Source: Kiritimatiellia bacterium
GTDB lineage: Bacteria; Verrucomicrobiota; Kiritimatiellia; JAAZAB01
Direction: 5' to 3'
DNA: 64,000 nt
NCBI GenBank assembly: GCA_040767085.1
Contig: JAXGPF010000013.1
Location: 96,001 to 160,000, forward strand
Shown here: positions 1-64,000 of the stretch, one piece after another
Layout of the letters: each line of letters begins with the position of its first letter
Numbering within the stretch: the stretch's first letter is position 1
Notes under the pieces: model-generated
What the model saw: only the letters and a program-made list of their open reading frames with translations
Told to the model about the DNA's origin: nothing
Databases searched by the model: none
Translations under genes and position numbers: made by a program

Positions 1-2596
1 CCAGGTCGCCCGGGTTGTCGCGTATAAGCCGCCGGATTTTTTCCGTCGCGGCCGCCGGTTGCTTGTGAAAAATCAGCCGTTCCGCCTGCGCCAGGATGAT
101 ATCCGGGTTATCGGGGAACAGGCGCTCGTACAAATCCAGCATTTCCCGGGCCTCGTCCCCGCGCTGCGCCTTGTCATACAGCAGGCGCGCACAACGCACC
201 ACCAGATCGATCTGGCCGGGATTCTGTTCCAGGCTGGCGCTATAAGCGTCGATCGCGAGGCCGATTTCATTCTGTTGCAGGTAGACATCGCCGATCAGGG
301 CCATCGGTTCGGCATTGCGCGGGTCCAGCGCGGCCCATTGCCGCCAGATTTTGACGGCGTTGTCGAAGTCGCCCCGCTGCAGTGCGGCGTAGCCTTCCTC
401 GCGCAGGAGCGTGGCGCTGGCATCATCCGCCGCGCGGGGGTCCACGGCGTCGCCGCCGGTCAGTTCATGGAAGACAACCCGGCGGTCGCCCTGGCCGGGG
501 GCGGCCGTGGCGGCCGCGATCAACCGGCTGAAGCCATTGGTGCGCGACGTTTGCAGCAGGGGCGAGTCGGCCGCCACCGCCACCGACAAGTTGCTCAGGC
601 CCTGGAACAGTGACGCCAGCGCGGGCGCTTTTTCCCAAATGGGCGGTAAGCGCGCGATCAAGGTCAGGCCGCGTTCATCCAAGGCCTGGCTGAACAACTG
701 CAGCCAGGTGGTGATCCGGGAAAGCGGCACGGCTTCATCCAGTTGGCTGAGATTGCATAGCACGCCCTGCGCCGGCAGGCCGGCGGCGGCGCCGGCAATT
801 TCGCCGGACAGGCCGTTTTCGAAGCCATCCAGGTTTTCCATGACGATTTCCGGCTGGAATTCCAGGCGATGAATCCGGGCGACGGTGCTGTAAAATTCGG
901 CATCCCAGCCGAATTGTTCGGCATGGCCGCTGGCAAACACCCTTAACCAGGGAGGGGAAAAATGCGTGTAACGGAAGGCGTTGCGGCTGAGCCAGTAGGC
1001 CAGGGCGGTGTCGCGGCTGCCGGCCGGGTTGAAGGTGATTAACGCCGGTGCGGCCGGCGCGAGGTCCAGGGCGGCGATTTCCGCGCTGGCATGCCCGCGC
1101 CGGGGATGCCAGAGGCTGCAGCCGACCATGCCGGGGCGGATGTCCCCGCGGGTGAAAATGATTTCCTGGAAGATCGGGTGGCCGCCGGCCGTGGCGAAAA
1201 ACAGGCGGTCTCGCAGATAAACATCCAGTTGCGCTTCGCCGTCCGGCCGGGGGGTATAGCGCCCGGCGCCCAGGGTGAAGGGCTGCATGCCGGCGTGTTT
1301 CTGGCGGAGCCAGGCTTCTCCTTCCGGGGTCAGCACGAGGTACAGGTATGATTCGCCGTCAGGCGAGGCGCGGAAAAACATGCCGAACTGTCCGGCCGTG
1401 ATGCGCACCTGCAGGCGCAGGTGAAAGTCATTGTAGAGGTCGCTGCCGTTCAGCCAGACCTTGGCGCCGGTCGTGTCGGGCCGGGCTTGCAGGACGGCGG
1501 AGTTCCCCGTGAGCTTGAAATCCCCCCAATCCAGCAGCCAGGCAAGAGGGGTCTCCATGATTTGCGGGCTGGCGTAACCGGTCTTCCTGGGCCAGGCATG
1601 TTCCAGCCGCTGCAGCAGGTCGTCCGCCGTCCAGTCCGAATGCACCAACAGGCGGTTCAAGCGCCGGGGATCGTTGTACCGGGTGTTCAGGGCAGTGTTG
1701 CCGTGGATGAAGCCCAGGTCATAGAAATGGGATATCAGGTCCAGGTTCAGCCGGCGGGTAAACACCGCGCGTTCGTCGTACTGCCCGAAATCGCCGTAGG
1801 GGAAGGCGTAGGCGGCAGGTTGGAGGCCAAGTTCGCCGGAGATGATTTTGCGGCATTGCTGGTGATCGTCCAGCAGGCGCTGGCGGAAAGCTTCCGGCGT
1901 TTCGTAGCGCATTTCTCCGGGAAACCAGCGCGGGGTGGTCATGAAATTCCGACGCTCGCCGGCGCTGTTGGCCAGGACCGTTTCGAAACCCTGGTGGCTC
2001 TGGGCGCCGGCTTCCCAGGCGCCGCCGCGCAGCATGGCGCGGACATACGGCCAGCGCAGCGCCGAGGGATCCTCATCGAGGATGGGCTTGGTCCACAGGA
2101 ACATGACAGCCGTCCAGCCGGCGCGCTGCAGAACGCGGCGCGCATCGAAATACGATGATTTGCGGGAGTGGTCGAACGTCATCAGGATGGCCTTGCGGGG
2201 CAGAGGCCGGTTTTCGCGGTAAAACGCCGTGATGTCCCGCAGCGTGATCGGGTGGTACCCGGCGGTCTGTAAGGCCGCCATTTGCATGCGGAAACGCTCG
2301 GGGGTAACTTCGCCGGGAATGGTGGAAATGCCCTCGTAAGCCAGCGCTACGAACTCGTGCGCATCGCGCGGGCCGGCATCCGCCGGTCGGAACATCAGGA
2401 AACGCGTCAAGGCGTAGCGGAGGGGCACCCACCAGGCGACCGCCAGGCAGATGGCCAGCAGGAAATACAGCCAGGCTTGCCGGTAACTGGCTTTCAGCGC
2501 CTGGACGCGCGCCGGGGCGATCGGCAATTTGTCGGCAAACCTGGGCGGGTGCCCCGGGTTTGCCTGTTCGTCGCTGCGATTGCTTTCGAGTTTCAT
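1..2596 (-). CDS. Multidomain membrane-anchored protein: TM helix, polysaccharide deacetylase (CE4, PgaB/IcaB-like) domain, beta-sandwich, GH18-like barrel, TPR; runs off the window start (>865 aa)
   Basis: Not in the ORF track because it has no stop in the window. Manual translation from ATG at 2596, which overlaps the GT2 stop (ATGA): MKLESNRS..WLYFLLAICLAVAWW..ALAYEGI..GYHPITLRDI..ILMTFDHS..AYAFPYGDFG..THFSPPWL..GDFDNAVKIWRQW..MALIGDVYL. The frame at the 5' end matches the frame at position 2. Confidence 0.85.
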   Translation of the reverse strand, partial: MKLESNRSDEQANPGHPPRFADKLPIAPARVQALKASYRQAWLYFLLAICLAVAWWVPLRYALTRFLMFRPADAGPRDAHEFVALAYEGISTIPGEVTPERFRMQMAALQTAGYHPITLRDITAFYRENRPLPRKAILMTFDHSRKSSYFDARRVLQRAGWTAVMFLWTKPILDEDPSALRWPYVRAMLRGGAWEAGAQSHQGFETVLANSAGERRNFMTTPRWFPGEMRYETPEAFRQRLLDDHQQCRKIISGELGLQPAAYAFPYGDFGQYDERAVFTRRLNLDLISHFYDLGFIHGNTALNTRYNDPRRLNRLLVHSDWTADDLLQRLEHAWPRKTGYASPQIMETPLAWLLDWGDFKLTGNSAVLQARPDTTGAKVWLNGSDLYNDFHLRLQVRITAGQFGMFFRASPDGESYLYLVLTPEGEAWLRQKHAGMQPFTLGAGRYTPRPDGEAQLDVYLRDRLFFATAGGHPIFQEIIFTRGDIRPGMVGCSLWHPRRGHASAEIAALDLAPAAPALITFNPAGSRDTALAYWLSRNAFRYTHFSPPWLRVFASGHAEQFGWDAEFYSTVARIHRLEFQPEIVMENLDGFENGLSGEIAGAAAGLPAQGVLCNLSQLDEAVPLSRITTWLQLFSQALDERGLTLIARLPPIWEKAPALASLFQGLSNLSVAVAADSPLLQTSRTNGFSRLIAAATAAPGQGDRRVVFHELTGGDAVDPRAADDASATLLREEGYAALQRGDFDNAVKIWRQWAALDPRNAEPMALIGDVYLQQNEIGLAIDAYSASLEQNPGQIDLVVRCARLLYDKAQRGDEAREMLDLYERLFPDNPDIILAQAERLIFHKQPAAATEKIRRLIRDNPGDL

Positions 2597-4086
2597 CCGG
2601 CCCCCCGCGTGCCCCATTTGCCATGGGAAAGGGTGATCAAGGCGTAATAAATCTGCCAACTGAAAAATGCGACATAGGTGAGCGTAAACACGAATCCCGC
2701 CCACCAATGCGTGCGGCCTGTTTTCTGCAGGTGGTAAAGCGACCAAATCAGCGTCATGGCCAGCACGCCGACGGCGTATGAAAGCGTCACGCCGCCGGTC
2801 GCCAGCGGCGCGAAGACGAGGGCCTGCAGGATGATAAACGGCTCGATTACCGGCAAAAACATCATGGCGTACCAGGACATCGCCGGCACGGGATGCTTGC
2901 GCCAGATGAATTTCGTGGCGGCGGCCATGCCGCGCAGGGAGGAGCGCATCCAGCGCGCCTGCTGCCGGGTGTATTGCCGCCAATTTTCGGGGACAATGGT
3001 GGTGGCCAGGGCGTCGTCGTCGTACAGGATCCGGTAATCGCGCAGCACCAGGTTGGTCAGGCTGCGGTCGTCGCCGTAGCGGCCTTCCACGCCGAATACC
3101 TTTTCGTTCATCCACTCCTCCATCACGTGCAGGACGCAGACGCGGCGGTAGGCGGAGAAGCAGCCCGGCAGGCAACTGACCATGCCGAAGATGCTTTCAG
3201 ATGCTTTCATGATTTTATACGAGAAGAAATAGCGCACATCCTGCATCTTGGTCAGCACGTTGACGCGGGCATTTTCCACGTCCGTATGTCCGGCAATGCC
3301 GCCCACCATCGGGTCAATGAAGCCCTGCACCAGTTTGCTGACGGCGCCGGGCATCAGGAAGGTGTCGGAATCCACGAAAACGATGATATCGCCGCGCGCC
3401 AGCAGGGCGGCGCAGGACATGCCGTAGGACAGGCCGCGGTTAAACTCGAAATCCACCACCACCAGGCGCGGGAAACGCGCCTGGGCGCGCATCATTTCCT
3501 CCAGGGTGCGGTCGGTGGAGCCGTCATTGACGGCGATGACTTCCAGCAAATCCGCGGGGTAGCCCTCGGCGTAAACCCGGGCGATCGAGCGCGCGATGGC
3601 TTTTTCCTCGTTCATGCAGGGGATGGCCACGGTGGTGGCCGGCTGGAACCCCACGCGGGGCGGCGGCGTATAAAAGGCGGCGAAAATGAAGCGGGAAACA
3701 ATGAAGATGCCGACGGCCAAGCTGTAGATATTGACTGTGGGCGCGTACCAGTAATGCTCCAGGTTGGTGATTTGAATGTACACCGCCGCGGTCAGCAGCA
3801 GGGTGCAGATCAGGCCGAGGCCCAACACCACCCAGATGGGCGGCTTGTTATATAGAAATTTACGGCGCTCGTCCGCGTGGGCTTCCTGGGCCAGTTCGAC
3901 GGGGGGCGGAGGCGTGAATGTGGAAAAGGCTAGCGCGCCGCGGCAGAAAGGACAGACCGCCGGCGCCGGCGCCTCGATGACGCTGATCGAGAGCCGGCAG
4001 GCGGGGCATCGGGCTTTGATGCCGGTGGCTCCGGCCGTTCCGGCCGATCCCGAATGGTTGCCAGGCTGGCGGATGAAAGAAGTCAT
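2593..4086 (-). CDS. Processive GT2 glycosyltransferase, hyaluronan synthase/NodC-like, with N-terminal zinc ribbon
   Basis: Motifs DGSTD, FVDSDT, SCLPGCFSAYRR, GDDRSLTN, QQARW; TM helices at both ends; N-terminal CPAC..CPFC. Confidence 0.9.
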   Translation of the reverse strand: MTSFIRQPGNHSGSAGTAGATGIKARCPACRLSISVIEAPAPAVCPFCRGALAFSTFTPPPPVELAQEAHADERRKFLYNKPPIWVVLGLGLICTLLLTAAVYIQITNLEHYWYAPTVNIYSLAVGIFIVSRFIFAAFYTPPPRVGFQPATTVAIPCMNEEKAIARSIARVYAEGYPADLLEVIAVNDGSTDRTLEEMMRAQARFPRLVVVDFEFNRGLSYGMSCAALLARGDIIVFVDSDTFLMPGAVSKLVQGFIDPMVGGIAGHTDVENARVNVLTKMQDVRYFFSYKIMKASESIFGMVSCLPGCFSAYRRVCVLHVMEEWMNEKVFGVEGRYGDDRSLTNLVLRDYRILYDDDALATTIVPENWRQYTRQQARWMRSSLRGMAAATKFIWRKHPVPAMSWYAMMFLPVIEPFIILQALVFAPLATGGVTLSYAVGVLAMTLIWSLYHLQKTGRTHWWAGFVFTLTYVAFFSWQIYYALITLSHGKWGTRGAG

Positions 4087-6398
4087 AAAAGCAATACGGC
4101 GTTTGGCGCTTCAGGATCAATGGGCGAATTTTCCTCCACCGCGGATGTCGCCGGCGGTTCGATCGCAGGCAGCATGCGGGTGCGCCGCGGGGCGGGGAAC
4201 AAGCCGACATGCGCGCAAATCTCCCGCACGAGGGCGGATGGCTGGTTTTCGTCCAGCAGGACGATCATCAGCGTCAGGGTGGTATTCAGCAGGGTTTGCT
4301 CGGCGGCGGCCAGCCAGGCCGGGTCCGGCATCTTCTGCACCAGGAGCGTCAAGCCGTCGGTGCGGTTGGAGTGCGCCAGTGCGATCAACTGACCGAGTTC
4401 CAACCGGCGCGGGTCGCCGACTGCCACGGATGGCAGCAGGCGTACGCGGTAATACCGGCACAGCAGCCGCAAATCCAGATTCGCATTTGTTTTGATTTCG
4501 GCGATGGCGCCGTCCGGTTGCTGGCGGTACCAGGCCGGCGCCAGCGCGCTGAGTTCGTGCATGCGGCTTTTCAGCCGCTGGATTTTGTCTTCCGGCAAGA
4601 CGTCCGAGTCATCCGGGGCGGCGGCGAGCATGCCGATGCGCACCGGCAAGGGCCCGCCCTGCAGCTGGCGGACGATGGCGCCGGCCGTCCCCGGCTGCTG
4701 GCTCCAGGGCGCGAAGCCCCACCAGCCCAGGCCCATGTCATGCGGGATCGAGAGGGGTGCCGTAAAGGCGGGCGCGCCATCCACGAAACCGAAGGCGCCG
4801 TCGCCGCGCAGTTCCAGGCGCAGCCGGGCCATGCCGGGCTGGCGGTACCAGACGCGGCTGTAATTGACCTGCAATTGGCCGTTGATCCAGTTCTGCAGGT
4901 AAATCCGTCCGTCTTCGTCAAAGCCGAACCGCGTCATGTTGCCCGATCCGCGGCGGGCGTAAATCCAGAAAAACCCCCGGTTGCTTTCGATCAGCGTTTC
5001 GATGAAACCGTTGGGCATGGACTCCGAACGGACCAGGCGCAGGGCCACCTCCGATTGCTTGAGGGCGGTGTTCAGGATCAGGCGGCCGTCCTGCAGCAGA
5101 TTTTCATCCTTCGACGCCTCCCAGTCGCGCGACATGCGGCCGTGCCGGAATTCCTCGATCGCCAGGGTCTGGCGGGGCAGGAGGGCGGAGAAAAACTGGC
5201 GCTGTTCGGGAGATGCCGCCTGGTCGGCCGCCTGCGCGATGAAATTCAACAGCATCCAGGATTCCGGGTGGATCAGCAAGTCGTGTTCGCGGATATTGGA
5301 CGCCAGTGCCGATGCCATGCCCGGACGTTCGGCCGTCGCCAGCATGGCGCGCATGTTGTCGAACCGCTCGCGCATGCTGGGCAGCAAGCCGTGCAGCAGG
5401 GTTCGGGCCTGCAGCTTGTCGGAGTCGGACTTGTCCATGCCGCCGTTAATCACCTGTTTGGCCAGGGCGCGGGCCTCATCGTAGCGGTGCCGCCGCACCA
5501 GCCAGGCGGCCTGGGCCAGTGTCACCATGGAGTTGTTCGGGAAAATCCGCGCGTAAAAATTGAGCAGGTCGCGCGCCGGTCCGGATTGCCCGGCGGCGTT
5601 ATCCAGCAGGCGCGCGCAGCGCGTGGCCAGTTCGATTTGACCCGGGTAGATGCGCAGGCTCAGGCGGTAACATTCCATGGCCTGCTCGATATTACCGGTG
5701 TGCAGGTGGACGTCGCCGATCAGCGACAGGGCATCGGTGTTTTCCGGCTCCAGTTCATGCCATTGCTTCCAGACTTTGATCGCATTGGTGAAATCGCCGG
5801 CGTTGAAGGCGTTCCATCCTTCCTGGCGCAGACCCTGCGCCCTTAGCTCGGTGGTCCAGGTTTCATTGGAGCTGGTAAAGCCGCATAATTCATAATACAA
5901 CGCCAGTTCCATGTCGCGGTAGGGTTCGGCGGTGCCGCCGTCGGAAGGCGGCAGGGCGGCGGTAACGGCCGCCCTGATCCAGGCGCCGGTGTAGCTTTCG
6001 TGCCCGTGGACCAGCAGATGCCAGGTGCCGGCCGCCGGCTGGTCCAGTTGAATGTCCTCCGCGTTGCCCAGCACAAAAGGGCGGCAATCGTAGGCATGCA
6101 GCGTAGGCGGGGCGGCATGGCGCAGGTACAAGTCCGCGTCGCCCTCGCCCCCGTCCATCGCAATCGCCAGACGGACCTGCCCGGTTGGCACGGCAATGAT
6201 GAATTGCTGGAACGAGCCCGCCGCGCCGGAGAGATTGGAAATCGTCTGGCCGGCTTGCAGCGCGCGCGGCGCGGCCGCGTTCTCCACGGCCGCGGCCGGC
6301 GGGGCGGTTTCCTGCTCGGCGCCGGCCAGGCGCATGGCCAGCCCGGCACATAACAGCCGGACGGCCGCGCGCATCAATATGGCTTTACTCTTGAGCAT
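4083..6398 (-). CDS. Secreted PPC-domain / TPR / beta-sandwich / degenerate GH18-like protein
   Basis: Signal peptide; PPC motif GGEGDADLYLRH..YDCRP..GNAE; TPR-like helices; LSALAPAWY. Stop overlaps the GT2 start. Confidence 0.75.
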   Translation of the reverse strand: MLKSKAILMRAAVRLLCAGLAMRLAGAEQETAPPAAAVENAAAPRALQAGQTISNLSGAAGSFQQFIIAVPTGQVRLAIAMDGGEGDADLYLRHAAPPTLHAYDCRPFVLGNAEDIQLDQPAAGTWHLLVHGHESYTGAWIRAAVTAALPPSDGGTAEPYRDMELALYYELCGFTSSNETWTTELRAQGLRQEGWNAFNAGDFTNAIKVWKQWHELEPENTDALSLIGDVHLHTGNIEQAMECYRLSLRIYPGQIELATRCARLLDNAAGQSGPARDLLNFYARIFPNNSMVTLAQAAWLVRRHRYDEARALAKQVINGGMDKSDSDKLQARTLLHGLLPSMRERFDNMRAMLATAERPGMASALASNIREHDLLIHPESWMLLNFIAQAADQAASPEQRQFFSALLPRQTLAIEEFRHGRMSRDWEASKDENLLQDGRLILNTALKQSEVALRLVRSESMPNGFIETLIESNRGFFWIYARRGSGNMTRFGFDEDGRIYLQNWINGQLQVNYSRVWYRQPGMARLRLELRGDGAFGFVDGAPAFTAPLSIPHDMGLGWWGFAPWSQQPGTAGAIVRQLQGGPLPVRIGMLAAAPDDSDVLPEDKIQRLKSRMHELSALAPAWYRQQPDGAIAEIKTNANLDLRLLCRYYRVRLLPSVAVGDPRRLELGQLIALAHSNRTDGLTLLVQKMPDPAWLAAAEQTLLNTTLTLMIVLLDENQPSALVREICAHVGLFPAPRRTRMLPAIEPPATSAVEENSPIDPEAPNAVLLL

Positions 6399-8709
6399 GC
6401 TTGGTGGCCGCGGCGTCTTCAGCCGGCGCCGGCCGCGGCTGATTGGCCGCCTTTAAAACCGCCAGTAAATCACGGCGCAGGCCGTGGTTCAGGGCATAAA
6501 TCACATACCCGGCCGCGCCGGACCGCATGGCGTCCCGGGCCTGGCCCAGCGTCTGCAGCGGCGTCAGGCGGCTGGCGCCGGAAGCCGCGCCGATGCCCGG
6601 GGCCACCCGGCCGGCGGCGCCGGGCATCGCGGTCTGGGCCGCCGTCCAGGCGGTAAATTCACCCGGGTTGGCAGTGTAGTTCATCGGGCAAACGAAATCA
6701 AGCGCATCTTCCCGCAGCCATTGTCCCCAGTCCTGCCCTTCCGTTGCGATGCAGTCCGGGTAGCGGGGGTAAACGGCGGCGGAAATTTTGCGGCCGGGAT
6801 GTCGCCGGCGGAGCCGTTGCGCGCCGGCATTGACAAAATCGCTGATTTGCCGCGCCCGCCAGGCGCGGTATTGTTCCGCCAGCGCGCCGGTATAGGCCGC
6901 TGCGGGCCAGTCATCCGTTGCCGGCGCGCCGGCTGCCGCCAGAAAAGCCTTGCGGCAAGCCGGGCAGAAACAGTGCCGGCTATCGGGATAACGCACGTAA
7001 TCCAGGTGCATGCCGGCCGCCTCCACGGCATCCGCTAATTCTTCCAGGCGCGCCAACTCCTGTTCGCGGTTCTGGATTTGGGCGGGACACAGCCAGGCGG
7101 CTGCGGCGCCATCCACGGCTTGCTGCAGGCGGCCGGCTTGTTCCAGCTCCCGGAGTTGCGCTGGCGCCAAACCGTCCAGGTTCCAGCAGATATGCCAGAT
7201 GTGCGCCCGCAGACCATGGCGTCGGCAGGCTTCGAAAGCGTCTTGATCCGGCATGCCGGACCGCGGAACGTTAATGAAGACATCCGTCAGGCCGGCGGCG
7301 GCTAATTCCGGCGCCAACCGGCGCCAGTCGTCGGCCTGCATTTCCGCGCCCACCCAGATGCCGCGCCAGCCTTGGCCTGACTCCGGCATGCGCGCGGCGG
7401 CGCGGGCGTCCAGCGCCGCCGACAACTTGTCCGCCAGGCTCCAGGCGGCGGCGGATTCGCCTGACGCCAGGACGGCGCGGGCTTGGTCCCGCAAATGGCG
7501 CAGGGCGGCGCCGTCCGCGGCATGTTCCCAGTCCGGCGCGCTTTCGGACAGGATGTTGTCGAGCGTTTGGCGGACCGCGCCGGCCAGGATGCCTGGCTCA
7601 AATTGATCGAGCAGGACGGCCAGCATGCGGCGTTGCGCCGCCGCGTCGTCTTCCTGCAGGACATGAGTCATCCAGACGCCTTGCGGGGAACGCAGGCAGG
7701 CGGCTTCCGGCTGCCGGCGTCCCTGGGCGTCGCACCACCAGGCTAAAGTTTTGGTTTCCTTGCTGGCCGCGGCCGCCGTGATCAGGTTGGCGGTGGCGCC
7801 TTGGAAGACCTGGGGCGGACCCGCCCAGTCGGATGTCGGAGGGAAGCACATGGCATGCCACCGGCCCGGCTGTCCGGCGGCGGCATAAGCGCCGGGTTGC
7901 ACGCCCATGAGTTTGCCCAGTTTGGCGTCGCTGTTGTAGCAGACTACCAGGCGCCCCTGGCGGTCAAGGTGGCGTTGAATATTTTTCAACATCGCGGCGT
8001 TAAGATGCGGATGGCATGGCAGGATCAGAATCCGGCGCCGCCCCAGCACGTGCCGGGATTCCAGGTCCGTGTCGGACAGCATGGCGTAGGGTGCGCCCAT
8101 TGCCGTCAATTGCGTCCCGATCCAATCGGCGGCCCTGGCTCCGAAAGCCCGTTCGCCGGGATTGGCAAACACCGCCGGACCGGGCCGGGCCACCGCAATT
8201 GCCGCCGTCCTGGCCCGTGCCGCATGCAGCATCAAGCGTCCGGGGCCGCGTTTGGCCGACCAGGGGGATATACGGAAACCCGACGTTGCGCGCCATTCGG
8301 CCGGCGTATCCAGGGATTCAAAATCAGCCTTGGGAATCCAATGGCGGACGCGTCCCTGGCGGATCGGCAAAGCCGCCGCCCGCCAGCCTTGGCCGGCGCG
8401 GAAGTACCAGGTGGCGGATTGAAAAGCGCCGGGATTGTCGCAGGTGTACTCCAACTCCAGCCCGTCGGCCTCGCTTAAATCCAGTTGATTATCATAATCC
8501 CAATAATGCCGGTCGGCGCCATCCGGAAACGGGCATACAAAACATTGGCCATCCGCTCCGGCTTCCGCCGGCGGCGCGCCCGGGCCGGGTTGCCACGCGG
8601 AAACGGCCTCCGGCAGTAAAGGGATATCGGCGCATAACACCGGCCGGCAAACCGCGCACGCGATCCATAATGTCAACGCCCGCAGCGCGCCGGCATTATT
8701 CCCAGACAT
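6385..8709 (-). CDS. Glycosyl hydrolase-like family 10 (DUF187/YddW-like) protein with N-terminal accessory domains
   Basis: WLCPA, GMHLDYVRYP, WRARQISDFV, SAAVYP, QDWGQW..DFVCPMNY. Start taken at ATG 8709 (MSGNNAG, followed by a signal peptide). Confidence 0.8.
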   Translation of the reverse strand: MSGNNAGALRALTLWIACAVCRPVLCADIPLLPEAVSAWQPGPGAPPAEAGADGQCFVCPFPDGADRHYWDYDNQLDLSEADGLELEYTCDNPGAFQSATWYFRAGQGWRAAALPIRQGRVRHWIPKADFESLDTPAEWRATSGFRISPWSAKRGPGRLMLHAARARTAAIAVARPGPAVFANPGERAFGARAADWIGTQLTAMGAPYAMLSDTDLESRHVLGRRRILILPCHPHLNAAMLKNIQRHLDRQGRLVVCYNSDAKLGKLMGVQPGAYAAAGQPGRWHAMCFPPTSDWAGPPQVFQGATANLITAAAASKETKTLAWWCDAQGRRQPEAACLRSPQGVWMTHVLQEDDAAAQRRMLAVLLDQFEPGILAGAVRQTLDNILSESAPDWEHAADGAALRHLRDQARAVLASGESAAAWSLADKLSAALDARAAARMPESGQGWRGIWVGAEMQADDWRRLAPELAAAGLTDVFINVPRSGMPDQDAFEACRRHGLRAHIWHICWNLDGLAPAQLRELEQAGRLQQAVDGAAAAWLCPAQIQNREQELARLEELADAVEAAGMHLDYVRYPDSRHCFCPACRKAFLAAAGAPATDDWPAAAYTGALAEQYRAWRARQISDFVNAGAQRLRRRHPGRKISAAVYPRYPDCIATEGQDWGQWLREDALDFVCPMNYTANPGEFTAWTAAQTAMPGAAGRVAPGIGAASGASRLTPLQTLGQARDAMRSGAAGYVIYALNHGLRRDLLAVLKAANQPRPAPAEDAAATKHAQE

Positions 8710-9034
8710 AAGGATTATCCTTCTTGGAGGTATCGCCGGCATCAGCCTGCGCTCCGTCTGGAATGATTTTACGGAACAGAGCCTGCGGTTGCGGCTTTGG
8801 CGGCACAGCCGCGGACGGCAGTGCGGCTTGCGGTTGGGGCGCCGACGGCGCGGGCGGGGCGTCAACCGGCATGACGAATTTTTCGGCGCGGGCCGGCGCG
8901 GCGGGCTTTTTTTCGGAATGTATTTCCTCCAGATTTTTGCGCCGGACGTGGGAGTTCCAGATGGCGGCGGCGGCAAAAATCAAGCTGAGAATGGTGGCGG
9001 TGACGCCGGTTACGGTTAAGAAGCTGTCATTCAT
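8696..9034 (-). CDS. Small single-TM protein with Pro/Ala-rich tail
   Basis: MNDSFLTVTGVTATILSLIFAAAAIW..; overlaps the downstream hydrolase start; first gene of the operon. Confidence 0.6.
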   Translation of the reverse strand: MNDSFLTVTGVTATILSLIFAAAAIWNSHVRRKNLEEIHSEKKPAAPARAEKFVMPVDAPPAPSAPQPQAALPSAAVPPKPQPQALFRKIIPDGAQADAGDTSKKDNPYVWE

Positions 9035-9247
9035 GCTTTTATCCTTACAAGCGCATGATAGAATAAAACGGGGGTGCGTCAAGCTAAATTTTCCCTACTT
9101 CCGGCATGACAAGGTGTTGGGGAAACGAAAAATATGCATTGACTTCCTGAATGTCTGCCGTTACCCTTTCAAAAGGTAGAGGACGCAAAGGCGCGTATCC
9201 ATTTGATTTTGAATATTTAAAATTTTGCGATAGGTTGCAGGTGTGTT

Positions 9248-9619
9248 ATGGCCAAGATTTTAATCATTGACGACGATCAGACCATTCTGGGGTATTTCAA
9301 GCGCATTCAGAGCAAGTTGCAAAGCGAGGTCGCCGGCGCCTCCAACAGCATGGAAGGCTGCCAGATGGCCCAGGATCCGGAAGTTAAAATTATAATCATG
9401 GATTTCTGCATTCCCGGCGGCCTGGAAAAAACCAATTTGCTCAAAAAGTTGAAAAGCTTGCGCCCGGAATTGCCGGTGATAGTAATTTCCGGTTTTTCCA
9501 CGCCGGAAATCATTGACGAGTGCCAGAAATTGGGCGCCAGCGAATTTTTGACCAAGCCTTTTGAATTGTCTTTTTTGCCCGTGATTATTCAACGCCTGTT
9601 GGATGCCGCGCCGGCTTGA
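9248..9619 (+). CDS. Stand-alone response regulator receiver (CheY-like)
   Basis: ILIIDDD, IMDF (phospho-Asp), VISG, FLTKPF. Confidence 0.9.
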   Translation: MAKILIIDDDQTILGYFKRIQSKLQSEVAGASNSMEGCQMAQDPEVKIIIMDFCIPGGLEKTNLLKKLKSLRPELPVIVISGFSTPEIIDECQKLGASEFLTKPFELSFLPVIIQRLLDAAPA

Positions 9620-9623
9620 TTTT

Positions 9624-10655
9624 ATGATTACCAAGACATTGCTCGGCATTGATTTCTTCGATGAGCATTACGGCGGTGTTTACCGCGGCCGTCCGTTGCT
9701 GATTACGGGCCGCCAGGGCCTTGGCAAAACCGCCATGGGTCTGCAATTTCTGCGTCAGGGCCTGCTGCAGGATGAGTGCTGCCTGATGCTGAGCACCCTG
9801 CCGGCGAATAATCTCGATATTTACGCCGATACGCTGGGTTTCTCGCTCGCGGCGCACGTCAATGCCGGGCGTCTGATTCTACTGGAATGCAGCAATTTCA
9901 ACGGCGACTCCGGGACGGGCATGCTGCCGCCCGAAGGCTTCAACCAGTTGCGGGAAATTATTGATTCCCATATGATTCAACGGGTGGTGATTGACACGAT
10001 TGTGCCGCTGGTGGCGGTGAATCCGCCCACGCGCATAAATGAACACATCTATTCCTTTATGCGCTCTTTTGACCGCTTGGGCGTAACCACCCTGATGACG
10101 ATGCCCAAGCCGGTTTCGCCCATGGCCATCCGGCTTAAAAACGCCCTGGAAGCCACCCTGCCGATTTCAATTTTGCTGAACACTACGGATGCGCCTGCCT
10201 GCTATACGTTCCAGGTGGTGAAATACCTGGGTGCGGCGAAACTGGCGCCGCCCGTGCCGTATGAAATCAAGACGGGGGAGGGCGTTAGCCGGTACGCACC
10301 TTCCAGCGGCCAGTTGCCGGCGGAACCGCCGGCGCCCGCCGTTCCGCCGGCGTCCGGATTGAAACTTTCCGCCGCGCGAAAACTGACGCCATTGCCCGCG
10401 CCATTGCCCGCGCCGGCTGCCCAACCCCAGGCCATGCCATCTGCCATACCACCAGCCCGGTTGCAGGACGCCTTTGCCAGCGCCGGGTGGATCGGCGCTG
10501 CTGAACCGGCCAATCCCGCGCCAAAAGCCGGGGAAACTCCTGCGCCACGGCCGCCTTCCCCGCCGCCCAGCAATGGCAAACTGCGGTTTTCGGCGGTTTG
10601 GACGCCGAATGCCGCGTCAAAAAAATCGCGGCTTGACCAGGCCACACCAGGTTGA
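9624..10655 (+). CDS. Single-domain KaiC/RAD55-like RecA-superfamily ATPase with Pro-rich C-terminal tail
   Basis: GIDFFDE..GG, Walker A GRQGLGKT, RVVIDT, VVKYLG; ATG at 9624. Confidence 0.8.
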   Translation: MITKTLLGIDFFDEHYGGVYRGRPLLITGRQGLGKTAMGLQFLRQGLLQDECCLMLSTLPANNLDIYADTLGFSLAAHVNAGRLILLECSNFNGDSGTGMLPPEGFNQLREIIDSHMIQRVVIDTIVPLVAVNPPTRINEHIYSFMRSFDRLGVTTLMTMPKPVSPMAIRLKNALEATLPISILLNTTDAPACYTFQVVKYLGAAKLAPPVPYEIKTGEGVSRYAPSSGQLPAEPPAPAVPPASGLKLSAARKLTPLPAPLPAPAAQPQAMPSAIPPARLQDAFASAGWIGAAEPANPAPKAGETPAPRPPSPPPSNGKLRFSAVWTPNAASKKSRLDQATPG

Positions 10656-10662
10656 ATTATCA

Positions 10663-11505
10663 ATGTATTTAGAGTTTTGGAATCTGCGCGAACCGCCTTT
10701 TCAAAATGTGGCCGATCCGCGTTTTGCCTATTTGTGCGAGCAGCATCATGAAGGATTGGCCAGGTTGGTGTACCTGGTGCAGAACCGCAAACTCGGCGGC
10801 GTGCTGGCCGGGCCCTACGGCATCGGAAAGTCTATGGTGCTGGAGTTGCTGGCCCAGGAAGTGCGCCGCGACAACACATCGCAATTCATCGGCATGGATT
10901 ATCTGCCCGGCAAGCCGATTACGCTGGCCCGTCACATCCTGGCGCTGATGAATTACGCCGAGCAGGCGCAGTCCTTGCAGGAGCCGTTCGACGTCATTGC
11001 CTTTTTGCGCCAGAAAAACACGCAGGTCAAGCATACCGTGCTGGCGATAGACGAGGCCCAGTCCATCGCGGATCCGGAGGTTTATTACTTCCTGCAGTTG
11101 CTGACGAATATTACCATCACCGACCGCCAGCATGGCCTGTCGCCGGCGTTTACCCTCATCCTGGCCGGGGCCAGCGATCTGCATCAGGCGGTGATGAGCC
11201 GGGAATCCATCCGCCAGCGGCTGCAAATCGTCTGGAATCTGGAGCCGCTCAATCCCCGGCAGGTTGTGGAATACGTCCAGCACCGCATCCGCGTGGCCGG
11301 CGGCGATATCTGGATCTTCGATGCCGCCGCGTTGGACGCCCTGGCCCCGGCCCGGGGCATTCCGCGGCTGATCAACAACATTTGCGATGTAGCGCTGATG
11401 CTGGGATTTGCCGCCAATGTCCGGCAGGTCAACCATGACATCATGCAGCAGGCGGTGCAGGAAACCTGCGTGCAAGGCCCTCACGCCGCGCCGCCGCCGC
11501 CGTAA
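10663..11505 (+). CDS. ExeA/GspA-family AAA ATPase
   Basis: MYLEFWNLREPPF, GPYGIGKS, IDEAQ, GIPRLINNICD. Confidence 0.9.
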   Translation: MYLEFWNLREPPFQNVADPRFAYLCEQHHEGLARLVYLVQNRKLGGVLAGPYGIGKSMVLELLAQEVRRDNTSQFIGMDYLPGKPITLARHILALMNYAEQAQSLQEPFDVIAFLRQKNTQVKHTVLAIDEAQSIADPEVYYFLQLLTNITITDRQHGLSPAFTLILAGASDLHQAVMSRESIRQRLQIVWNLEPLNPRQVVEYVQHRIRVAGGDIWIFDAAALDALAPARGIPRLINNICDVALMLGFAANVRQVNHDIMQQAVQETCVQGPHAAPPPP

Positions 11506-11557
11506 ATGCTACAGGCAGGGTTGGTCAGGCCCTGACGGCCATCCGGCACGCCGCCGT

Positions 11558-13660
11558 TTACTCCAGCACGGTCAATGCCAGGGTGTCGTAAACGATCGGG
11601 CCGCCGGGGTAATTCAGGATGCCATCCAGGGCGTCAATGGCGAAAAACAGCGTGTAATGCCCGGGCGCCAGCAGCGCGCCTTCAATCAGGGTGACGGGCG
11701 AGGGCATGTCCATCAGTTGTCCCTGGTAAACGGGGCGGCACTGGTCGAAATCCCCGGCCGGAAACGGCGTCCAGATGCCGGCCTCGTTCAGGCCAAACCA
11801 GTAGTCCCCGTAATCCGGAATCACCACCATCCACCAATCGGCGGGCAAACCGGCATAGAATCCGGAAAACATGGTGGCGGTAATGGTGACCGGTTCGCCT
11901 GGTTCCACGGTCAGCGCGCCGCTGTGGCCGTTGGCCAGGATCGACGGCGCCGGCGGCAGAAACACCTGCACGTCGGTATCGCTGTCGCTGACTGCCGCGC
12001 CGGCCGGCGTCTGCCCCGTGACGGTGGCGGTGTTGGAAAACACGCCGGCAGCCAGGTCGGCGGGAGCGATGAGATAGACGCCGCTGAAGGTGGTTTTGTC
12101 CACTTCGCCCGGCGCCAGGGTCATCGGATTGCCGGCAACGGTTATGATCGGATCGCTGACCGTGACATTGGTCAGCGTCACATCGCCCTCGTTGCGGATG
12201 GTAAAAGTGTAAACGATGAAGGCCGCGTAAGTGCTGGGACTGTCAAAGCAGATTTTGCCGGTAAACGGGTAGTTATGAAACTCAAATCCCCGGTAAGTCT
12301 TGACGTCGCCGCCGAACACCGCGCGGCCTTCGATCGATCCGCCGGATAAATCCGCTGAGGCGTGGGGCGCCAGCACGGAACAGGTGTGGGTGAACCCGGA
12401 ACTGACGATATTGGTGGCATCCACGTAGTTGAAAAGCACTTTTTCGCGTGTGACGCCGCTTATGTTCATGGTGGAGTTTTGATAATGCACCTCGGCGCCA
12501 TGGATGTTTACCAGGACGGACGATTCCGGCGGCGCGGTAATGTCAAGGTAGACGTTGATGACGGCGCCGGGCGGCACGGTCAGGTTGAACACGTTCAGTG
12601 CCGGATCGTTGCCCGTCAGGGTGATGAAGTAAGGCTGCGAAGTGTCCTTGACCGCTACGCCGCGGTCGGCGAAATGGCCGAGAATGGCGCTGCGTCCGGT
12701 CAGCAGCGACTGCAGTTCGGCAAAGCTCATGCCGCTGCCGTCATACGGCGCATTGCCCTGGGCGTCGAACGTCACCGGCATGACATGGCGCAGGACATTC
12801 CCATTCGGCATGATCCGCGGGGGGCCGAAGCGTGTGCCCCCGTAAACGATGTTGCCGTTGACGTTGAAAACTCCGTCGTAAAGGTCGCCGCCGACAATCA
12901 GCATGTCCACGGCATCGCCGTAATTGACGGGGATGGGCTGGCCGACCAGGGGAATGCCCACGCTGTAGCCGACTTCGAAACGGGCCGTACCGCCCACCGC
13001 CAGCCTGTTTTCAGTATCGCCGCCCATGGCCAAGAAATCGCCGAAAATCAATGCGTTAAATGCGTGGGCCAGGCCGAAAACATCGCAGATCTGTACCGGG
13101 CGGTAAACCGTGGCGCCGGTCTTGATCAGGGAAATCGCGGCGTTCAGCGCAGTGTCGCAGTCGTCGCTGGGCCCGGTGACGAGGCCGGTGGTAATCTGTT
13201 GTCCGGCCTTGACGGCGAAGGTTATATCGTCCGCGGCATAATTGCCGTTGACGGTCATGTAATAATACCGGGTTTCAATATCCTGGAATCCCTTGTCGAA
13301 TTTCAGCCCGGAGACGCCGGTGGTCGGGTCCCGCTTTGGCCGGGCGGGGAACGATCCCGGCTCCGGCTTGCCGCCGCCGGCAATGCGGGATTCGGGATCA
13401 ACGCCATCCCATACGCCGGCATCGAGAATCAGGATGGTTTCGCAGGCCAGCCCCAGCACGTAATGGCTGATGGCCGGCGGCCCGTGCGATTCAACCATGT
13501 AAAACCAGGTGGACTGGCCGGCTTCCGGGTAATCGTACTTGACGTCCACGCAGATGACATAATGATCGCCGATATGGGACGGCTTCGCTCCCGCGATCAT
13601 GGGCAAGCAACAAACCGCGCACAACAGCGCCTGCCGCATCCAACGCATTAATGCTTGCAT
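11558..13660 (-). CDS. Secreted choice-of-anchor A domain protein with DUF11-like Ig domain and a shared C-terminal domain
   Basis: Signal peptide after GGGAGG RBS; FNALIFGDF..DTENRLAVGG, VLFNY, SVLAPHA, EFHNYPFTG; YTFTIRNEGDVTLTNVTVSD. Confidence 0.8.
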   Translation of the reverse strand: MQALMRWMRQALLCAVCCLPMIAGAKPSHIGDHYVICVDVKYDYPEAGQSTWFYMVESHGPPAISHYVLGLACETILILDAGVWDGVDPESRIAGGGKPEPGSFPARPKRDPTTGVSGLKFDKGFQDIETRYYYMTVNGNYAADDITFAVKAGQQITTGLVTGPSDDCDTALNAAISLIKTGATVYRPVQICDVFGLAHAFNALIFGDFLAMGGDTENRLAVGGTARFEVGYSVGIPLVGQPIPVNYGDAVDMLIVGGDLYDGVFNVNGNIVYGGTRFGPPRIMPNGNVLRHVMPVTFDAQGNAPYDGSGMSFAELQSLLTGRSAILGHFADRGVAVKDTSQPYFITLTGNDPALNVFNLTVPPGAVINVYLDITAPPESSVLVNIHGAEVHYQNSTMNISGVTREKVLFNYVDATNIVSSGFTHTCSVLAPHASADLSGGSIEGRAVFGGDVKTYRGFEFHNYPFTGKICFDSPSTYAAFIVYTFTIRNEGDVTLTNVTVSDPIITVAGNPMTLAPGEVDKTTFSGVYLIAPADLAAGVFSNTATVTGQTPAGAAVSDSDTDVQVFLPPAPSILANGHSGALTVEPGEPVTITATMFSGFYAGLPADWWMVVIPDYGDYWFGLNEAGIWTPFPAGDFDQCRPVYQGQLMDMPSPVTLIEGALLAPGHYTLFFAIDALDGILNYPGGPIVYDTLALTVLE

Positions 13661-13927
13661 GCCGCCTCCCTTGCTCCCGCTGGTGCCGAACGGCTGCGCC
13701 ATCAACTTTGGCCGCTCCGGCGCGGGAGGCCGACCGGAGCAGAAAACAAAACCAGGGGATGCCCCATCCGGGACATAACCTCTGCTTATGTCCCGCGTAT
13801 ATCAAAAGCGCCCAGGATGAGCAAGTTAATTTTACCGGTGTGTCGTAAACAAATGACTTGGCCGCATAATTAACAAATGATTTGTCCGCTTAAAGCTGTC
13901 AGGATGGTGCATTCAAAGGGGGGTTAT

Positions 13928-15112
13928 ATGGATGAATATCCGAAGGCAGCACTGGAGCGGGCAATGAAGGTACAGGAAGTGATCTTGCGTGCGATTGAAG
14001 GGCGGTTAATGTGGTGGGAGGCGGCGGAGATACTAGGTGTGAGCTACCGGACCATGCGGCGCTGGAAAGGGCGCTACGAGCGGTATGGTTACGACGGGCT
14101 GCTGGATCGTCGGCGGAAGATACCGGGGCCGCGGCGCGTGCCCCTTGCGACGGTGAAGCAGGTGCTGAGGTTGTACCGAGAAGAATACATGGATTTCAAT
14201 GTGAGGCATTTTCACGAGAAGCTGCAGGCGGAGCATGGGATCGAGCTCAGTTATCAGTGGGTCAAGAGCGCCTTGCAGACGGCCGGGTTGGTGGCGAAGG
14301 CCCGGAAACGAGGGCCGCATCGGCAGCAGCGGGAACGGCGACCAATGGCGGGGATGATGTTGATGGTGGATGGCAGCACCCATGCCTGGTTGCCCCTGCT
14401 GGCGGGCCAGAAGCAGGATCTGATCCTGGTGATGGACGATGCCACCAGCGAAGTCTACACGGCCTATCTTGTGCCCCAGGAAGGGACATTAACGGTGATG
14501 AAGGGGTTGAAAGAAGTCATTATTAAACATGGGGTTTTCTGCAGTCTGTACACGGATCGTGGCAGTCATTTCTTTTATACGCCCAAAGAAGGCGGGGCGG
14601 TGGACCGGCGTCAATTGACGCAAATTGGACGGGCGTTGCAACAGTTGGGGATCGAACATATTCCGAGCTATAGCCCCCAGGGACGTGGGCGAATAGAGCG
14701 GATGTTTAAGACCTGGCAAGGGCGCCTGCCGCAGGAATTAAGGCAGGCGGGAATCCGGACGATGGCCGAGGCCAACGTCTATATTCAACAACAGTTTCTG
14801 CCTTCCTTCAATCGCAACATGAAGGTGAAGGCGCGGGAAACAGGAACGTGTTTCGTGCCTTGCGGTGAGCAGGATTTGGACAGCATTTTCTGTGTGCAGC
14901 ATGCGCGAGAGGTTCAAAATGACAATACCGTGGCTGTCGGGAGTCGCCGCTTGCAGATTGGACCATCAAAATGGCGTTTCAGCTTCGCCAAGTGCCGGGT
15001 TAAAGTCTGCGAGCACCTCGATGGCACGGTGTCCATCCGTTATGGCCCGCATGTGGTTGGCCGCTACCAAGGACCGTTGAACATTTCGGCGTCGCTGGAG
15101 GACGTCGCATAA
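13928..15112 (+). CDS. DDE transposase (IS1202/IS481-like)
   Basis: N-terminal HTH (AAEILGVSYRTMRRW); catalytic VDGS, YTDRG, GRIER; SPQGRG motif. Confidence 0.92.
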   Translation: MDEYPKAALERAMKVQEVILRAIEGRLMWWEAAEILGVSYRTMRRWKGRYERYGYDGLLDRRRKIPGPRRVPLATVKQVLRLYREEYMDFNVRHFHEKLQAEHGIELSYQWVKSALQTAGLVAKARKRGPHRQQRERRPMAGMMLMVDGSTHAWLPLLAGQKQDLILVMDDATSEVYTAYLVPQEGTLTVMKGLKEVIIKHGVFCSLYTDRGSHFFYTPKEGGAVDRRQLTQIGRALQQLGIEHIPSYSPQGRGRIERMFKTWQGRLPQELRQAGIRTMAEANVYIQQQFLPSFNRNMKVKARETGTCFVPCGEQDLDSIFCVQHAREVQNDNTVAVGSRRLQIGPSKWRFSFAKCRVKVCEHLDGTVSIRYGPHVVGRYQGPLNISASLEDVA

Positions 15113-15115
15113 ACT

Positions 15116-15141
15116 TTTTCCTCCCCCGCGGGGGAGGAAAA
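15116..15141. terminator. Perfect palindrome / bidirectional terminator-like hairpin inside the IS right end
   Basis: TTTTCCTCCCCC-GC-GGGGGAGGAAAA immediately after the transposase stop. Confidence 0.55.
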
Positions 15142-15354
15142 TCCTCACCCCAGGAGCAACAACACACAATAACAAATCGGACAGATCACTTGTTACAAAA
15201 AGCGGACACTTGACTTGTTACGAACAGTTAATTTTACCGGTGAAATTTTATCGGTGTTTGCACTTGCCAAGGCTTGACATGCCGCCGGAATATGATAGGG
15301 TAACACGACATTTCGCACGGGAGTTTGATGGCGCAACTTCCGGGGTGCCGATTT

Positions 15355-15429
15355 GGGCCGTTAACTCAGCGGGAGAGTGCTATCCTCACACGGTAGAAGT
15401 CACAGGTTCAAATCCTGTACGGCCCACCA
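15355..15429 (+). tRNA. tRNA-Val(CAC)
   Basis: GGGCCGT..ACGGCCC acceptor stem; anticodon arm CTATC-CTCACAC-GGTAG; T loop TTCAAAT; encoded CCA. Confidence 0.95.
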
Positions 15430-15456
15430 TGCGCCTGCGCTGGTCCGTTCCATACC

Positions 15457-16320
15457 ATGACTGACGCCATTTCCCCCTTGTCCTGGCATGCCAGCCCTGT
15501 CTGGTTCGCCTTCGGGCTGACCATGCTGGCCGGCCTGGCTACCGGCATCGGGAGCCTGCTGGCTTTTTTCACCAATCAAACCAACCGCCGCTTCCTGGCC
15601 GTGGCCCTTGGTTTTTCCGCGGGCGTGATGATTTACGTTTCGATGGTGGAAATCTTTTTCAAGGGCCGCGAAGCGCTGGTGGCGGCCCTGGGAACGCGTC
15701 CGGGCAGTTGGGCGGCGGCGGGCGCTTTTTTCGGCGGCATGCTGCTGATTGGATTGATCGACAAACTGATTCCCGACTGGGAGAATCCCCATGAAATGCA
15801 TGGGGTGGAGGAGTTGGACACGTCCCGGGGCGACCATCCGCGGCGGCGCCAGGCGGCGCCCGTCGCGGCGCGCATGCTCCGCCTGGGCATCCTGACGGCC
15901 GTGGCGATCACCGTCCATAATTTTCCGGAAGGCCTGGCGACTTTCGTCGTGGCGTTGCGCGATCCCGCCCTGGGCTTGACCATTGCCGTGGCAATTGCCC
16001 TGCACAATATCCCCGAGGGGATTGCCGTCTCGATTCCGATTTATTACGCCACCGGCAGCCGCCGGCGCGCGCTGATTTATTCCCTGTTGTCCGGCTTGTC
16101 GGAACCCCTGGGCGCTATCGCGGGCGTGGCGCTGCTCATGCCTTTCATGTCGGAAGCAGTGTTTGGCATCTTGTTTGCCGCGGTCGCCGGCATCATGGTT
16201 TTCATCTCGCTGGACCAGTTGCTGCCTTCCGCCCAGAAATACGGCGAGCACCACCTCTCCATCTACGGACTGGTCAGCGGCATGGCGGTCATGGCCCTGA
16301 GCCTGCTGCTGTTCATCTGA
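15457..16320 (+). CDS. zupT: ZIP-family zinc transporter ZupT
   Basis: GFSAGVMIYVS, NPHE, HNFPEG, HNIPEG, DQLLP. Confidence 0.93.
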   Translation: MTDAISPLSWHASPVWFAFGLTMLAGLATGIGSLLAFFTNQTNRRFLAVALGFSAGVMIYVSMVEIFFKGREALVAALGTRPGSWAAAGAFFGGMLLIGLIDKLIPDWENPHEMHGVEELDTSRGDHPRRRQAAPVAARMLRLGILTAVAITVHNFPEGLATFVVALRDPALGLTIAVAIALHNIPEGIAVSIPIYYATGSRRRALIYSLLSGLSEPLGAIAGVALLMPFMSEAVFGILFAAVAGIMVFISLDQLLPSAQKYGEHHLSIYGLVSGMAVMALSLLLFI

Positions 16321-16323
16321 TGG

Positions 16324-17016
16324 TCAGTCCCGCCGTCCGCCCAGCAGCCCCGAGCGGACCAGGTAATAGAGCAGGGTCATCAGGGCCGACACCACGGCGG
16401 CTACGTAAGTCAGAAACGCCGCGTTCAAGACCTTGCCCGCGTGCGCCTGCTCGGATGGCGTGACGATCCCGGCCGTCACCATCAGCCGCTTGGCGCGGGC
16501 GGTGGCGTTCCATTCCACCGGCAGGGTGACGATGGAGAAAATCACCACCAGGCCGAACAGGGCAATGCCCAGCATCAGCAGGGCGGGGAAGTTGAAAAGC
16601 ATCCCCAGGATAAAAATGATGTAGGACGCATGGCTGCCGAACTGGGTTGCCGGCACCAGCGCCGAACGCAGGTAAAGCGGCGTGTAATGCGCCGCATGCT
16701 GGATGGCATGGCCCGCTTCATGGCAGGCAACGCCGACCGCCGAGAGCGAGGGCGAGTCGTACACCTTGGACGACAGGCGCAATGTGCGCGAGATGGGATC
16801 GTAATGGTCGCTCAGAAAACCGTCCACCCGCTCGATGCGCACGCGGGGGATGCCTTCGCTTTCCAGCAGGCGGCGCGCCGCCTCCGCGCCGGTAACGCCG
16901 GAGGCCACGCCCACGCGAGAGTATTTTTTAAAAGTGCTGTGGGTGTACCAGGAAGCCAGCCCCGCCAGCGCCATGGCCGGCAGCAGCATCATGAAATATA
17001 ACGGATCGAAAAACAT
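16324..17016 (-). CDS. Membrane zinc metallopeptidase (YugP-like)
   Basis: LSDHYDP, ACHEAGHAIQH (HExxH), TLPVEWNA, LNAAFLTY. Confidence 0.9.
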   Translation of the reverse strand: MFFDPLYFMMLLPAMALAGLASWYTHSTFKKYSRVGVASGVTGAEAARRLLESEGIPRVRIERVDGFLSDHYDPISRTLRLSSKVYDSPSLSAVGVACHEAGHAIQHAAHYTPLYLRSALVPATQFGSHASYIIFILGMLFNFPALLMLGIALFGLVVIFSIVTLPVEWNATARAKRLMVTAGIVTPSEQAHAGKVLNAAFLTYVAAVVSALMTLLYYLVRSGLLGGRRD

Positions 17017-17234
17017 TGCCTGCTTCTCCTGTCAGATTCAAGTTCCGCATTGTCCGCGCAGCCGGAAGGGGCTGCAGTTTTCGGCTCTTCATTGTAACGG
17101 GGCGGCTTGGAAATTCAAGGCCAATCCAACCGCCGCGCCCAAGCGGGCGCATCTGCGATTCGTTGCAGGCAACCAGGCGCCGGCAACGCGATTGGTTGCT
17201 TGCGCACAGCCTTTGGCCGCGCAGCGGCTTTGGA

Positions 17235-18290
17235 TTACGCAGGCTGCGGCCGCCCTTCCCAGCCCCTGGCATGCCCGGGGCCCCGGCCGACATGTCGGCC
17301 AAGGCCATGGATTCTGGCGACGACACAAGCCGCGCATCTTTCGGGCGATTCGTCAATACAGGGCTTGCCGGGATATATGAGGTAATCTTTCCGGTATTGA
17401 GCAGGGGAACTGTTTGGCATGAAAATGTTGGCGCCTCGCTGCAAGGCCAGGTTCCGGCCATAACCCGGGAAAACCGCGTCGTAAGCCGTGGTGGCGGGAA
17501 TGTGCGCCCGCGGATTGAATATTCGCAAAACCGCCAGCGCCTTGAAGAAGATTTCATCATTGCCTGCATAGGCGTTTTTCTCATGCGCCAGGGGGGTATC
17601 GGGATGCGGAATAAACGGGCCGATGCCGATCATATCGAGATTCAGCTCCCGGCATAATAAGATATTGTTCGCCAGTGTATCCCGCGTTTCGCCCGGCAGA
17701 CCGATCATGAAACCGCTGCCCACCTGAACCCCCGTCGCTCGAAGCATTCGCAGACAATCGAGCCGTTCCGCCAGCGTGCAATCGGGGTGTATCCGTCGAA
17801 ATAAATCCGCGTCGCTGGTTTCAAATCGCAGCAGGTAACGATCCATGCCGCAATCCCGCCAATATTGATAGGTTTCCCGGGGACGATTGCCGGCCGACAG
17901 CGTTACGGCCAGATTGGTTTCAGCCTTGATGCGGCTGATAATTTCTCCAAGCGTTTTGTCTTGCAGGCCCTGGCCTTCGCCGGATTGCATGACGATCGTG
18001 GTTTGATAAGTTCCGGCCATTTGCCGCGCAACCTCCATGATGGCCTCCGCGGTCATCGCATAGCGCCTGACTTTCCGATTGGAACGGCGCAACCCGCAAT
18101 ACAGGCAATCATTCGCACAGATATTGGAAAACTCCAGTATCCCTCGAATAAAAACAGCATCACCCATCCAATGGCGTCGGACCGAATCCGCTTGGCGGTA
18201 TAATTTTTTAAGCGCATCATTTTCGGCTTCAAACATTTGCAAAATTGATGCGGCAAGGCCGTAAATATTTTTTGTTTTTTCTGTTGACAT
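17235..18290 (-). CDS. hydE: [FeFe]-hydrogenase maturase HydE (radical SAM)
   Basis: CANDCLYCGLR, YLLRFET, GIGPFIPHPDTPL, PATTA, GANIFMPN, YLIYPGK, C-terminal Cx7Cx2C. Confidence 0.88.
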   Translation of the reverse strand: MSTEKTKNIYGLAASILQMFEAENDALKKLYRQADSVRRHWMGDAVFIRGILEFSNICANDCLYCGLRRSNRKVRRYAMTAEAIMEVARQMAGTYQTTIVMQSGEGQGLQDKTLGEIISRIKAETNLAVTLSAGNRPRETYQYWRDCGMDRYLLRFETSDADLFRRIHPDCTLAERLDCLRMLRATGVQVGSGFMIGLPGETRDTLANNILLCRELNLDMIGIGPFIPHPDTPLAHEKNAYAGNDEIFFKALAVLRIFNPRAHIPATTAYDAVFPGYGRNLALQRGANIFMPNSSPAQYRKDYLIYPGKPCIDESPERCAACVVARIHGLGRHVGRGPGHARGWEGRPQPA

Positions 18291-18311
18291 ATTCCATATC
18301 CTCGGGTTAAA

Positions 18312-18330
18312 TACCAGCAATTTGATAGTA
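18312..18330. promoter_or_regulatory. Candidate Rrf2 operator between divergent hydE and rrf2
   Basis: Imperfect palindrome TACCAGCAA-T-TTGATAGTA (7/9) in the 53-bp intergenic gap. Confidence 0.45.
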
Positions 18331-18343
18331 ATACTCGAAATTT

Positions 18344-18790
18344 ATGAAAATGTCAACTAAAGGTCGTTACGGATTGCGGTTTATGATTGATCTGGCCGCC
18401 AATGGACAGTCGCATGGCAAGGTATCCTTGAACCATGCGGCCGAGCGTCAGGGAATCTCGGCAAAGTACCTTTGGCAGATTGCCAGCCGACTTAAGTCGG
18501 CCGGATTGATCCATGCTATTCCAGGCGCTTATGGAGGATATGCGTTGGCGAAGTCTCCCGACGCAATCACTCTGGCGGAGATTCTGGAGACGCTGGAGGG
18601 GGACTTCCATCTGGTTCCCTGCGTTGCCAGGTCGTCTGTTTGCCGGCGGAGCGGTTCGTGCGTATCGCAGATAGTTTGGCGCGAACTCAGCGCTAAAATA
18701 AACGAAGTGCTGACATCAATGACTTTGAGCGATATAATACGGAAACAAGCGGACCTCGCGGCGGTGGCGCCGATTGCTTACACGATTTAA
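18344..18790 (+). CDS. Rrf2-family transcriptional regulator (IscR/CymR-like)
   Basis: STKGRYGLR, ISAKYL, GAYGGYAL; three Cys (PC..VC..SC). Confidence 0.92.
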   Translation: MKMSTKGRYGLRFMIDLAANGQSHGKVSLNHAAERQGISAKYLWQIASRLKSAGLIHAIPGAYGGYALAKSPDAITLAEILETLEGDFHLVPCVARSSVCRRSGSCVSQIVWRELSAKINEVLTSMTLSDIIRKQADLAAVAPIAYTI

Positions 18791-18861
18791 AAGCGTCGGC
18801 GTAGTTATCGCCGGGTCGGGCTGGAAATAATTGTTGAAGATCGGATTCAATATTAAAGGAA

Positions 18862-20402
<1,541 letters not shown>

Positions 20403-20504
20403 GGATTTCCGCCGCGGCTGCCGCATGCCGTTGGCTGTCTGATTGTAGATCTGTAAGTAACCGCACCGGCGATATTTTGCCGCGCACAAAAAAGGAGAAG
20501 AAAC

Positions 20505-21458
20505 ATGAGCGCCATCTACGAAAACAACGCAGCTTCGATCGGCCATACGCCCTTGGTGAAACTGAACCGCATCGTCAAGGGGAGCCATGCCGCCGTGCTG
20601 GCCAAGATTGAGGGTCGCAATCCCGCTTATTCGGTCAAATGCCGGATTGGCGCGGCCATGATCTGGGATGCCGAACGCCGCGGATTATTGAAGACTGGGG
20701 TGGAAATCGTGGAGCCGACCAGCGGCAATACCGGGATCGCCCTGGCTTATGTAGCGGCTGCGCGCGGATACAAGTTGACCCTGACCATGCCGGAAACCAT
20801 GAGTATCGAACGGCGCAAGGTGCTTACCGCTTTTGGCGCCAGGCTGGAGTTGACCGCCGGAGCGGATGGCATGAAAGGCGCCATCCAAAGAGCCGATGCG
20901 ATTGTCGCCTCCGATCCCCGGAAATATTTCATGCCCCAGCAATTCAAGAATCCCGCCAATCCGGAAATTCACGAGAAAACCACCGGCCCCGAAATATGGG
21001 CCGATACGGACGGCGCCATTGACATCCTGATCTCGGGGGTGGGCACGGGCGGAACCATTACCGGCATTTCCCGGTTCGTTAAAAAAGGGCGGGGCCACCA
21101 GATGCTGTCCGTGGCCGTCGAGCCCAGGGAAAGCCCGGTCATCTCGCAGAAACTCGCGGGGCAGGAACTCAAACCGGGCCCCCACAAGATTCAGGGATTG
21201 GGCGCCGGCTTTATTCCCGAAACGCTGGACCTTTCGCTGGTTGACCGCGCGGAACAGGTTGACAGCGTCGAAGCTATCGCATACGCGCAGCGGCTGATCC
21301 GCGAGGAGGGCATTCTGGCCGGCATCTCCAGCGGAGCGGCGGTGGCCGCCGCCTGCCGTTACGCGTTCCGGGAAGAATGGGCCGGCAAAGTCATCGTGGT
21401 GATCCTGCCGGATGCCGGAGAGCGTTACCTTTCCACCGCGCTCTTTGAAGGCATCTGA
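20505..21458 (+). CDS. cysK: Cysteine synthase A
   Basis: [39 protein letters not shown]. Confidence 0.95.
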
Positions 21459-21705
21459 GCCAATTTCAAAAGTCCCCCGGCGGGTTTATCCCGCTGAAGA
21501 CAAAGGTTGTTAAATATTGATTCGCTCCGGGAAAGACGGAACCTTTCATCATTGGTTTCAGGAAAGCAAACCGTATTCTAGGCGCTGCAATCCCCGTCTT
21601 TTTCTCTTTATTCATTGTCCCGCAATAATATGTTGCCTGGGTCCGACCCGTTAAGCCTCGAAATTTGCTGGCATTTTCCGGGCAAAACCATTACATTCAG
21701 CCGCT

Positions 21706-23274
21706 GTGAATGTGCAATCGTTGCCCGAATTGTTGCGGGAGGTGGCGGCCCGCCATCCGCATCTGCCGGCAGTCGCGTTTTTTGAACGCACGCTCGATTT
21801 CAGGGAAGTCAACCGGCAGAGCGACCGCCTGGCCGCCTGGCTGGCGCGCCGCGGCATTGTCCGGGGCGATCGGGTGGGGCTGTATTGCGTCAACTCGGAC
21901 TTCTTTGCCATTGCTTACTTCGGCATTCTCAAGGCCGGCGCGGTGGTCGTGCCGGTCAACCTGCTGCTCAACCCGAAGGAAATATCCTACATCCTCCAGG
22001 ATGCCGGCGCACGGGCCTTGATCTATTTTGAAGCGTTCGCGCCGGCGGTGGCGGCTTTGCGTCCGGCAACTCCTTGCCTGGAATTGTTTTTATGCATCGG
22101 CGGGAACCAGGCCGCGCCATCCGACGACGCCTGGACGGAAGCCATCGCCTGCGCGGACTCGGCGCCAACCATTGAATTGGAACCGGATGCCGACCTGGCG
22201 GCCATTCTTTACACCGCCGGCACCACGGGGCATCCGAAAGGCGCCATGCTTTCGCACCGCAACCTGGCCGCCAACGTCGGTAGCTCGGCGCGGGCCCTGA
22301 AAATCGAGCCGGGCCGGGAAAGGGTGCTGGTGGTCCTGCCGATGTTTCACGCGTTTGCAGCCACCGCCGGCATGTTGCTGCCGCTGCTGAACGGCTGCTG
22401 CATCGTGCCGCTGCCGAAGTTCGATCCGTTCCAGGTCGCCGCGGCGGTCGCGCGGAGCAAGGCCACGATTTTCATGGCCGTGCCGAGCATGTACATCGCG
22501 CTGCTGCATCTCCCGGCCGCCGCCCGGGACCAGTTCGCATCGCTCCGCTTCTGCGTTTCCGGCGGCGCGGCGCTGCCGCAGGCGGTGCTGCGGCAATTCG
22601 AAGACAAATTCGGCAAATTGATTTACGAAGGCGACGGGCCGACCGAATGTTCGCCGGTGACCTGCGTCAACCCGATCGGCGGCAAGCGCAAGGCCGGTAC
22701 GGTGGGCTTGCCCATACCGGATGTCGAAATGAAGATCATGGATGACGCTGGCCGGGAAAAGCCGCGCGGGGAAGTCGGGGAAATATGCGTGCGGGGCCCG
22801 AATGTCATGCGCGGGTATTGGAATCGTCCGGCGGACACGCGCGCCTCCTTTTTCGGGGATTGGTTCCGGACGGGCGACCTGGGACATGTTGACGATGAGG
22901 GCTACTTCAGCATCGTGGACCGCAAGAAGGACATGATCATAGTCAATGGCATGAATGTGTATCCCCGGATTATCGAGGAAGTGTTGATGCACCATCCCGC
23001 GGTGCGCGAGGCGGCCGTAGTCGGGGAGCCGCATCCCCTGCATGGGGAAATCCCCGTGGTTTATATATCGTTGAAACCCGGATTGACGGCCTCCGGCAAC
23101 GGCCTCCGTGCCTATTGCCGCGACAATCTGGGCCGGCATGAAGTGCCGCGCAAGGTGTGTTTCATGGAAAGCCTGCCCAAAAGCGCGGCCGGTAAGATAT
23201 TGAAGCGCGCATTGCGCCGGCAGGGCGAACTGGAACGCGGCATTGATCTGCCGGCCGGACCATCCCCGGCTTAA
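21706..23274 (+). CDS. Long-chain-fatty-acid--CoA ligase (ANL superfamily)
   Basis: YTAGTTGHPKG, EGDGPTE, FRTGDLG, DRKKDMI, LPKSAAGKI. Confidence 0.9.
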   Translation: MNVQSLPELLREVAARHPHLPAVAFFERTLDFREVNRQSDRLAAWLARRGIVRGDRVGLYCVNSDFFAIAYFGILKAGAVVVPVNLLLNPKEISYILQDAGARALIYFEAFAPAVAALRPATPCLELFLCIGGNQAAPSDDAWTEAIACADSAPTIELEPDADLAAILYTAGTTGHPKGAMLSHRNLAANVGSSARALKIEPGRERVLVVLPMFHAFAATAGMLLPLLNGCCIVPLPKFDPFQVAAAVARSKATIFMAVPSMYIALLHLPAAARDQFASLRFCVSGGAALPQAVLRQFEDKFGKLIYEGDGPTECSPVTCVNPIGGKRKAGTVGLPIPDVEMKIMDDAGREKPRGEVGEICVRGPNVMRGYWNRPADTRASFFGDWFRTGDLGHVDDEGYFSIVDRKKDMIIVNGMNVYPRIIEEVLMHHPAVREAAVVGEPHPLHGEIPVVYISLKPGLTASGNGLRAYCRDNLGRHEVPRKVCFMESLPKSAAGKILKRALRRQGELERGIDLPAGPSPA

Positions 23275-23292
23275 AACCGTTGGCGGCACGCC

Positions 23293-24315
23293 ATGCGCAA
23301 TCCCGACAAACAACGCTATCTGCGCGCCGCGCGGCGCATCCCGTGCCGGGAACTTTCGTTCCAGGAAGATGAAATTGAGCCCAGCGTCGTCGCCAGCATC
23401 CTGGGCCGGCCGGTCGCTGTCCACCATTCCTTCGACCTGCCGCCGGCCGACCTGGTGGAACTCAACCGGCGCTGCGGCAATGACATGGTCTTTCTGTTGA
23501 ACATCTGGGAACTTGGCCGCAAAAACATGATCGACGCTGCCGGGCGCAAACACTATGTGGACGGCACCATGAAAACCGCCGCCGACCTGAAAAACATCGC
23601 CTACCCGGACATGGAGGCCCTGCGCCGGCGCCTGGAATCGGTGTTGAACGCCTTGGACGGCACGGGGATGGGGTTGATATATACGCCCAGCCAGGCGCCC
23701 TTCATCGTGACCACAGCCATGGGCTATGCCGATTACTACGAAGCCATGATCAGCAATCCCGGTTTCATCCACGAATTCCAGAAAATCGTCGAGGAACATT
23801 GCCTGCGGGAACTGGAAATGGTCTTGAGCTATCCCGTGGATGCCGTGCAGTTCGGCGCGGTGCTGTGCGCGAAAAACGGGCCGATGTTTTCCCGCGCCAT
23901 GCGCGAAGAATTTGAATACCCCAGCCTGCGGCGGCGGGTGCGGCTGGCCAAGGCCAAAGGCGTGGTGGTCAGCGGCCATTTCGACGGCAACCATTCGGCC
24001 ATCATGCCGGAGTTGATAGACATCGGCATCGAAGTCTTCAACCCCATTGAAACCTGCGACGGCGCCCAGGACATTTACGAATACAAAAAACTTTACGGGA
24101 GCCGGATTGCCCTGCATGGCAATATTGACCTCAGCGGGGTGCTGGTGAATGGCACCCCAGAGGAAGTGCGCCGGGATGTCTGGGAACATGCTGCGCGCTT
24201 GTCCGAGGGCGGGGGTTACATTTGCGCTTCCAGCCATAACATCACCGAGGATGTGCCATTGGCAAATTTTTACGCCATGCGCGATGCCGCGCATGCCTGG
24301 CCGGGGCGGGGTTAA
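23293..24315 (+). CDS. Uroporphyrinogen decarboxylase/MtaA-family protein
   Basis: HFDGN, LHGNID, GTPEEVR, GGGYICASSH, PLANF. Confidence 0.8.
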   Translation: MRNPDKQRYLRAARRIPCRELSFQEDEIEPSVVASILGRPVAVHHSFDLPPADLVELNRRCGNDMVFLLNIWELGRKNMIDAAGRKHYVDGTMKTAADLKNIAYPDMEALRRRLESVLNALDGTGMGLIYTPSQAPFIVTTAMGYADYYEAMISNPGFIHEFQKIVEEHCLRELEMVLSYPVDAVQFGAVLCAKNGPMFSRAMREEFEYPSLRRRVRLAKAKGVVVSGHFDGNHSAIMPELIDIGIEVFNPIETCDGAQDIYEYKKLYGSRIALHGNIDLSGVLVNGTPEEVRRDVWEHAARLSEGGGYICASSHNITEDVPLANFYAMRDAAHAWPGRG

Positions 24316-24321
24316 AAACCC

Positions 24322-24344
24322 CCTGAATCCGTGATCAGGTCAGG
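24322..24344. repeat. Isolated end fragment of MITE family A
   Basis: CCTGAATCCGTGATCAGGTCAG matches the copy-1 end CCTGAATCCGTGATGAGGTCAG with one mismatch. Confidence 0.7.
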
Positions 24345-24364
24345 GGCGTTCGACCAGTGAGAAT

Positions 24365-25036
24365 ATGAGACTGTGGATCATACTCGTTTTGCTTGCTTGC
24401 TCTACGGCGTACGCACATCCACCGTACGAGCACATAATCGGCTCTATCGACACGCCGAACGGTCGTGTGGAGATTCGAGAGGGGTATATCGACGGAATCC
24501 TGTTCAGCGATCCCATCCGGTTCGCTGCGTATTCCGGTACTAACCTTGTTGCAACCACAGACTACGCGTGGAACACATCCATCGTATCATTCGAGAAGAA
24601 CGCATTCCACGCCTATCACTTCCGTACTCCGTTCAGCTTGTTCGCTTCGCGGGTCTGGCGTTTCGGCGCCGCCGGACTGGAGGAAGACGACAGCGCCATC
24701 CATGTAGCCATCTCGCCCTTCGTGTGGCTCTGGACTCGCCCCATATCCCATTGCATTTTCGGCATCCTCATCTCGCTACCCATCATCTTTGCGATGCGCA
24801 ATCGTCCATGGCGATCCAAGGGCGTTGTGGTACTTGGGGGATGTATGGCCATACTCTCTCTGTCTGCGTTTGCCCTCTGCGTGGTCCTTGTCAGCATTGC
24901 CTGCATGCCGTGCTCGCTCTGGATCACGCTGACAATCAGTCTTGCGGCCATAGCTCTGGCGAGAACAATGATCAAGAGGTCGAACAAGCCGCCTGGACAC
25001 GTACCCTTAAAGGCCGCCGCGGACGGCGCCCTTTAA
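24365..25036 (+). CDS. Hypothetical exported/membrane protein on an integron-like gene cassette
   Basis: Signal peptide plus 2-3 C-terminal TM helices; AT-richer codon usage; starts about 10 bp after GTTCGAC with no room for a promoter. Confidence 0.65.
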   Translation: MRLWIILVLLACSTAYAHPPYEHIIGSIDTPNGRVEIREGYIDGILFSDPIRFAAYSGTNLVATTDYAWNTSIVSFEKNAFHAYHFRTPFSLFASRVWRFGAAGLEEDDSAIHVAISPFVWLWTRPISHCIFGILISLPIIFAMRNRPWRSKGVVVLGGCMAILSLSAFALCVVLVSIACMPCSLWITLTISLAAIALARTMIKRSNKPPGHVPLKAAADGAL

Positions 25037-25051
25037 GGTTCGGTCAGGGGC
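24979..25051 (+). other. attC-like recombination site, 3'-truncated
   Basis: GTCGAAC is the exact complement of GTTCGAC at the cassette start (24348-24354); central hairpin CCTTAAAGG..CCTTTAAGG; GGTCAGGGGC repeated at 24338 and 25042. Confidence 0.55.
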
Positions 25052-25496
25052 CATCGGGGTCGGACCACAGCAACTTGTTGTAAATCATAGTGATAAGTTC
25101 CAAGAGGGGGTGTTTTCGGGCCTTAAACCTCCATTTTCAGGGCCGAAAACAGCGGCATGCACCCCATCTGTGCTTGGGTCTGATCCGTTACCCGACAGCG
25201 CATCATGGAATCTCCCCGGATTCCTTGCTGAACTTGCCGGACTCCGCCGGAGAAAATGAAGGCGGTAAGTAAAGCCGGTCCGCGACAAGATGTTATTTTC
25301 TGAAATTTAGGTGAATATCGGCGTCAAATTATCTCCGCATTGTTTGGCCTTCATGCCGACCGGTCTATCATATCCCGGCGCCCCGGCATGGGGGGTACTT
25401 CCCCGGACGGATACGAATATTCTGCGCAAAGTAGCGGGAAAAATGCCAAGAATCACGGACTGACCCCTTGCCCCCTTGCCCCCCTTGCCCCTTGCA

Positions 25497-25625
25497 GGAG
25501 ACCGGGATCGAACCGGCGATCCCGCCGCAGCGGCGGGACAAGCCCCGCCAGGGAGCGGGGTAAACCCCGCCACGTAGCGGGGCAAGCGTTCAGCCTTGTC
25601 CCGCCTCCTGGCGGGATTGGGAAGC
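25497..25625 (-). pseudogene. tRNA-Gly fragment (anticodon to T arm) with four mini-hairpin insertions
   Basis: Removing 25520-25586 (3 units) and 25595-25616 (1 unit) restores sequence identical to part of the intact tRNA-Gly. Confidence 0.9.
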
Positions 25626-25862
25626 GGGTAGATTACGCAGGAAATCTTTAACACCTGCGGCCTTGATTTTCTTTTCTATCCCGCGCGCAACAGTGTAGCT
25701 GTCCACGGTCGTATGAAAAACAAGTTGCCAGTCGTGAGCGCGAGCCGTCCACTTGCTTCGGCCCTGCAAGTGTTGTTTCAGCCTGCGCGCAAGATGCTTC
25801 GATATGCCGACATAAAAACGGCCGAGGGATTTTGAATACAGGATGTAGACGTAAACATCCAT
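25590..25862 (-). CDS. Small stand-alone GIY-YIG nuclease (SLX1/UPF0213-like), 90 aa
   Basis: YVYIL..FYVG..RRLKQH..G.SKWT..W.LV..E.KIK; the C-terminus and stop codon lie inside the downstream pseudo-tRNA. Confidence 0.88.
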   Translation of the reverse strand: MDVYVYILYSKSLGRFYVGISKHLARRLKQHLQGRSKWTARAHDWQLVFHTTVDSYTVARGIEKKIKAAGVKDFLRNLPASQSRQEAGQG

Positions 25863-25871
25863 GTAGGAAAG

Positions 25872-25939
25872 TGGAGCGGGAGACCGGGATCGAACCGGCG
25901 ACCCCGCCGCAGAGCGGGGCAAGCGTTCAGCCTTGTCCC
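25872..25939 (-). pseudogene. tRNA-Gly 3' half (with CCA) carrying one full and one truncated mini-hairpin
   Basis: Identical to the tRNA 3' end, including flanking AAAG, except for insert 25902-25923 and partial insert 25932-25939. Confidence 0.9.
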
Positions 25940-25946
25940 TTAAAAG

Positions 25947-26021
25947 TGGAGCGGGAGACCGGGATCGAACCGGCGACGTTCAGCTTGGGAAGCTGACATT
26001 CTACCACTGAATTACTCCCGC
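25947..26021 (-). tRNA. tRNA-Gly(CCC)
   Basis: GCGGGAG..CTCCCGC-T-CCA; anticodon arm TCAGC-TTCCCAA-GCTGA; T loop TTCGATC; 75 nt. Confidence 0.96.
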
Positions 26022-26034
26022 AAAACTCAATTCT

Positions 26035-26177
26035 AATCGGCGACCCCGCCGCAGAGCAGGGTAAACCCCTCCGCAGAGCGGGGCAAGCGTTCAGCCCTGT
26101 CCCGCCTTCCTGGCGGGATTGGGAAGCTGACCCCGCCAAAGAGCGGGGTAAACATTCTACCACTGAATTACTCCCGC
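26035..26177 (-). pseudogene. tRNA-Gly 5' two-thirds with four mini-hairpin insertions
   Basis: Inserts at 26044-26065, 26066-26087, 26096-26118 and 26131-26152; the remainder matches the intact tRNA. Confidence 0.9.
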
Positions 26178-26402
26178 AATACGTCTCTCTACACCGGTTA
26201 AACTGGCAGAAATATCCCGCTGAGTCAATCTTATTTCCATGGATGATGCAATGGGGGATGTACGACAAATTTGGTGGTGATTCGAATAAACTTTAATTTC
26301 ACGGCGGATTTCAGTGTGATATATGATCTCGCCATAGATACAATTCTGTAAATTCCGGTAATTTCGGCCAGGTTACACCATCCTGGCCGAAATTGGGCCA
26401 CC

Positions 26403-26617
26403 GCGTTGCGAATTCCGCTCCCCGAGCTTGTCGAGGGGTTCGAAAAGACAAGGCAAGTTTGGGGTGGATGCGTGGGCGCAGGTGGGCGGGGCTAATCTGG
26501 TGATTGCCCCGCTCCCGGCAAGCCCGCCCGCAGGGTCCGCGCAGCGGACAGACGCCCCAAAGAACGCCTGTGCGGCTCGCACTCGCCGCCGTGCTTTTCG
26601 AACGGAATTCGCTACGC
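26403..26617 (-). repeat. TIR-bounded structured repeat family C, copy 1
   Basis: TIR GCGTTGCGAATTCCGCTC/GAACGGAATTCGCTACGC (16/18); homologous to 56185-56377. Confidence 0.7.
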
Positions 26618-26797
26618 ACCCCCACCGCCGCACTACCCCAACAAATTTATCTTACATCCTGCAATGGCGAGCCCGGCTGCCCACACCGCCTTGTCCAACG
26701 TTTACTTGATAAATATCCGCCGGAAATGTATCTTTGACTGACATGGCCGGGCATGGGGCGCGGCTGGCATGACTGGCAAGGGGACGGAACTGAGATT

Positions 26798-27856
26798 ATG
26801 CGGCAAATTCATTTAAAATTGATTCCCGGCGACGGCATCGGCGTGGATGTGATTAACGAGGCGCGGCGGGTATTGGAATGCCTGGCGGATAAGCACGGCG
26901 GAGTGCGATTTAAGATCGACACCATGCCCTGGGGCTGCGGGTATTACCTGGAGCACGGCCGCATGCTGCCGGACGACGGCCTGAAAATCCTGGCCGATTG
27001 CGACGCCATCCTGCTGGGCGCCGTGGGGTTCCCGGGCGTGCCGGACCATGTCTCGCTGCAACTGCTCCTCCCCATCCGCCAGCAATTCGATCAGTACGTC
27101 AATTTCCGCCCGGTGAAACTGCTGGAAGGACTGGATTCCCCCCTGAAGGTCAAATCCAACCGCGATATTGATTTTGTGGTCATCCGCGAGAATACCGAGG
27201 GCGAATATTGCGGCCGCGGCCATACCTACGACGATCCGGCCAAGGGTCCGTCAGTGGTGCAGGAGGCGCACTTCAGCCGGCACGGCACCGCCCGCATCAT
27301 CCGTTATGCTTTTGAATACGCCAGGCGCAACGGGTTGACGGATGTCGTCAGCGCCACCAAGTCCAACGCGCTTAACCATTCCATGGTGTTCTGGGACGGA
27401 ATTTTCAAGGAAATCCAGGCCGGCTACCCCGGCATCCACGGCCGTTGCGTCCATGTGGACGCGCTGGCCGGGCTCTTCATCCTGAAACCGCAAATCCTGC
27501 GGGTGGTGGTGGCCAGCAACCTGTTCGGCGACATCCTGACGGACCTGGGGTCGGCCATGCTGGGCGGCATCGGCATCTCGCCTTCCGCCAATATCAACCC
27601 CGAGAAAAAATTCCCCAGCATGTTCGAGCCGGTGCATGGCTCCGCGCCGGATATTGCCGGCAAGGGCATCGCCAATCCCGTCGGCGCCCTGTGGTCCACG
27701 GCTTTAATGCTGGAACATTTGGCGGAACCAGAACTGGCAGATCGTTTGATGGCGGCCATGGGCGGCGTCCTGGCGGAGCGCCAAATCCGCACGCCGGACT
27801 TGGGCGGCACGGCCACCACCGCGGAGGTGGTGGAGGCTGTGATCGCCCGCATTTAA
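26798..27856 (+). CDS. Tartrate/3-isopropylmalate dehydrogenase family protein
   Basis: IPGDGIG, RENTEGEY, SATKSN, SNLFGDILTD, FEPVHGSAPDIAGKGIANP. Confidence 0.9.
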   Translation: MRQIHLKLIPGDGIGVDVINEARRVLECLADKHGGVRFKIDTMPWGCGYYLEHGRMLPDDGLKILADCDAILLGAVGFPGVPDHVSLQLLLPIRQQFDQYVNFRPVKLLEGLDSPLKVKSNRDIDFVVIRENTEGEYCGRGHTYDDPAKGPSVVQEAHFSRHGTARIIRYAFEYARRNGLTDVVSATKSNALNHSMVFWDGIFKEIQAGYPGIHGRCVHVDALAGLFILKPQILRVVVASNLFGDILTDLGSAMLGGIGISPSANINPEKKFPSMFEPVHGSAPDIAGKGIANPVGALWSTALMLEHLAEPELADRLMAAMGGVLAERQIRTPDLGGTATTAEVVEAVIARI

Positions 27857-27892
27857 AGGATTTTGTGGGCTTACCATGGGAGACAAGGAACG

Positions 27893-29195
27893 ATGAATCA
27901 GAACACAGAGATTGCCGTATTAGGCGCGCCGATGCATGCTTCGCCGCTGCGCCTGGCGGTGGATTGCAATGAAAGTATATGCAATTTTGTCCCCGAAGCC
28001 GCCCGCGTGCGGGCTCCAGGCCGAGATCAACACCGGCCATGACGATCCGGATTTGCTGTTTGAGAAGGCCGGCCCGCGCGCCAAAATCTTTTTCGAGCCG
28101 GCGCGCACGCGGGCGGCGATTGTAACCTGCGGCGGACTCTGCCCGGGATTGAACAATGTCATCCGGTCGGCCTTCCTGGAATTGCACCATAATTACGGCG
28201 TGCCGGATGTGCTGGGCATCCGGTACGGCTACCAGGGACTGAACCCGGACACCGCGGCCCCGCCCATTAAGTTGACCACGGATTTCGTGGATGACATCCA
28301 TACCGATGGCGGCACAGCGCTGGGCTCGTCCCGCGGGCAGCAACCGATCGGGACCATGGTAGATTTCCTGGAACGCGAAAAAATCAACATCCTGCTATGC
28401 GTAGGCGGCGACGGCACACAGCGCGGCGCCAATGCCATTGCCGTGGAAGCCCGCAAGCGCGGCCTGCCGCTGGCGGTGGTCGGCGTGCCCAAGACGATTG
28501 ATAACGACATCTGCTTTGTCCGCCAGAGTTTCGGTTACTTCACGGCGATCGAGAAAGCGCGCGAAGTGCTGGCCTGCGCGCATAATGAGGCCAAAGGCGC
28601 GCCGAACGGCATCGGCCTGGTGAAACTTATGGGGCGCGATGCCGGCTTCATTGCCGCCGGCGCCACGCTGGCCAGCCAGGAGGTCAACTTTACCATCATT
28701 CCCGAAGTGCCCTTCCGGCTGGAAGGCGAGCAGGGCTTTTTAAATGTGCTGCGCCGCCGTATCCTGACGCGCCAGCATGCCGTGATCGTGGTGGCGGAAG
28801 GCGCCGGGCAGGACCTGCTGGCGGCTGGCGCGGCAGCTTTCGACGCCTCGGGCAACAAGCTGCAAAAGGATATCGGGACATTCCTGCGCGACCGGATCCT
28901 GGAGTATTTCCGGGAGCAGAAAATTCCCATTAACATGAAATACATGGAGCCGGGGTATTTCATCCGCAGCGTGCCGGCCGATGCCGAGGACAGCCTGCTG
29001 TGCGATCAATTTGCGCGCCAGGCGGTGCATGCCGCCCTGGCCGGCAAAACCGACATGCTGGTGGGGCACTGGTCCAGCTATTTCATCCACGTGCCGATTG
29101 CCATGGCAGTGGCCCAGAAGCGCAATCTCAATCCCGCCCGGCCGATGTGGAACAGCGTGATTGCCGCCACCGGCCAGCCGCGGCAGTGGGAGTGA
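27893..29195 (+). CDS. pfkA: ATP-dependent 6-phosphofructokinase with an apparent +1 frameshift near 28011-28013
   Basis: TCGGLCPGLN, GGDGT, PKTIDND, MGRDAG. A plausible N-terminus MNQNTEIAVLGAPMHASPL..NFV lies in another frame from ATG 27893 after AAGGA. Confidence 0.8.
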
Positions 29196-29201
29196 GCATT
29201 G

Positions 29202-29271
29202 GTGCCTTAAACCACAGCACCTGCCAAAAAAAACAAGAAAATCGGAGGGCAGGTGCTGAAGTTTAAGGCAC
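29202..29271. terminator. Long hairpin downstream of pfkA
   Basis: GTGCCTTAAAC..CAGCACCTGCC / GGCAGGTGCTG..GTTTAAGGCAC. Confidence 0.5.
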
Positions 29272-29589
29272 GGTGCAAGTGCAGGCAACAAGTACAGGCT
29301 TGTCCAGAAGCAACTGGATGCAGTCAGTCCGGCATAGCCGGACGGGGACGGATGATTCCGGATTGGCTCCGGATCAAACTACCAAGCAAAGCTTGGCAAG
29401 CTTTCACCACCTCACGGGAGGATGGCAAGCTTGCAGCTTGCACCGCCACACCGGAGGGCGGCAAGCTTTCGGCGGCGGTCCGGCGGCCGCCGGATGCAGG
29501 TTTGTCCAGTAGCAACTGGATGTAAGCTGTTCGGTATTATCACATTGCGATATGTTTGCCAAAAACAACACATACAGCACAATCTGGAG

Positions 29590-30237
29590 ATGATCGCCAT
29601 GCCCGAACAGCCGCCCGCCGTGGACCCTGTTGTGCCGGTGAAACGTCCTCCATTCAACGAGGTTTCGGTGCTGTTCCCGATCCTTGCTTTGTGCACTGTG
29701 GCATACCTGGCCATGGTCGCGTCTGAATTCTTCCTGCAAGGCGCCTTGCGGACGCCGGCCCTGATGTTGCCGGTTTACATCGCCTTGCTGGGCGCCTATG
29801 CCGCGGACAAGGAAATTCGGCGCTGGGTTGGCACGCCCGAGCCGCCCCGCCAGGGCTCGCTGTTTGTCTATGCCTGGTTGCTGCTGTTTTTAGTCATGGT
29901 GATAATAAATTATTTCCGGGCTGATTTCCCATTGCCCGGCGATTTGGGCAAGGTGGTGCTGCAAGTGCTGGGCATTTTCTTTGGATCCAAGACTTCCAAA
30001 TATGTCCATGAACGGCGTCTGGATACTGTCACGGACGATCCCGAGGCTCAGTCCAGGCTGATGGAGCGGCTGCGGGCTGCGGGCAAATTGACGCGGTCGG
30101 ACGCCATGGCGCTTTTAGGCATATCCAAGAGCACTGCCAACCGGCTGTTGGCGCGCATGCAGGAGCAGGGGCTGATCCGGCTGGTGGGCGAAGGCCGCGG
30201 GGCGCATTATATTGCCATCCCGGAACTTGACCCTTGA
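29590..30237 (+). CDS. Membrane protein (about 4 TM) with C-terminal winged HTH
   Basis: Hydrophobic N-terminal half; LTRSDAMALLGISKSTANRLL..GLIRLVGEGRGAHY; GGAG upstream; stop codon lies in the MITE B end. Confidence 0.7.
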   Translation: MIAMPEQPPAVDPVVPVKRPPFNEVSVLFPILALCTVAYLAMVASEFFLQGALRTPALMLPVYIALLGAYAADKEIRRWVGTPEPPRQGSLFVYAWLLLFLVMVIINYFRADFPLPGDLGKVVLQVLGIFFGSKTSKYVHERRLDTVTDDPEAQSRLMERLRAAGKLTRSDAMALLGISKSTANRLLARMQEQGLIRLVGEGRGAHYIAIPELDP

Positions 30238-30543
30238 ATTTTGCACGAATATTGGTGTTGAATTGATTTGAAGCAATTAACGAGCGTGCAAATTAAAATT
30301 TGCACAGTTATTTGTTATCACCCATATGGTTAAATAAGCACGGTTTCCAGAAACACCAATATTCATCGGCAGCCGGCCGCGCGATTTTGGCGCAGGGCTT
30401 TGTTGCTCGGGGTCCCGCTTCGCGGGATAAATCCCGCTCCGTGGGATAAACTTTGCGGCTTGTCCCGCTTTGCGGGATATACTTATACAGCGGCACCCCT
30501 CGCGCCGCGCCCTGCGCCAAACTTACGCGGTGCAAAATTCAGG
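30233..30543. mobile_element. MITE family B, copy 1 (311 bp) with three mini-hairpin insertions
   Basis: TIR CTTGAATTTTGCAC/GTGCAAAATTCAGG; colinear with 54734-54986 plus inserts 30413-30431, 30432-30450 and 30459-30477. Confidence 0.85.
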
Positions 30544-30583
30544 TGGCGAAATCCAAAACGCCCCGCTGGCTTGAAACGTTTCT

Positions 30584-30644
30584 GGGGCGTTTTGGGGCGT
30601 TAATGGGGCGTTTTGAGCCGTTCCCGGGGCGTTTCTGGGGCGTT
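30584..30644. repeat. Helically phased GGGGCGTT direct repeats
   Basis: Copies at 30584, 30594, 30605, 30615 (degenerate), 30626 and 30637. Confidence 0.75.
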
Positions 30645-30871
30645 TATTTGTCAACGCCGGTTTGCCTTCCGCCGGTTTGAACATACCCCTTTGCTTAAAC
30701 CTGTTCCAAACCGCAGTGCCGTTGGCGTCGTTCAAAGGCGCCGCCGCCAGAAAAAGGCAATGGACATCAGGCGTCTAAAGTGATAATTAATTATGGGAAT
30801 TTCGGCGCGGGTGCAGTTGAAGTAGCATCCCATAGAAAACCGCTTGATTCTCTCACAAAGCCGCAAAGAAG

Positions 30872-31378
30872 ATGCGGATAACGGCATATATCGGCTCAGT
30901 TGCAGTCGTTCCAGATAATTTTGAGGAAGCCTACGTTAGCCAACACGTTGCGTGCTGCCGACTCCTTCCTGGGGTGGCCAATCACAAGTGGCTCGGCTAC
31001 GTTCTCCTTTCCCCGATCGGGCAAACCCATGGATCTCTCTGCATGTATGGCGGGACGAAACAAGGCCTCTCGCTCGATGATGTGAAGAACTACCTGCTGC
31101 TCCTCCCGCCACACCATGAACAGAGCGCACTTGTGATGAGGATCGAGAATGAAACCGCACGCCTCGACACCGCCCTTTCCCGCGCCACCCGCCAGATCGC
31201 CCTCATGCGCGAGTACCGGACCCGTCTGATTGCCGACGTTGTCACGGGGAAGGTGGACGTGAGAGCTGTCGCCGCCACGCTGCCGGATCTGCCGCCGGAA
31301 TCGCCATTCGCTCCGCCCTCAGAGTCCACCCCGTCCGACGATCCACAAGAGGAGGCCGCCGATGACGTCGAAGCGTAA
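30872..31378 (+). pseudogene. hsdS: Type I restriction-modification specificity subunit, C-terminal fragment
   Basis: GSVAVV..VSQHVA..GGTKQGLS..LPPHHEQ..EYRTRLIADVVTGKVDVR; N-terminal part missing. Confidence 0.8.
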
Positions 31379-31887
31379 CACGCGGCCGGAATGCCGGGCG
31401 GCGCGCGAAACGCCCGCCTTCTATGGCGGGCCGGGCGGCGAGATCGTGCTGTACCGCGCTCCGGACGGGACGGTGTCGCTTGACGTGCGGCTGGAGCGGG
31501 AGACGGTCTGGCTGGACGCAGAAGCAGATGTCTGAGTTGTTCGCCACCGAGCGCAGTGTGATCACCAAGCACTTGCGCAACATCTTCCAATCCGGAGAGT
31601 TGGATCGCGGTTCAGTATGTGCATTTTTTGCACATACTGCCGCCGACGGAAAGACCTACCAGGTGGAGTTCTACAACCTTGATGCGGCGATCTCAGTCGG
31701 CTACCGCGTCAACTCCAAGCGCGGCACCCAGTTCCGCCTCTGGGTCACGCGGGTGTTGCGCGACCACATTCTCGCCTGCCTTGCCGACCATATGGAACTC
31801 TTTAAACAGTTCCAGGACAACGAGAGTTTTTGCAAGTGGCTCAGCGATTCGATCTTTGCCGCCACATATCGGAAGTCGGCGAGTTAA
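31362..31887 (+). pseudogene. Frameshifted RhuM-like fragment fused to an HsdR-like C-terminal tail
   Basis: GEIVLY..VRLERETVWL / TQKQMSELF..YNLDAAISVGYRVNSKRGTQFR (frameshift near 31515), followed by DHMELFKQFQDNESFCKWL. Confidence 0.7.
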
Positions 31888-31956
31888 CTGCGAGGAGCCG
31901 ATCCGACAGGGCGATCCCCAGAATCATCTGCAGCGCGGCGTTCGTATAACACCCGT

Positions 31957-33732
31957 TCAGTCCACCACGACGGTGGCCTGGTCATACAGGATTGTGCCGC
32001 TCAGGTCCAGGATGCCGTCCATGGGGTAATCAATGGCGAACCAGAAGTCATAGGCGCCGCTGGGCAGACGAAATCCGTCTAATACCTTTGTGGCGGGCAG
32101 GTCGCCCAGCGGCCCCTGGTAAACCGGCTGGCAGAACGCCAAATTACCGTCAAAAGGCGTCCATTGCATGGCGCTGTTCAAGTAAAACCATGCGCCGGAA
32201 TGTGCGTAGGCCACAACCCACCAGTCAACTTCCACGCCGGCATATGGCCCTGTATTCATCATCTGAACGGCGATCGTAACGGCATCGCCGCTGCCAAGAC
32301 GCACCTCGCCCATCAGTTCGTTGGCGGTGATCAGCGGGCCGGCGGTCGGGGGCGTGGCGGGAACACCAGCCAGGTGCGCGACCGTTCCGACTGAGGCCCG
32401 GACGAGGTCGGTGAAATACTCCATGTTCATATGGGCCAGCGTGTCCTGGTTGGTATGATAGTAAGGATTGAAGTCGGAATCGCTTTCTATGAGCAGCACG
32501 CCGGGGTATCCCTTCTGCCAGAAGCTGTAATGGTCGCTCGCTTCGACGCCGTCCGACACGATTCCCAGGGTCAGCCTGTCATCCAGGCCGTAGTTGGCGA
32601 GCACGTTCTCGAACGTGGTCGCCACGGCCATGTCCGCCGCATAACCGGGCGCGGTCGCCAGGCGGGTGTGGAGGCTCAAATCGCGGGAGGCGCGCGAGCT
32701 ATAGGCGATCATGTCCATGTTGAACACGGTGACGTTAGTTTCGCCCGCATCCTGGAGGGTCTGGGCATACGCCGCGGAGCCCAGCAGCCCTTGCTCCTCG
32801 CCGCCGAAACAGACGAATTGGATAGTCCGTTCCGTGAAACACCCCTGCAGGATATTCGCTGCCGCCATGACTCCCACGCAGCCGCTGGCATTGTCATCCG
32901 CGCCGGGGGCGCGGGTCCCATCGTCAGGCATGTTGTCAATGTGGGCCGTGATGAGCACAATCTCGTTGGAGCGGGTGGTGCCCCGCTTGATTCCCACGAT
33001 ATTTTGTCCGCTGTAGGTCCCGTCGTTCAAACTCCAATCCTGGTATGAAACTTCCAGCCCCGCCGCCTGCATCTGTTCGTAAGCGAACTGGTTTGCCTTC
33101 CGTATGGGCGTGCCCGACGAAGTGCCGCGGGTCAGGATGGTGTAAGGTTCGCCGCCGATCATGGCCGGGACCGCCCCGGAGAGTTGCGCGGTAAGATTTG
33201 ACAGCGTGTCCTGGTACACCTGATGGATCAGGTTGGAGATGATAGGTTTGGCTATGGCGGCGTTGCGTGCCGGCGGAACGGAATCCGCCGGGCCCGCTGG
33301 CCATACCAGCGGCGTGTTGATTTGAACGATTGCCAGGCCCATCCCCATGAGCTCCGCCTTTTGCGCGGGGGAAGGCGTCACGATCAGCCGGCGGCCGTCG
33401 TCATACAAGGCGGCGATTTGCTTCCGACCCCGCGCCAGCGCGCCAGGCAGGCGCTCGATGGCCAGCGAGAGCGCGGCAATATCCGGGTTGTGCGCCAGCA
33501 CGGTGAAAGGCCATCCGGCCTGCTCCAGTTCGGCCGCGGTCGCCACGGCCAGAACATACTCACGTCCGCCGGCGTCGGACAAATGGGCATGGACCGGCAG
33601 TCCCAGCCGGTCCACCCGATCCATCGCCTCCACGCGCGCCAGCACGGCGTCCGGCCGCTGGCCCATAGCCGGGTAAACCGTCAGGATCATGGAAAGGCAA
33701 GCCAACAGCGGACCTAATCGGGCGGTTTTCAT
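31957..33732 (-). CDS. Secreted M28-family aminopeptidase with shared C-terminal domain
   Basis: Signal peptide; TAHID, GADDNASG, GEEQGLLGS, NMDMI, SDHYSF, YHT. Confidence 0.9.
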   Translation of the reverse strand: MKTARLGPLLACLSMILTVYPAMGQRPDAVLARVEAMDRVDRLGLPVHAHLSDAGGREYVLAVATAAELEQAGWPFTVLAHNPDIAALSLAIERLPGALARGRKQIAALYDDGRRLIVTPSPAQKAELMGMGLAIVQINTPLVWPAGPADSVPPARNAAIAKPIISNLIHQVYQDTLSNLTAQLSGAVPAMIGGEPYTILTRGTSSGTPIRKANQFAYEQMQAAGLEVSYQDWSLNDGTYSGQNIVGIKRGTTRSNEIVLITAHIDNMPDDGTRAPGADDNASGCVGVMAAANILQGCFTERTIQFVCFGGEEQGLLGSAAYAQTLQDAGETNVTVFNMDMIAYSSRASRDLSLHTRLATAPGYAADMAVATTFENVLANYGLDDRLTLGIVSDGVEASDHYSFWQKGYPGVLLIESDSDFNPYYHTNQDTLAHMNMEYFTDLVRASVGTVAHLAGVPATPPTAGPLITANELMGEVRLGSGDAVTIAVQMMNTGPYAGVEVDWWVVAYAHSGAWFYLNSAMQWTPFDGNLAFCQPVYQGPLGDLPATKVLDGFRLPSGAYDFWFAIDYPMDGILDLSGTILYDQATVVVD

Positions 33733-33774
33733 TTTTTCGATTCCTGTGTTTGGTCTGGTAATGGCAAATTCGCG

Positions 33775-35715
33775 TCAGACGAACCCGATGCGCTGGCAGT
33801 TAAGTTTTTCCTCGGGGATTTCGCGGATGAACCGCGAGGGCATGAAGAAATTCATGCCGCCGTCAAAAGACCGGCGGGTTTCGGGAGCGCACAGGGTCAG
33901 GTCGTCCTTCGCGCGGGTGACGGCGACGTAGAACAGGCGGCGCTCTTCCTCCTCGCCGTCGGCATCCTCCATGGAGCGCATGGAGGGAAACATGCCGTCG
34001 GCCGCCCAGATGATGAACACCGTTTGCCATTCCAGGCCCTTAGCCTGGTGCACGGTGCTCAGGCGCAGGCAATCGCGGTCCCGGCCGGCGGCGACGTCGT
34101 TTTCCGCGTCCACGTTGGTCACCAGCGCCACCTCGTTCAGAAAATCGGCGGTGGATTCGAAGTCGGCGGTGAAGAGAATCATCTCGCGGATATCGTCCAG
34201 GCGCCGCCGGGCATCCTCGTAGGTGTCCAGGGCGTATTTCTCGTAAAATGCCTTGACGAATAGTCCGATCGCTTCGCCCGGGTCGTCGGCGAGTGCTTCG
34301 TCGAAATATTTTTCCAGCACCGGCTGCACTGCCCGCCAGGGCGGGCGGGCGCCTTCCGGCAGCAGGTTGAGCAGCGCCGCGCGGGCGGCGGGATCCTTGA
34401 CCTCGCAGCGGTCGCCGAGTTTATGCCACAAGCGTTCGGCGGTCTTCGGCCCCACGCCGGGGAACATGCCCAGCAGGCGTTTGAAGGCCAGGATGTCGCT
34501 GGGATTGTGCAGGACGCGCAGGAAGGCGCAGGCATCCTTGATATGGGCTTGTTCGAAGAACCGCACGCCGGAGGTGACGATATAGGGGATATGTTCCCGC
34601 GCCAGCACCATTTGCAGTTCCATGGCGTGGTGGTGGGCGCGGTAAAGGATGGCCATGTCGCGCCAGGCGCCGCCGGCCTGGCGGCGCCGGCGCAACTGGT
34701 CCACGACATAGCGGGCCTGGTGGTCGCCGTCGCGCAGCAGGGCCAGCACCGGCTTGCGGTGCGCCGGCCGGGTAGGGCGGAGCACCTTGCTGAATTGCTT
34801 GGGATTGCCGGCAATGCAGCAGTTGGCCACTTCCAGGATTTCCGGAACGCTGCGGTAGTTGGTTTCCAGCTTGAACATTTTGGCGTCGGGATAGCGGTCG
34901 GGGAAGGACATGATATTGCGGTAATCCGCGCCGCGCCAGGCATAGATGCTCTGGAAATCGTCGCCCACCACCAGCAGGTTGCGATGCTGGGCGGCCAGCA
35001 GGTCCACCAATTCGGCCTGGACGGAATTGGTATCCTGGTATTCATCCACCATGGTGTACAGGAAGTGCTCGCGGTAATGCGCCAGCGCCGCCGGCTGCTC
35101 GTGGAAGAGTCGCAGGCTGTTGAGGAGCAGGTCGTCGAAATCCATCAGGTTTTGTTTGGTTTTTTTGTCTTGGTATCTGCGGTAAACCTTCAGCACGTCG
35201 GTTTCGTCCACCGGGTGGTTTTCAAAGCGCTCCCGGATCAGCTCCTCGATGACCAGGCGCCGGTTGGCGGCGGCGCTGAACAATGCCAGCAGGACTTCCG
35301 GCTTGGGGAATTCGCGGCTTTTCAACTTCAAATCGGCCAGGCATTCGCGCATGAGGGTGCGGCTGTCATCGGCGTCCAGGATGGTGAAATCGGCGGTGTA
35401 GCCGATGAGGTGGGCGGTGCGGCGCAGAATGCGGTTGGCCATGTGGTGGAAAGTGCCGCCCCACATCCCGCCCACGCCCTGGCTGACCAGGGCCTCGGCC
35501 CGCGCGAGCATTTCCTTGGCCGCGCGGTTGGTGAAAGTCAGCAGCAGCAGGCGGCGCGGGTCCGCGCCCCGGCTGAGCAGGTAGGCCACCCGGTAAACCA
35601 GGGTGCGGGTTTTGCCGGTGCCGGCGGCGGCCAGGATAAACAGGGGGCCATCCGGGGCGGTCACCGCGGCCAATTGTTCCGGGTTCAATTCGCGTTCGAA
35701 GTCAATTTGCGCCAT
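33775..35715 (-). CDS. UvrD/PcrA-family ATP-dependent DNA helicase
   Basis: AAAGTGKT, TFTNRAA, DEYQD, GDDFQSIY, NYRS, STVHQAKGLE, EERRLFYVAVTRA. Confidence 0.95.
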   Translation of the reverse strand: MAQIDFERELNPEQLAAVTAPDGPLFILAAAGTGKTRTLVYRVAYLLSRGADPRRLLLLTFTNRAAKEMLARAEALVSQGVGGMWGGTFHHMANRILRRTAHLIGYTADFTILDADDSRTLMRECLADLKLKSREFPKPEVLLALFSAAANRRLVIEELIRERFENHPVDETDVLKVYRRYQDKKTKQNLMDFDDLLLNSLRLFHEQPAALAHYREHFLYTMVDEYQDTNSVQAELVDLLAAQHRNLLVVGDDFQSIYAWRGADYRNIMSFPDRYPDAKMFKLETNYRSVPEILEVANCCIAGNPKQFSKVLRPTRPAHRKPVLALLRDGDHQARYVVDQLRRRRQAGGAWRDMAILYRAHHHAMELQMVLAREHIPYIVTSGVRFFEQAHIKDACAFLRVLHNPSDILAFKRLLGMFPGVGPKTAERLWHKLGDRCEVKDPAARAALLNLLPEGARPPWRAVQPVLEKYFDEALADDPGEAIGLFVKAFYEKYALDTYEDARRRLDDIREMILFTADFESTADFLNEVALVTNVDAENDVAAGRDRDCLRLSTVHQAKGLEWQTVFIIWAADGMFPSMRSMEDADGEEEERRLFYVAVTRAKDDLTLCAPETRRSFDGGMNFFMPSRFIREIPEEKLNCQRIGFV

Positions 35716-36559
35716 GGTCCCCCGCCACCGCCACCATGGCCAATTGCATGCGATCCGCCGCCTGGATCACTTTCTCGCGCTCCAGCAAAATTGTGCGGCC
35801 AGCTTCCACGGCCAGCGCGCCGGCGCCGGCTTTCTTGAGGATGGCCATGGTTTTCAGACCCACCACCGGGATATCGAAGCGCATGTCATGCCCTTGCTTG
35901 GCGACTTTCACCGCTACCAGGCCCAGGCCGCCCAGTTTGCCGGCTCGCAGCAAGGCGGCATCCGTGCCCTCAAACGCTTCGACGGCGAGGATGACGCCTT
36001 CCTTGACGGCCACCGTCTGGCCGATTTCCAGGCTGCTGATGGTTTTGGCCACGCGCAGACCCAGTTCAATATCGCTTTGTTCGCGCGCGGTCGGCGCGCG
36101 CGCGCTCAATTGGCCGGGCGCCGGCATGGCCTGCTCCATGAACAGCCAGGCCGGCAGCAAGGTCACCCCCGCGGTTTGCAACTCGGCGCTGACGGCGCCG
36201 AAAATAGTATGGGCATTGCGCGCCCGCAAGCCGGCCAGGATTTGCAGGGCCCGGCGGTCCGGGCGCAGGCGGAAAAGGCTGGTAGGGGTGATCTGGCCGG
36301 CCATCACCGCCTGGCGGATGCCGGCGCGGCGGAGCAATGTCAGCATGGCCTCCAGTTGGCCGAAATTCAGCCAGTGGACTTCATCCGCCAGTTTGGCGAT
36401 GGACGGATCGGTTTCTTTCTTGAAGGCCACGGCCACCAGGCGTTGGACTCCCTGGCGCCGGGCGGATTCCGCCAGCAGCAGCGGGTAGGCGCCGCGCCCG
36501 GCGATCAGGCCTAGCTGGTCGGGCAGGGCAATGCTGGGATTGAGTTTGCTGGCGGGCAT
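35702..36559 (-). CDS. lpxI: UDP-2,3-diacylglucosamine diphosphatase LpxI
   Basis: LIAGRGAYP, IGQTVAV, AVEAFEGTD, DMRFDIPVVG. Confidence 0.9.
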   Translation of the reverse strand: MPASKLNPSIALPDQLGLIAGRGAYPLLLAESARRQGVQRLVAVAFKKETDPSIAKLADEVHWLNFGQLEAMLTLLRRAGIRQAVMAGQITPTSLFRLRPDRRALQILAGLRARNAHTIFGAVSAELQTAGVTLLPAWLFMEQAMPAPGQLSARAPTAREQSDIELGLRVAKTISSLEIGQTVAVKEGVILAVEAFEGTDAALLRAGKLGGLGLVAVKVAKQGHDMRFDIPVVGLKTMAILKKAGAGALAVEAGRTILLEREKVIQAADRMQLAMVAVAGDHGAN

Positions 36560-36730
36560 GGCATGGCGCAGAGCGTGAATCCTGGTTGGGGTTAGTGAGG
36601 CCTCATCATACCATGCCAGGACTCCATGTCAATCCGCGGTTCTGCCGTGCGCCGGGAAAAGGATGAAGCAAAAGGTCATTTTAAAACCGGCGGAAGAAGA
36701 ATCGTTTCAAACCGGCGTTGACAGTCTTCG

Positions 36731-36756
36731 GTAGGGCGGGCAGTCCCTTGCCCGCC
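36731..36756. repeat. GTAG-tagged REP-like palindrome
   Basis: GTAG-GGCGGGCA-GTCCCT-TGCCCGCC. Confidence 0.6.
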
Positions 36757-36778
36757 TTGATTATCACGGCGCGGCGCG

Positions 36779-37162
36779 CTAGGCGCGGTCATCCGGCTGG
36801 CGGATCGGATTCTTCTCTTTACCGTGGCTGTATTTGATGATTTTGATCTTTTCCAGCGTGATCAATCCTCCGGATTGGGCCTCTTCAAAAAGGGCATCCA
36901 GCACGGGCAGGAAGCGGTTAATTTTTTCCTCCTCGTCGGAAATTTCGACAACAATGGGGAGGTCCGTCGAAAGATCAAGAATTTTGGCTGTTCGGATGCG
37001 GCTGTTACGGCCGAACCCCATCACACCTCTCCAGGCGGTTGCCCCCGCCAGCCCGAATTTTCGCGCTTCCTTGACGATCACTTCGTAGAGAGAGGTGTGA
37101 TTGACCTTGTCGGACTCGCCCAGAAAAATGCGCAAAAGTTTCGCATCTTCTTTCAACTCCAT
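36779..37162 (-). CDS. DUF190 (PII-like) protein
   Basis: LLRIFLGESD, GLAGAT..RGVMGFG, LSTDLPIVVE; directly downstream of crcB. Confidence 0.9.
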   Translation of the reverse strand: MELKEDAKLLRIFLGESDKVNHTSLYEVIVKEARKFGLAGATAWRGVMGFGRNSRIRTAKILDLSTDLPIVVEISDEEEKINRFLPVLDALFEEAQSGGLITLEKIKIIKYSHGKEKNPIRQPDDRA

Positions 37163-37563
37163 AATCCACCTCCGGTTTTAACGAGGATTCGCACAGCCAT
37201 GTCTCCGGCGATAAAAGCCAGCATGGAGAGCAGGAAAGTCCCGGCGGCGTAGATTGTTGCATACAGATATTCGCTGGCGCGCACCATTTCCGCGGTTTCA
37301 TAGATCATGGATGACATGGTGGTGAATCCCCCGCAGAACCCGGTGGCAAGGGCCAGGCGGATTTCCGGGGGCAGGGTGGCGCCGCGGGCCGAAAGTCCGG
37401 TGAGCATGCCGATCAACAGGCAGCCGAGGACGTTGGCTGCCAGGGTGCCGCAGGGCCAAGACAGCGCGAAGCGCTGCGTGGCGACACTCAACCCGTACCG
37501 GGCCGCCGATCCGGCAAAACCGCCCAAACCCACCAGCAGGGTCATGCCCCATGGATTTGTCAT
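37153..37563 (-). CDS. crcB: Fluoride efflux channel CrcB/FluC
   Basis: GGFAGSAARY, GTLAANVLG, TGFCGGFTTMS. Confidence 0.9.
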   Translation of the reverse strand: MTNPWGMTLLVGLGGFAGSAARYGLSVATQRFALSWPCGTLAANVLGCLLIGMLTGLSARGATLPPEIRLALATGFCGGFTTMSSMIYETAEMVRASEYLYATIYAAGTFLLSMLAFIAGDMAVRILVKTGGGLWS

Positions 37564-37616
37564 TGATTCTCCCGGCACCCGGCCGGCGCCGGCCCGCTTG
37601 CAGCAATATGCCCGAT

Positions 37617-37656
37617 TCCATGGCGGCATGATGGGTCAACAGCATGCCGCCATGGA
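37617..37656. terminator. 14-bp stem hairpin after glnA
   Basis: TCCATGGCGGCATG-N12-CATGCCGCCATGGA; no U tract. Confidence 0.5.
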
Positions 37657-37661
37657 GCGGC

Positions 37662-39086
37662 TCAGATGTCGTAGTACAGGGCGAATTCCCAGGGGTGGGG
37701 CCGCAAATCCAGCGCCATCACCTCGTTTTTCATCTTGTAGTTGATCCAGGTATCCACCACGTCCGGGGTGAAGACGTCGCCTTTCAACAGGTAATCCTGA
37801 TCGGCGGCCAGCGCCTTCAACGCCTCCCGCAGCGAGCCGGGCGTCTGCGGCACCTGGGCGGCTTCCTCTGGCGGCAAATCGTAAATATCCTTGTCCAGCG
37901 GCTCGCCGGGATGAATCTTGTTCAGGATGCCGTCCAGCGCCGCCATCAGGATTGCCGACATCGCCAGGTAGGGGTTGCAGCTTGGATCGGGACACCGGAA
38001 TTCGACGCGCTTGGCCTTGTCCGACGGCGAATACATCGGCAGGCGCACGGCCGCGCTGCGGTTGCGCCGCGAATAAGCCAGGTTGACCGGCGCCTCATAG
38101 CCCGGCACCAGCCGTTTGTAACTGTTGGTGGTCGGGCTGACGAACGCCAGGAGCGACGGCGCATGCTTGAGAATGCCGCCGATGGCGAACATCGCCATTT
38201 CCGACATGCCCGCGTAGCCGTCGCCGGCGAACAGGTTCCGATCGTTCTTCCAGAGCGACATGTGCACATGCATGCCGCTGCCATTGTCGTTAAAGAGCGG
38301 CTTGGGCATGAAAGTCGCCGTTTTGTTGTGGGCCAGCGCGACGTTCTTGATTACATATTTGTATTTCAAAAGGTTGTCGGCGATGTTCACCAGGGAATTG
38401 TAGCGCATGTCAATTTCGCATTGCCCGCCGGTGGCGACTTCGTGGTGCTGGGCTTCAATCGGCACGCCGATGCGTTCCAGGGTCAGCATCATCTCGCTGC
38501 GGATGTCCTGGAGGGTGTCGCTCGGGGGGACGGGAAAATAGCCTTCCTTGTAGCGCGTCTTGTAGCCCAGGTTGGGATTTTCCACGCGGCCGCTGTTCCA
38601 TTGACCTTCCACGGAATCCAGGTAGTAATAGCCTTCATGGGCATTCTGGTCGAAGCGGACATCGTCAAAAATGAAAAATTCCGCCTCCGGGCCGAAGTAA
38701 CCCGTGTCGGCGAGGCCGGTCCGGCGCAGGTAGGCTTCCGCCTTGCGGGCGATATTGCGCGGGTCCCGGGTGTAATCTTCGCCGGTGATGGGATCGCAGA
38801 TATTACAGATCATCACCAGGGTTTTGGCTTTGAAAAACGGGTCAATGAATGCCGTCTCGGATTGCGGTTTCACCAGCATGTCGGACTCGTTGATTGCCTG
38901 CCAGCCGCGGATGCTGGACCCGTCAAAGCCCAGCCCCCGTTCGAAAGTATCCTCGTCCACCGCCGCCGCCGGCACGGAAAAATGCTGCCAAAGTCCCGGA
39001 AAATCCATGAACCGGAAATCCACCACTTCAATCTGCTCGCGTTTAATCAAACTGACTACATCCGCGGGGTGCTTAATACCGTCCAT
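37662..39086 (-). CDS. glnA: Glutamine synthetase type I
   Basis: [48 protein letters not shown]. Confidence 0.97.
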
Positions 39087-39190
39087 TGTGGCTCCTGTAT
39101 AATTTGTTGATACCTGATTCCGATAAACCCCGGTCATGCAGCAATCTTGCATGCCTGACCAGAACGAACTCAAAACCAATTTCTTGTTTT

Positions 39191-39207
39191 AGCATTTATC
39201 GTGCCAA
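39191..39207 (-). promoter_or_regulatory. sigma54 -24/-12 promoter of glnA
   Basis: Minus strand TTGGCACGATAAATGCT (GG-N10-GC), about 105 bp upstream of the start. Confidence 0.8.
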
Positions 39208-39566
39208 GGTTGCTGAAATAATTCGAATTTATTTCAGAAGTCAGGTTTTGAAAGCAATATTCAGTAAGCACATCAGATGCCGAACGCCGTTCGGCTACTA
39301 CAGCAGATTCACTACGGAGACGCGGAGGCGCAGGGCAATCCGGTCTCGCCTGTGCTCCTCTGATCTCTGTGGTTAAATCCTTATCCGGCCGCCGGTTTCT
39401 GGCGAGGAGCAAAAAGTTAAAAAATTAAGGTTTTATGAACAACGGACACGGAACGCTTCTTAAAATACAAATATGTAATATCAAATCATCAATAGTACAA
39501 AAATGTAGTTGATGTTACGGAAGATGTCGAAAATGTGCGGAAATGAAAAAATGGGCGAATCGATTC

Positions 39567-40784
39567 CTAGCGGGTCAGGCGGGCAAAGCCCCGCTTGCCG
39601 ACCTGCAAGATGCAGCCCGTGGCAACTTCCACGTCGGCCCGGGGGTCGGTTATTTTCTGGTCGCCCAGGCGGACGGCGCCCTGCTGGACCAGGCGCCGGG
39701 CGGCGGCGTTGCTTTCCGCCAGGCCGGCGGCTACGATGAGGGCGGCCACCCAGATGCGATTATCCTTGAATTGGTCGGCTGGCAGGACCACTTCGGGCAT
39801 ATCCTTGGGCAGTTGATGTTCGGCGAAAACCCTTTTGAATTCCACTGCGGCGGCCGCGGCCGCCTCCGCGCCGTGGAACTTGCCGGTCACGGCCTGCGCC
39901 AATTCGTCCTTGAGATCGCGGGGATGCAGTTTTCCCGCGGCCAGGGCCTGTTGTCGGCTGACAGTTTCAGAGGCCGGCCGGCACAGGACCAGTTCGAAGT
40001 ACCGCCACATCAACTCGTCGGGGATGGACATCAATTTGCCGTACATGGCGTCGGGCGGTTCCGTCACCCCGACGTAGTTGCCGAGGCTTTTGCTCATTTT
40101 ACGGTTGCCGTCCAAGCCTTCCAGCAGCGGCAGGGTCAGCACGGACTGCTGTTCCTTGCCGAAAGCCTTTTGCAGGTCGCGGCCGACCAGCAGGTTAAAC
40201 AACTGGTCGGTGCCGCCGATTTCGACATCGGCGTCAACCATCACCGAATCGTATCCCTGCACCAGGGGGTAGAGCAGTTCCACCAGCGACACCGGGAAAT
40301 TCGCCTGCATCCTTTTTTGAAAATCCTCCCGCGCCAGCATGCGGGCAACGGTAATTTTAGCGGTCAGACGCAGGATATCTTCGAATTTCAGGGGCGCGCA
40401 CCATTCGGAATTAAAACGGACTTCCGTGCGCCGCGGATCGAGGATTTTAAAAACCTGTTCCTGGTAACTGCGGGCATTGTCCTGGACTTGTGCGCGCGTC
40501 AGGGGCGGACGGGTATCGGAGCGTCCGGAAGGATCGCCGATCATGCCGGTGAAATCGCCGATGATGAAGACCACCAGGTGCCCCAGGTCCTGGAATTCGC
40601 GGAGTTTGTTCAGCCCCACCACGTGCCCCAGGTGGATATCCGGCGCGGAGGGGTCGGCCCCGTATTTGACGCGCAATGGCCGGTTAGCGGCGCGGGCCTG
40701 TTCCAGTTTGCGGCGCAACTCGTCGCGGGAGACCAGGTCTACAGCCCGGTCCGTGATGATGTCCAGTTGTTGATCGATTTCCAT
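39567..40784 (-). CDS. tyrS: Tyrosine--tRNA ligase
   Basis: GADPS..HLGH, YPLVQGYD, GGTDQLFN, KMSKS, C-terminal S4 domain. Confidence 0.97.
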   Translation of the reverse strand: MEIDQQLDIITDRAVDLVSRDELRRKLEQARAANRPLRVKYGADPSAPDIHLGHVVGLNKLREFQDLGHLVVFIIGDFTGMIGDPSGRSDTRPPLTRAQVQDNARSYQEQVFKILDPRRTEVRFNSEWCAPLKFEDILRLTAKITVARMLAREDFQKRMQANFPVSLVELLYPLVQGYDSVMVDADVEIGGTDQLFNLLVGRDLQKAFGKEQQSVLTLPLLEGLDGNRKMSKSLGNYVGVTEPPDAMYGKLMSIPDELMWRYFELVLCRPASETVSRQQALAAGKLHPRDLKDELAQAVTGKFHGAEAAAAAAVEFKRVFAEHQLPKDMPEVVLPADQFKDNRIWVAALIVAAGLAESNAAARRLVQQGAVRLGDQKITDPRADVEVATGCILQVGKRGFARLTR

Positions 40785-40812
40785 GGCGTGGCGCGCAGGA
40801 TCAAGACTGTCA

Positions 40813-41105
40813 CCTTAATCCGTGACGGGATTTTATGTTGTTAAGACAATGTCTGAATAAACAACAATTTATGAAGTTTTACAATATCACCAAAGATGTG
40901 CGGCGTTGTTTGACTGAAAAGACCGCCCTGCGGGTGAGGCCATTGTGCCGCATCTGCTTTGTTGCGAAGGATCCCGCTTTGCGGGATAAACTTGCGGCTT
41001 GTCCCGCTATAGCGGGATATGTTTATACAGCTTCATCCTTCGCGCCGCGCATCCTTGTCCCGCTTCCAGCGGGATGCGGCATACTGGCCTCATCACGGAT
41101 TCAGG
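40813..41105. mobile_element. MITE family A, copy 2 (293 bp) with three mini-hairpin insertions
   Basis: TIR CCTTAATCCGTGA/TCACGGATTCAGG; TSD TGTCA/TGTTA; 233 bp + 19 + 20 + 21 bp inserts at 40972, 40998 and 41054. Confidence 0.85.
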
Positions 41106-41203
41106 TGTTATCCAGCGCACAGAATGGCCGGCCGCCAGGCCGCGCTTGCCTGCCGGCAATGGGCCGCCGGGATGGCGGTCCATTGCCATGCCGGGCAGCG
41201 GTA

Positions 41204-43021
<1,818 letters not shown>

Positions 43022-43206
43022 GTTTGATTGCTTTGCTTGGTTTGCGGGCTTGGTTGATAATGAGTTAAGCTCCAGGCGGAAACAGCCCAATAATTTCCGG
43101 CTAAACTGGAAAACCTGCCATTTTCCGCTGCAAATAGCAAGCTAAAAAATGTTTATGCGAATTTTAACGGGTGGGCTGCGTCATTTTCAGAACAGACGGA
43201 TCGGTA

Positions 43207-43299
43207 CGGAGACCTCGCCCTACCATCGGATCAAAGGACTGGCCGCCCTACCGGTTCACAAGCATTTGTCGTGGGTAGGGCGAGACCTCCGGGCGAGCC
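43207..43299. repeat. Cluster of GTAG-type REP-like units
   Basis: CGGAGACCTCGCCCTACC and GCCCTACC (minus orientation) and GGTAGGGCGAGACCTCCG (plus orientation). Confidence 0.5.
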
Positions 43300-43356
43300 G
43301 CCGAAAATGACGCAGTCCTGATTTTAACTGCTGGTCCCGGCCGGCGGCGGGCGGGT

Positions 43357-43725
43357 TTATGCCTCGCGTCGCGGCGGCAGGGGCTTCTTGACGCCTGCTT
43401 CGTCCAGGCGCACGAAGGTGATGGCGGTGCTGAAAATATGGCGTTCGGGCCGGTCGCCCGCCGCGACTTCAAACACATCCACGCTGTAGGAAGTCGAGGT
43501 GGTGCCGGTGCGGACATGGGCGGAGCGGAACCGCAGGATGCCGCCGTTCTCGACGCGTTGCCGGAAGACAATCCGGTCCATGGCGATGGTCACCAGGACG
43601 CACCCGGGGAAATCCAGCGAAGCGGCGATCCAGGCGAATTCATCCACCCACTTCAAGAGCGCCCCTCCGAAAAGGAATCCCTGGTGGTTCAAGTGTTCCG
43701 GCCGCACGATGACGTAATTGTCCAT
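43357..43725 (-). CDS. Acyl-CoA thioesterase (HotDog fold)
   Basis: VRPEHLN..LFGG.LLKWVDE, VTIAMD, GTTS. Confidence 0.9.
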   Translation of the reverse strand: MDNYVIVRPEHLNHQGFLFGGALLKWVDEFAWIAASLDFPGCVLVTIAMDRIVFRQRVENGGILRFRSAHVRTGTTSTSYSVDVFEVAAGDRPERHIFSTAITFVRLDEAGVKKPLPPRREA

Positions 43726-43867
43726 AGCTTGTATTATAAAGCGCGCGGGCGCGGTTAAGCAAGCAATACTTGAAGTCCAGCCGATTAATTATCTTGACTC
43801 GCCCCGCATGCCGGATATCGTTTTGGGCTGTGTGTCTGTGTGTTCTTTCTTTTGGAAGGAGTAAGTC

Positions 43868-45151
43868 ATGCCGTGGTTTGTCGTCGAAAAGGAATCGGTA
43901 TCCAAGGCTGAAATGCTGGATCTGGCGGAGCGGGCGGCGGCGGAGGCGTTGCGCCGGATCTGCCCCAACCCGAAACGCGTTTTGCTGCTTCCGCCGGACA
44001 TTACCCGCGCGCATTGCGGCGCCGGCTGGATTACCAACCGGTTTTACCACATTTTCGCCCAAATGGCGGAAGTGCACCTGATTCCGACGCTGGGGCAGCA
44101 TGTGCCGCATACCCCGGAACAGAATGCCTGGATGTTCGGCGATATCCCTGAAGAACGCATCCACGCCCACGACTGGCGTTCCGGGTCGAAAGTCATCGGC
44201 GAAGTCCCGGCCGGGTTCGTGAAGGATGTTTCCCGGGGCAAGGCCGATTGGCCGATCCCGGTCTCGCTGAACCGGATGCTTTTGGAGGGCAAGTGGGACT
44301 TGATCGTCAATATCGGGCATATCGTTCCGCACGAGGTGCTGGGATTCGCCAACCACAATAAAAACTACTTTATCGGCCTGGGCGGCAAGGACATGATCTG
44401 CGCCTCGCATATCATGGCGGCATGCTGCGGCATTGAAAACAACCTGGGCCGGATCACCACCCCCTTGCGCGCCTGTTACAACAAGGCCGAGGCGGATTAT
44501 CTCGGCCATTTACCCGACCTGTTCTTCCAGGTGGTCATGGCCTACAATCAAGAGGGGCGTTTGAACCACACCGGCGTGTATGTCGGCGACGACGTGGAAA
44601 CCTATTTGCGCGGCGCGCAGGCATCGCGGCAACAGAACATAACCGTGACGCCGCCGCTGCAAAAGGTGGTGGCCGTGATGCAGGGCGACGAGTTCCACAG
44701 CACCTGGGTGGCCAACAAGGCGATTTACCGCACCCGCATGGCCATGGCCGATGGCGGGGAACTGCTCATCATCGCGCCGGGCTTGCAACGGTTCGGCGAG
44801 CAGCCGGATGTGGACGCCCTGATCCGCCGATACGGCTACCGCGGCACGCCGCGCATCATGCAGTTATGGAAAACCGAACCCGTGCTGCAGGACCTGACCC
44901 ATGGCACCGCCCACCTCATTCACGGTTCGTCCGAGGGCCGGTTCAAAATCACCTACGCGCCGGGACACCTGACCGCCGATGAAATCCATGGCGTGGGGTA
45001 TGAATACGCCGACCTGGCCGCTATGCAGGCGCGGTATCATCCGGACCGGATGAAATACGGATTCAACACCATGCCGGACGGCGAGACGGTGTATTACATT
45101 GCCACGCCGTCGGCGGGATTGTGGAGCACGCGCGAACGCCTGGGCGCCTGA
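43868..45151 (+). CDS. LarA/lactate-racemase-domain protein (sugar-acid epimerase-like)
   Basis: LLPPDITRAH, PTLGQH, HDW, VPHEVLGFANHNK, WVANKAIYRT. Confidence 0.8.
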   Translation: MPWFVVEKESVSKAEMLDLAERAAAEALRRICPNPKRVLLLPPDITRAHCGAGWITNRFYHIFAQMAEVHLIPTLGQHVPHTPEQNAWMFGDIPEERIHAHDWRSGSKVIGEVPAGFVKDVSRGKADWPIPVSLNRMLLEGKWDLIVNIGHIVPHEVLGFANHNKNYFIGLGGKDMICASHIMAACCGIENNLGRITTPLRACYNKAEADYLGHLPDLFFQVVMAYNQEGRLNHTGVYVGDDVETYLRGAQASRQQNITVTPPLQKVVAVMQGDEFHSTWVANKAIYRTRMAMADGGELLIIAPGLQRFGEQPDVDALIRRYGYRGTPRIMQLWKTEPVLQDLTHGTAHLIHGSSEGRFKITYAPGHLTADEIHGVGYEYADLAAMQARYHPDRMKYGFNTMPDGETVYYIATPSAGLWSTRERLGA

Positions 45152-45170
45152 AGGCAGCGCTGATTTAATA

Positions 45171-46100
45171 ATGATTACAAGCGCCAAAAAGCGCTGGTCC
45201 GGATGCCTGGCCATGATGCTGGCCCTGGCCATGTTGGCCGCCTGCCGGCCGGCCTCGCCGCCGCGCTCCCGCGCGGCGCCGGCGCAGGCGCCGCGGCGCA
45301 TCGTCTCGCTCTCGCCTGCCATCACGGAAATATTGTTCGCCATCGGCTGCGGCGAGTGGGTGGTTGGCGTCACCTCGTTTTGCAAATATCCGCCGGCGGC
45401 CGCGGCGCTGCCGAAAGTCGGCGGGTTTTACGATACCAATTACGAATTGGTGATGTCGCTCCGGCCGGACCTGGTGCTGCACACCATCGAGCATGAAGCG
45501 GCGGCGCAAAACCTGCAGGCGCTGGGGCTGGAGTGCCAGGCGTTGTCGCTCTTGTCATTGCCGGATATCATGGCGTCCATCCGCCGGGCGGGCGAACTGT
45601 GCCATGCCGCGGCACCGGCGGCAGCGCTGGCGGATGACGTTCAGGCGCGGATGGATGCCGTTCGCGCCCGGATTCCCCCCGGCGCGCCGGCGCCGGCAGT
45701 CCTGGTTTGCATTGGCCGCAACATGGGGACAGGCGGGCTGTCGGATGTGTACCTGGCCGGGCCGGGCACGATTTACGGCGAAATGCTGCAATTGCTCGGG
45801 GCGCGCAATGTCTATCAAGGCCGCCTGGCTTACGCCCAGGTCGGGCGGGAGGGCATTTTGCGGATGAACCCGGACGTGATTATTGATCTGGCCCCGGATT
45901 TGAACATTACCAATGCCGCTGCCCGCGCGCAATTCCAAGCCGATTGGAACAAGCTGACCTCCGTGCCGGCCGTCAAGCAGCGCCGGGTATATGTGCTGGG
46001 TGGCGATTATGTCTGCATCCCGGGGCCGCGTATTGCCCGGACCCTGGCGGACCTGGCGGCGGCCATCTATCCCGGCGGTGCGCCGGAGGAGGCGCCATGA
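45171..46100 (+). CDS. Cobalamin/Fe-siderophore ABC transporter substrate-binding lipoprotein (BtuF-like)
   Basis: Lipobox LAAC; RIVSLSPAITEILFAIG, VGVTSFCKYP, PGPR. Confidence 0.88.
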   Translation: MITSAKKRWSGCLAMMLALAMLAACRPASPPRSRAAPAQAPRRIVSLSPAITEILFAIGCGEWVVGVTSFCKYPPAAAALPKVGGFYDTNYELVMSLRPDLVLHTIEHEAAAQNLQALGLECQALSLLSLPDIMASIRRAGELCHAAAPAAALADDVQARMDAVRARIPPGAPAPAVLVCIGRNMGTGGLSDVYLAGPGTIYGEMLQLLGARNVYQGRLAYAQVGREGILRMNPDVIIDLAPDLNITNAAARAQFQADWNKLTSVPAVKQRRVYVLGGDYVCIPGPRIARTLADLAAAIYPGGAPEEAP

Positions 46101-46882
46101 CCGCGCCCCTGGTGCAAATACGCGGCTTGGGCCTGCGGCTTGACGGCAAAGATATCCTCCAGGCGCTTGACCTCGAGGTCTGGCCGGGCGAATTCCTGGC
46201 GCTGGTTGGCCCGAATGGCGCCGGCAAAACCAGCCTGATCAAGTGCCTGGCCGGCCTGCATCGCGCCTGGAGCGGCGAGATCATGCTGTCCGGCCGGAAT
46301 TTGCGCCGGTACAGCCGCCGCGCGCTGGCTTGCCGGATCAGTTGCGTTTCCCAGGCGGAAGAGGCAGACATCCCATTCACCTGCCTGGAATTCGTTCTGA
46401 TGTCGCGCTACCCGCATTTGTCGCCGTTCACCACCTTGCGCGCGGCCGACCGTGAATTGGCCGCGCAAGCCCTGGCATTGACCGGCATGCAGCATCTGCG
46501 CGACCGCCGGCTGGACACGCTCAGCGGCGGCGAACGCCGGATGGCGATGATTGCCGCCGCGCTGGCGCAAGGCGCGGAGCTGATGCTGCTGGACGAGCCC
46601 ACGGCCTTTCTGGACTACCAACATCAGCGCCAGGTATTGCAACTGCTGGGCGATTTGAACCGCCGGCGCGGTTTGACGGTGATTGCCGCGCTGCATGACA
46701 TCAATGCCGCCTGCCGCTGGAGCGCGCGGGTGGCCGCCTTGCGGGGCGGTCGGCTGGTGTCCTGTACGCCGCCGGCCGATTTGCTCCAGCCGGAAGCGTT
46801 GCGCGCGGTTTACGATGCTCCGTTCAGTTTTGCCCGGCTGCCGGACGGCCGGCCGCTGGCCGTAGTGGAGGATGTTTCGTGA
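46097..46882 (+). CDS. ABC transporter ATP-binding subunit (BtuD/FepC-like)
   Basis: GPNGAGKT, LSGGERR, LLDEPT, LHDIN. Confidence 0.92.
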   Translation: MTAPLVQIRGLGLRLDGKDILQALDLEVWPGEFLALVGPNGAGKTSLIKCLAGLHRAWSGEIMLSGRNLRRYSRRALACRISCVSQAEEADIPFTCLEFVLMSRYPHLSPFTTLRAADRELAAQALALTGMQHLRDRRLDTLSGGERRMAMIAAALAQGAELMLLDEPTAFLDYQHQRQVLQLLGDLNRRRGLTVIAALHDINAACRWSARVAALRGGRLVSCTPPADLLQPEALRAVYDAPFSFARLPDGRPLAVVEDVS

Positions 46883-47877
46883 AACCAATGTCCCGCCTGT
46901 GGATTCTGATCTTGCTGGGGCTGATGGCGGCGGGTGTCATCTGCGCGGCGCCCATGCTGGGCATGGATTTCATACCGCTGCATACCTTGCTGACCGCGCC
47001 GGAAAGCCTGGCGGCGTCGGTGCTCCGCGATATCCGCCTGTCGCGCGTTTTGACCGCCTTCTGCGTCGGCAGCGCGCTGGCATTGAGCGGGGCGGCGTTT
47101 CAAAGCATGTTCCGCAATCCGCTGGCCACGCCGTTCACCCTGGGGGTGGCTTCCGGCGCGGCGTTCGGCAGCGCCATGTATATCCGGCTCGGGTCAAAAA
47201 TTCTACCGGCCGGCGTGAATGGCGTCGCCCTGGCCGCCTTCGCCGGCAGCCTGCTGGCCATCGGGTTGGTTTACGGCCTGACCCGGCTGCGGCGCGGGTT
47301 TTCCACGGCCACGTTGCTGCTGGCGGGTGTGGCGGTGAGTTTTTTCTTTTCCAGTCTGATAATTTTCGTCCAATACATCAGCGGCCTGGGCCATTCCTTC
47401 CGGATCATGCGGTGGATGATGGGGTCGGTGGAGACCGCCGGCTTTGCGCCGGTATTGGGATTATTACCGTTTATCCTGCCGGGCGCGGCCATCATCTTCC
47501 TGCTCTGCCGGGAATTGAATCTGCTGGCGCTGGGCGACGACTTGGCTGCCAGCCGCGGGGTGGATGTGAACCGCGTGAAGCAATTGGTTTTTTTCGCCGC
47601 CTCGCTCATGGTCGGCGGAGTGGTGGCGGTATGCGGTCCGATCGGGTTTGTCGGGATGATGGCGCCGCATGCCTGCCGGATGCTGCTGGGGCATGACCAC
47701 CGGTTTCTGTTGCCGGGGGCCTTGCTGGCCGGCGGCATCTTCCTGGTGATTTGCGATACATTGGCGCGCACCATGGTGGCGCCGCTGGAAATCCCCGTGG
47801 GTGTGATCACCGCGCTGCTGGGCGGGCCGTTTTTCCTGTGGATCATGCTGACCCGGTCCGACCGCGCGGGCAGGTAG
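46879..47877 (+). CDS. FecCD/BtuC-family ABC permease
   Basis: IRLSR, FRNPLATPFTLGV, GPIGFVG, EIPVGVITALLGGPFF. Confidence 0.92.
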   Translation: MKPMSRLWILILLGLMAAGVICAAPMLGMDFIPLHTLLTAPESLAASVLRDIRLSRVLTAFCVGSALALSGAAFQSMFRNPLATPFTLGVASGAAFGSAMYIRLGSKILPAGVNGVALAAFAGSLLAIGLVYGLTRLRRGFSTATLLLAGVAVSFFFSSLIIFVQYISGLGHSFRIMRWMMGSVETAGFAPVLGLLPFILPGAAIIFLLCRELNLLALGDDLAASRGVDVNRVKQLVFFAASLMVGGVVAVCGPIGFVGMMAPHACRMLLGHDHRFLLPGALLAGGIFLVICDTLARTMVAPLEIPVGVITALLGGPFFLWIMLTRSDRAGR

Positions 47878-47884
47878 GGGGTTG

Positions 47885-47917
47885 CGGCAGGCGCCCGCGC
47901 TTCCGGGCGCCTGCCTT
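47885..47917. terminator. Hairpin terminator between convergent genes
   Basis: GGCAGGCGCCCG-CGCTTC-CGGGCGCCTGCC-TTT. Confidence 0.65.
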
Positions 47918-47946
47918 TGGACAACGGTTATTCGAGGTCCAGCCGG

Positions 47947-49560
47947 TTATTTGAGGTCCAGCCCAAGCAGCGCCTGTCCCGGCGCCGGGTTCAACACCAG
48001 CCGTTCCCCCGCTGGCTCCTCGGCGTCTGTTAATTCCATGACCATGCTGGCGCCGCCATCGCCGGCCTGCGCGAGCAGCAGGTTGCCCGCCAGGCTGCGA
48101 ACAATCCAGCCGGGGATGGCATCGGCAACCACGGTGTAGCCGGCCAGATGCCCGGCGCCGTCTAATTGCGCGATCGCGGCCGCGCCGCCGTCGCCGGCCT
48201 GCGCCAGCAGCCGGTTGCCGTCCAGGTCCCGCGCAATCCAGCCCGGCACCGCATCGGCTACCATGATAAAATCACCCAGCGCATAGCCGGGGCCGAATGC
48301 CTGGATGCCCACCATGCCGCCGTCGCCGGCCTGCGCCAGGATCCGGTTGCCGTCCAGCGCGCGGGCGATCCAGCCCGGCACGGCATTGGCCAGCATGACG
48401 ATGTTGGCGGGTTGGCTGTTGGCATCCAGTTCGACGATGGCGACCGCGCCGCCGTCGCCGGCCTGCGCCAGCAGCCGGTTGCCGTCAATGCCGCGGACAA
48501 CCCAGCCGGGCGCGCTGTCCGTCACCGCGGCCAGGCGCAGGGTCTGGCCTTGATCGTTCAGTCCGATGAGCGTCAGGGCGCCGCCCGGGCCGGCCTGGGC
48601 GATCAGGCGCAGTGTGCGCGCGGCGTTGATGGCAAAGACGCCCTCCGACGTGCTGGCGTAAATTGCGCCGTCACGCAGGCGCACGGTGTCCAGGCGCTCA
48701 TCCGCGCGGGCCACTACCTCGTAGCCGATGCAAAGGCCGTTCAACACCAGCAGCCGGTGCAATTCGCTGGGAGCGGCAAAGGAAGTGGCGGCGGACAGGA
48801 TGTGTCCATCGGGATCGGCCTGGATGCCGGTGCAGCCGTCGCCGGCCGCCAGCAGTGTCCAGCGATGGCCGTCGGGCTGCAAGGGCGCGCCCGAGGGATC
48901 GGCCAGGGCGGCGGCGACTTCCGCGGCGCTCCAGCGATACAGCGTGGGTCCGGCGGTGTTATACCCCTCCGTGTAGAAAAGATTGCCATCTGCGTCGAAA
49001 GCCAGCGGGCCGCTGGCATTGCCGATGATGCCGAGGTTGACTGGCGGGTTGTTGACCAGGTCGCCGTTAGCGTCCAGCGCGCTCTGGTAAATCGCGGCAT
49101 CGGTGCCGCCCGCGGCCCAGAAGTCGCTGCCATCGCGCGTTTCCAGGCCCCAGAGGTCGGCGGCAATGCCCAGGTTGGTTGGCGCTTCGGCGCCCGCCGG
49201 GTTATACCGGAAATAATTGTAATTCCAGTTGTCGTAATTGCCGCCGTCGTTGAAGTAGATCATCCCGCCGATGGCGGTGACCCGCGAGCCGGAAAAGGAG
49301 TTGGTGTCCTGATACAATATTTCCGCCGCGGCGCCGTCATAACGGTAAACGGCAAATCCCAGGTCCCAGAAAGGGTGGCGGGTGGAGTAAAACAGGTTGC
49401 TGGCGGCGTCCCAGTCGAAAGATACCAGGGCGGCATCGGGGTGGGGATTGGCGTAATAGGATTCAGCTTGATAGCCAATCCCGGGGATGAATGCTGCGCA
49501 AACCATGCCGGCCTGCGCGGCCAGCCCAATACTGACGAACCACTTGATCGCTTGCTTCAT
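47947..49560 (-). CDS. Secreted protein: propeller-like N-domain plus five ~41-aa AQAGDGG repeats
   Basis: Signal peptide; GPLAFDADGNLFY; repeated LLAQAGDGG..PGWI.R.LDGNR. Confidence 0.75.
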   Translation of the reverse strand: MKQAIKWFVSIGLAAQAGMVCAAFIPGIGYQAESYYANPHPDAALVSFDWDAASNLFYSTRHPFWDLGFAVYRYDGAAAEILYQDTNSFSGSRVTAIGGMIYFNDGGNYDNWNYNYFRYNPAGAEAPTNLGIAADLWGLETRDGSDFWAAGGTDAAIYQSALDANGDLVNNPPVNLGIIGNASGPLAFDADGNLFYTEGYNTAGPTLYRWSAAEVAAALADPSGAPLQPDGHRWTLLAAGDGCTGIQADPDGHILSAATSFAAPSELHRLLVLNGLCIGYEVVARADERLDTVRLRDGAIYASTSEGVFAINAARTLRLIAQAGPGGALTLIGLNDQGQTLRLAAVTDSAPGWVVRGIDGNRLLAQAGDGGAVAIVELDANSQPANIVMLANAVPGWIARALDGNRILAQAGDGGMVGIQAFGPGYALGDFIMVADAVPGWIARDLDGNRLLAQAGDGGAAAIAQLDGAGHLAGYTVVADAIPGWIVRSLAGNLLLAQAGDGGASMVMELTDAEEPAGERLVLNPAPGQALLGLDLK

Positions 49561-49684
49561 GTTTTACGGATTCCCTGTGTGTTTTACGGATTGTGCGGCA
49601 ATCAATTTAATAGGCGTTGGCTGCGGTTTGTGTCTGGTCCTGCGTTCCCTCCTTCTTGGACTTAACTATGGTCTGTCCGGTGAA

Positions 49685-51925
49685 TCAATCCGCGGTTATC
49701 CGGTCCAACCAGATGGACGCCGCGGCGTCCAGGTCGAAGCCGGCCTTGGCGTCGCCGCGGTCGGCGGCGTTCATTTCCTCGGGATGATGAATCAGATCGC
49801 CATCGGCATCCGCCAGCCAGCGGTTGCCGGTGGATTGAATGCGCACAAAGCGAATCCAATCCAGACCCAGTTCCCCGATATCGAAAGAATCGCCGCCCGA
49901 GACGGCGGGGTCCGTGGGGTCCGGGTCCAGGCCGTTGCTCATGACGGGATTAACGCCGGCGAAACCGGTGTGATAGCAATAAGGATGGCGGAGGTTGAGT
50001 TGGCCGGTGGCCGGATCGTACCGCGGCGAAAAATCGGCGGGGAATTGATGCCAGGCCAGGCCATCCTGGCTGACCGACACCAGGGCCGGCTCCATGAACC
50101 GGGTGGTCGGATCGAGCGCGCCGGCCGCGCCGTTGACATAGAACACGTTTTCAAAAATGGTGAAATCGGCGCCCGGCCCATTCCACACGGTATTGTCGGC
50201 GAATTCCAGCGTGATGACTCCGCCATACGGAGCGGCGGCGCCGCCGTCATCGTTGCTGGCGGCGCCCAGCGAGACGATATCCGCCGAGCCGTGCGCCAAT
50301 CCCGCGCCGCGGGGCGCGCCCAGGACGATGCCCGGGAGTTCGGCGGCCCGGAAGGCATTGGGGTGGAGCAATCGCGCGTCCGCCACGCGGTCGGCGAATG
50401 GTTCGGCGTCCGGCGGCAGGCGGACTTGCAGGATCGGCGGCGGCGCCCCGGTGACTGCCAGGCCGGATTCTTCGAGGAAAGCAGTGTAATAATAGACGCC
50501 CGCGGCGAGATTCTCGTCCAGGCATTCTGTTCCGGCGCCGTAATAGATGGCAACGCCGTCCGTTGGCTGCAGCGGGGGCGCGCCGGCGCTTCTGACAATC
50601 CGGGCTGCGGCGTTAATGCTGTTTTCCGGCAAGTCCCAGGTCAGCGCCACGCGGGTGCGGCTCAAAAAAGCTGTCAGATTGGATATTCTGCCCGGCGTGG
50701 CCGGCAGTACCTGCAGGATGAATTGCACGGCGTCGGACTGACCCGCGGCGTCTTGCACGCTGACAGCAATTTCGTAGGCGCCGACGGCGGAGGGTTCGCC
50801 CGCGAAAGCGCCATCCGGTGAGAACCAGAGTCCGGGCGGCGGCGCTCCGGCAATGCTCCAGGTGTAGGGTTCAAGGCCGCCCGCTGCCTGGAAGGCATAC
50901 GCGAACGATTGGCCTTGGCGGATGGGCGCGGCCGGGACTTCCAGGATATCGGGGGCGGCGCGGACGCGCAGAGTAAATTCCCGGGCAACGCTTTGCTGGG
51001 CATCGTGCAGCCAGACCATGACCGGCATATCGGCAGGCGGGGCGTTGCTGTCAATTTCCCCGAAAATTTCGCCGGTAATTTGGTTCAGGATGAAGGCGCC
51101 CCAGGTTGACAAATCGCCCTCGGCGCTCCAGGTGTACGGCGGGATGCCGCCCGCCGCTTCAAGTTGGCAGCAATAATATCCGCCCGGCGCGGCCGCCGGC
51201 AGGATAGGCGTCAGAATCTCGAGCGGATTCTCCGGCGCAATGGTCAGGACGTATTCCGCCATGTCGCCGGCGCCGCGGCTGTCGGCTACCGCCAGGCGGA
51301 AAACCGCCGATGCCGGAGTGTCGGCGATCCCGGTCAGGCGGCCGCTGATATCCAGCGCCAATCCCGGCGGCAGCGTGCCGGCGGCGATTTGCCACTGGTA
51401 CGGCGGTTGGCCGCTGGCAGCCGCGAATTGAACGGAGTAGGGCTCGTTCACCCGGCCCGGCGGCAGGGCGCCGGTGGTAATGTACACAAGATTGGTGCCG
51501 CCGCCGACGGTTGGAATCCATTTGCCGCCACGGCGGATGGCGCCGAACCGTTCACGGATGGCGGCTTCCTTGGCCGGCTCCTCCAACGGGAGTCCGCCGG
51601 CCTCCGCCTGAAGTTGCATTGCCGGGGCATTGGAAACTTCCGGCGGAAATGCGCCGCCATCGGGATTTTTGGCCGCAGGTGCGGCCGGCACAGCCGCGGC
51701 CTGGTCCGGCGCGCTGGAAAGAGTTTGGGCGGCGGTGCGCTCCAGGGTGGATATTTCATCCGGCAAGCCGCCGGCGCCCGCCGATGCATCCGCTGGCAAA
51801 ACCGGGCCGGCGCCGGCGCCCTGGCTGAAGTTGCCCGAGAGCAGGCAGGCGCAACCCATCAGGCCGGCAATGCCGGCCATGCCGGCCAGGTAAAATTTGA
51901 TTGTCCGCTTTGCCGCGGCGCGCAT
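49685..51925 (-). CDS. Cell-surface protein with three putative Ig (He_PIG) repeats, FN3-like domain and a C-terminal beta domain (BtuH/LIC13355-like)
   Basis: N-terminal TM/signal; G.PPY.W repeats; SLG..GG.ITLEF..NGPGADFTIFEN.F..EPA.VSVSQDG..GGDSFDI..GFDLDA. Confidence 0.75.
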   Translation of the reverse strand: MRAAAKRTIKFYLAGMAGIAGLMGCACLLSGNFSQGAGAGPVLPADASAGAGGLPDEISTLERTAAQTLSSAPDQAAAVPAAPAAKNPDGGAFPPEVSNAPAMQLQAEAGGLPLEEPAKEAAIRERFGAIRRGGKWIPTVGGGTNLVYITTGALPPGRVNEPYSVQFAAASGQPPYQWQIAAGTLPPGLALDISGRLTGIADTPASAVFRLAVADSRGAGDMAEYVLTIAPENPLEILTPILPAAAPGGYYCCQLEAAGGIPPYTWSAEGDLSTWGAFILNQITGEIFGEIDSNAPPADMPVMVWLHDAQQSVAREFTLRVRAAPDILEVPAAPIRQGQSFAYAFQAAGGLEPYTWSIAGAPPPGLWFSPDGAFAGEPSAVGAYEIAVSVQDAAGQSDAVQFILQVLPATPGRISNLTAFLSRTRVALTWDLPENSINAAARIVRSAGAPPLQPTDGVAIYYGAGTECLDENLAAGVYYYTAFLEESGLAVTGAPPPILQVRLPPDAEPFADRVADARLLHPNAFRAAELPGIVLGAPRGAGLAHGSADIVSLGAASNDDGGAAAPYGGVITLEFADNTVWNGPGADFTIFENVFYVNGAAGALDPTTRFMEPALVSVSQDGLAWHQFPADFSPRYDPATGQLNLRHPYCYHTGFAGVNPVMSNGLDPDPTDPAVSGGDSFDIGELGLDWIRFVRIQSTGNRWLADADGDLIHHPEEMNAADRGDAKAGFDLDAAASIWLDRITAD

Positions 51926-52047
51926 AAAAAAACCTCCAGGCTCCCGTGAAAGAGTCTGAAGGCATTGAGAACACTGCGCGCCTGTCATTCTCCTTTCATG
52001 CGAAGGAGCCGCGGCGGCGCCAAGCGCCGCCCAATAACAGCGTGTTA

Positions 52048-52298
52048 AACAACGTCTCCTGACTTCCGGCTTCCAGCCTAATCCTTCGCCTTCCCCCGCC
52101 ATTCAAAGCGGGGTGGCCAATGAAGTTTCGCCGCGTCATCCCGAGCGCCAAGGGCGGATCGGGATAAGCGGTCACGTTCCTCGCGCGCGCAGGCGCAGCG
52201 GGATTGCGTGATAGCCGGTCACAGTGGCGCGACCGTATCCGATTTGCACGGATTTCCGTTTGTTTCCCACGAAAAATTCTGCCAAAGAACAATGTGAA
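52048..52298 (-). ncRNA. Cobalamin riboswitch
   Basis: Minus strand AAACGGAAATCCGTGCAAATCGGA..CGCCACTGTGA..GCCAC..GGGAAGG..AAGTCAGGAGAC, matching the class core and B12 box; boundaries approximate. Confidence 0.85.
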
Positions 52299-52430
52299 TT
52301 AATACGGGAGGGATATAAAACCAAGCCGGCGGATTTGTCAAGCAAAATTAACAGCAAAAAATAACAGCAGAAATAACAGCATGGCGTTGCGCTTGACACG
52401 GCCGTCCGGCTAAATTATTGTGCATAACTG

Positions 52431-53852
52431 ATGAAAACGCGGATTTCAAGGATATTATCAGGCAAGGAAGCAAGCCTGCTCCGCGCCGGTGCGGAAAGCA
52501 TTTTGGAAAGCATTTCCGACGGAGTCTTCACGGTGGACGCTGATTGGCGCATTTCCTCGTTTAACCGCGCCGCGGAAAAGATCACCGGCATCCGGCGGCG
52601 CGAAGCCCTGGGGCGGCCGTGCGCCGAGGTGTTCCGCTCCAATATGTGCGAGGCGGATTGCGCGCTCCGGCAGACCGTCAAGACCGGCAAGCCGATGGTC
52701 AACAAGTCCGCCTTTATCGTCACCGCCGCCGGGCGGCGCATACCCATTTCCGTCTCCACCGCCTTGCTGCGCGATGCCCGCGGTAAAATCACCGGCGGTG
52801 CGGAAACGTTCCGCGATTTGAGCCTCGTGGAGGAATTGCGCAAGGAATTGGCCGGCCGGTTTCACATGGGCGACCTGGTGAGTTGCAGCCCGCTCATGCG
52901 CCGTATTTTCGAAATCCTGCCCCAGGTGGCGGCCAGCGATGCGACGGTGTTGATCCTGGGCGAAACCGGCACCGGCAAGGAACTTTTAGCCCGCGCCATT
53001 CATGCGGAAAGCCGGCGGCATGCCCGGCCGTTCGTGGCGGTGAACTGCGGCGCCTTGCCCGATACGCTCCTGGAATCGGAACTCTTTGGTTACGTCAAGG
53101 GCGCCTTTACCGGGGCCGCGGCCGACAAGCCCGGCCGTTTTGCCCTGGCCGAAGGTGGCACGGTGTTCTTGGATGAAATCGGCGACATCAGCCCGGCGTT
53201 GCAGGTCCGGCTGCTGCGCGTGCTGCAGGAAAAAACCTTTGAGCCGCTTGGCGGAATCCAGCCCATTAACGCCAATGTCCGGGTGCTTGCCGCCACGCAT
53301 CGCGATCTGCCGGCGCAAATCCGCAAAGGACATTTCCGCGAGGATTTGTTTTACCGGCTGAATGTCATCAGCCTGGATTTGCCGCCCTTGCGCCGGCGTA
53401 AGGAGGATTTGCCGCTGCTGGTGGACCATTTTATCGCGCGGTATAACCGCCGGGACGGCAGAACCGTTGGCGGCGTGATGCCGGAAGTCATGGCGATTTT
53501 AATGGCGCATGATTATCCTGGTAATGTGCGGGAATTGGAAAACATTATCGAGCGCGCTCTGGTGCTGTGCCCGGCCGGCAAAATCGAACCGCGGCATTTG
53601 CCGCCGGAACTCGTTGCGTGGAGCGCGGCCGCCGGGGCCGCGCCGACCGCGGGCGCCGCCATGGCTGTGCAGAAACATGCCGTCGAGGCGCAGGCCATCC
53701 GCGCGGCGCTGGAGCGCAACCATTACAATCGCCTGGCAGCCGCTCGCGAACTGGGCGTGCATAAAACCACCTTGTTCCGTAAAATCCGGCAATTAGGATT
53801 GGACTTGCCTCGAACGGATGGCCGCGCGCGCCGGCGCCGCCCCGACAATTAA
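52431..53852 (+). CDS. PAS-domain sigma54-dependent Fis-family activator
   Basis: PAS, GETGTGKE, ESELFG, GAFTGA, FLDEIGD, YPGNVREL, C-terminal HTH. Confidence 0.95.
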   Translation: MKTRISRILSGKEASLLRAGAESILESISDGVFTVDADWRISSFNRAAEKITGIRRREALGRPCAEVFRSNMCEADCALRQTVKTGKPMVNKSAFIVTAAGRRIPISVSTALLRDARGKITGGAETFRDLSLVEELRKELAGRFHMGDLVSCSPLMRRIFEILPQVAASDATVLILGETGTGKELLARAIHAESRRHARPFVAVNCGALPDTLLESELFGYVKGAFTGAAADKPGRFALAEGGTVFLDEIGDISPALQVRLLRVLQEKTFEPLGGIQPINANVRVLAATHRDLPAQIRKGHFREDLFYRLNVISLDLPPLRRRKEDLPLLVDHFIARYNRRDGRTVGGVMPEVMAILMAHDYPGNVRELENIIERALVLCPAGKIEPRHLPPELVAWSAAAGAAPTAGAAMAVQKHAVEAQAIRAALERNHYNRLAAARELGVHKTTLFRKIRQLGLDLPRTDGRARRRRPDN

Positions 53853-54248
53853 TGCTACGGAAATCCTCCCCCGGGAAAAATCTACCCCCAAACGGTTCAT
53901 TTCCGGGCGTGATCATTACCCCGTCCGCCTTCTGCTGGCAGGGGGCATTTGGCGCCGGTCATATTATTCTTTTGCGGTTCATCTCACTAATAAATCCAGC
54001 TTGCCTGAAACACCTTACGCGTTAGCGGCAATGGACCTCTAAGCCGGATGCGTTATTGCCATGCCGGTGGCAGCGTGCGGTGCAATCCGCGGTTCAAGGT
54101 ACTGGCGTAAAAGTTGCGATAATGCTGCTGTTAGTGCTTGTATAAGTGCAATAAAGCTACTGTAAACGCGGTCAACATTTTTGCAAAACAATGCTTATGT
54201 CATTGATGGAGAATATTTAAAGTAAATATTTGGTTTAAATTCGTTGTT

Positions 54249-54264
54249 TGGCACGATTTCTGCA
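54249..54264 (+). promoter_or_regulatory. sigma54 -24/-12 promoter
   Basis: TGGCACGATTTCTGCA; AT-rich spacer upstream; candidate UAS pair AGTTGCGATAATGCTGCT / AGTGCAATAAAGCTACT at about 54112-54161. Confidence 0.8.
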
Positions 54265-54276
54265 TTATAAAGGAAC

Positions 54277-54675
54277 GTGCAACTTGGATTGACAATTTGG
54301 AATGGGCGGATTTCGCCGGTGCTGGATGTGGCGCGCCGGTTGTTGCTGGTGGAGGTGGAAGATGGGCGGGTGTCGGACCGGCGGGAGGAATTGCTGCCCG
54401 GTGTTTCTCCGCCGGCTCAAGTTGAGCGGCTGGCGGCGCTGGCGCCGCAGGTTTTGATTTGCGGCGCCATCTCGCAGGCAATGGTGGCTTTGCTGGCAGG
54501 CTTGCCGATGCAGGTGCTGCCGTTTGTGGCCGGTGAAACGGAGACAGTGCTTCAGGCTTGGCTGGACGGGTCGCTGGCAAGCCCGGGGCTGGCCATGCCC
54601 GGGTGTTGCGGCCGGCGCCGGCGCGGGTTTGGATGCGGCCCGGCGCGGGGCCGTGGCGGAAGGAGATGTTTTTAA
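54277..54675 (+). CDS. NifB/NifX-family cofactor-binding protein
   Basis: RISPVLDVA, LICGAIS, MPGCCG plus Gly/Arg tail; GTG start. Confidence 0.8.
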   Translation: MQLGLTIWNGRISPVLDVARRLLLVEVEDGRVSDRREELLPGVSPPAQVERLAALAPQVLICGAISQAMVALLAGLPMQVLPFVAGETETVLQAWLDGSLASPGLAMPGCCGRRRRGFGCGPARGRGGRRCF

Positions 54676-54733
54676 CCGGTGGCTCAGTGACGGCGGCAAT
54701 ATGGTTCGTATTGGTTGATTGGCACACATAATA

Positions 54734-54986
54734 CCTGAATTTTGCACGAATATTGGTATTGAAATTATTTTAAGCAATCATAATGCGTGCAAATTAAAAT
54801 TGCACCGTTATTTATTATCAACCATATGGTTACACAAGCATAGTGTCCGGAAACACCAATATTCGCCTGCAGCCGGCCGCGCGATTTTGGCGCAGGGCTT
54901 TGTTGCTCGGGGTTTTGCGGTATATTTATACAGCGGCACCCCTCGCGCCGCGCCCTGCGCCAAACTTGCGCGGTGCAAAATTCAGG
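54734..54986. mobile_element. MITE family B, copy 2 (253 bp, no inserts)
   Basis: Perfect TIR CCTGAATTTTGCAC/GTGCAAAATTCAGG; 5-bp TSD TAATA. Confidence 0.88.
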
Positions 54987-55007
54987 TAATAGAAAGAAGG
55001 CTTTGAA

Positions 55008-55370
55008 ATGAAAATCGCAATACCAGCGGCGGGTAATGATGTTAATTCCAACCTGGATCCCCGGTTCGGGCGCGCCAAGTATTTTTTGGTGGCCGATACG
55101 GAGTCGGACGCGGTGGAGGCGCACGACAATACGCAGAATTTGAATGCAGCGCAGGGGGCGGGTATCCAGGCTGCGCAAAATGTGTCAAATCTGGGCGTGG
55201 CGGCGGTGATTTCCGGCAATGTCGGGCCCAAGGCTTTTCAGGTGTTGAACGCCGCCGGCATCAAGGTTTACCTGTGCGAGCGCGCCACGGTCGCGGAGGC
55301 GATCCGGCGGTTCAAGGCTGGGGAATTGAAGGAAGTTGACGCCGCCAATGTCGCGGGGCACTGGATGTGA
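55008..55370 (+). CDS. NifB/NifX-family protein (MTH1175-like)
   Basis: DPRFGRAKYF, GAGIQAAQ, GNVGPKAF, GHW. Confidence 0.9.
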   Translation: MKIAIPAAGNDVNSNLDPRFGRAKYFLVADTESDAVEAHDNTQNLNAAQGAGIQAAQNVSNLGVAAVISGNVGPKAFQVLNAAGIKVYLCERATVAEAIRRFKAGELKEVDAANVAGHWM

Positions 55371-55429
55371 GCGGATTGGAAGCACAGCGCGTAAGTGAAG
55401 GATAATAAAATCAGCGAAAGGAGGCAGTT

Positions 55430-55831
55430 ATGCCTGCAGGAGATGGAACTGGACCGATGGGAATGGGCCCTATGACCGGACGCGCGGCTGGCTATTGCGC
55501 CGGCTACGGCATGCCCGGGTACATGAATCCCGTGCCGGGACGCGGTTTCGGCGCGGGGTATGGCCGCGGCGGCGGATTCTGGGGCCGCGGCGGAGGCCGC
55601 GGTTGCCGCAACCGCTATTACGCCACCGGGTTAACCGGATGGCAGCGCGCAGGATATGGAGCACCCGTGTGGGGCGGAGTTCCGACCGCGCCGGTTGCGC
55701 CGTATGGCGTTGCGCCCACCCGCGAGCAGCAGCTTGACGCCATGAAAGGCCAGGCGTCGTATTTCGAGGATGCCTTGAAGGATCTTCGGAAACGCATGGA
55801 AGAACTGGAAGCGGAAAAGTCAGACAAGTAA
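55430..55831 (+). CDS. DUF5320-family protein
   Basis: MPAGDGTGPMGMGPMTGRAAGYC, Gly-rich middle, C-terminal coiled coil. Confidence 0.85.
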   Translation: MPAGDGTGPMGMGPMTGRAAGYCAGYGMPGYMNPVPGRGFGAGYGRGGGFWGRGGGRGCRNRYYATGLTGWQRAGYGAPVWGGVPTAPVAPYGVAPTREQQLDAMKGQASYFEDALKDLRKRMEELEAEKSDK

Positions 55832-55890
55832 AATCATGCCGCACGCCATGTCTGGAACATGGCGTGCGGCCCGCTGAATGTGAGGTGTTT

Positions 55891-56124
55891 ATGCCCAGGG
55901 GAGATGGAACTGGACCAATGGGTGGCGGCCCCGGCACCGGCCGGGGCAGTGGTATGGGCGGCGGCATGGGCGCGGGCCGCGGGCGCATGGGCGGTTTTGG
56001 ACTCGGCGCCGGCGGGAATTGCGTTTGCCCGAAGTGCGGCAAAACGGCGCCCCATGAGCGCGGCGCGCCCTGCTCGCAGATGCAGTGTCCGGCCTGTGGG
56101 ACGGCGATGACTCGTGCGCAATGA
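55891..56124 (+). CDS. DUF5320-like N-terminus plus zinc ribbon protein
   Basis: MPRGDGTGP..CVCPKCG..HERGAPC..CPACGTAM. Confidence 0.8.
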   Translation: MPRGDGTGPMGGGPGTGRGSGMGGGMGAGRGRMGGFGLGAGGNCVCPKCGKTAPHERGAPCSQMQCPACGTAMTRAQ

Positions 56125-56184
56125 CGCGATCTACAAACCAGGCTTTGCCCACAGCCCAATGCATGCTATCATCCATTCCACCGT

Positions 56185-56377
56185 TGTGGCTTGAATTCGG
56201 TTCGAAAAGAACGGCGGCGATCTTGCCCCATCTGCCGTCTGCTGACGGGCGTCCCTACGGGCGGGCTTCCCGGAAGATGGGCAACCGCAAGGTTAGCCCC
56301 GCTCCCGGAGCGCCCGCATCTGGGGCAAGCTTGCCTTGTCTTTTAGAATCCCTGCGGGCGCCCGAATTCAAACCACA
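56185..56377 (+). repeat. TIR-bounded structured repeat family C, copy 2
   Basis: TIR TGTGGCTTGAATTCGG/CCGAATTCAAACCACA (15/16); shares GTTCGAAAAG, CGGGCGGGCTT, TTAGCCCCGC and CTTGCCTTGTCTTTT with copy 1. Confidence 0.7.
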
Positions 56378-56447
56378 CATGCCCCCATGCTTCGCGCAGC
56401 GCTACGCATAAAAATTGTCTTTAAATTTCAACCTAAAGAAATCCATC

Positions 56448-58274
56448 ATGATTTTAGCGATTGCCAGCGGCAAGGGCGGGACCGGCAAGACAACCTTTGC
56501 CGTTAATCTGGCCTATGCGCTTGCCCAAAGGGGAGAACGGGTCAGACTTTTGGATTGCGATGTCGAGGAACCGAACGACCACTTGTTTGTCCGGCCAAAA
56601 TTCACCGCCCGGAATCCGGTCATGGCGCTGAAACCGGTCTGGGATTCATCCAAATGCGATGCCTGCGGCAAATGCGCCGCCGCCTGCAATTATAACGCGA
56701 TTGCGGTGGTTAAAAACAAGGTTTTGATATTCAACGAACTGTGCCATTCCTGCGGCGCGTGCTCGTTTGTCTGTCCGTGTGACGCCTTGTCGGAACGGGA
56801 CGCTGAAATTGGGGAAGTGGAAGCGGCGTTGGATCATCACCCGTTTGGGTTCGCGCATGGAAAGTTGAACATCGGCGAGGCGCTGGCGCCCAATGTCGTC
56901 CGCGCGGTTAAAAAACATATTGATCCGCAGGCGATCAACATCCTCGATGCCGCGCCGGGCACGGCATGCCCGGTGGTGGCGGCCGTCGGCGGCGCCGATT
57001 GTGTATTGCTGGTGACCGAACCTACGCCGTTCGGTTTGAACGATTTGAAACTCGCCGTGGGCTTGACTTTGAAAATGGGGGTGCCGACAGGCATTCTGGT
57101 AAATCGTTCGGACGGCAAGGATGCCATTATTGCCGACTATGCCCGGCGCGTCGGATTGCCGATCGCAGGGCGCATTCCATTCAAACGGGAATACGCCGAA
57201 GCCTATTCCGGCGGCGGGATCCTGGTGGAAACGTTCCCGGAATTGCGCGCCAACCTGCTGCAGATTTTCGATCGCCTGGCGACCGCCACCCCCCCGGCGC
57301 CGGCGGAAGAGCCGTTTGCCGTCTCCCCTGGCATTCCGCCGCCGTTAGCTGCGGGCAATGCGGATGATTACCGGGAGATCACCGTCATCAGCGGCAAGGG
57401 CGGCACGGGGAAAACCACGGTGGTGGCATCCTTGGCCCATCTGGCGCATAACAAGATTATGGCTGATAATGATGTGGATGCCGCCGATTTGCATCTGCTG
57501 CTGACCCCGGTAGTGCGCGAGCAGCATGATTTTATCGGTAGCGCCAAGGCGGAGATCATCTCCGACAAGTGCATCGGCTGCGGTAAATGCGCGCAAGTTT
57601 GCCATTTCGACGCGATCCATTTTGACGGCTCCGCCAATGACATTGTCGGTTTGACATACCGGATTGACCCCCTGGCCTGCGAAGGTTGCGGGCTGTGTCC
57701 CATGGTTTGCCCGGTTGAGGCGATCCGCAAAACGCCGAATGTCACCGGTCAATGGTATATCTCCAGCACGGATTTCGGCCCGATGGTCCACGCCCGCCTG
57801 GGCATGGCCGAGGAAAATTCCGGGCGGCTGGTGGCGCAGGTGCGCCGGCGCGCCGCGGAACTGGCCGGCAAATTGAAGCAGAGTTTGATCCTGGGCGATG
57901 GCCCTCCGGGCACGGGCTGCCCGGTGATCGCCTCGGTCTCCGGCGCCGACCTGGTGTTAATCGTTACCGAGCCGACAGTCTCCGGCGTCCATGACATGGA
58001 GCGGGTGCTCCAACTGACGCGGCATTTCCAGGTGCCGGCAGCGGTGGTGATCAACAAGGCGGACTTGAACGCGGAACAGGCCGGCCGCATCGAAAAAATT
58101 GCGCGGGAGCATAATGCGCGGGTGATTGGCCGCATACCATTCGACCGCGCGGTCAACGACGCCTTGATGGCGGGTAAAACCGTCATTGCCCATGGCTCCA
58201 GCCCGGCCGCTGACGCCTTGCGCGCTGTCTGGCATGCATTGGAGGCGGAACTGGCGCAGTTGCGCGGCGGTTGA
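56448..58274 (+). CDS. Fusion of two MinD-superfamily P-loop ATPases, each with an inserted 2x[4Fe-4S] ferredoxin
   Basis: SGKGGTGKT twice; four CxxCxxCxxxC; PGT.CPV and TEPT twice. Confidence 0.9.
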   Translation: MILAIASGKGGTGKTTFAVNLAYALAQRGERVRLLDCDVEEPNDHLFVRPKFTARNPVMALKPVWDSSKCDACGKCAAACNYNAIAVVKNKVLIFNELCHSCGACSFVCPCDALSERDAEIGEVEAALDHHPFGFAHGKLNIGEALAPNVVRAVKKHIDPQAINILDAAPGTACPVVAAVGGADCVLLVTEPTPFGLNDLKLAVGLTLKMGVPTGILVNRSDGKDAIIADYARRVGLPIAGRIPFKREYAEAYSGGGILVETFPELRANLLQIFDRLATATPPAPAEEPFAVSPGIPPPLAAGNADDYREITVISGKGGTGKTTVVASLAHLAHNKIMADNDVDAADLHLLLTPVVREQHDFIGSAKAEIISDKCIGCGKCAQVCHFDAIHFDGSANDIVGLTYRIDPLACEGCGLCPMVCPVEAIRKTPNVTGQWYISSTDFGPMVHARLGMAEENSGRLVAQVRRRAAELAGKLKQSLILGDGPPGTGCPVIASVSGADLVLIVTEPTVSGVHDMERVLQLTRHFQVPAAVVINKADLNAEQAGRIEKIAREHNARVIGRIPFDRAVNDALMAGKTVIAHGSSPAADALRAVWHALEAELAQLRGG

Positions 58275-58356
58275 AACGCGGCGTTGAGGTCCGGGCGCAT
58301 GCCTGGTGCCGCGCACATGGCGGCCGGCCGGCTTGGAAGACGGAGATTGGCAATAT

Positions 58357-58707
58357 ATGACTCAAAACATGGATCAGGACGACTCGTATTTCGGGCGGAT
58401 GAACGACCCGGTGGCTTCGGCGTCGCTCACGGGGCCGTGCGGCGACACAATGGAATTTTACCTGGCGATCCGCAACGACCTTATCGCAGACGTTAAATAC
58501 TACACGCAGGGATGCGGCAACACCCGGAATTGCGGCCGCGCCGTCGCCCGCCGGGCGCAGGGACGCAAAATCACCGACGCCCTTTCAATCAGCGCCGGGG
58601 AAATCATCCGTTCCGGGGAATGCGAGCCGGCGGCCGGACGGCATTGCGCCATTCTGGCGGTCAGCGCCTTGTATCGGGCAATCGCTGATTACTTGCTGGC
58701 GCCGTAA
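58357..58707 (+). CDS. IscU/NifU N-terminal-like Fe-S scaffold
   Basis: GPCGDTM, GCG, HCA.LA. Confidence 0.85.
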   Translation: MTQNMDQDDSYFGRMNDPVASASLTGPCGDTMEFYLAIRNDLIADVKYYTQGCGNTRNCGRAVARRAQGRKITDALSISAGEIIRSGECEPAAGRHCAILAVSALYRAIADYLLAP

Positions 58708-58744
58708 CTTTTATCGTCAAACCGCGGATTAACAGGAGCGAAAA

Positions 58745-60088
58745 ATGCGTAAAACGGATGTTTTGATTGTTGGCGGCAGCGCGGCCGGCGCCACGGCGGC
58801 CGTCACCGCCCGGCGGCATTACCCGGACAAGGAAGTCTTGTTGGTCCGCAAGGAGGAAAAAGTGCTGATTCCCTGCGGAATTCCCTATATTTTCGGCACT
58901 TTGGGCGATCCGTCAAAGAACATCATTCCCGACGCCATGCTGACCAGGGATGGCGTCAAGATTGCGATTGAAACGGTTGAAAAACTTGATGCCGTCAAGT
59001 TGGTGGTAACTACGGACAAGGGCGAGATTGGCTGTGAACGGTTGGTTTGGGCCGCCGGATCCATGCCTGGGAGCTTGCCGGTGCCGGGGTTCGATCTGGA
59101 TGGCGCATTTCCCATCTTGAAGGATGTTGACCATCTTGCCGCATTGCAAAAAAGATTACAGTCAGCCGCCAATGTGGTGGTGATTGGTTGCGGTTTCATC
59201 GGGATTGAGTTTGCCGATGAAATCAACAAACTGGGCGGCAAGAAAATCACCGTGCTGGAGATTGCCCCTTATTGCCTGAGCCTCGCGTACGACGAGGAGT
59301 TTTGCGCGGAAATGCAGGCGTTGATAAAATCCCGGGGCATTGATGTGCGCACCAATGCCAAAGTTGCCGCGATCCAAGGCGCGGAGCGGGTTGAATCGGT
59401 GAAATTGACCAGCGGCGAAGTTATTCCGGCGGATGTGGTGATTTTTGGCGTGGGGGCGGTGCCGAATGTTGAAATGGCCAGGACCGCCGGCCTGAAGCTT
59501 GGTCCGACCGGCGCCATTGCCGTTGATCGCGCCATGCGCGCCTCGCATAAAAATGTGTTCGCCTGCGGCGATTGCGCGGAAAAGATATCTTTTTTCAGCG
59601 GGCGTCCCAGCCCCTTGCGCTTGGCGTCTATTGCCACTTTGGAAGCGCGCATTGCCGGCGCCAATCTGTTCAGCACCCGGCGCGAACACGACGGGACGGT
59701 GGGGGTTTGGTCAACCGCCATCGGCGATTTGGCCATGGGCACGGCTGGATTTACAGAAGGGGCGGCGCAGCAAAATGGCTACGATTGCGTATCCGTGGAG
59801 GTGGAAGGTCCCAACCGGCATCCGGGCGGCATGCCAGGCGCCGCGCCCACTAAATTGAAACTGGTTTTTGAAAGGCATACCGGAACTTTGCTGGGCGGTC
59901 AGGTGCGGGGCAATGCTTCCGCCGGGGAGATCATCAATATCATCGCCGCCTGCATCCAGAAACGCATGCTGGCCGAGGACATCGCCACCTTCCAGATGGG
60001 CACACATCCTGCATTGACGGCCTCGCCCATCGCCTATCATCTTGTCAATGCGGCTGAAATGGCCATCGCCCGTATGCGCCGGTGCTAG
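58745..60088 (+). CDS. FAD-dependent pyridine nucleotide-disulfide oxidoreductase (CoA-disulfide reductase/NADH oxidase-like)
   Basis: IVGGSAAG, PCGIPY, IGCGFIG.E, ACGDC. Confidence 0.88.
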   Translation: MRKTDVLIVGGSAAGATAAVTARRHYPDKEVLLVRKEEKVLIPCGIPYIFGTLGDPSKNIIPDAMLTRDGVKIAIETVEKLDAVKLVVTTDKGEIGCERLVWAAGSMPGSLPVPGFDLDGAFPILKDVDHLAALQKRLQSAANVVVIGCGFIGIEFADEINKLGGKKITVLEIAPYCLSLAYDEEFCAEMQALIKSRGIDVRTNAKVAAIQGAERVESVKLTSGEVIPADVVIFGVGAVPNVEMARTAGLKLGPTGAIAVDRAMRASHKNVFACGDCAEKISFFSGRPSPLRLASIATLEARIAGANLFSTRREHDGTVGVWSTAIGDLAMGTAGFTEGAAQQNGYDCVSVEVEGPNRHPGGMPGAAPTKLKLVFERHTGTLLGGQVRGNASAGEIINIIAACIQKRMLAEDIATFQMGTHPALTASPIAYHLVNAAEMAIARMRRC

Positions 60089-60097
60089 GAGGCAAAC

Positions 60098-60457
60098 ATG
60101 TTGCGGCAAATGCTAAAAAGCAAAATCCATCGCGCGGTTATCACCGACGTCGCACTCAATTACGAGGGCAGCATCGCCTGCGATCCGGACTTGTTACGCG
60201 CTGCCGATATTCTGCCCCGGGAAAAAGTGCTGGTGGTTAATTTGAACAACGGCGCCCGGTTCGAAACTTACGCCATTGCCGGCGTGGAAAATCGGATCGG
60301 CCTGCGCGGCGCCGCCGCCCGCCTGGGGCAGCCGGGCGACCTGGTGATCATAATGGCTTTTGGCTTGATGGATGACGCCGAAGCCGCCGCGCGCCAGCCG
60401 GCGGTGGTGCTGGTTGGCGGCGACAACCATCCGATAATACAGCAGAAGAAGGGATGA
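60098..60457 (+). CDS. panD: Aspartate 1-decarboxylase
   Basis: LKSKIHRA, YEGSI (self-cleavage site), NGARFETYAI, GAAAR. Confidence 0.9.
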   Translation: MLRQMLKSKIHRAVITDVALNYEGSIACDPDLLRAADILPREKVLVVNLNNGARFETYAIAGVENRIGLRGAAARLGQPGDLVIIMAFGLMDDAEAAARQPAVVLVGGDNHPIIQQKKG

Positions 60458-60463
60458 TTCAGC

Positions 60464-60727
60464 ATGCCGACTTATGAATATGAATGTAAAAGTTGCGGGC
60501 ATCATTTTGAAAAGTTCCAGGCAATGTCGGCGGCCCAGATTAAAAAATGCCCCGAATGCGGCCAAGCGGTCCGGCGTCTGATCGGCCGCGGCGCGGGCGT
60601 GATTTTCAAGGGCGGCGGTTTCCATGCCACGGATGATGGCGCCGGCGCCGCTTGCCCCCTGGAATCAACCGGACGGACTTGCTGCGGCCGCGCGTCCCGC
60701 TGCGATACGCCGCGGTGCGCGGATTGA
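60464..60727 (+). CDS. FmdB-family zinc ribbon protein
   Basis: MPTYEYECKSCG..CPECG..FKGGGF. Confidence 0.9.
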   Translation: MPTYEYECKSCGHHFEKFQAMSAAQIKKCPECGQAVRRLIGRGAGVIFKGGGFHATDDGAGAACPLESTGRTCCGRASRCDTPRCAD

Positions 60728-60777
60728 TTGGGCGCTGTGGATTATTTCCGGATTTACTGGAATTGAGAGTGATGTTG

Positions 60778-61752
60778 ATGCATAAGCGATATAAATATGT
60801 TTTCGGGCCGGTGCCCTCGCGGCGCTTGGGTCGTTCGTTGGGCGTGGACCTGGTGCCCTTCAAGCATTGTTCCTACGATTGCATTTATTGCCAACTGGGG
60901 CGCACCACCCGCAAGACGATCGAGCGCCGGACCTTTGTGCCGCTGCGTTCGATCCTTGCGGAATTGCGCCGCAAGTTGGAGGAATGCCGTCCGGATTACA
61001 TCACCCTGTCCGGGTCCGGCGAGCCGACGCTTTACCGGCCGCTGGATCGGTTGATCGGCGGGATCAAGCAACTGACGAAAATTCCCGTGGCGGTTTTGAC
61101 CAACGGTTCCCTGCTGTGGCAACCGGCGGTGCGGCGGGAACTGCTTTCAGCCGATTTGGTGGTGCCGTCGCTGGATGCCGGCGATGACGCCGCTTTCCAG
61201 AATGTCAACCGGCCGCATCCGGACATTGCTTTTGACCGGATGGTTGAGGGATTGATCCAGTTCCGGGAGGTTTACCGCGGGACGCTCTGGCTGGAAGTTT
61301 TCATCCTGGGCGGTATGACGGCCATTGATTCCGAGGCGGCCAAGATCGCCAAAATTGCGCGGCGCATCCGGGCTGACCGCATCCAACTCAATACGGTCAC
61401 GCGCCCGCCGGCGGAAGAATTCGCGTTTCCTGTCCCGCGGGCGCGCATGCTTAATCTGCGCCGGCTGTTCGGCCGGCGCGCGGCGGTGATTGCTGATTAT
61501 CGGGCGCCAGCCGGGCCGGTGGCCGGCGCGGGGGATGAAGCAGCCGTTATGACAATGCTGGCGCGCCGTCCCTGCACACTGAAGGATATTGCTGATGGGT
61601 TGAATTTGCATTCAACGCAGGCGGGCAAATTGCTTGAGCATTTACTGACCGATCACAGGGTGGAAGAGCAGCGGGTGGGTTGTAAGGCTTATTATCAAAT
61701 CCGCGCCCGGTCGCGAAGCTCCGGCGGGAATTCGGCCGGTGGCAGGCTTTAA
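60778..61752 (+). CDS. Radical SAM protein with C-terminal HTH
   Basis: FGPVPSRRLGRSLGVD, CSYDCIYC, SGSGEPTL, LTNGSLL. Confidence 0.9.
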   Translation: MHKRYKYVFGPVPSRRLGRSLGVDLVPFKHCSYDCIYCQLGRTTRKTIERRTFVPLRSILAELRRKLEECRPDYITLSGSGEPTLYRPLDRLIGGIKQLTKIPVAVLTNGSLLWQPAVRRELLSADLVVPSLDAGDDAAFQNVNRPHPDIAFDRMVEGLIQFREVYRGTLWLEVFILGGMTAIDSEAAKIAKIARRIRADRIQLNTVTRPPAEEFAFPVPRARMLNLRRLFGRRAAVIADYRAPAGPVAGAGDEAAVMTMLARRPCTLKDIADGLNLHSTQAGKLLEHLLTDHRVEEQRVGCKAYYQIRARSRSSGGNSAGGRL

Positions 61753-62375
61753 TGTTCAGACATGTTATTTTAGAATTGCGGCGGCATGCTCCTTACACGG
61801 CGCTGGGCACTTTGTCCGGAGTCGTGATCATGGCGCTGCTGGCGTTGTTCCGGGTTCCACAGACGGTTTCCGAGGGGCTGTTCTGGTTCGCGCATCCCCT
61901 GCATGTGCTCTTGAGCGCGTATGTTACCGCCTCAATGTATCGCATGCACGCCCGGGGCGGGATTGTTCCGACATTTATCATCGGTTATGTCGGATCGGTA
62001 GGTATTGCGACTTTGAGCGATTCGATCATTCCGTTTTTTGGCGAATGGATGCTCCAAATGCCCAATCGGGAATGGCATGTGGGTTTCATTGAGAAATGGT
62101 GGCTTGTCAATCCCCTGGCGCTGCTTGGTATTGCCCTTGCGTATCCATGGCCCAAGACCCGGCTGCCGCATGCCGGCCATGTATGGCTCAGCACATGGGC
62201 GTCCCTGTTTCACATGTCCATGGCAATTCAAATACAGATTGCCCCGATATCCATGTCCATTATCGCCGTTTTTCTGTTCCTGGCGGTTCTGCTGCCTTGC
62301 TGCGCCAGCGACATTATTTTTCCTCTGCTGTTCGTTCACGAATGCTGTCCTGGGCGGCGTAAGGAGAAAAGTTGA
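61752..62375 (+). CDS. Conserved hypothetical membrane protein (His/Cys-rich, possible metal transport)
   Basis: About 6 TM; HAPYT, HPLHV, PHAGHV, PCCASDIIFP. Confidence 0.7.
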   Translation: MFRHVILELRRHAPYTALGTLSGVVIMALLALFRVPQTVSEGLFWFAHPLHVLLSAYVTASMYRMHARGGIVPTFIIGYVGSVGIATLSDSIIPFFGEWMLQMPNREWHVGFIEKWWLVNPLALLGIALAYPWPKTRLPHAGHVWLSTWASLFHMSMAIQIQIAPISMSIIAVFLFLAVLLPCCASDIIFPLLFVHECCPGRRKEKS

Positions 62376-62444
62376 TTGAAATTGGCGCGCGCTTCGGGCA
62401 GGTTCCGGGTGTTTACGGTAAAATTATTAGTTTGAGCTGTTGCA

Positions 62445-63938
62445 ATGACTGAAAGAGAAAAAAAATGGCAGGAAATCCGTTTGAAACGGATCAGGGAATG
62501 GGAAAACGGACGTAAATACGCCGATTTCGTGGATCATGACTCCATTCTTGCGCTTTTGGAGCGGAAACGGAATCCGGATGTCCGGGAGGCTATGGAAATA
62601 GTGGAAAAATCGCTGCATAACGCCCATTTTGGAACCTTGCTCAGCGCGGAGGATACGGCGATCTTGGTTAATTCCCGCGATCCGCAGGTCTGGGAAGCCG
62701 TGTTCGATGCGGCCAACCGAATTAAACGCATGGTTTACGGCAATCGGATCGTGCTGTTCGCGCCGCTTTACATTTCCAGCGTTTGCGTCAATAATTGCCT
62801 TTATTGCGGTTTCCGGGCCGGCAATCCCGATGTGGTCAAGCGCATCCTGTCACCGGAAGAATTGCGCTGTGAATTGCGCGAATTGTTGAAAGTGGGACAT
62901 AAACGCCTGATATTGGTTTATGGGGAACATCCCGACAGCGATCATGAATTCATTTGCCGGACGGTGAGGGAGACTTACGCCATAAAACTGGGACACGGCG
63001 ATATTCGGCGCGTTAACATCAATGCGGCGCCGTTGTTCGAGAATGAATACCGGATGGTCAAATCCGAGGGCATCGGCACCTACCAGATATTCCAGGAGAC
63101 CTACCATCGTCCGACTTATGAGAACTTACACCCGCGCGGGACGCTTAAGGGCGAATATGATTGGCGGCTTCTGGCGATGCATCGGGCGCAATCGGCGGGG
63201 ATTGATGATGTAGGATTGGGTGTTTTGTTCGGCTTGTATGATTGGCGGTTCGAGTTGTTGGGGCTTTTGGCGCATGCCGCGGCGTTGGAGCGGGAATTCG
63301 GCATCGGCCCGCATACCATTTCATATCCGCGCATGGAGCCGGCGGTCGGCACGCCGTTTGCCACCAATTCTTCCTGGCGGGTCAGCGATGATGATTTCCG
63401 CAAGATTGTCGCGGTGATCCGCTTGATGTGTCCGTATACCGGGTCCATACTCACCGCCCGCGAGCGGCCGGAACTGCGCCGGGAGGTCATGCGCTTGGGC
63501 GGCGTTTCTCAAATGGACGCCGGATCCCGCATTGGGGTAGGCGGGTATTCGCAAATGGAGCAGGAACACTTGCCTGACCGGCAACAATTCATCCTCGGCG
63601 ATACGCGCAGCCTGGACGATTTCATCCGGGATTTGTGCCAGGACGGCTATCTGCCTTCTTTCTGCACCGCCGGTTACCGGGAAGGACGCACCGGGGCAAA
63701 TTTCATGCCGCTGGCCAAGCACGCTACGGTGAAAAAATTTTGCATTGCCAACGGTATTTTGACTTTTCAGGAATATCTGTTGGACTATGCGTCCGATACC
63801 GTGCGGTGGATGGGAACCGAACGCGTTTTGCCGGCATATCTGGCTTGGCTGGATCAGCGCCTGCCGGAAATGGCCGGCAAGGTGCGCGATAATTTGCAAC
63901 GCATGCAGAATGAAGAAAAGCGGGATTTGCGGTTCTAA
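62445..63938 (+). CDS. hydG: [FeFe]-hydrogenase maturase HydG (atypical auxiliary-cluster motif)
   Basis: YGNRIVLFAPLY, CVNNCLYC, FQETYH, GIDDVG.G.LFGL, GPHTIS.PR, SFCTAGYR. Confidence 0.88.
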   Translation: MTEREKKWQEIRLKRIREWENGRKYADFVDHDSILALLERKRNPDVREAMEIVEKSLHNAHFGTLLSAEDTAILVNSRDPQVWEAVFDAANRIKRMVYGNRIVLFAPLYISSVCVNNCLYCGFRAGNPDVVKRILSPEELRCELRELLKVGHKRLILVYGEHPDSDHEFICRTVRETYAIKLGHGDIRRVNINAAPLFENEYRMVKSEGIGTYQIFQETYHRPTYENLHPRGTLKGEYDWRLLAMHRAQSAGIDDVGLGVLFGLYDWRFELLGLLAHAAALEREFGIGPHTISYPRMEPAVGTPFATNSSWRVSDDDFRKIVAVIRLMCPYTGSILTARERPELRREVMRLGGVSQMDAGSRIGVGGYSQMEQEHLPDRQQFILGDTRSLDDFIRDLCQDGYLPSFCTAGYREGRTGANFMPLAKHATVKKFCIANGILTFQEYLLDYASDTVRWMGTERVLPAYLAWLDQRLPEMAGKVRDNLQRMQNEEKRDLRF

Positions 63939-63957
63939 AACAAGGGAGGAATCAACA

Positions 63958-64000
63958 ATGGCAGCATTACCTGAAAAAGTGCGGCAGGCGTGGGCGGACC
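63958..64000 (+). CDS. Start of a gene running off the window (possibly pyridoxamine 5'-phosphate oxidase-like)
   Basis: GGGAGGA RBS, then MAALPEKVRQAWAD. Confidence 0.45.
   Translation, partial: MAALPEKVRQAWAD

Follow-up and report, generated by a model that had tools for sequence, protein, structure and literature searches.

A DNA hairpin element of 19–24 bp, made up of a palindrome and a 4-base tag, was gained at exact sites in tRNA-gene remnants and MITEs of a sludge bacterium of the Kiritimatiellia. Its units are usually found as inverted pairs around a short piece of retained target, they are spread in one Kiritimatiellia family, and they are associated with a cassette that holds a GIY-YIG nuclease gene. 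Judging from the sequences, the units are a variant form of the hairpin repeats found together with small nucleases of single-strand DNA, and they show unusually cleanly that such nuclease-accompanying hairpins move. Positions refer to the window, that is, the whole stretch of 64,000 nucleotides that was analysed.

Tagged hairpins in the window and in the genome

The unit consensus is a YCC...GGR palindrome followed by a 3' tag, which is CAAG, TAAA or CAGG. A regex scan of the window found 12 perfect core matches, starting at 25520, 25543, 25565, 25599, 25902, 26100, 26131, 30413, 30463, 40972, 41002 and 41058, all of them at sites named in a preliminary description of this DNA. Together with three full units that have one stem mismatch (26044–26065, 26066–26087 and 30432–30450), they make up the 15 full units claimed there, and the truncated unit reported at 25932 was found as well. 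The same description had listed 26536–26551 as a shorter variant of the unit; this segment proved to be a constant part of MITE C, present in 11/11 aligned copies. Three extra hairpins without a tag were chance matches in the regex scan. With a looser core the window held 19 matches, as compared with a mean of 3.5 and a maximum of 9 in 50 shuffles.

The unit is not confined to the loci of the window. Genome-wide, 111 core hairpins were found, 65 of which were tagged with CAAG, TAAA or CAGG or the reverse complement, while the reversed genome, used as a control, had 0 tagged units. When up to one substitution was allowed, the genome had 128 units and the control 28. The 65 perfect units stand in about 21 flank contexts and occur in both orientations. 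Their loops are variable, as had been noted (33 distinct loops), and the base after the palindrome is C in 39/65.

Exact gain in tRNA-Gly remnants and MITEs

The tRNA-Gly cassette has the following features:

25947..26021, minus strand: intact tRNA-Gly(CCC), which serves as the empty allele of the insertion sites in tRNA copies
25497..25625, minus strand: partial tRNA-Gly copy A (tRNA positions ~28–66) with four units, overlapping the GIY-YIG ORF at its 3' end
25520..25542, plus strand: unit TCCCGC-loop-GCGGGA+CAAG, stack member 1 of 3, at the tRNA variable-loop site
25543..25564, plus strand: unit CCCCGC-loop-GCGGGG+TAAA, stack member 2 of 3
25565..25586, plus strand: unit CCCCGC-loop-GCGGGG+CAAG, stack member 3 of 3
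25595..25616, minus strand: unit at tRNA position 38/39 (CTTG+TCCCGCC..GGCGGGA on the plus strand)
25590..25862, minus strand: GIY-YIG single-domain nuclease gene of 90 aa (window ORF P0001)
25872..25939, minus strand: partial tRNA-Gly copy B (3' part), with a full unit at 25902–25923 and a truncated unit
25932–25939: truncated unit cttgtccc inside copy B
26038..26177, minus strand: partial tRNA-Gly copy C (5' part, to the T-stem start) with four units
26044–26065, 26066–26087, 26096–26118 and 26131–26152: the units of copy C

The unit at 25595..25616 and the stack at 25520–25586 form an inverted pair around the 8-bp tRNA segment cgttcagc. The claim that units occur in both orientations and in stacks of up to three was borne out. 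In tRNA numbering, the insertion sites of copy C lie at 46/47 (two units), 38/39 and 26/27.

The repeats that were compared in the window are:

18862..19094, plus strand: MITE A, empty, 233 bp; its occupied paralogue is at 40813..41105
40813..41105, minus strand: MITE A, occupied, 293 bp, three units
40972–40990 (19 bp), 40998–41017 (20 bp) and 41054–41074 (21 bp): the units of MITE A
54734..54986, plus strand: MITE B, empty, used for the paralogue comparison
~30233..30543, plus strand: MITE B, occupied, 57 bp longer than the empty copy, three units
30413–30431 and 30432–30450 (tandem) and 30459–30477 (inverted): the units of MITE B, with the retained 8-bp target ctttgcgg between
26400..26660, plus strand: MITE C, a third repeat family, empty here; an occupied paralogue lies elsewhere
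29299..29318, minus strand: variant-stem unit CTTG+TCCAGA..ACTGGA, missing from a paralogue

The intact tRNA-Gly and the empty copies of MITE A and MITE B had been proposed as empty alleles within the window, and all three hold as such. The proposed sum for MITE A, 233+19+20+21=293 bp, matches the measured lengths of 233 and 293 bp, and comparison with the empty paralogues and the intact tRNA-Gly upheld the exact boundaries. No target duplication was seen at the compared tRNA, MITE A and MITE B sites. Insertions were exact relative to empty paralogues in four MITE families and also relative to the intact tRNA. In an unbiased scan for 15–32 bp indels between paralogous repeats, 15/67 clusters were tagged YCC-stem hairpins, as against 6/2000 random segments in the control.

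It is highly improbable that the units are immobile, with the hairpin forms ancestral, the shorter alleles derived by precise deletion and the copies raised by MITE hitch-hiking alone. Hitch-hiking does account for much of the copy number, since one MITE family carries 31/65 perfect units at two fixed sites. However, the canonical tRNA-Gly, which is intact both here and in relatives, has no units, and the direction is therefore gain by the remnants and not loss; this contradicts the origin by deletion that the preliminary description had named as the contrary case. Furthermore, no direct repeats able to drive precise deletion were found at the unit borders of MITE A and MITE B, and 21 distinct contexts speak against hitch-hiking alone. 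Nine of the 13 aligned copies of MITE A are empty at all three sites and three are occupied, while in the remaining one the units found at the same site have other stems, which indicates independent hits at one site.

As single-stranded DNA, the empty copy of MITE A has a long hairpin fold (z = −5.65), and in the MITE C paralogue C24:229968-230266 an inverted unit pair surrounds the 7-nt tip loop. The preference for structured DNA is partly an ascertainment effect, because empty sites are recognisable solely inside repeats.

Inverted pairs and stacks

Units are usually paired and inverted, with their tags inward, around 7–8 bp of retained target, an arrangement that is new here. The Kiritimatiellia bacterium genome has 24 tags-inward pairs that are 7 or 8 bp apart, and none at other spacings below 25 bp. 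Counting this source genome, the pattern was found in 20/33 genomes of the family; the backwards control gave 0 pairs in all of the 33 except G019 (1 per strand). Among the pairs listed there are at least 30 different spacers, and the spacer is identical to the sequence of the empty site in 5/5 host contexts. In genome G011, the 7-nt T-loop of a tRNA-Pro remnant is flanked exactly by a unit pair. Same-direction tandem stacks and single units are also common.

Two symmetric 10-bp arms, GCGGGRYAAR, around a strict 7–8 bp centre could also be a double-stranded binding site, either the core of a tyrosine recombinase or the operator of a dimeric regulator, and the hairpins would then spread or persist through that protein. 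The core sites lox, FRT and dif would be comparable in layout to the unit pairs. We nevertheless consider this explanation quite unlikely: single units and same-direction stacks are common, the full palindrome is kept in each unit and not the inner arm alone, and a non-systematic look at this genome saw no recombinase gene beside units.

The GIY-YIG cassette and the movement of units

The GIY-YIG gene is the sole ORF enclosed by units (perfect units 150–3000 bp apart; one of two such pairs), and the second enclosing pair surrounds the tRNA. The last codons of the gene are supplied by the tRNA remnant and a unit. Residues of catalytic type, Y6, Y17, H31, R60 and E63, are invariant in 8/8 GIY-YIG sequences; the closest solved relative of the 90-aa protein is a UPF0213 protein, a weak match (E = 0.0057). 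Among the eight closest GIY-YIG relatives listed, five have an intact tRNA-Gly gene within ~100 bp, and six, including one in a member of another family (G029), have a fragment of tRNA-Gly that bears a hairpin at 38/39. The hairpin type of the cassette tracks the dominant type of the genome in G000 (CCCGC 66 vs CACGC 8), in G008 (a CACGC cassette; 11 vs 23 in the same order) and in G011 (both types in the cassette; 180 vs 164).

In 41 relatives, all eight genomes with at least 19 units match the GIY-YIG protein, and the 15 genomes without a match hold at most 10 units each. The co-occurrence across relatives had been suggested as a check; across the class it is loose and leaky. A homologue at E ≤ 1e-10 is present in 53 of 201 class genomes, but only 3/53 hold at least 19 units. 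Such a homologue is missing from genomes G041 (61 units) and G017 (19 units), and in G042 (19 pairs) the ortholog contains an in-frame TAG. The suggestion that the GIY-YIG protein is the mobiliser gains from the sole enclosed ORF and from the cassettes of 6/8 relatives; that the protein moves the units is what we infer.

We hold at roughly even confidence that the units are non-coding hairpin elements of the general NTS/SRM kind, have the GIY-YIG tRNA-Gly cassette as their home and are pasted in trans. The home is likely a selfish cassette, in which the 90-aa GIY-YIG gene lies beside tRNA-Gly(CCC) and displaced, hairpin-plugged tRNA fragments. The hairpin, together with its 3' tag, would be copied from this cassette and pasted in trans into DNA able to extrude as single-stranded stem-loops, for instance into remnants of tRNA genes and into the tips or the irregular spots of palindromic MITEs. 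Insertion is exact, with nothing duplicated, and its usual end state is two inverted units, tags inward, around a 7–8 nt target that is often a 7-nt loop. Repeated insertion would then yield the tandem stacks. The GIY-YIG protein would bind the hairpin on single-stranded DNA and make the nick that starts insertion, while joining would presumably be left to host replication or repair. To our knowledge, GIY-YIG nucleases hydrolyse DNA and no strand transfer by them is known, and so the pasting step would be without precedent.

Alternatively, the mobile units may be moved by an unnamed factor or by replication/repair template switching, with the cassette a mere landing pad and the nuclease unrelated, a possibility to which we give real but clearly lesser weight. 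It would accord with the loose co-occurrence, with the many genomes whose cassette holds just its own two hairpins (e.g., G029, with 2 units) and with the fact that any foldable repeat receives units. The tRNA fragments of the cassette could simply be favoured landing sites, and GIY-YIG enzymes have no known joining chemistry. On the other hand, cassette remnants of different genera, and of another family as well, have hairpins at the same tRNA position, 38/39, no ORF other than the GIY-YIG gene is enclosed by units, and the unit has the same core as a hairpin that a GIY-YIG nuclease is proven to bind (PMC11893778).

The window has no RAYT, as had been stated, but seven Y1_Tnp genes lie elsewhere in the genome. 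Two of the Y1 loci have in common another flanking hairpin, ATTGACA..TGTCAAT. That the units are ordinary REPs, moved by a Y1 (RAYT/IS200-like) HUH transposase encoded by such genes, is unlikely, even though they are REP-like in size and in combining a palindrome with a tetranucleotide tag. Single-strand transposition by the HUH enzymes of IS200/IS605 works on hairpins and does so without target duplication. Yet no RAYT flanked by units, the other contrary case of the preliminary description, was found: a core hairpin lies within 3 kb of 0/7 Y1 loci in the source genome, and a tagged unit within 1 kb of 0/7 Y1 genes examined in G011 (180 units). Y1 genes are present in 36/41 relatives, including 9/12 genomes holding at most 2 units (e.g., G020, with 7 Y1 genes and 2 units); G021 has 6 Y1 genes and 3 units. 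Neither GTAG nor CGTC is among the tags, and the different hairpin at the two Y1 loci also counts against this origin.

Comparison with known systems

The NTS consensus of Neisseria contains TCCCGC(4 nt)GCGGGA and is bound by SsnA, a GIY-YIG single-strand nuclease of Neisseria meningitidis (Chenal et al. 2025, PMC11893778). The same core, TCCCGC..GCGGGA, forms the palindrome here, and the unit therefore appears to be a variant of the described pairing of NTS/SRM with Ssn GIY-YIG nucleases. The earlier claim of a distinct ultra-small mobile unit thus holds in that the unit behaves as an inserted element, but not in that it is wholly of its own kind. In both systems, a single-domain GIY-YIG protein of ~90 aa adjoins GC-rich hairpins that are also dispersed in the genome, and the repeat is oriented; the base that weighs most in SsnA binding (PMC11893778), the C directly after the palindrome, is present in most units here. 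In Neisseria, a 5' GTC tag governs cleavage (PMC11893778), whereas the units here lack 5' GTC(A), have a 3' CAAG/TAAA/CAGG tag instead, are shorter (19–24 bp) and accompany a GIY-YIG gene that sits inside a tRNA-gene cassette. The published SRM search motif fits 0/65 perfect units, tRNA has 0 occurrences in the main text of that paper, and exact sites, pairs around a 7–8 bp target and stacks, all seen here, do not figure in those of its passages that were searched (PMC11893778). The 90-aa protein is a putative member of the Ssn clade cd10448.

REP/BIME sequences, which are tied to RAYT (Y1) proteins and have GTAG/CGTC tags, are likewise small tetranucleotide-tagged palindromes; they frequently form inverted pairs, insert without target duplication and vary patchily in abundance among relatives (Di Nocera et al. 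2013, PMC3733652). Here, in contrast, the tags are others and on the 3' side, the Y1 genes are unflanked and the stems are YCC...GGR. In REPINs, too, an inverted hairpin pair can fold into one longer hairpin, but their spacer is part of the element and is duplicated along with it, while the 7–8 bp here are the target's own. REPINs are said, after Bertels and Rainey in 2011, to be two inverted hairpin repeats foldable in this way.

The SDR of heterocyst-forming cyanobacteria, reportedly described by Elhai et al. in 2008 in Genome Res 18:1484, are said to be non-coding repeats of 21–27 nt that are mobile, nested in other repeats and without a known mobiliser. This work is cited in PMC5861425 and PMC3116915. 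The units here are similar as very small, non-coding and mobile repeats nested in other repeats, and differ in phylum and in sequence. We know of no nuclease gene reported in association with SDR.

The phage enzyme SegB of T4 reportedly consists of several domains and has no such hairpins. It is the nearest published GIY-YIG homing endonuclease of a tRNA cluster (PMC13096335). By comparison, the hairpin described here has, as a free unit, also spread elsewhere in the genome, with its borders set by empty sites.

Exact insertion at sites with empty alleles

The unit is a small hairpin (YCCCGC..GCGGGR) followed on its 3' side by the tag CAAG, TAAA or CAGG, which reads CTTG, TTTA or CCTG on the 5' side of the reverse complement. 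The features of the window on which the analysis centered were as follows.

25947–26021: intact tRNA-Gly(CCC)
25497–25625: partial tRNA copy A
25872–25939: partial tRNA copy B
26038–26177: partial tRNA copy C
25590–25862, minus strand: GIY-YIG open reading frame (ORF) of 90 amino acids (P0001)
26400–26660: empty copy of MITE C, the third of the repeat families MITE A, B and C
29299–29318: stem variant of the unit (YCC...GGR), from the indel scan of paralogous repeats

The three partial copies surround the intact tRNA, and their units occupy three tRNA positions, 26/27, 38/39 and 46/47. Since the canonical tRNA represents the empty state, these units are gains. The repeat families provided further empty alleles. 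Among the 13 aligned copies of MITE A, nine were empty at all three sites, three had YCCCGC units, and one (on contig C23) had a TCCCAAT-stem unit at site 1 with an inverted CCACGCG-stem unit 7–8 bp beyond. The length of the window copy of MITE A was reproduced as 233+19+20+21 = 293 bp. The gain in MITE B was 57 bp and consisted of two tandem units, a kept 8-bp ctttgcgg and one inverted unit, while a MITE C paralogue (C24:229968–230266) had a unit pair around a 7-nt tip loop. Wherever an empty allele was available (tRNA, MITE A, MITE B, MITE C), there was no target-site duplication, and no direct repeats were found at unit borders. Thus, the intact tRNA and the MITE family alignments bore out the exact borders, empty alleles and lack of target-site duplication claimed in the preliminary description. 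The hairpin at 26536–26551, which had been listed there as a shorter variant unit, was found in all 11 aligned MITE C copies and is therefore a part of MITE C rather than an insert.

In another MITE A copy (C25:371285–371680), the DNA between the site-1 and site-2 units was missing, as if the two units had recombined, and a nested copy of another MITE family lay inside it.

A BLAST search with unit flanks recovered few empty sites, because the flanks themselves contain other units; it was superseded by alignments within the families and by a self-BLAST search for indels. In a read-derived check, near-identical DNA was present in runs of eight studies as Logan contigs, which were broken at the units. 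Joints in the Logan contigs that pass over units (30412>30478, 40971>41018) had sides of at most 44 nt and carried the letters of the empty site. Most likely, they stem from empty paralogues elsewhere in the genome, and so we draw no inference from them, either way, on presence/absence alleles at these loci. One Logan contig of another study spanned 25505–25921 with no difference.

Number and shape of the units

The pattern YCCCGC-N(2–9)-GCGGGR, searched as a regular expression, matched 15 hairpins in the window: 12 units of the preliminary description and three untagged hairpins (13329, 50300, 52094). Three more units had one mismatch in the stem (26044, 26066, 30432). The 15 full units originally described are thus 12 perfect and three one-mismatch units, and the truncated cttgtccc at 25932 is likewise present. 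The source genome, G000 (4.08 Mb in 28 contigs, ~61% G+C; the window is C5:96001–160000), has 111 core hairpins, 65 of which are followed by CAAG, TAAA or CAGG or preceded by a reverse complement of these, compared with no tagged unit in the reversed genome. When all 40,595 perfect 6-bp hairpins were considered regardless of sequence, tags were preferentially found with TCCCGC and CCCCGC stems. The 65 perfect units measure 19–24 bp (most commonly 21 bp) and have 33 different loops; the stem is TCCCGC in 46 and a C follows the palindrome in 39.

These units lie in ~21 flank contexts, so the genome-wide search that had been named as a check placed them well beyond the window loci. Two of the contexts, with 17 and 14 copies, correspond to fixed positions within a single MITE family. 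Because this family carried its units along, the appropriate count is ~20 independent contexts and not 65.

The fixed-site family has ~20 copies genome-wide (e.g., C22:483100–483400), with ends GGGCTGCGTCATTCTC...GAGAATGACGCAGCCC and two units per copy. It also contains further nested hairpin inserts of 28–60 bp that end in GCAGGG+CAAG, and two of its copies (on C23 and C27) have a unit-free stretch of arm sequence.

An unbiased scan, in which paralogous repeats were compared by self-BLAST for indels of 15–32 bp, gave 67 clusters. YCC-stem hairpins with a tag were found in 15 of them, as opposed to 6 of 2000 random segments, and their stems included TCCGCC, TCCAGT, CCCTGC and CCCTCC. This widens the family beyond the first description, to YCC...GGR plus tag. 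For YCC-stem hairpins, the genome and control counts were 72 and 4 with CAAG, 35 and 3 with TAAA, and 23 and 2 with CAGG.

Two other arrays were observed in the window. At 29380–29470, within another repeat, there is a run of short hairpins (CCAAGC..GCTTGG, CCACCTC..GAGGATGG and CCGCC..GGCGG), each ending in GG+CAAG; one of these hairpins (29407–29429) is missing from a paralogue. At 25466–25495, a short tandem array of CCCCTTG/CCCCCTTG abuts tRNA copy A. Its complementary strand has about four repeats of GGGG(G)CAAG, the 3' half of the unit stem plus the tag, as if the end of the unit had been reiterated. A similar ggggcaag adjoins the GIY-YIG cassette of G011, a related genome.

Geometry of pairs and stacks

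The spacing of units less than 60 bp apart in G000 was restricted. Five cases were gapless tandems, and inverted pairs with tags inward had 7 bp between the units 20 times and 8 bp four times. The remaining spacings were 36 bp (one pair) and 57 bp (two) in the same orientation, 25 bp with tags inward (one) and 12 bp with tags outward (one). This inverted-pair rule is an addition to the preliminary account. Within the bacterial family, 20 of the 33 genomes, G000 among them, had the pattern; backwards controls gave none, except for one per strand in the relative G019. At least 30 different spacers were found; wherever an empty allele was available for comparison (five host contexts), the spacer proved to be sequence of the target itself.

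Spacers of inverted pairs in the five hosts compared with empty alleles
tRNA: gctgaacg
MITE A: ccgc(g/a)ag
MITE B: (t/c)tttgcgg
MITE C: tctca(a/t)g
MITE-X (fourth family): ccggagg

In G011, a unit pair exactly borders the 7-nt T-loop of a tRNA-Pro remnant. As a single strand, MITE A forms a long hairpin (z = -5.65), with sites 1 and 3 at helix-loop junctions. In 16 of 21 contexts, an A directly precedes the unit. The tight spacing of 7–8 nt suggests a molecular ruler or a preference for loops of 7 nt, as in tRNAs.

We also considered whether pairs form by local fold-back duplication, in which the second unit would be copied from the first. Units within a pair were unlike each other in stem type, loop and tag, and on that ground this explanation was rejected.

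At locus L014 of G003, a genome of the same genus, three identical tandem units occupy tRNA position 46/47, while G000 has three different ones there. Stacks thus turn over quickly, and local duplication gives rise to some of them.

The GIY-YIG gene and its tRNA cassette

P0001 has a Pfam GIY-YIG domain at residues 4–68 (E = 3.7e-13) and no other domain. NCBIfam gave only sub-threshold matches and the nearest PDB chain was 1zg2 (UPF0213, E = 0.0057), so neither search narrowed the assignment below GIY-YIG. The gene is flanked by units at 25520–25616 on one side and 25902–25923 on the other, and is the only ORF in the genome between perfect units 150–3000 bp apart. Its C-terminal ASQSRQEAGQG is encoded by tRNA remnant and unit. 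In G011, units lie within 165 bp of two of the five GIY-YIG loci.

P0001 was compared with the seven proteins closest to it in the 41 genomes searched, one per genome and 44–79% identical (79% for the protein of the same-genus ortholog). Residues Y6, Y17, H31, R60 and E63 were invariant in all eight. An intact tRNA-Gly (four CCC, one TCC) lies within ~100 bp at five of the eight loci and an intact tRNA-Gly(CCC) ~260 bp away at that of G011; the other two have no intact tRNA in the sequence examined. At six of the eight loci, including that of G029, a genome of another family, a tRNA-Gly fragment carries a hairpin at 38/39. The layout of G029 is the simplest: tRNA, ORF, and tRNA positions 28–76 with hairpins at 38/39 and 46/47.

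Elsewhere, GIY-YIG paralogues are found at genes for tRNA-Asn, Pro, Met, Asp, Lys, Val and Thr, and some of them have hairpins of their own. The combination of a GIY-YIG ORF, an intact tRNA and hairpin-broken partial copies recurs at a tRNA-Asn locus of G000 and a tRNA-Pro locus of G011. The tRNA-Asn locus (L010, C11:1100–1830) has four tandem partial 5' copies in which a TCCGGC..GCCGGA hairpin replaces part of the anticodon arm; beyond them lie the intact tRNA-Asn, another small GIY-YIG gene and one more partial copy with a hairpin, the fifth. We found no description of tRNA-linked GIY-YIG hairpin cassettes in the literature searched, although the supplementary lists of PMC11893778 might include Kiritimatiellia or tRNA-linked members.

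Co-occurrence across genomes

Among 41 relatives, the unit-rich genomes were scattered patchily within one family (G011, 180 units; G007, 68; G000, 66; G024, 59; G003, 38; G023, 31; G013, 29; G017, 19), and the others were near background. Co-occurrence of unit and GIY-YIG gene had been proposed as a check. At this scale, all eight unit-rich genomes had a match to P0001, and the 15 genomes without a match had at most 10 units. Over 201 genomes of the class, co-occurrence was loose. A homologue at E ≤ 1e-10 was found in 53, of which only three had at least 19 units, and there was no such match in G041 (61 units) or G017 (19 units). The ortholog in G042 has an in-frame TAG; G041, G042 and G017 represent a genus rich in units but with no intact gene of the Gly type. 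The GIY-YIG gene is therefore not sufficient, nor is it strictly necessary in these draft assemblies, and these counts are not independent, since the compared genomes are related to one another. The dominant hairpin type of a genome was tracked by the hairpin type of its cassette.

Hairpin type of the cassette and number of units of each type
G000: cassette CCCGC; 66 CCCGC units; 8 CACGC units
G008: cassette CACGC; 11 CCCGC units; 23 CACGC units
G011: cassette with both; 180 CCCGC units; 164 CACGC units

Relation to Ssn nucleases and a proposed mechanism

SsnA of N. meningitidis is a single-domain GIY-YIG enzyme of 94 amino acids that binds the repeat NTS, CGTCATTCCCGCGMAVGCGGGAATCYRG, only as single-stranded DNA and cuts a few nucleotides upstream of it (PMC11893778). 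Binding depends most on the C right after the palindrome, and cutting on three upstream bases; homologues usually have related hairpins (SRM) on their flanks (PMC11893778). P0001 is similar in being a single-domain GIY-YIG protein of ~90 amino acids whose gene is flanked by a hairpin repeat. The units share with NTS the core TCCCGC-N4-GCGGGA and, in the 39 units noted, the C after the palindrome. Unlike SRM (HGTCWY..palindrome..RNCYNB), none of the 65 perfect units overlaps a match to that motif, since the 5' GTC tag is missing; the SRM motif itself has 28 matches in G000 and 8 in its control.

We consider the best-supported mechanism to be a partnership like that of Ssn, with the nuclease recognizing the tagged hairpin on single-stranded DNA and units being pasted where the target extrudes as stem-loops, and judge it about as likely to be right as wrong. 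Pasting at such stem-loops would give both pairs across 7–8 nt and stacks. A single rule would be enough: if a hairpin-then-tag is inserted where the 5' arm of a stem meets its loop, insertion on both strands would produce the symmetric pair. To our knowledge, GIY-YIG enzymes only hydrolyze DNA. We regard as rather doubtful the stronger proposal that a 90-amino-acid GIY-YIG single-strand nuclease drives an undescribed DNA movement, in which a tagged 19–24 nt hairpin enters stem-loop junctions of extruded single-stranded DNA without target duplication, the ancestral target being tRNA-type 7-nt loops and a resident unit directing its partner across the loop.

How Ssn-associated hairpin repeats multiply is a question that G000 can address. 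For this, the Discussion of PMC11893778 offers only the analogy with REP/RAYT; insertion sites are undescribed in the passages searched, and neither the term "tRNA" nor tandem arrays come up in its main text. G000 has filled and empty single-unit sites in one assembly, with exact borders and no target duplication, as well as a strict 7–8 bp pair geometry, tandem stacking and, in a tRNA gene, a cassette that is a candidate source. It links Ssn repeats with tRNA-embedded GIY-YIG cassettes and brings hairpin movement within reach of tests that need a single small protein and a handful of oligonucleotides. If pasting is nuclease-driven, the unit would be among the smallest known mobile DNAs and would show how Ssn-type repeats multiply; if insertion is guided by the nuclease, the chemistry of transposition would be new and might serve as a tool for work on single-stranded DNA.

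Comparison with REP, REPIN, MITE and PATE elements

REP sequences handled by Y1 (RAYT) transposases typically flank the transposase gene and have a GTAG or CGTC tag at one end of the palindrome, while the units have CAAG, TAAA or CAGG 3' of the palindrome. No unit lay within 3 kb of the seven Y1 loci of G000, and no tagged unit within 1 kb of the seven examined in G011. Y1 genes were present in 36 of the 41 relatives and did not discriminate the unit-rich genomes. A GTAG-like motif, GGTAGGGCGA, was tried as the REP of the Y1 genes; its count was 223 against 227 in the control, and it did not flank them. Two of the seven Y1 loci of G000, L001 (C25:227717) and L002 (C26:85356), encode proteins of ~350 amino acids with a long C-terminal extension and share a different hairpin, ATTGACATCTYTGTCAAT, ~640 bp from the Y1 domain; it may be the cognate end of these genes.

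A MITE, as a DDE-type element with terminal inverted repeats, is flanked by a target duplication, while the units have none. PATEs, derived from IS200/IS605, insert on the 3' side of a fixed tetra- or pentanucleotide and have distinct left and right subterminal hairpins; the unit is a single hairpin with no fixed 4-mer before it. A REPIN is an inverted pair copied as one with a conserved spacer, unlike the unit pairs, whose spacers vary and, in the five contexts above, match the empty-site sequence. The preliminary reading of a distinct mobile unit held for exact insertion, for occurrence beyond the initial loci and for the Y1 genes, none of which is flanked by units; its distinctness was weakened by the core shared with NTS. 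In conclusion, we regard these as a variant form of Ssn-type hairpin repeats, with evidence for exact single-unit insertion and a clear, testable geometry.
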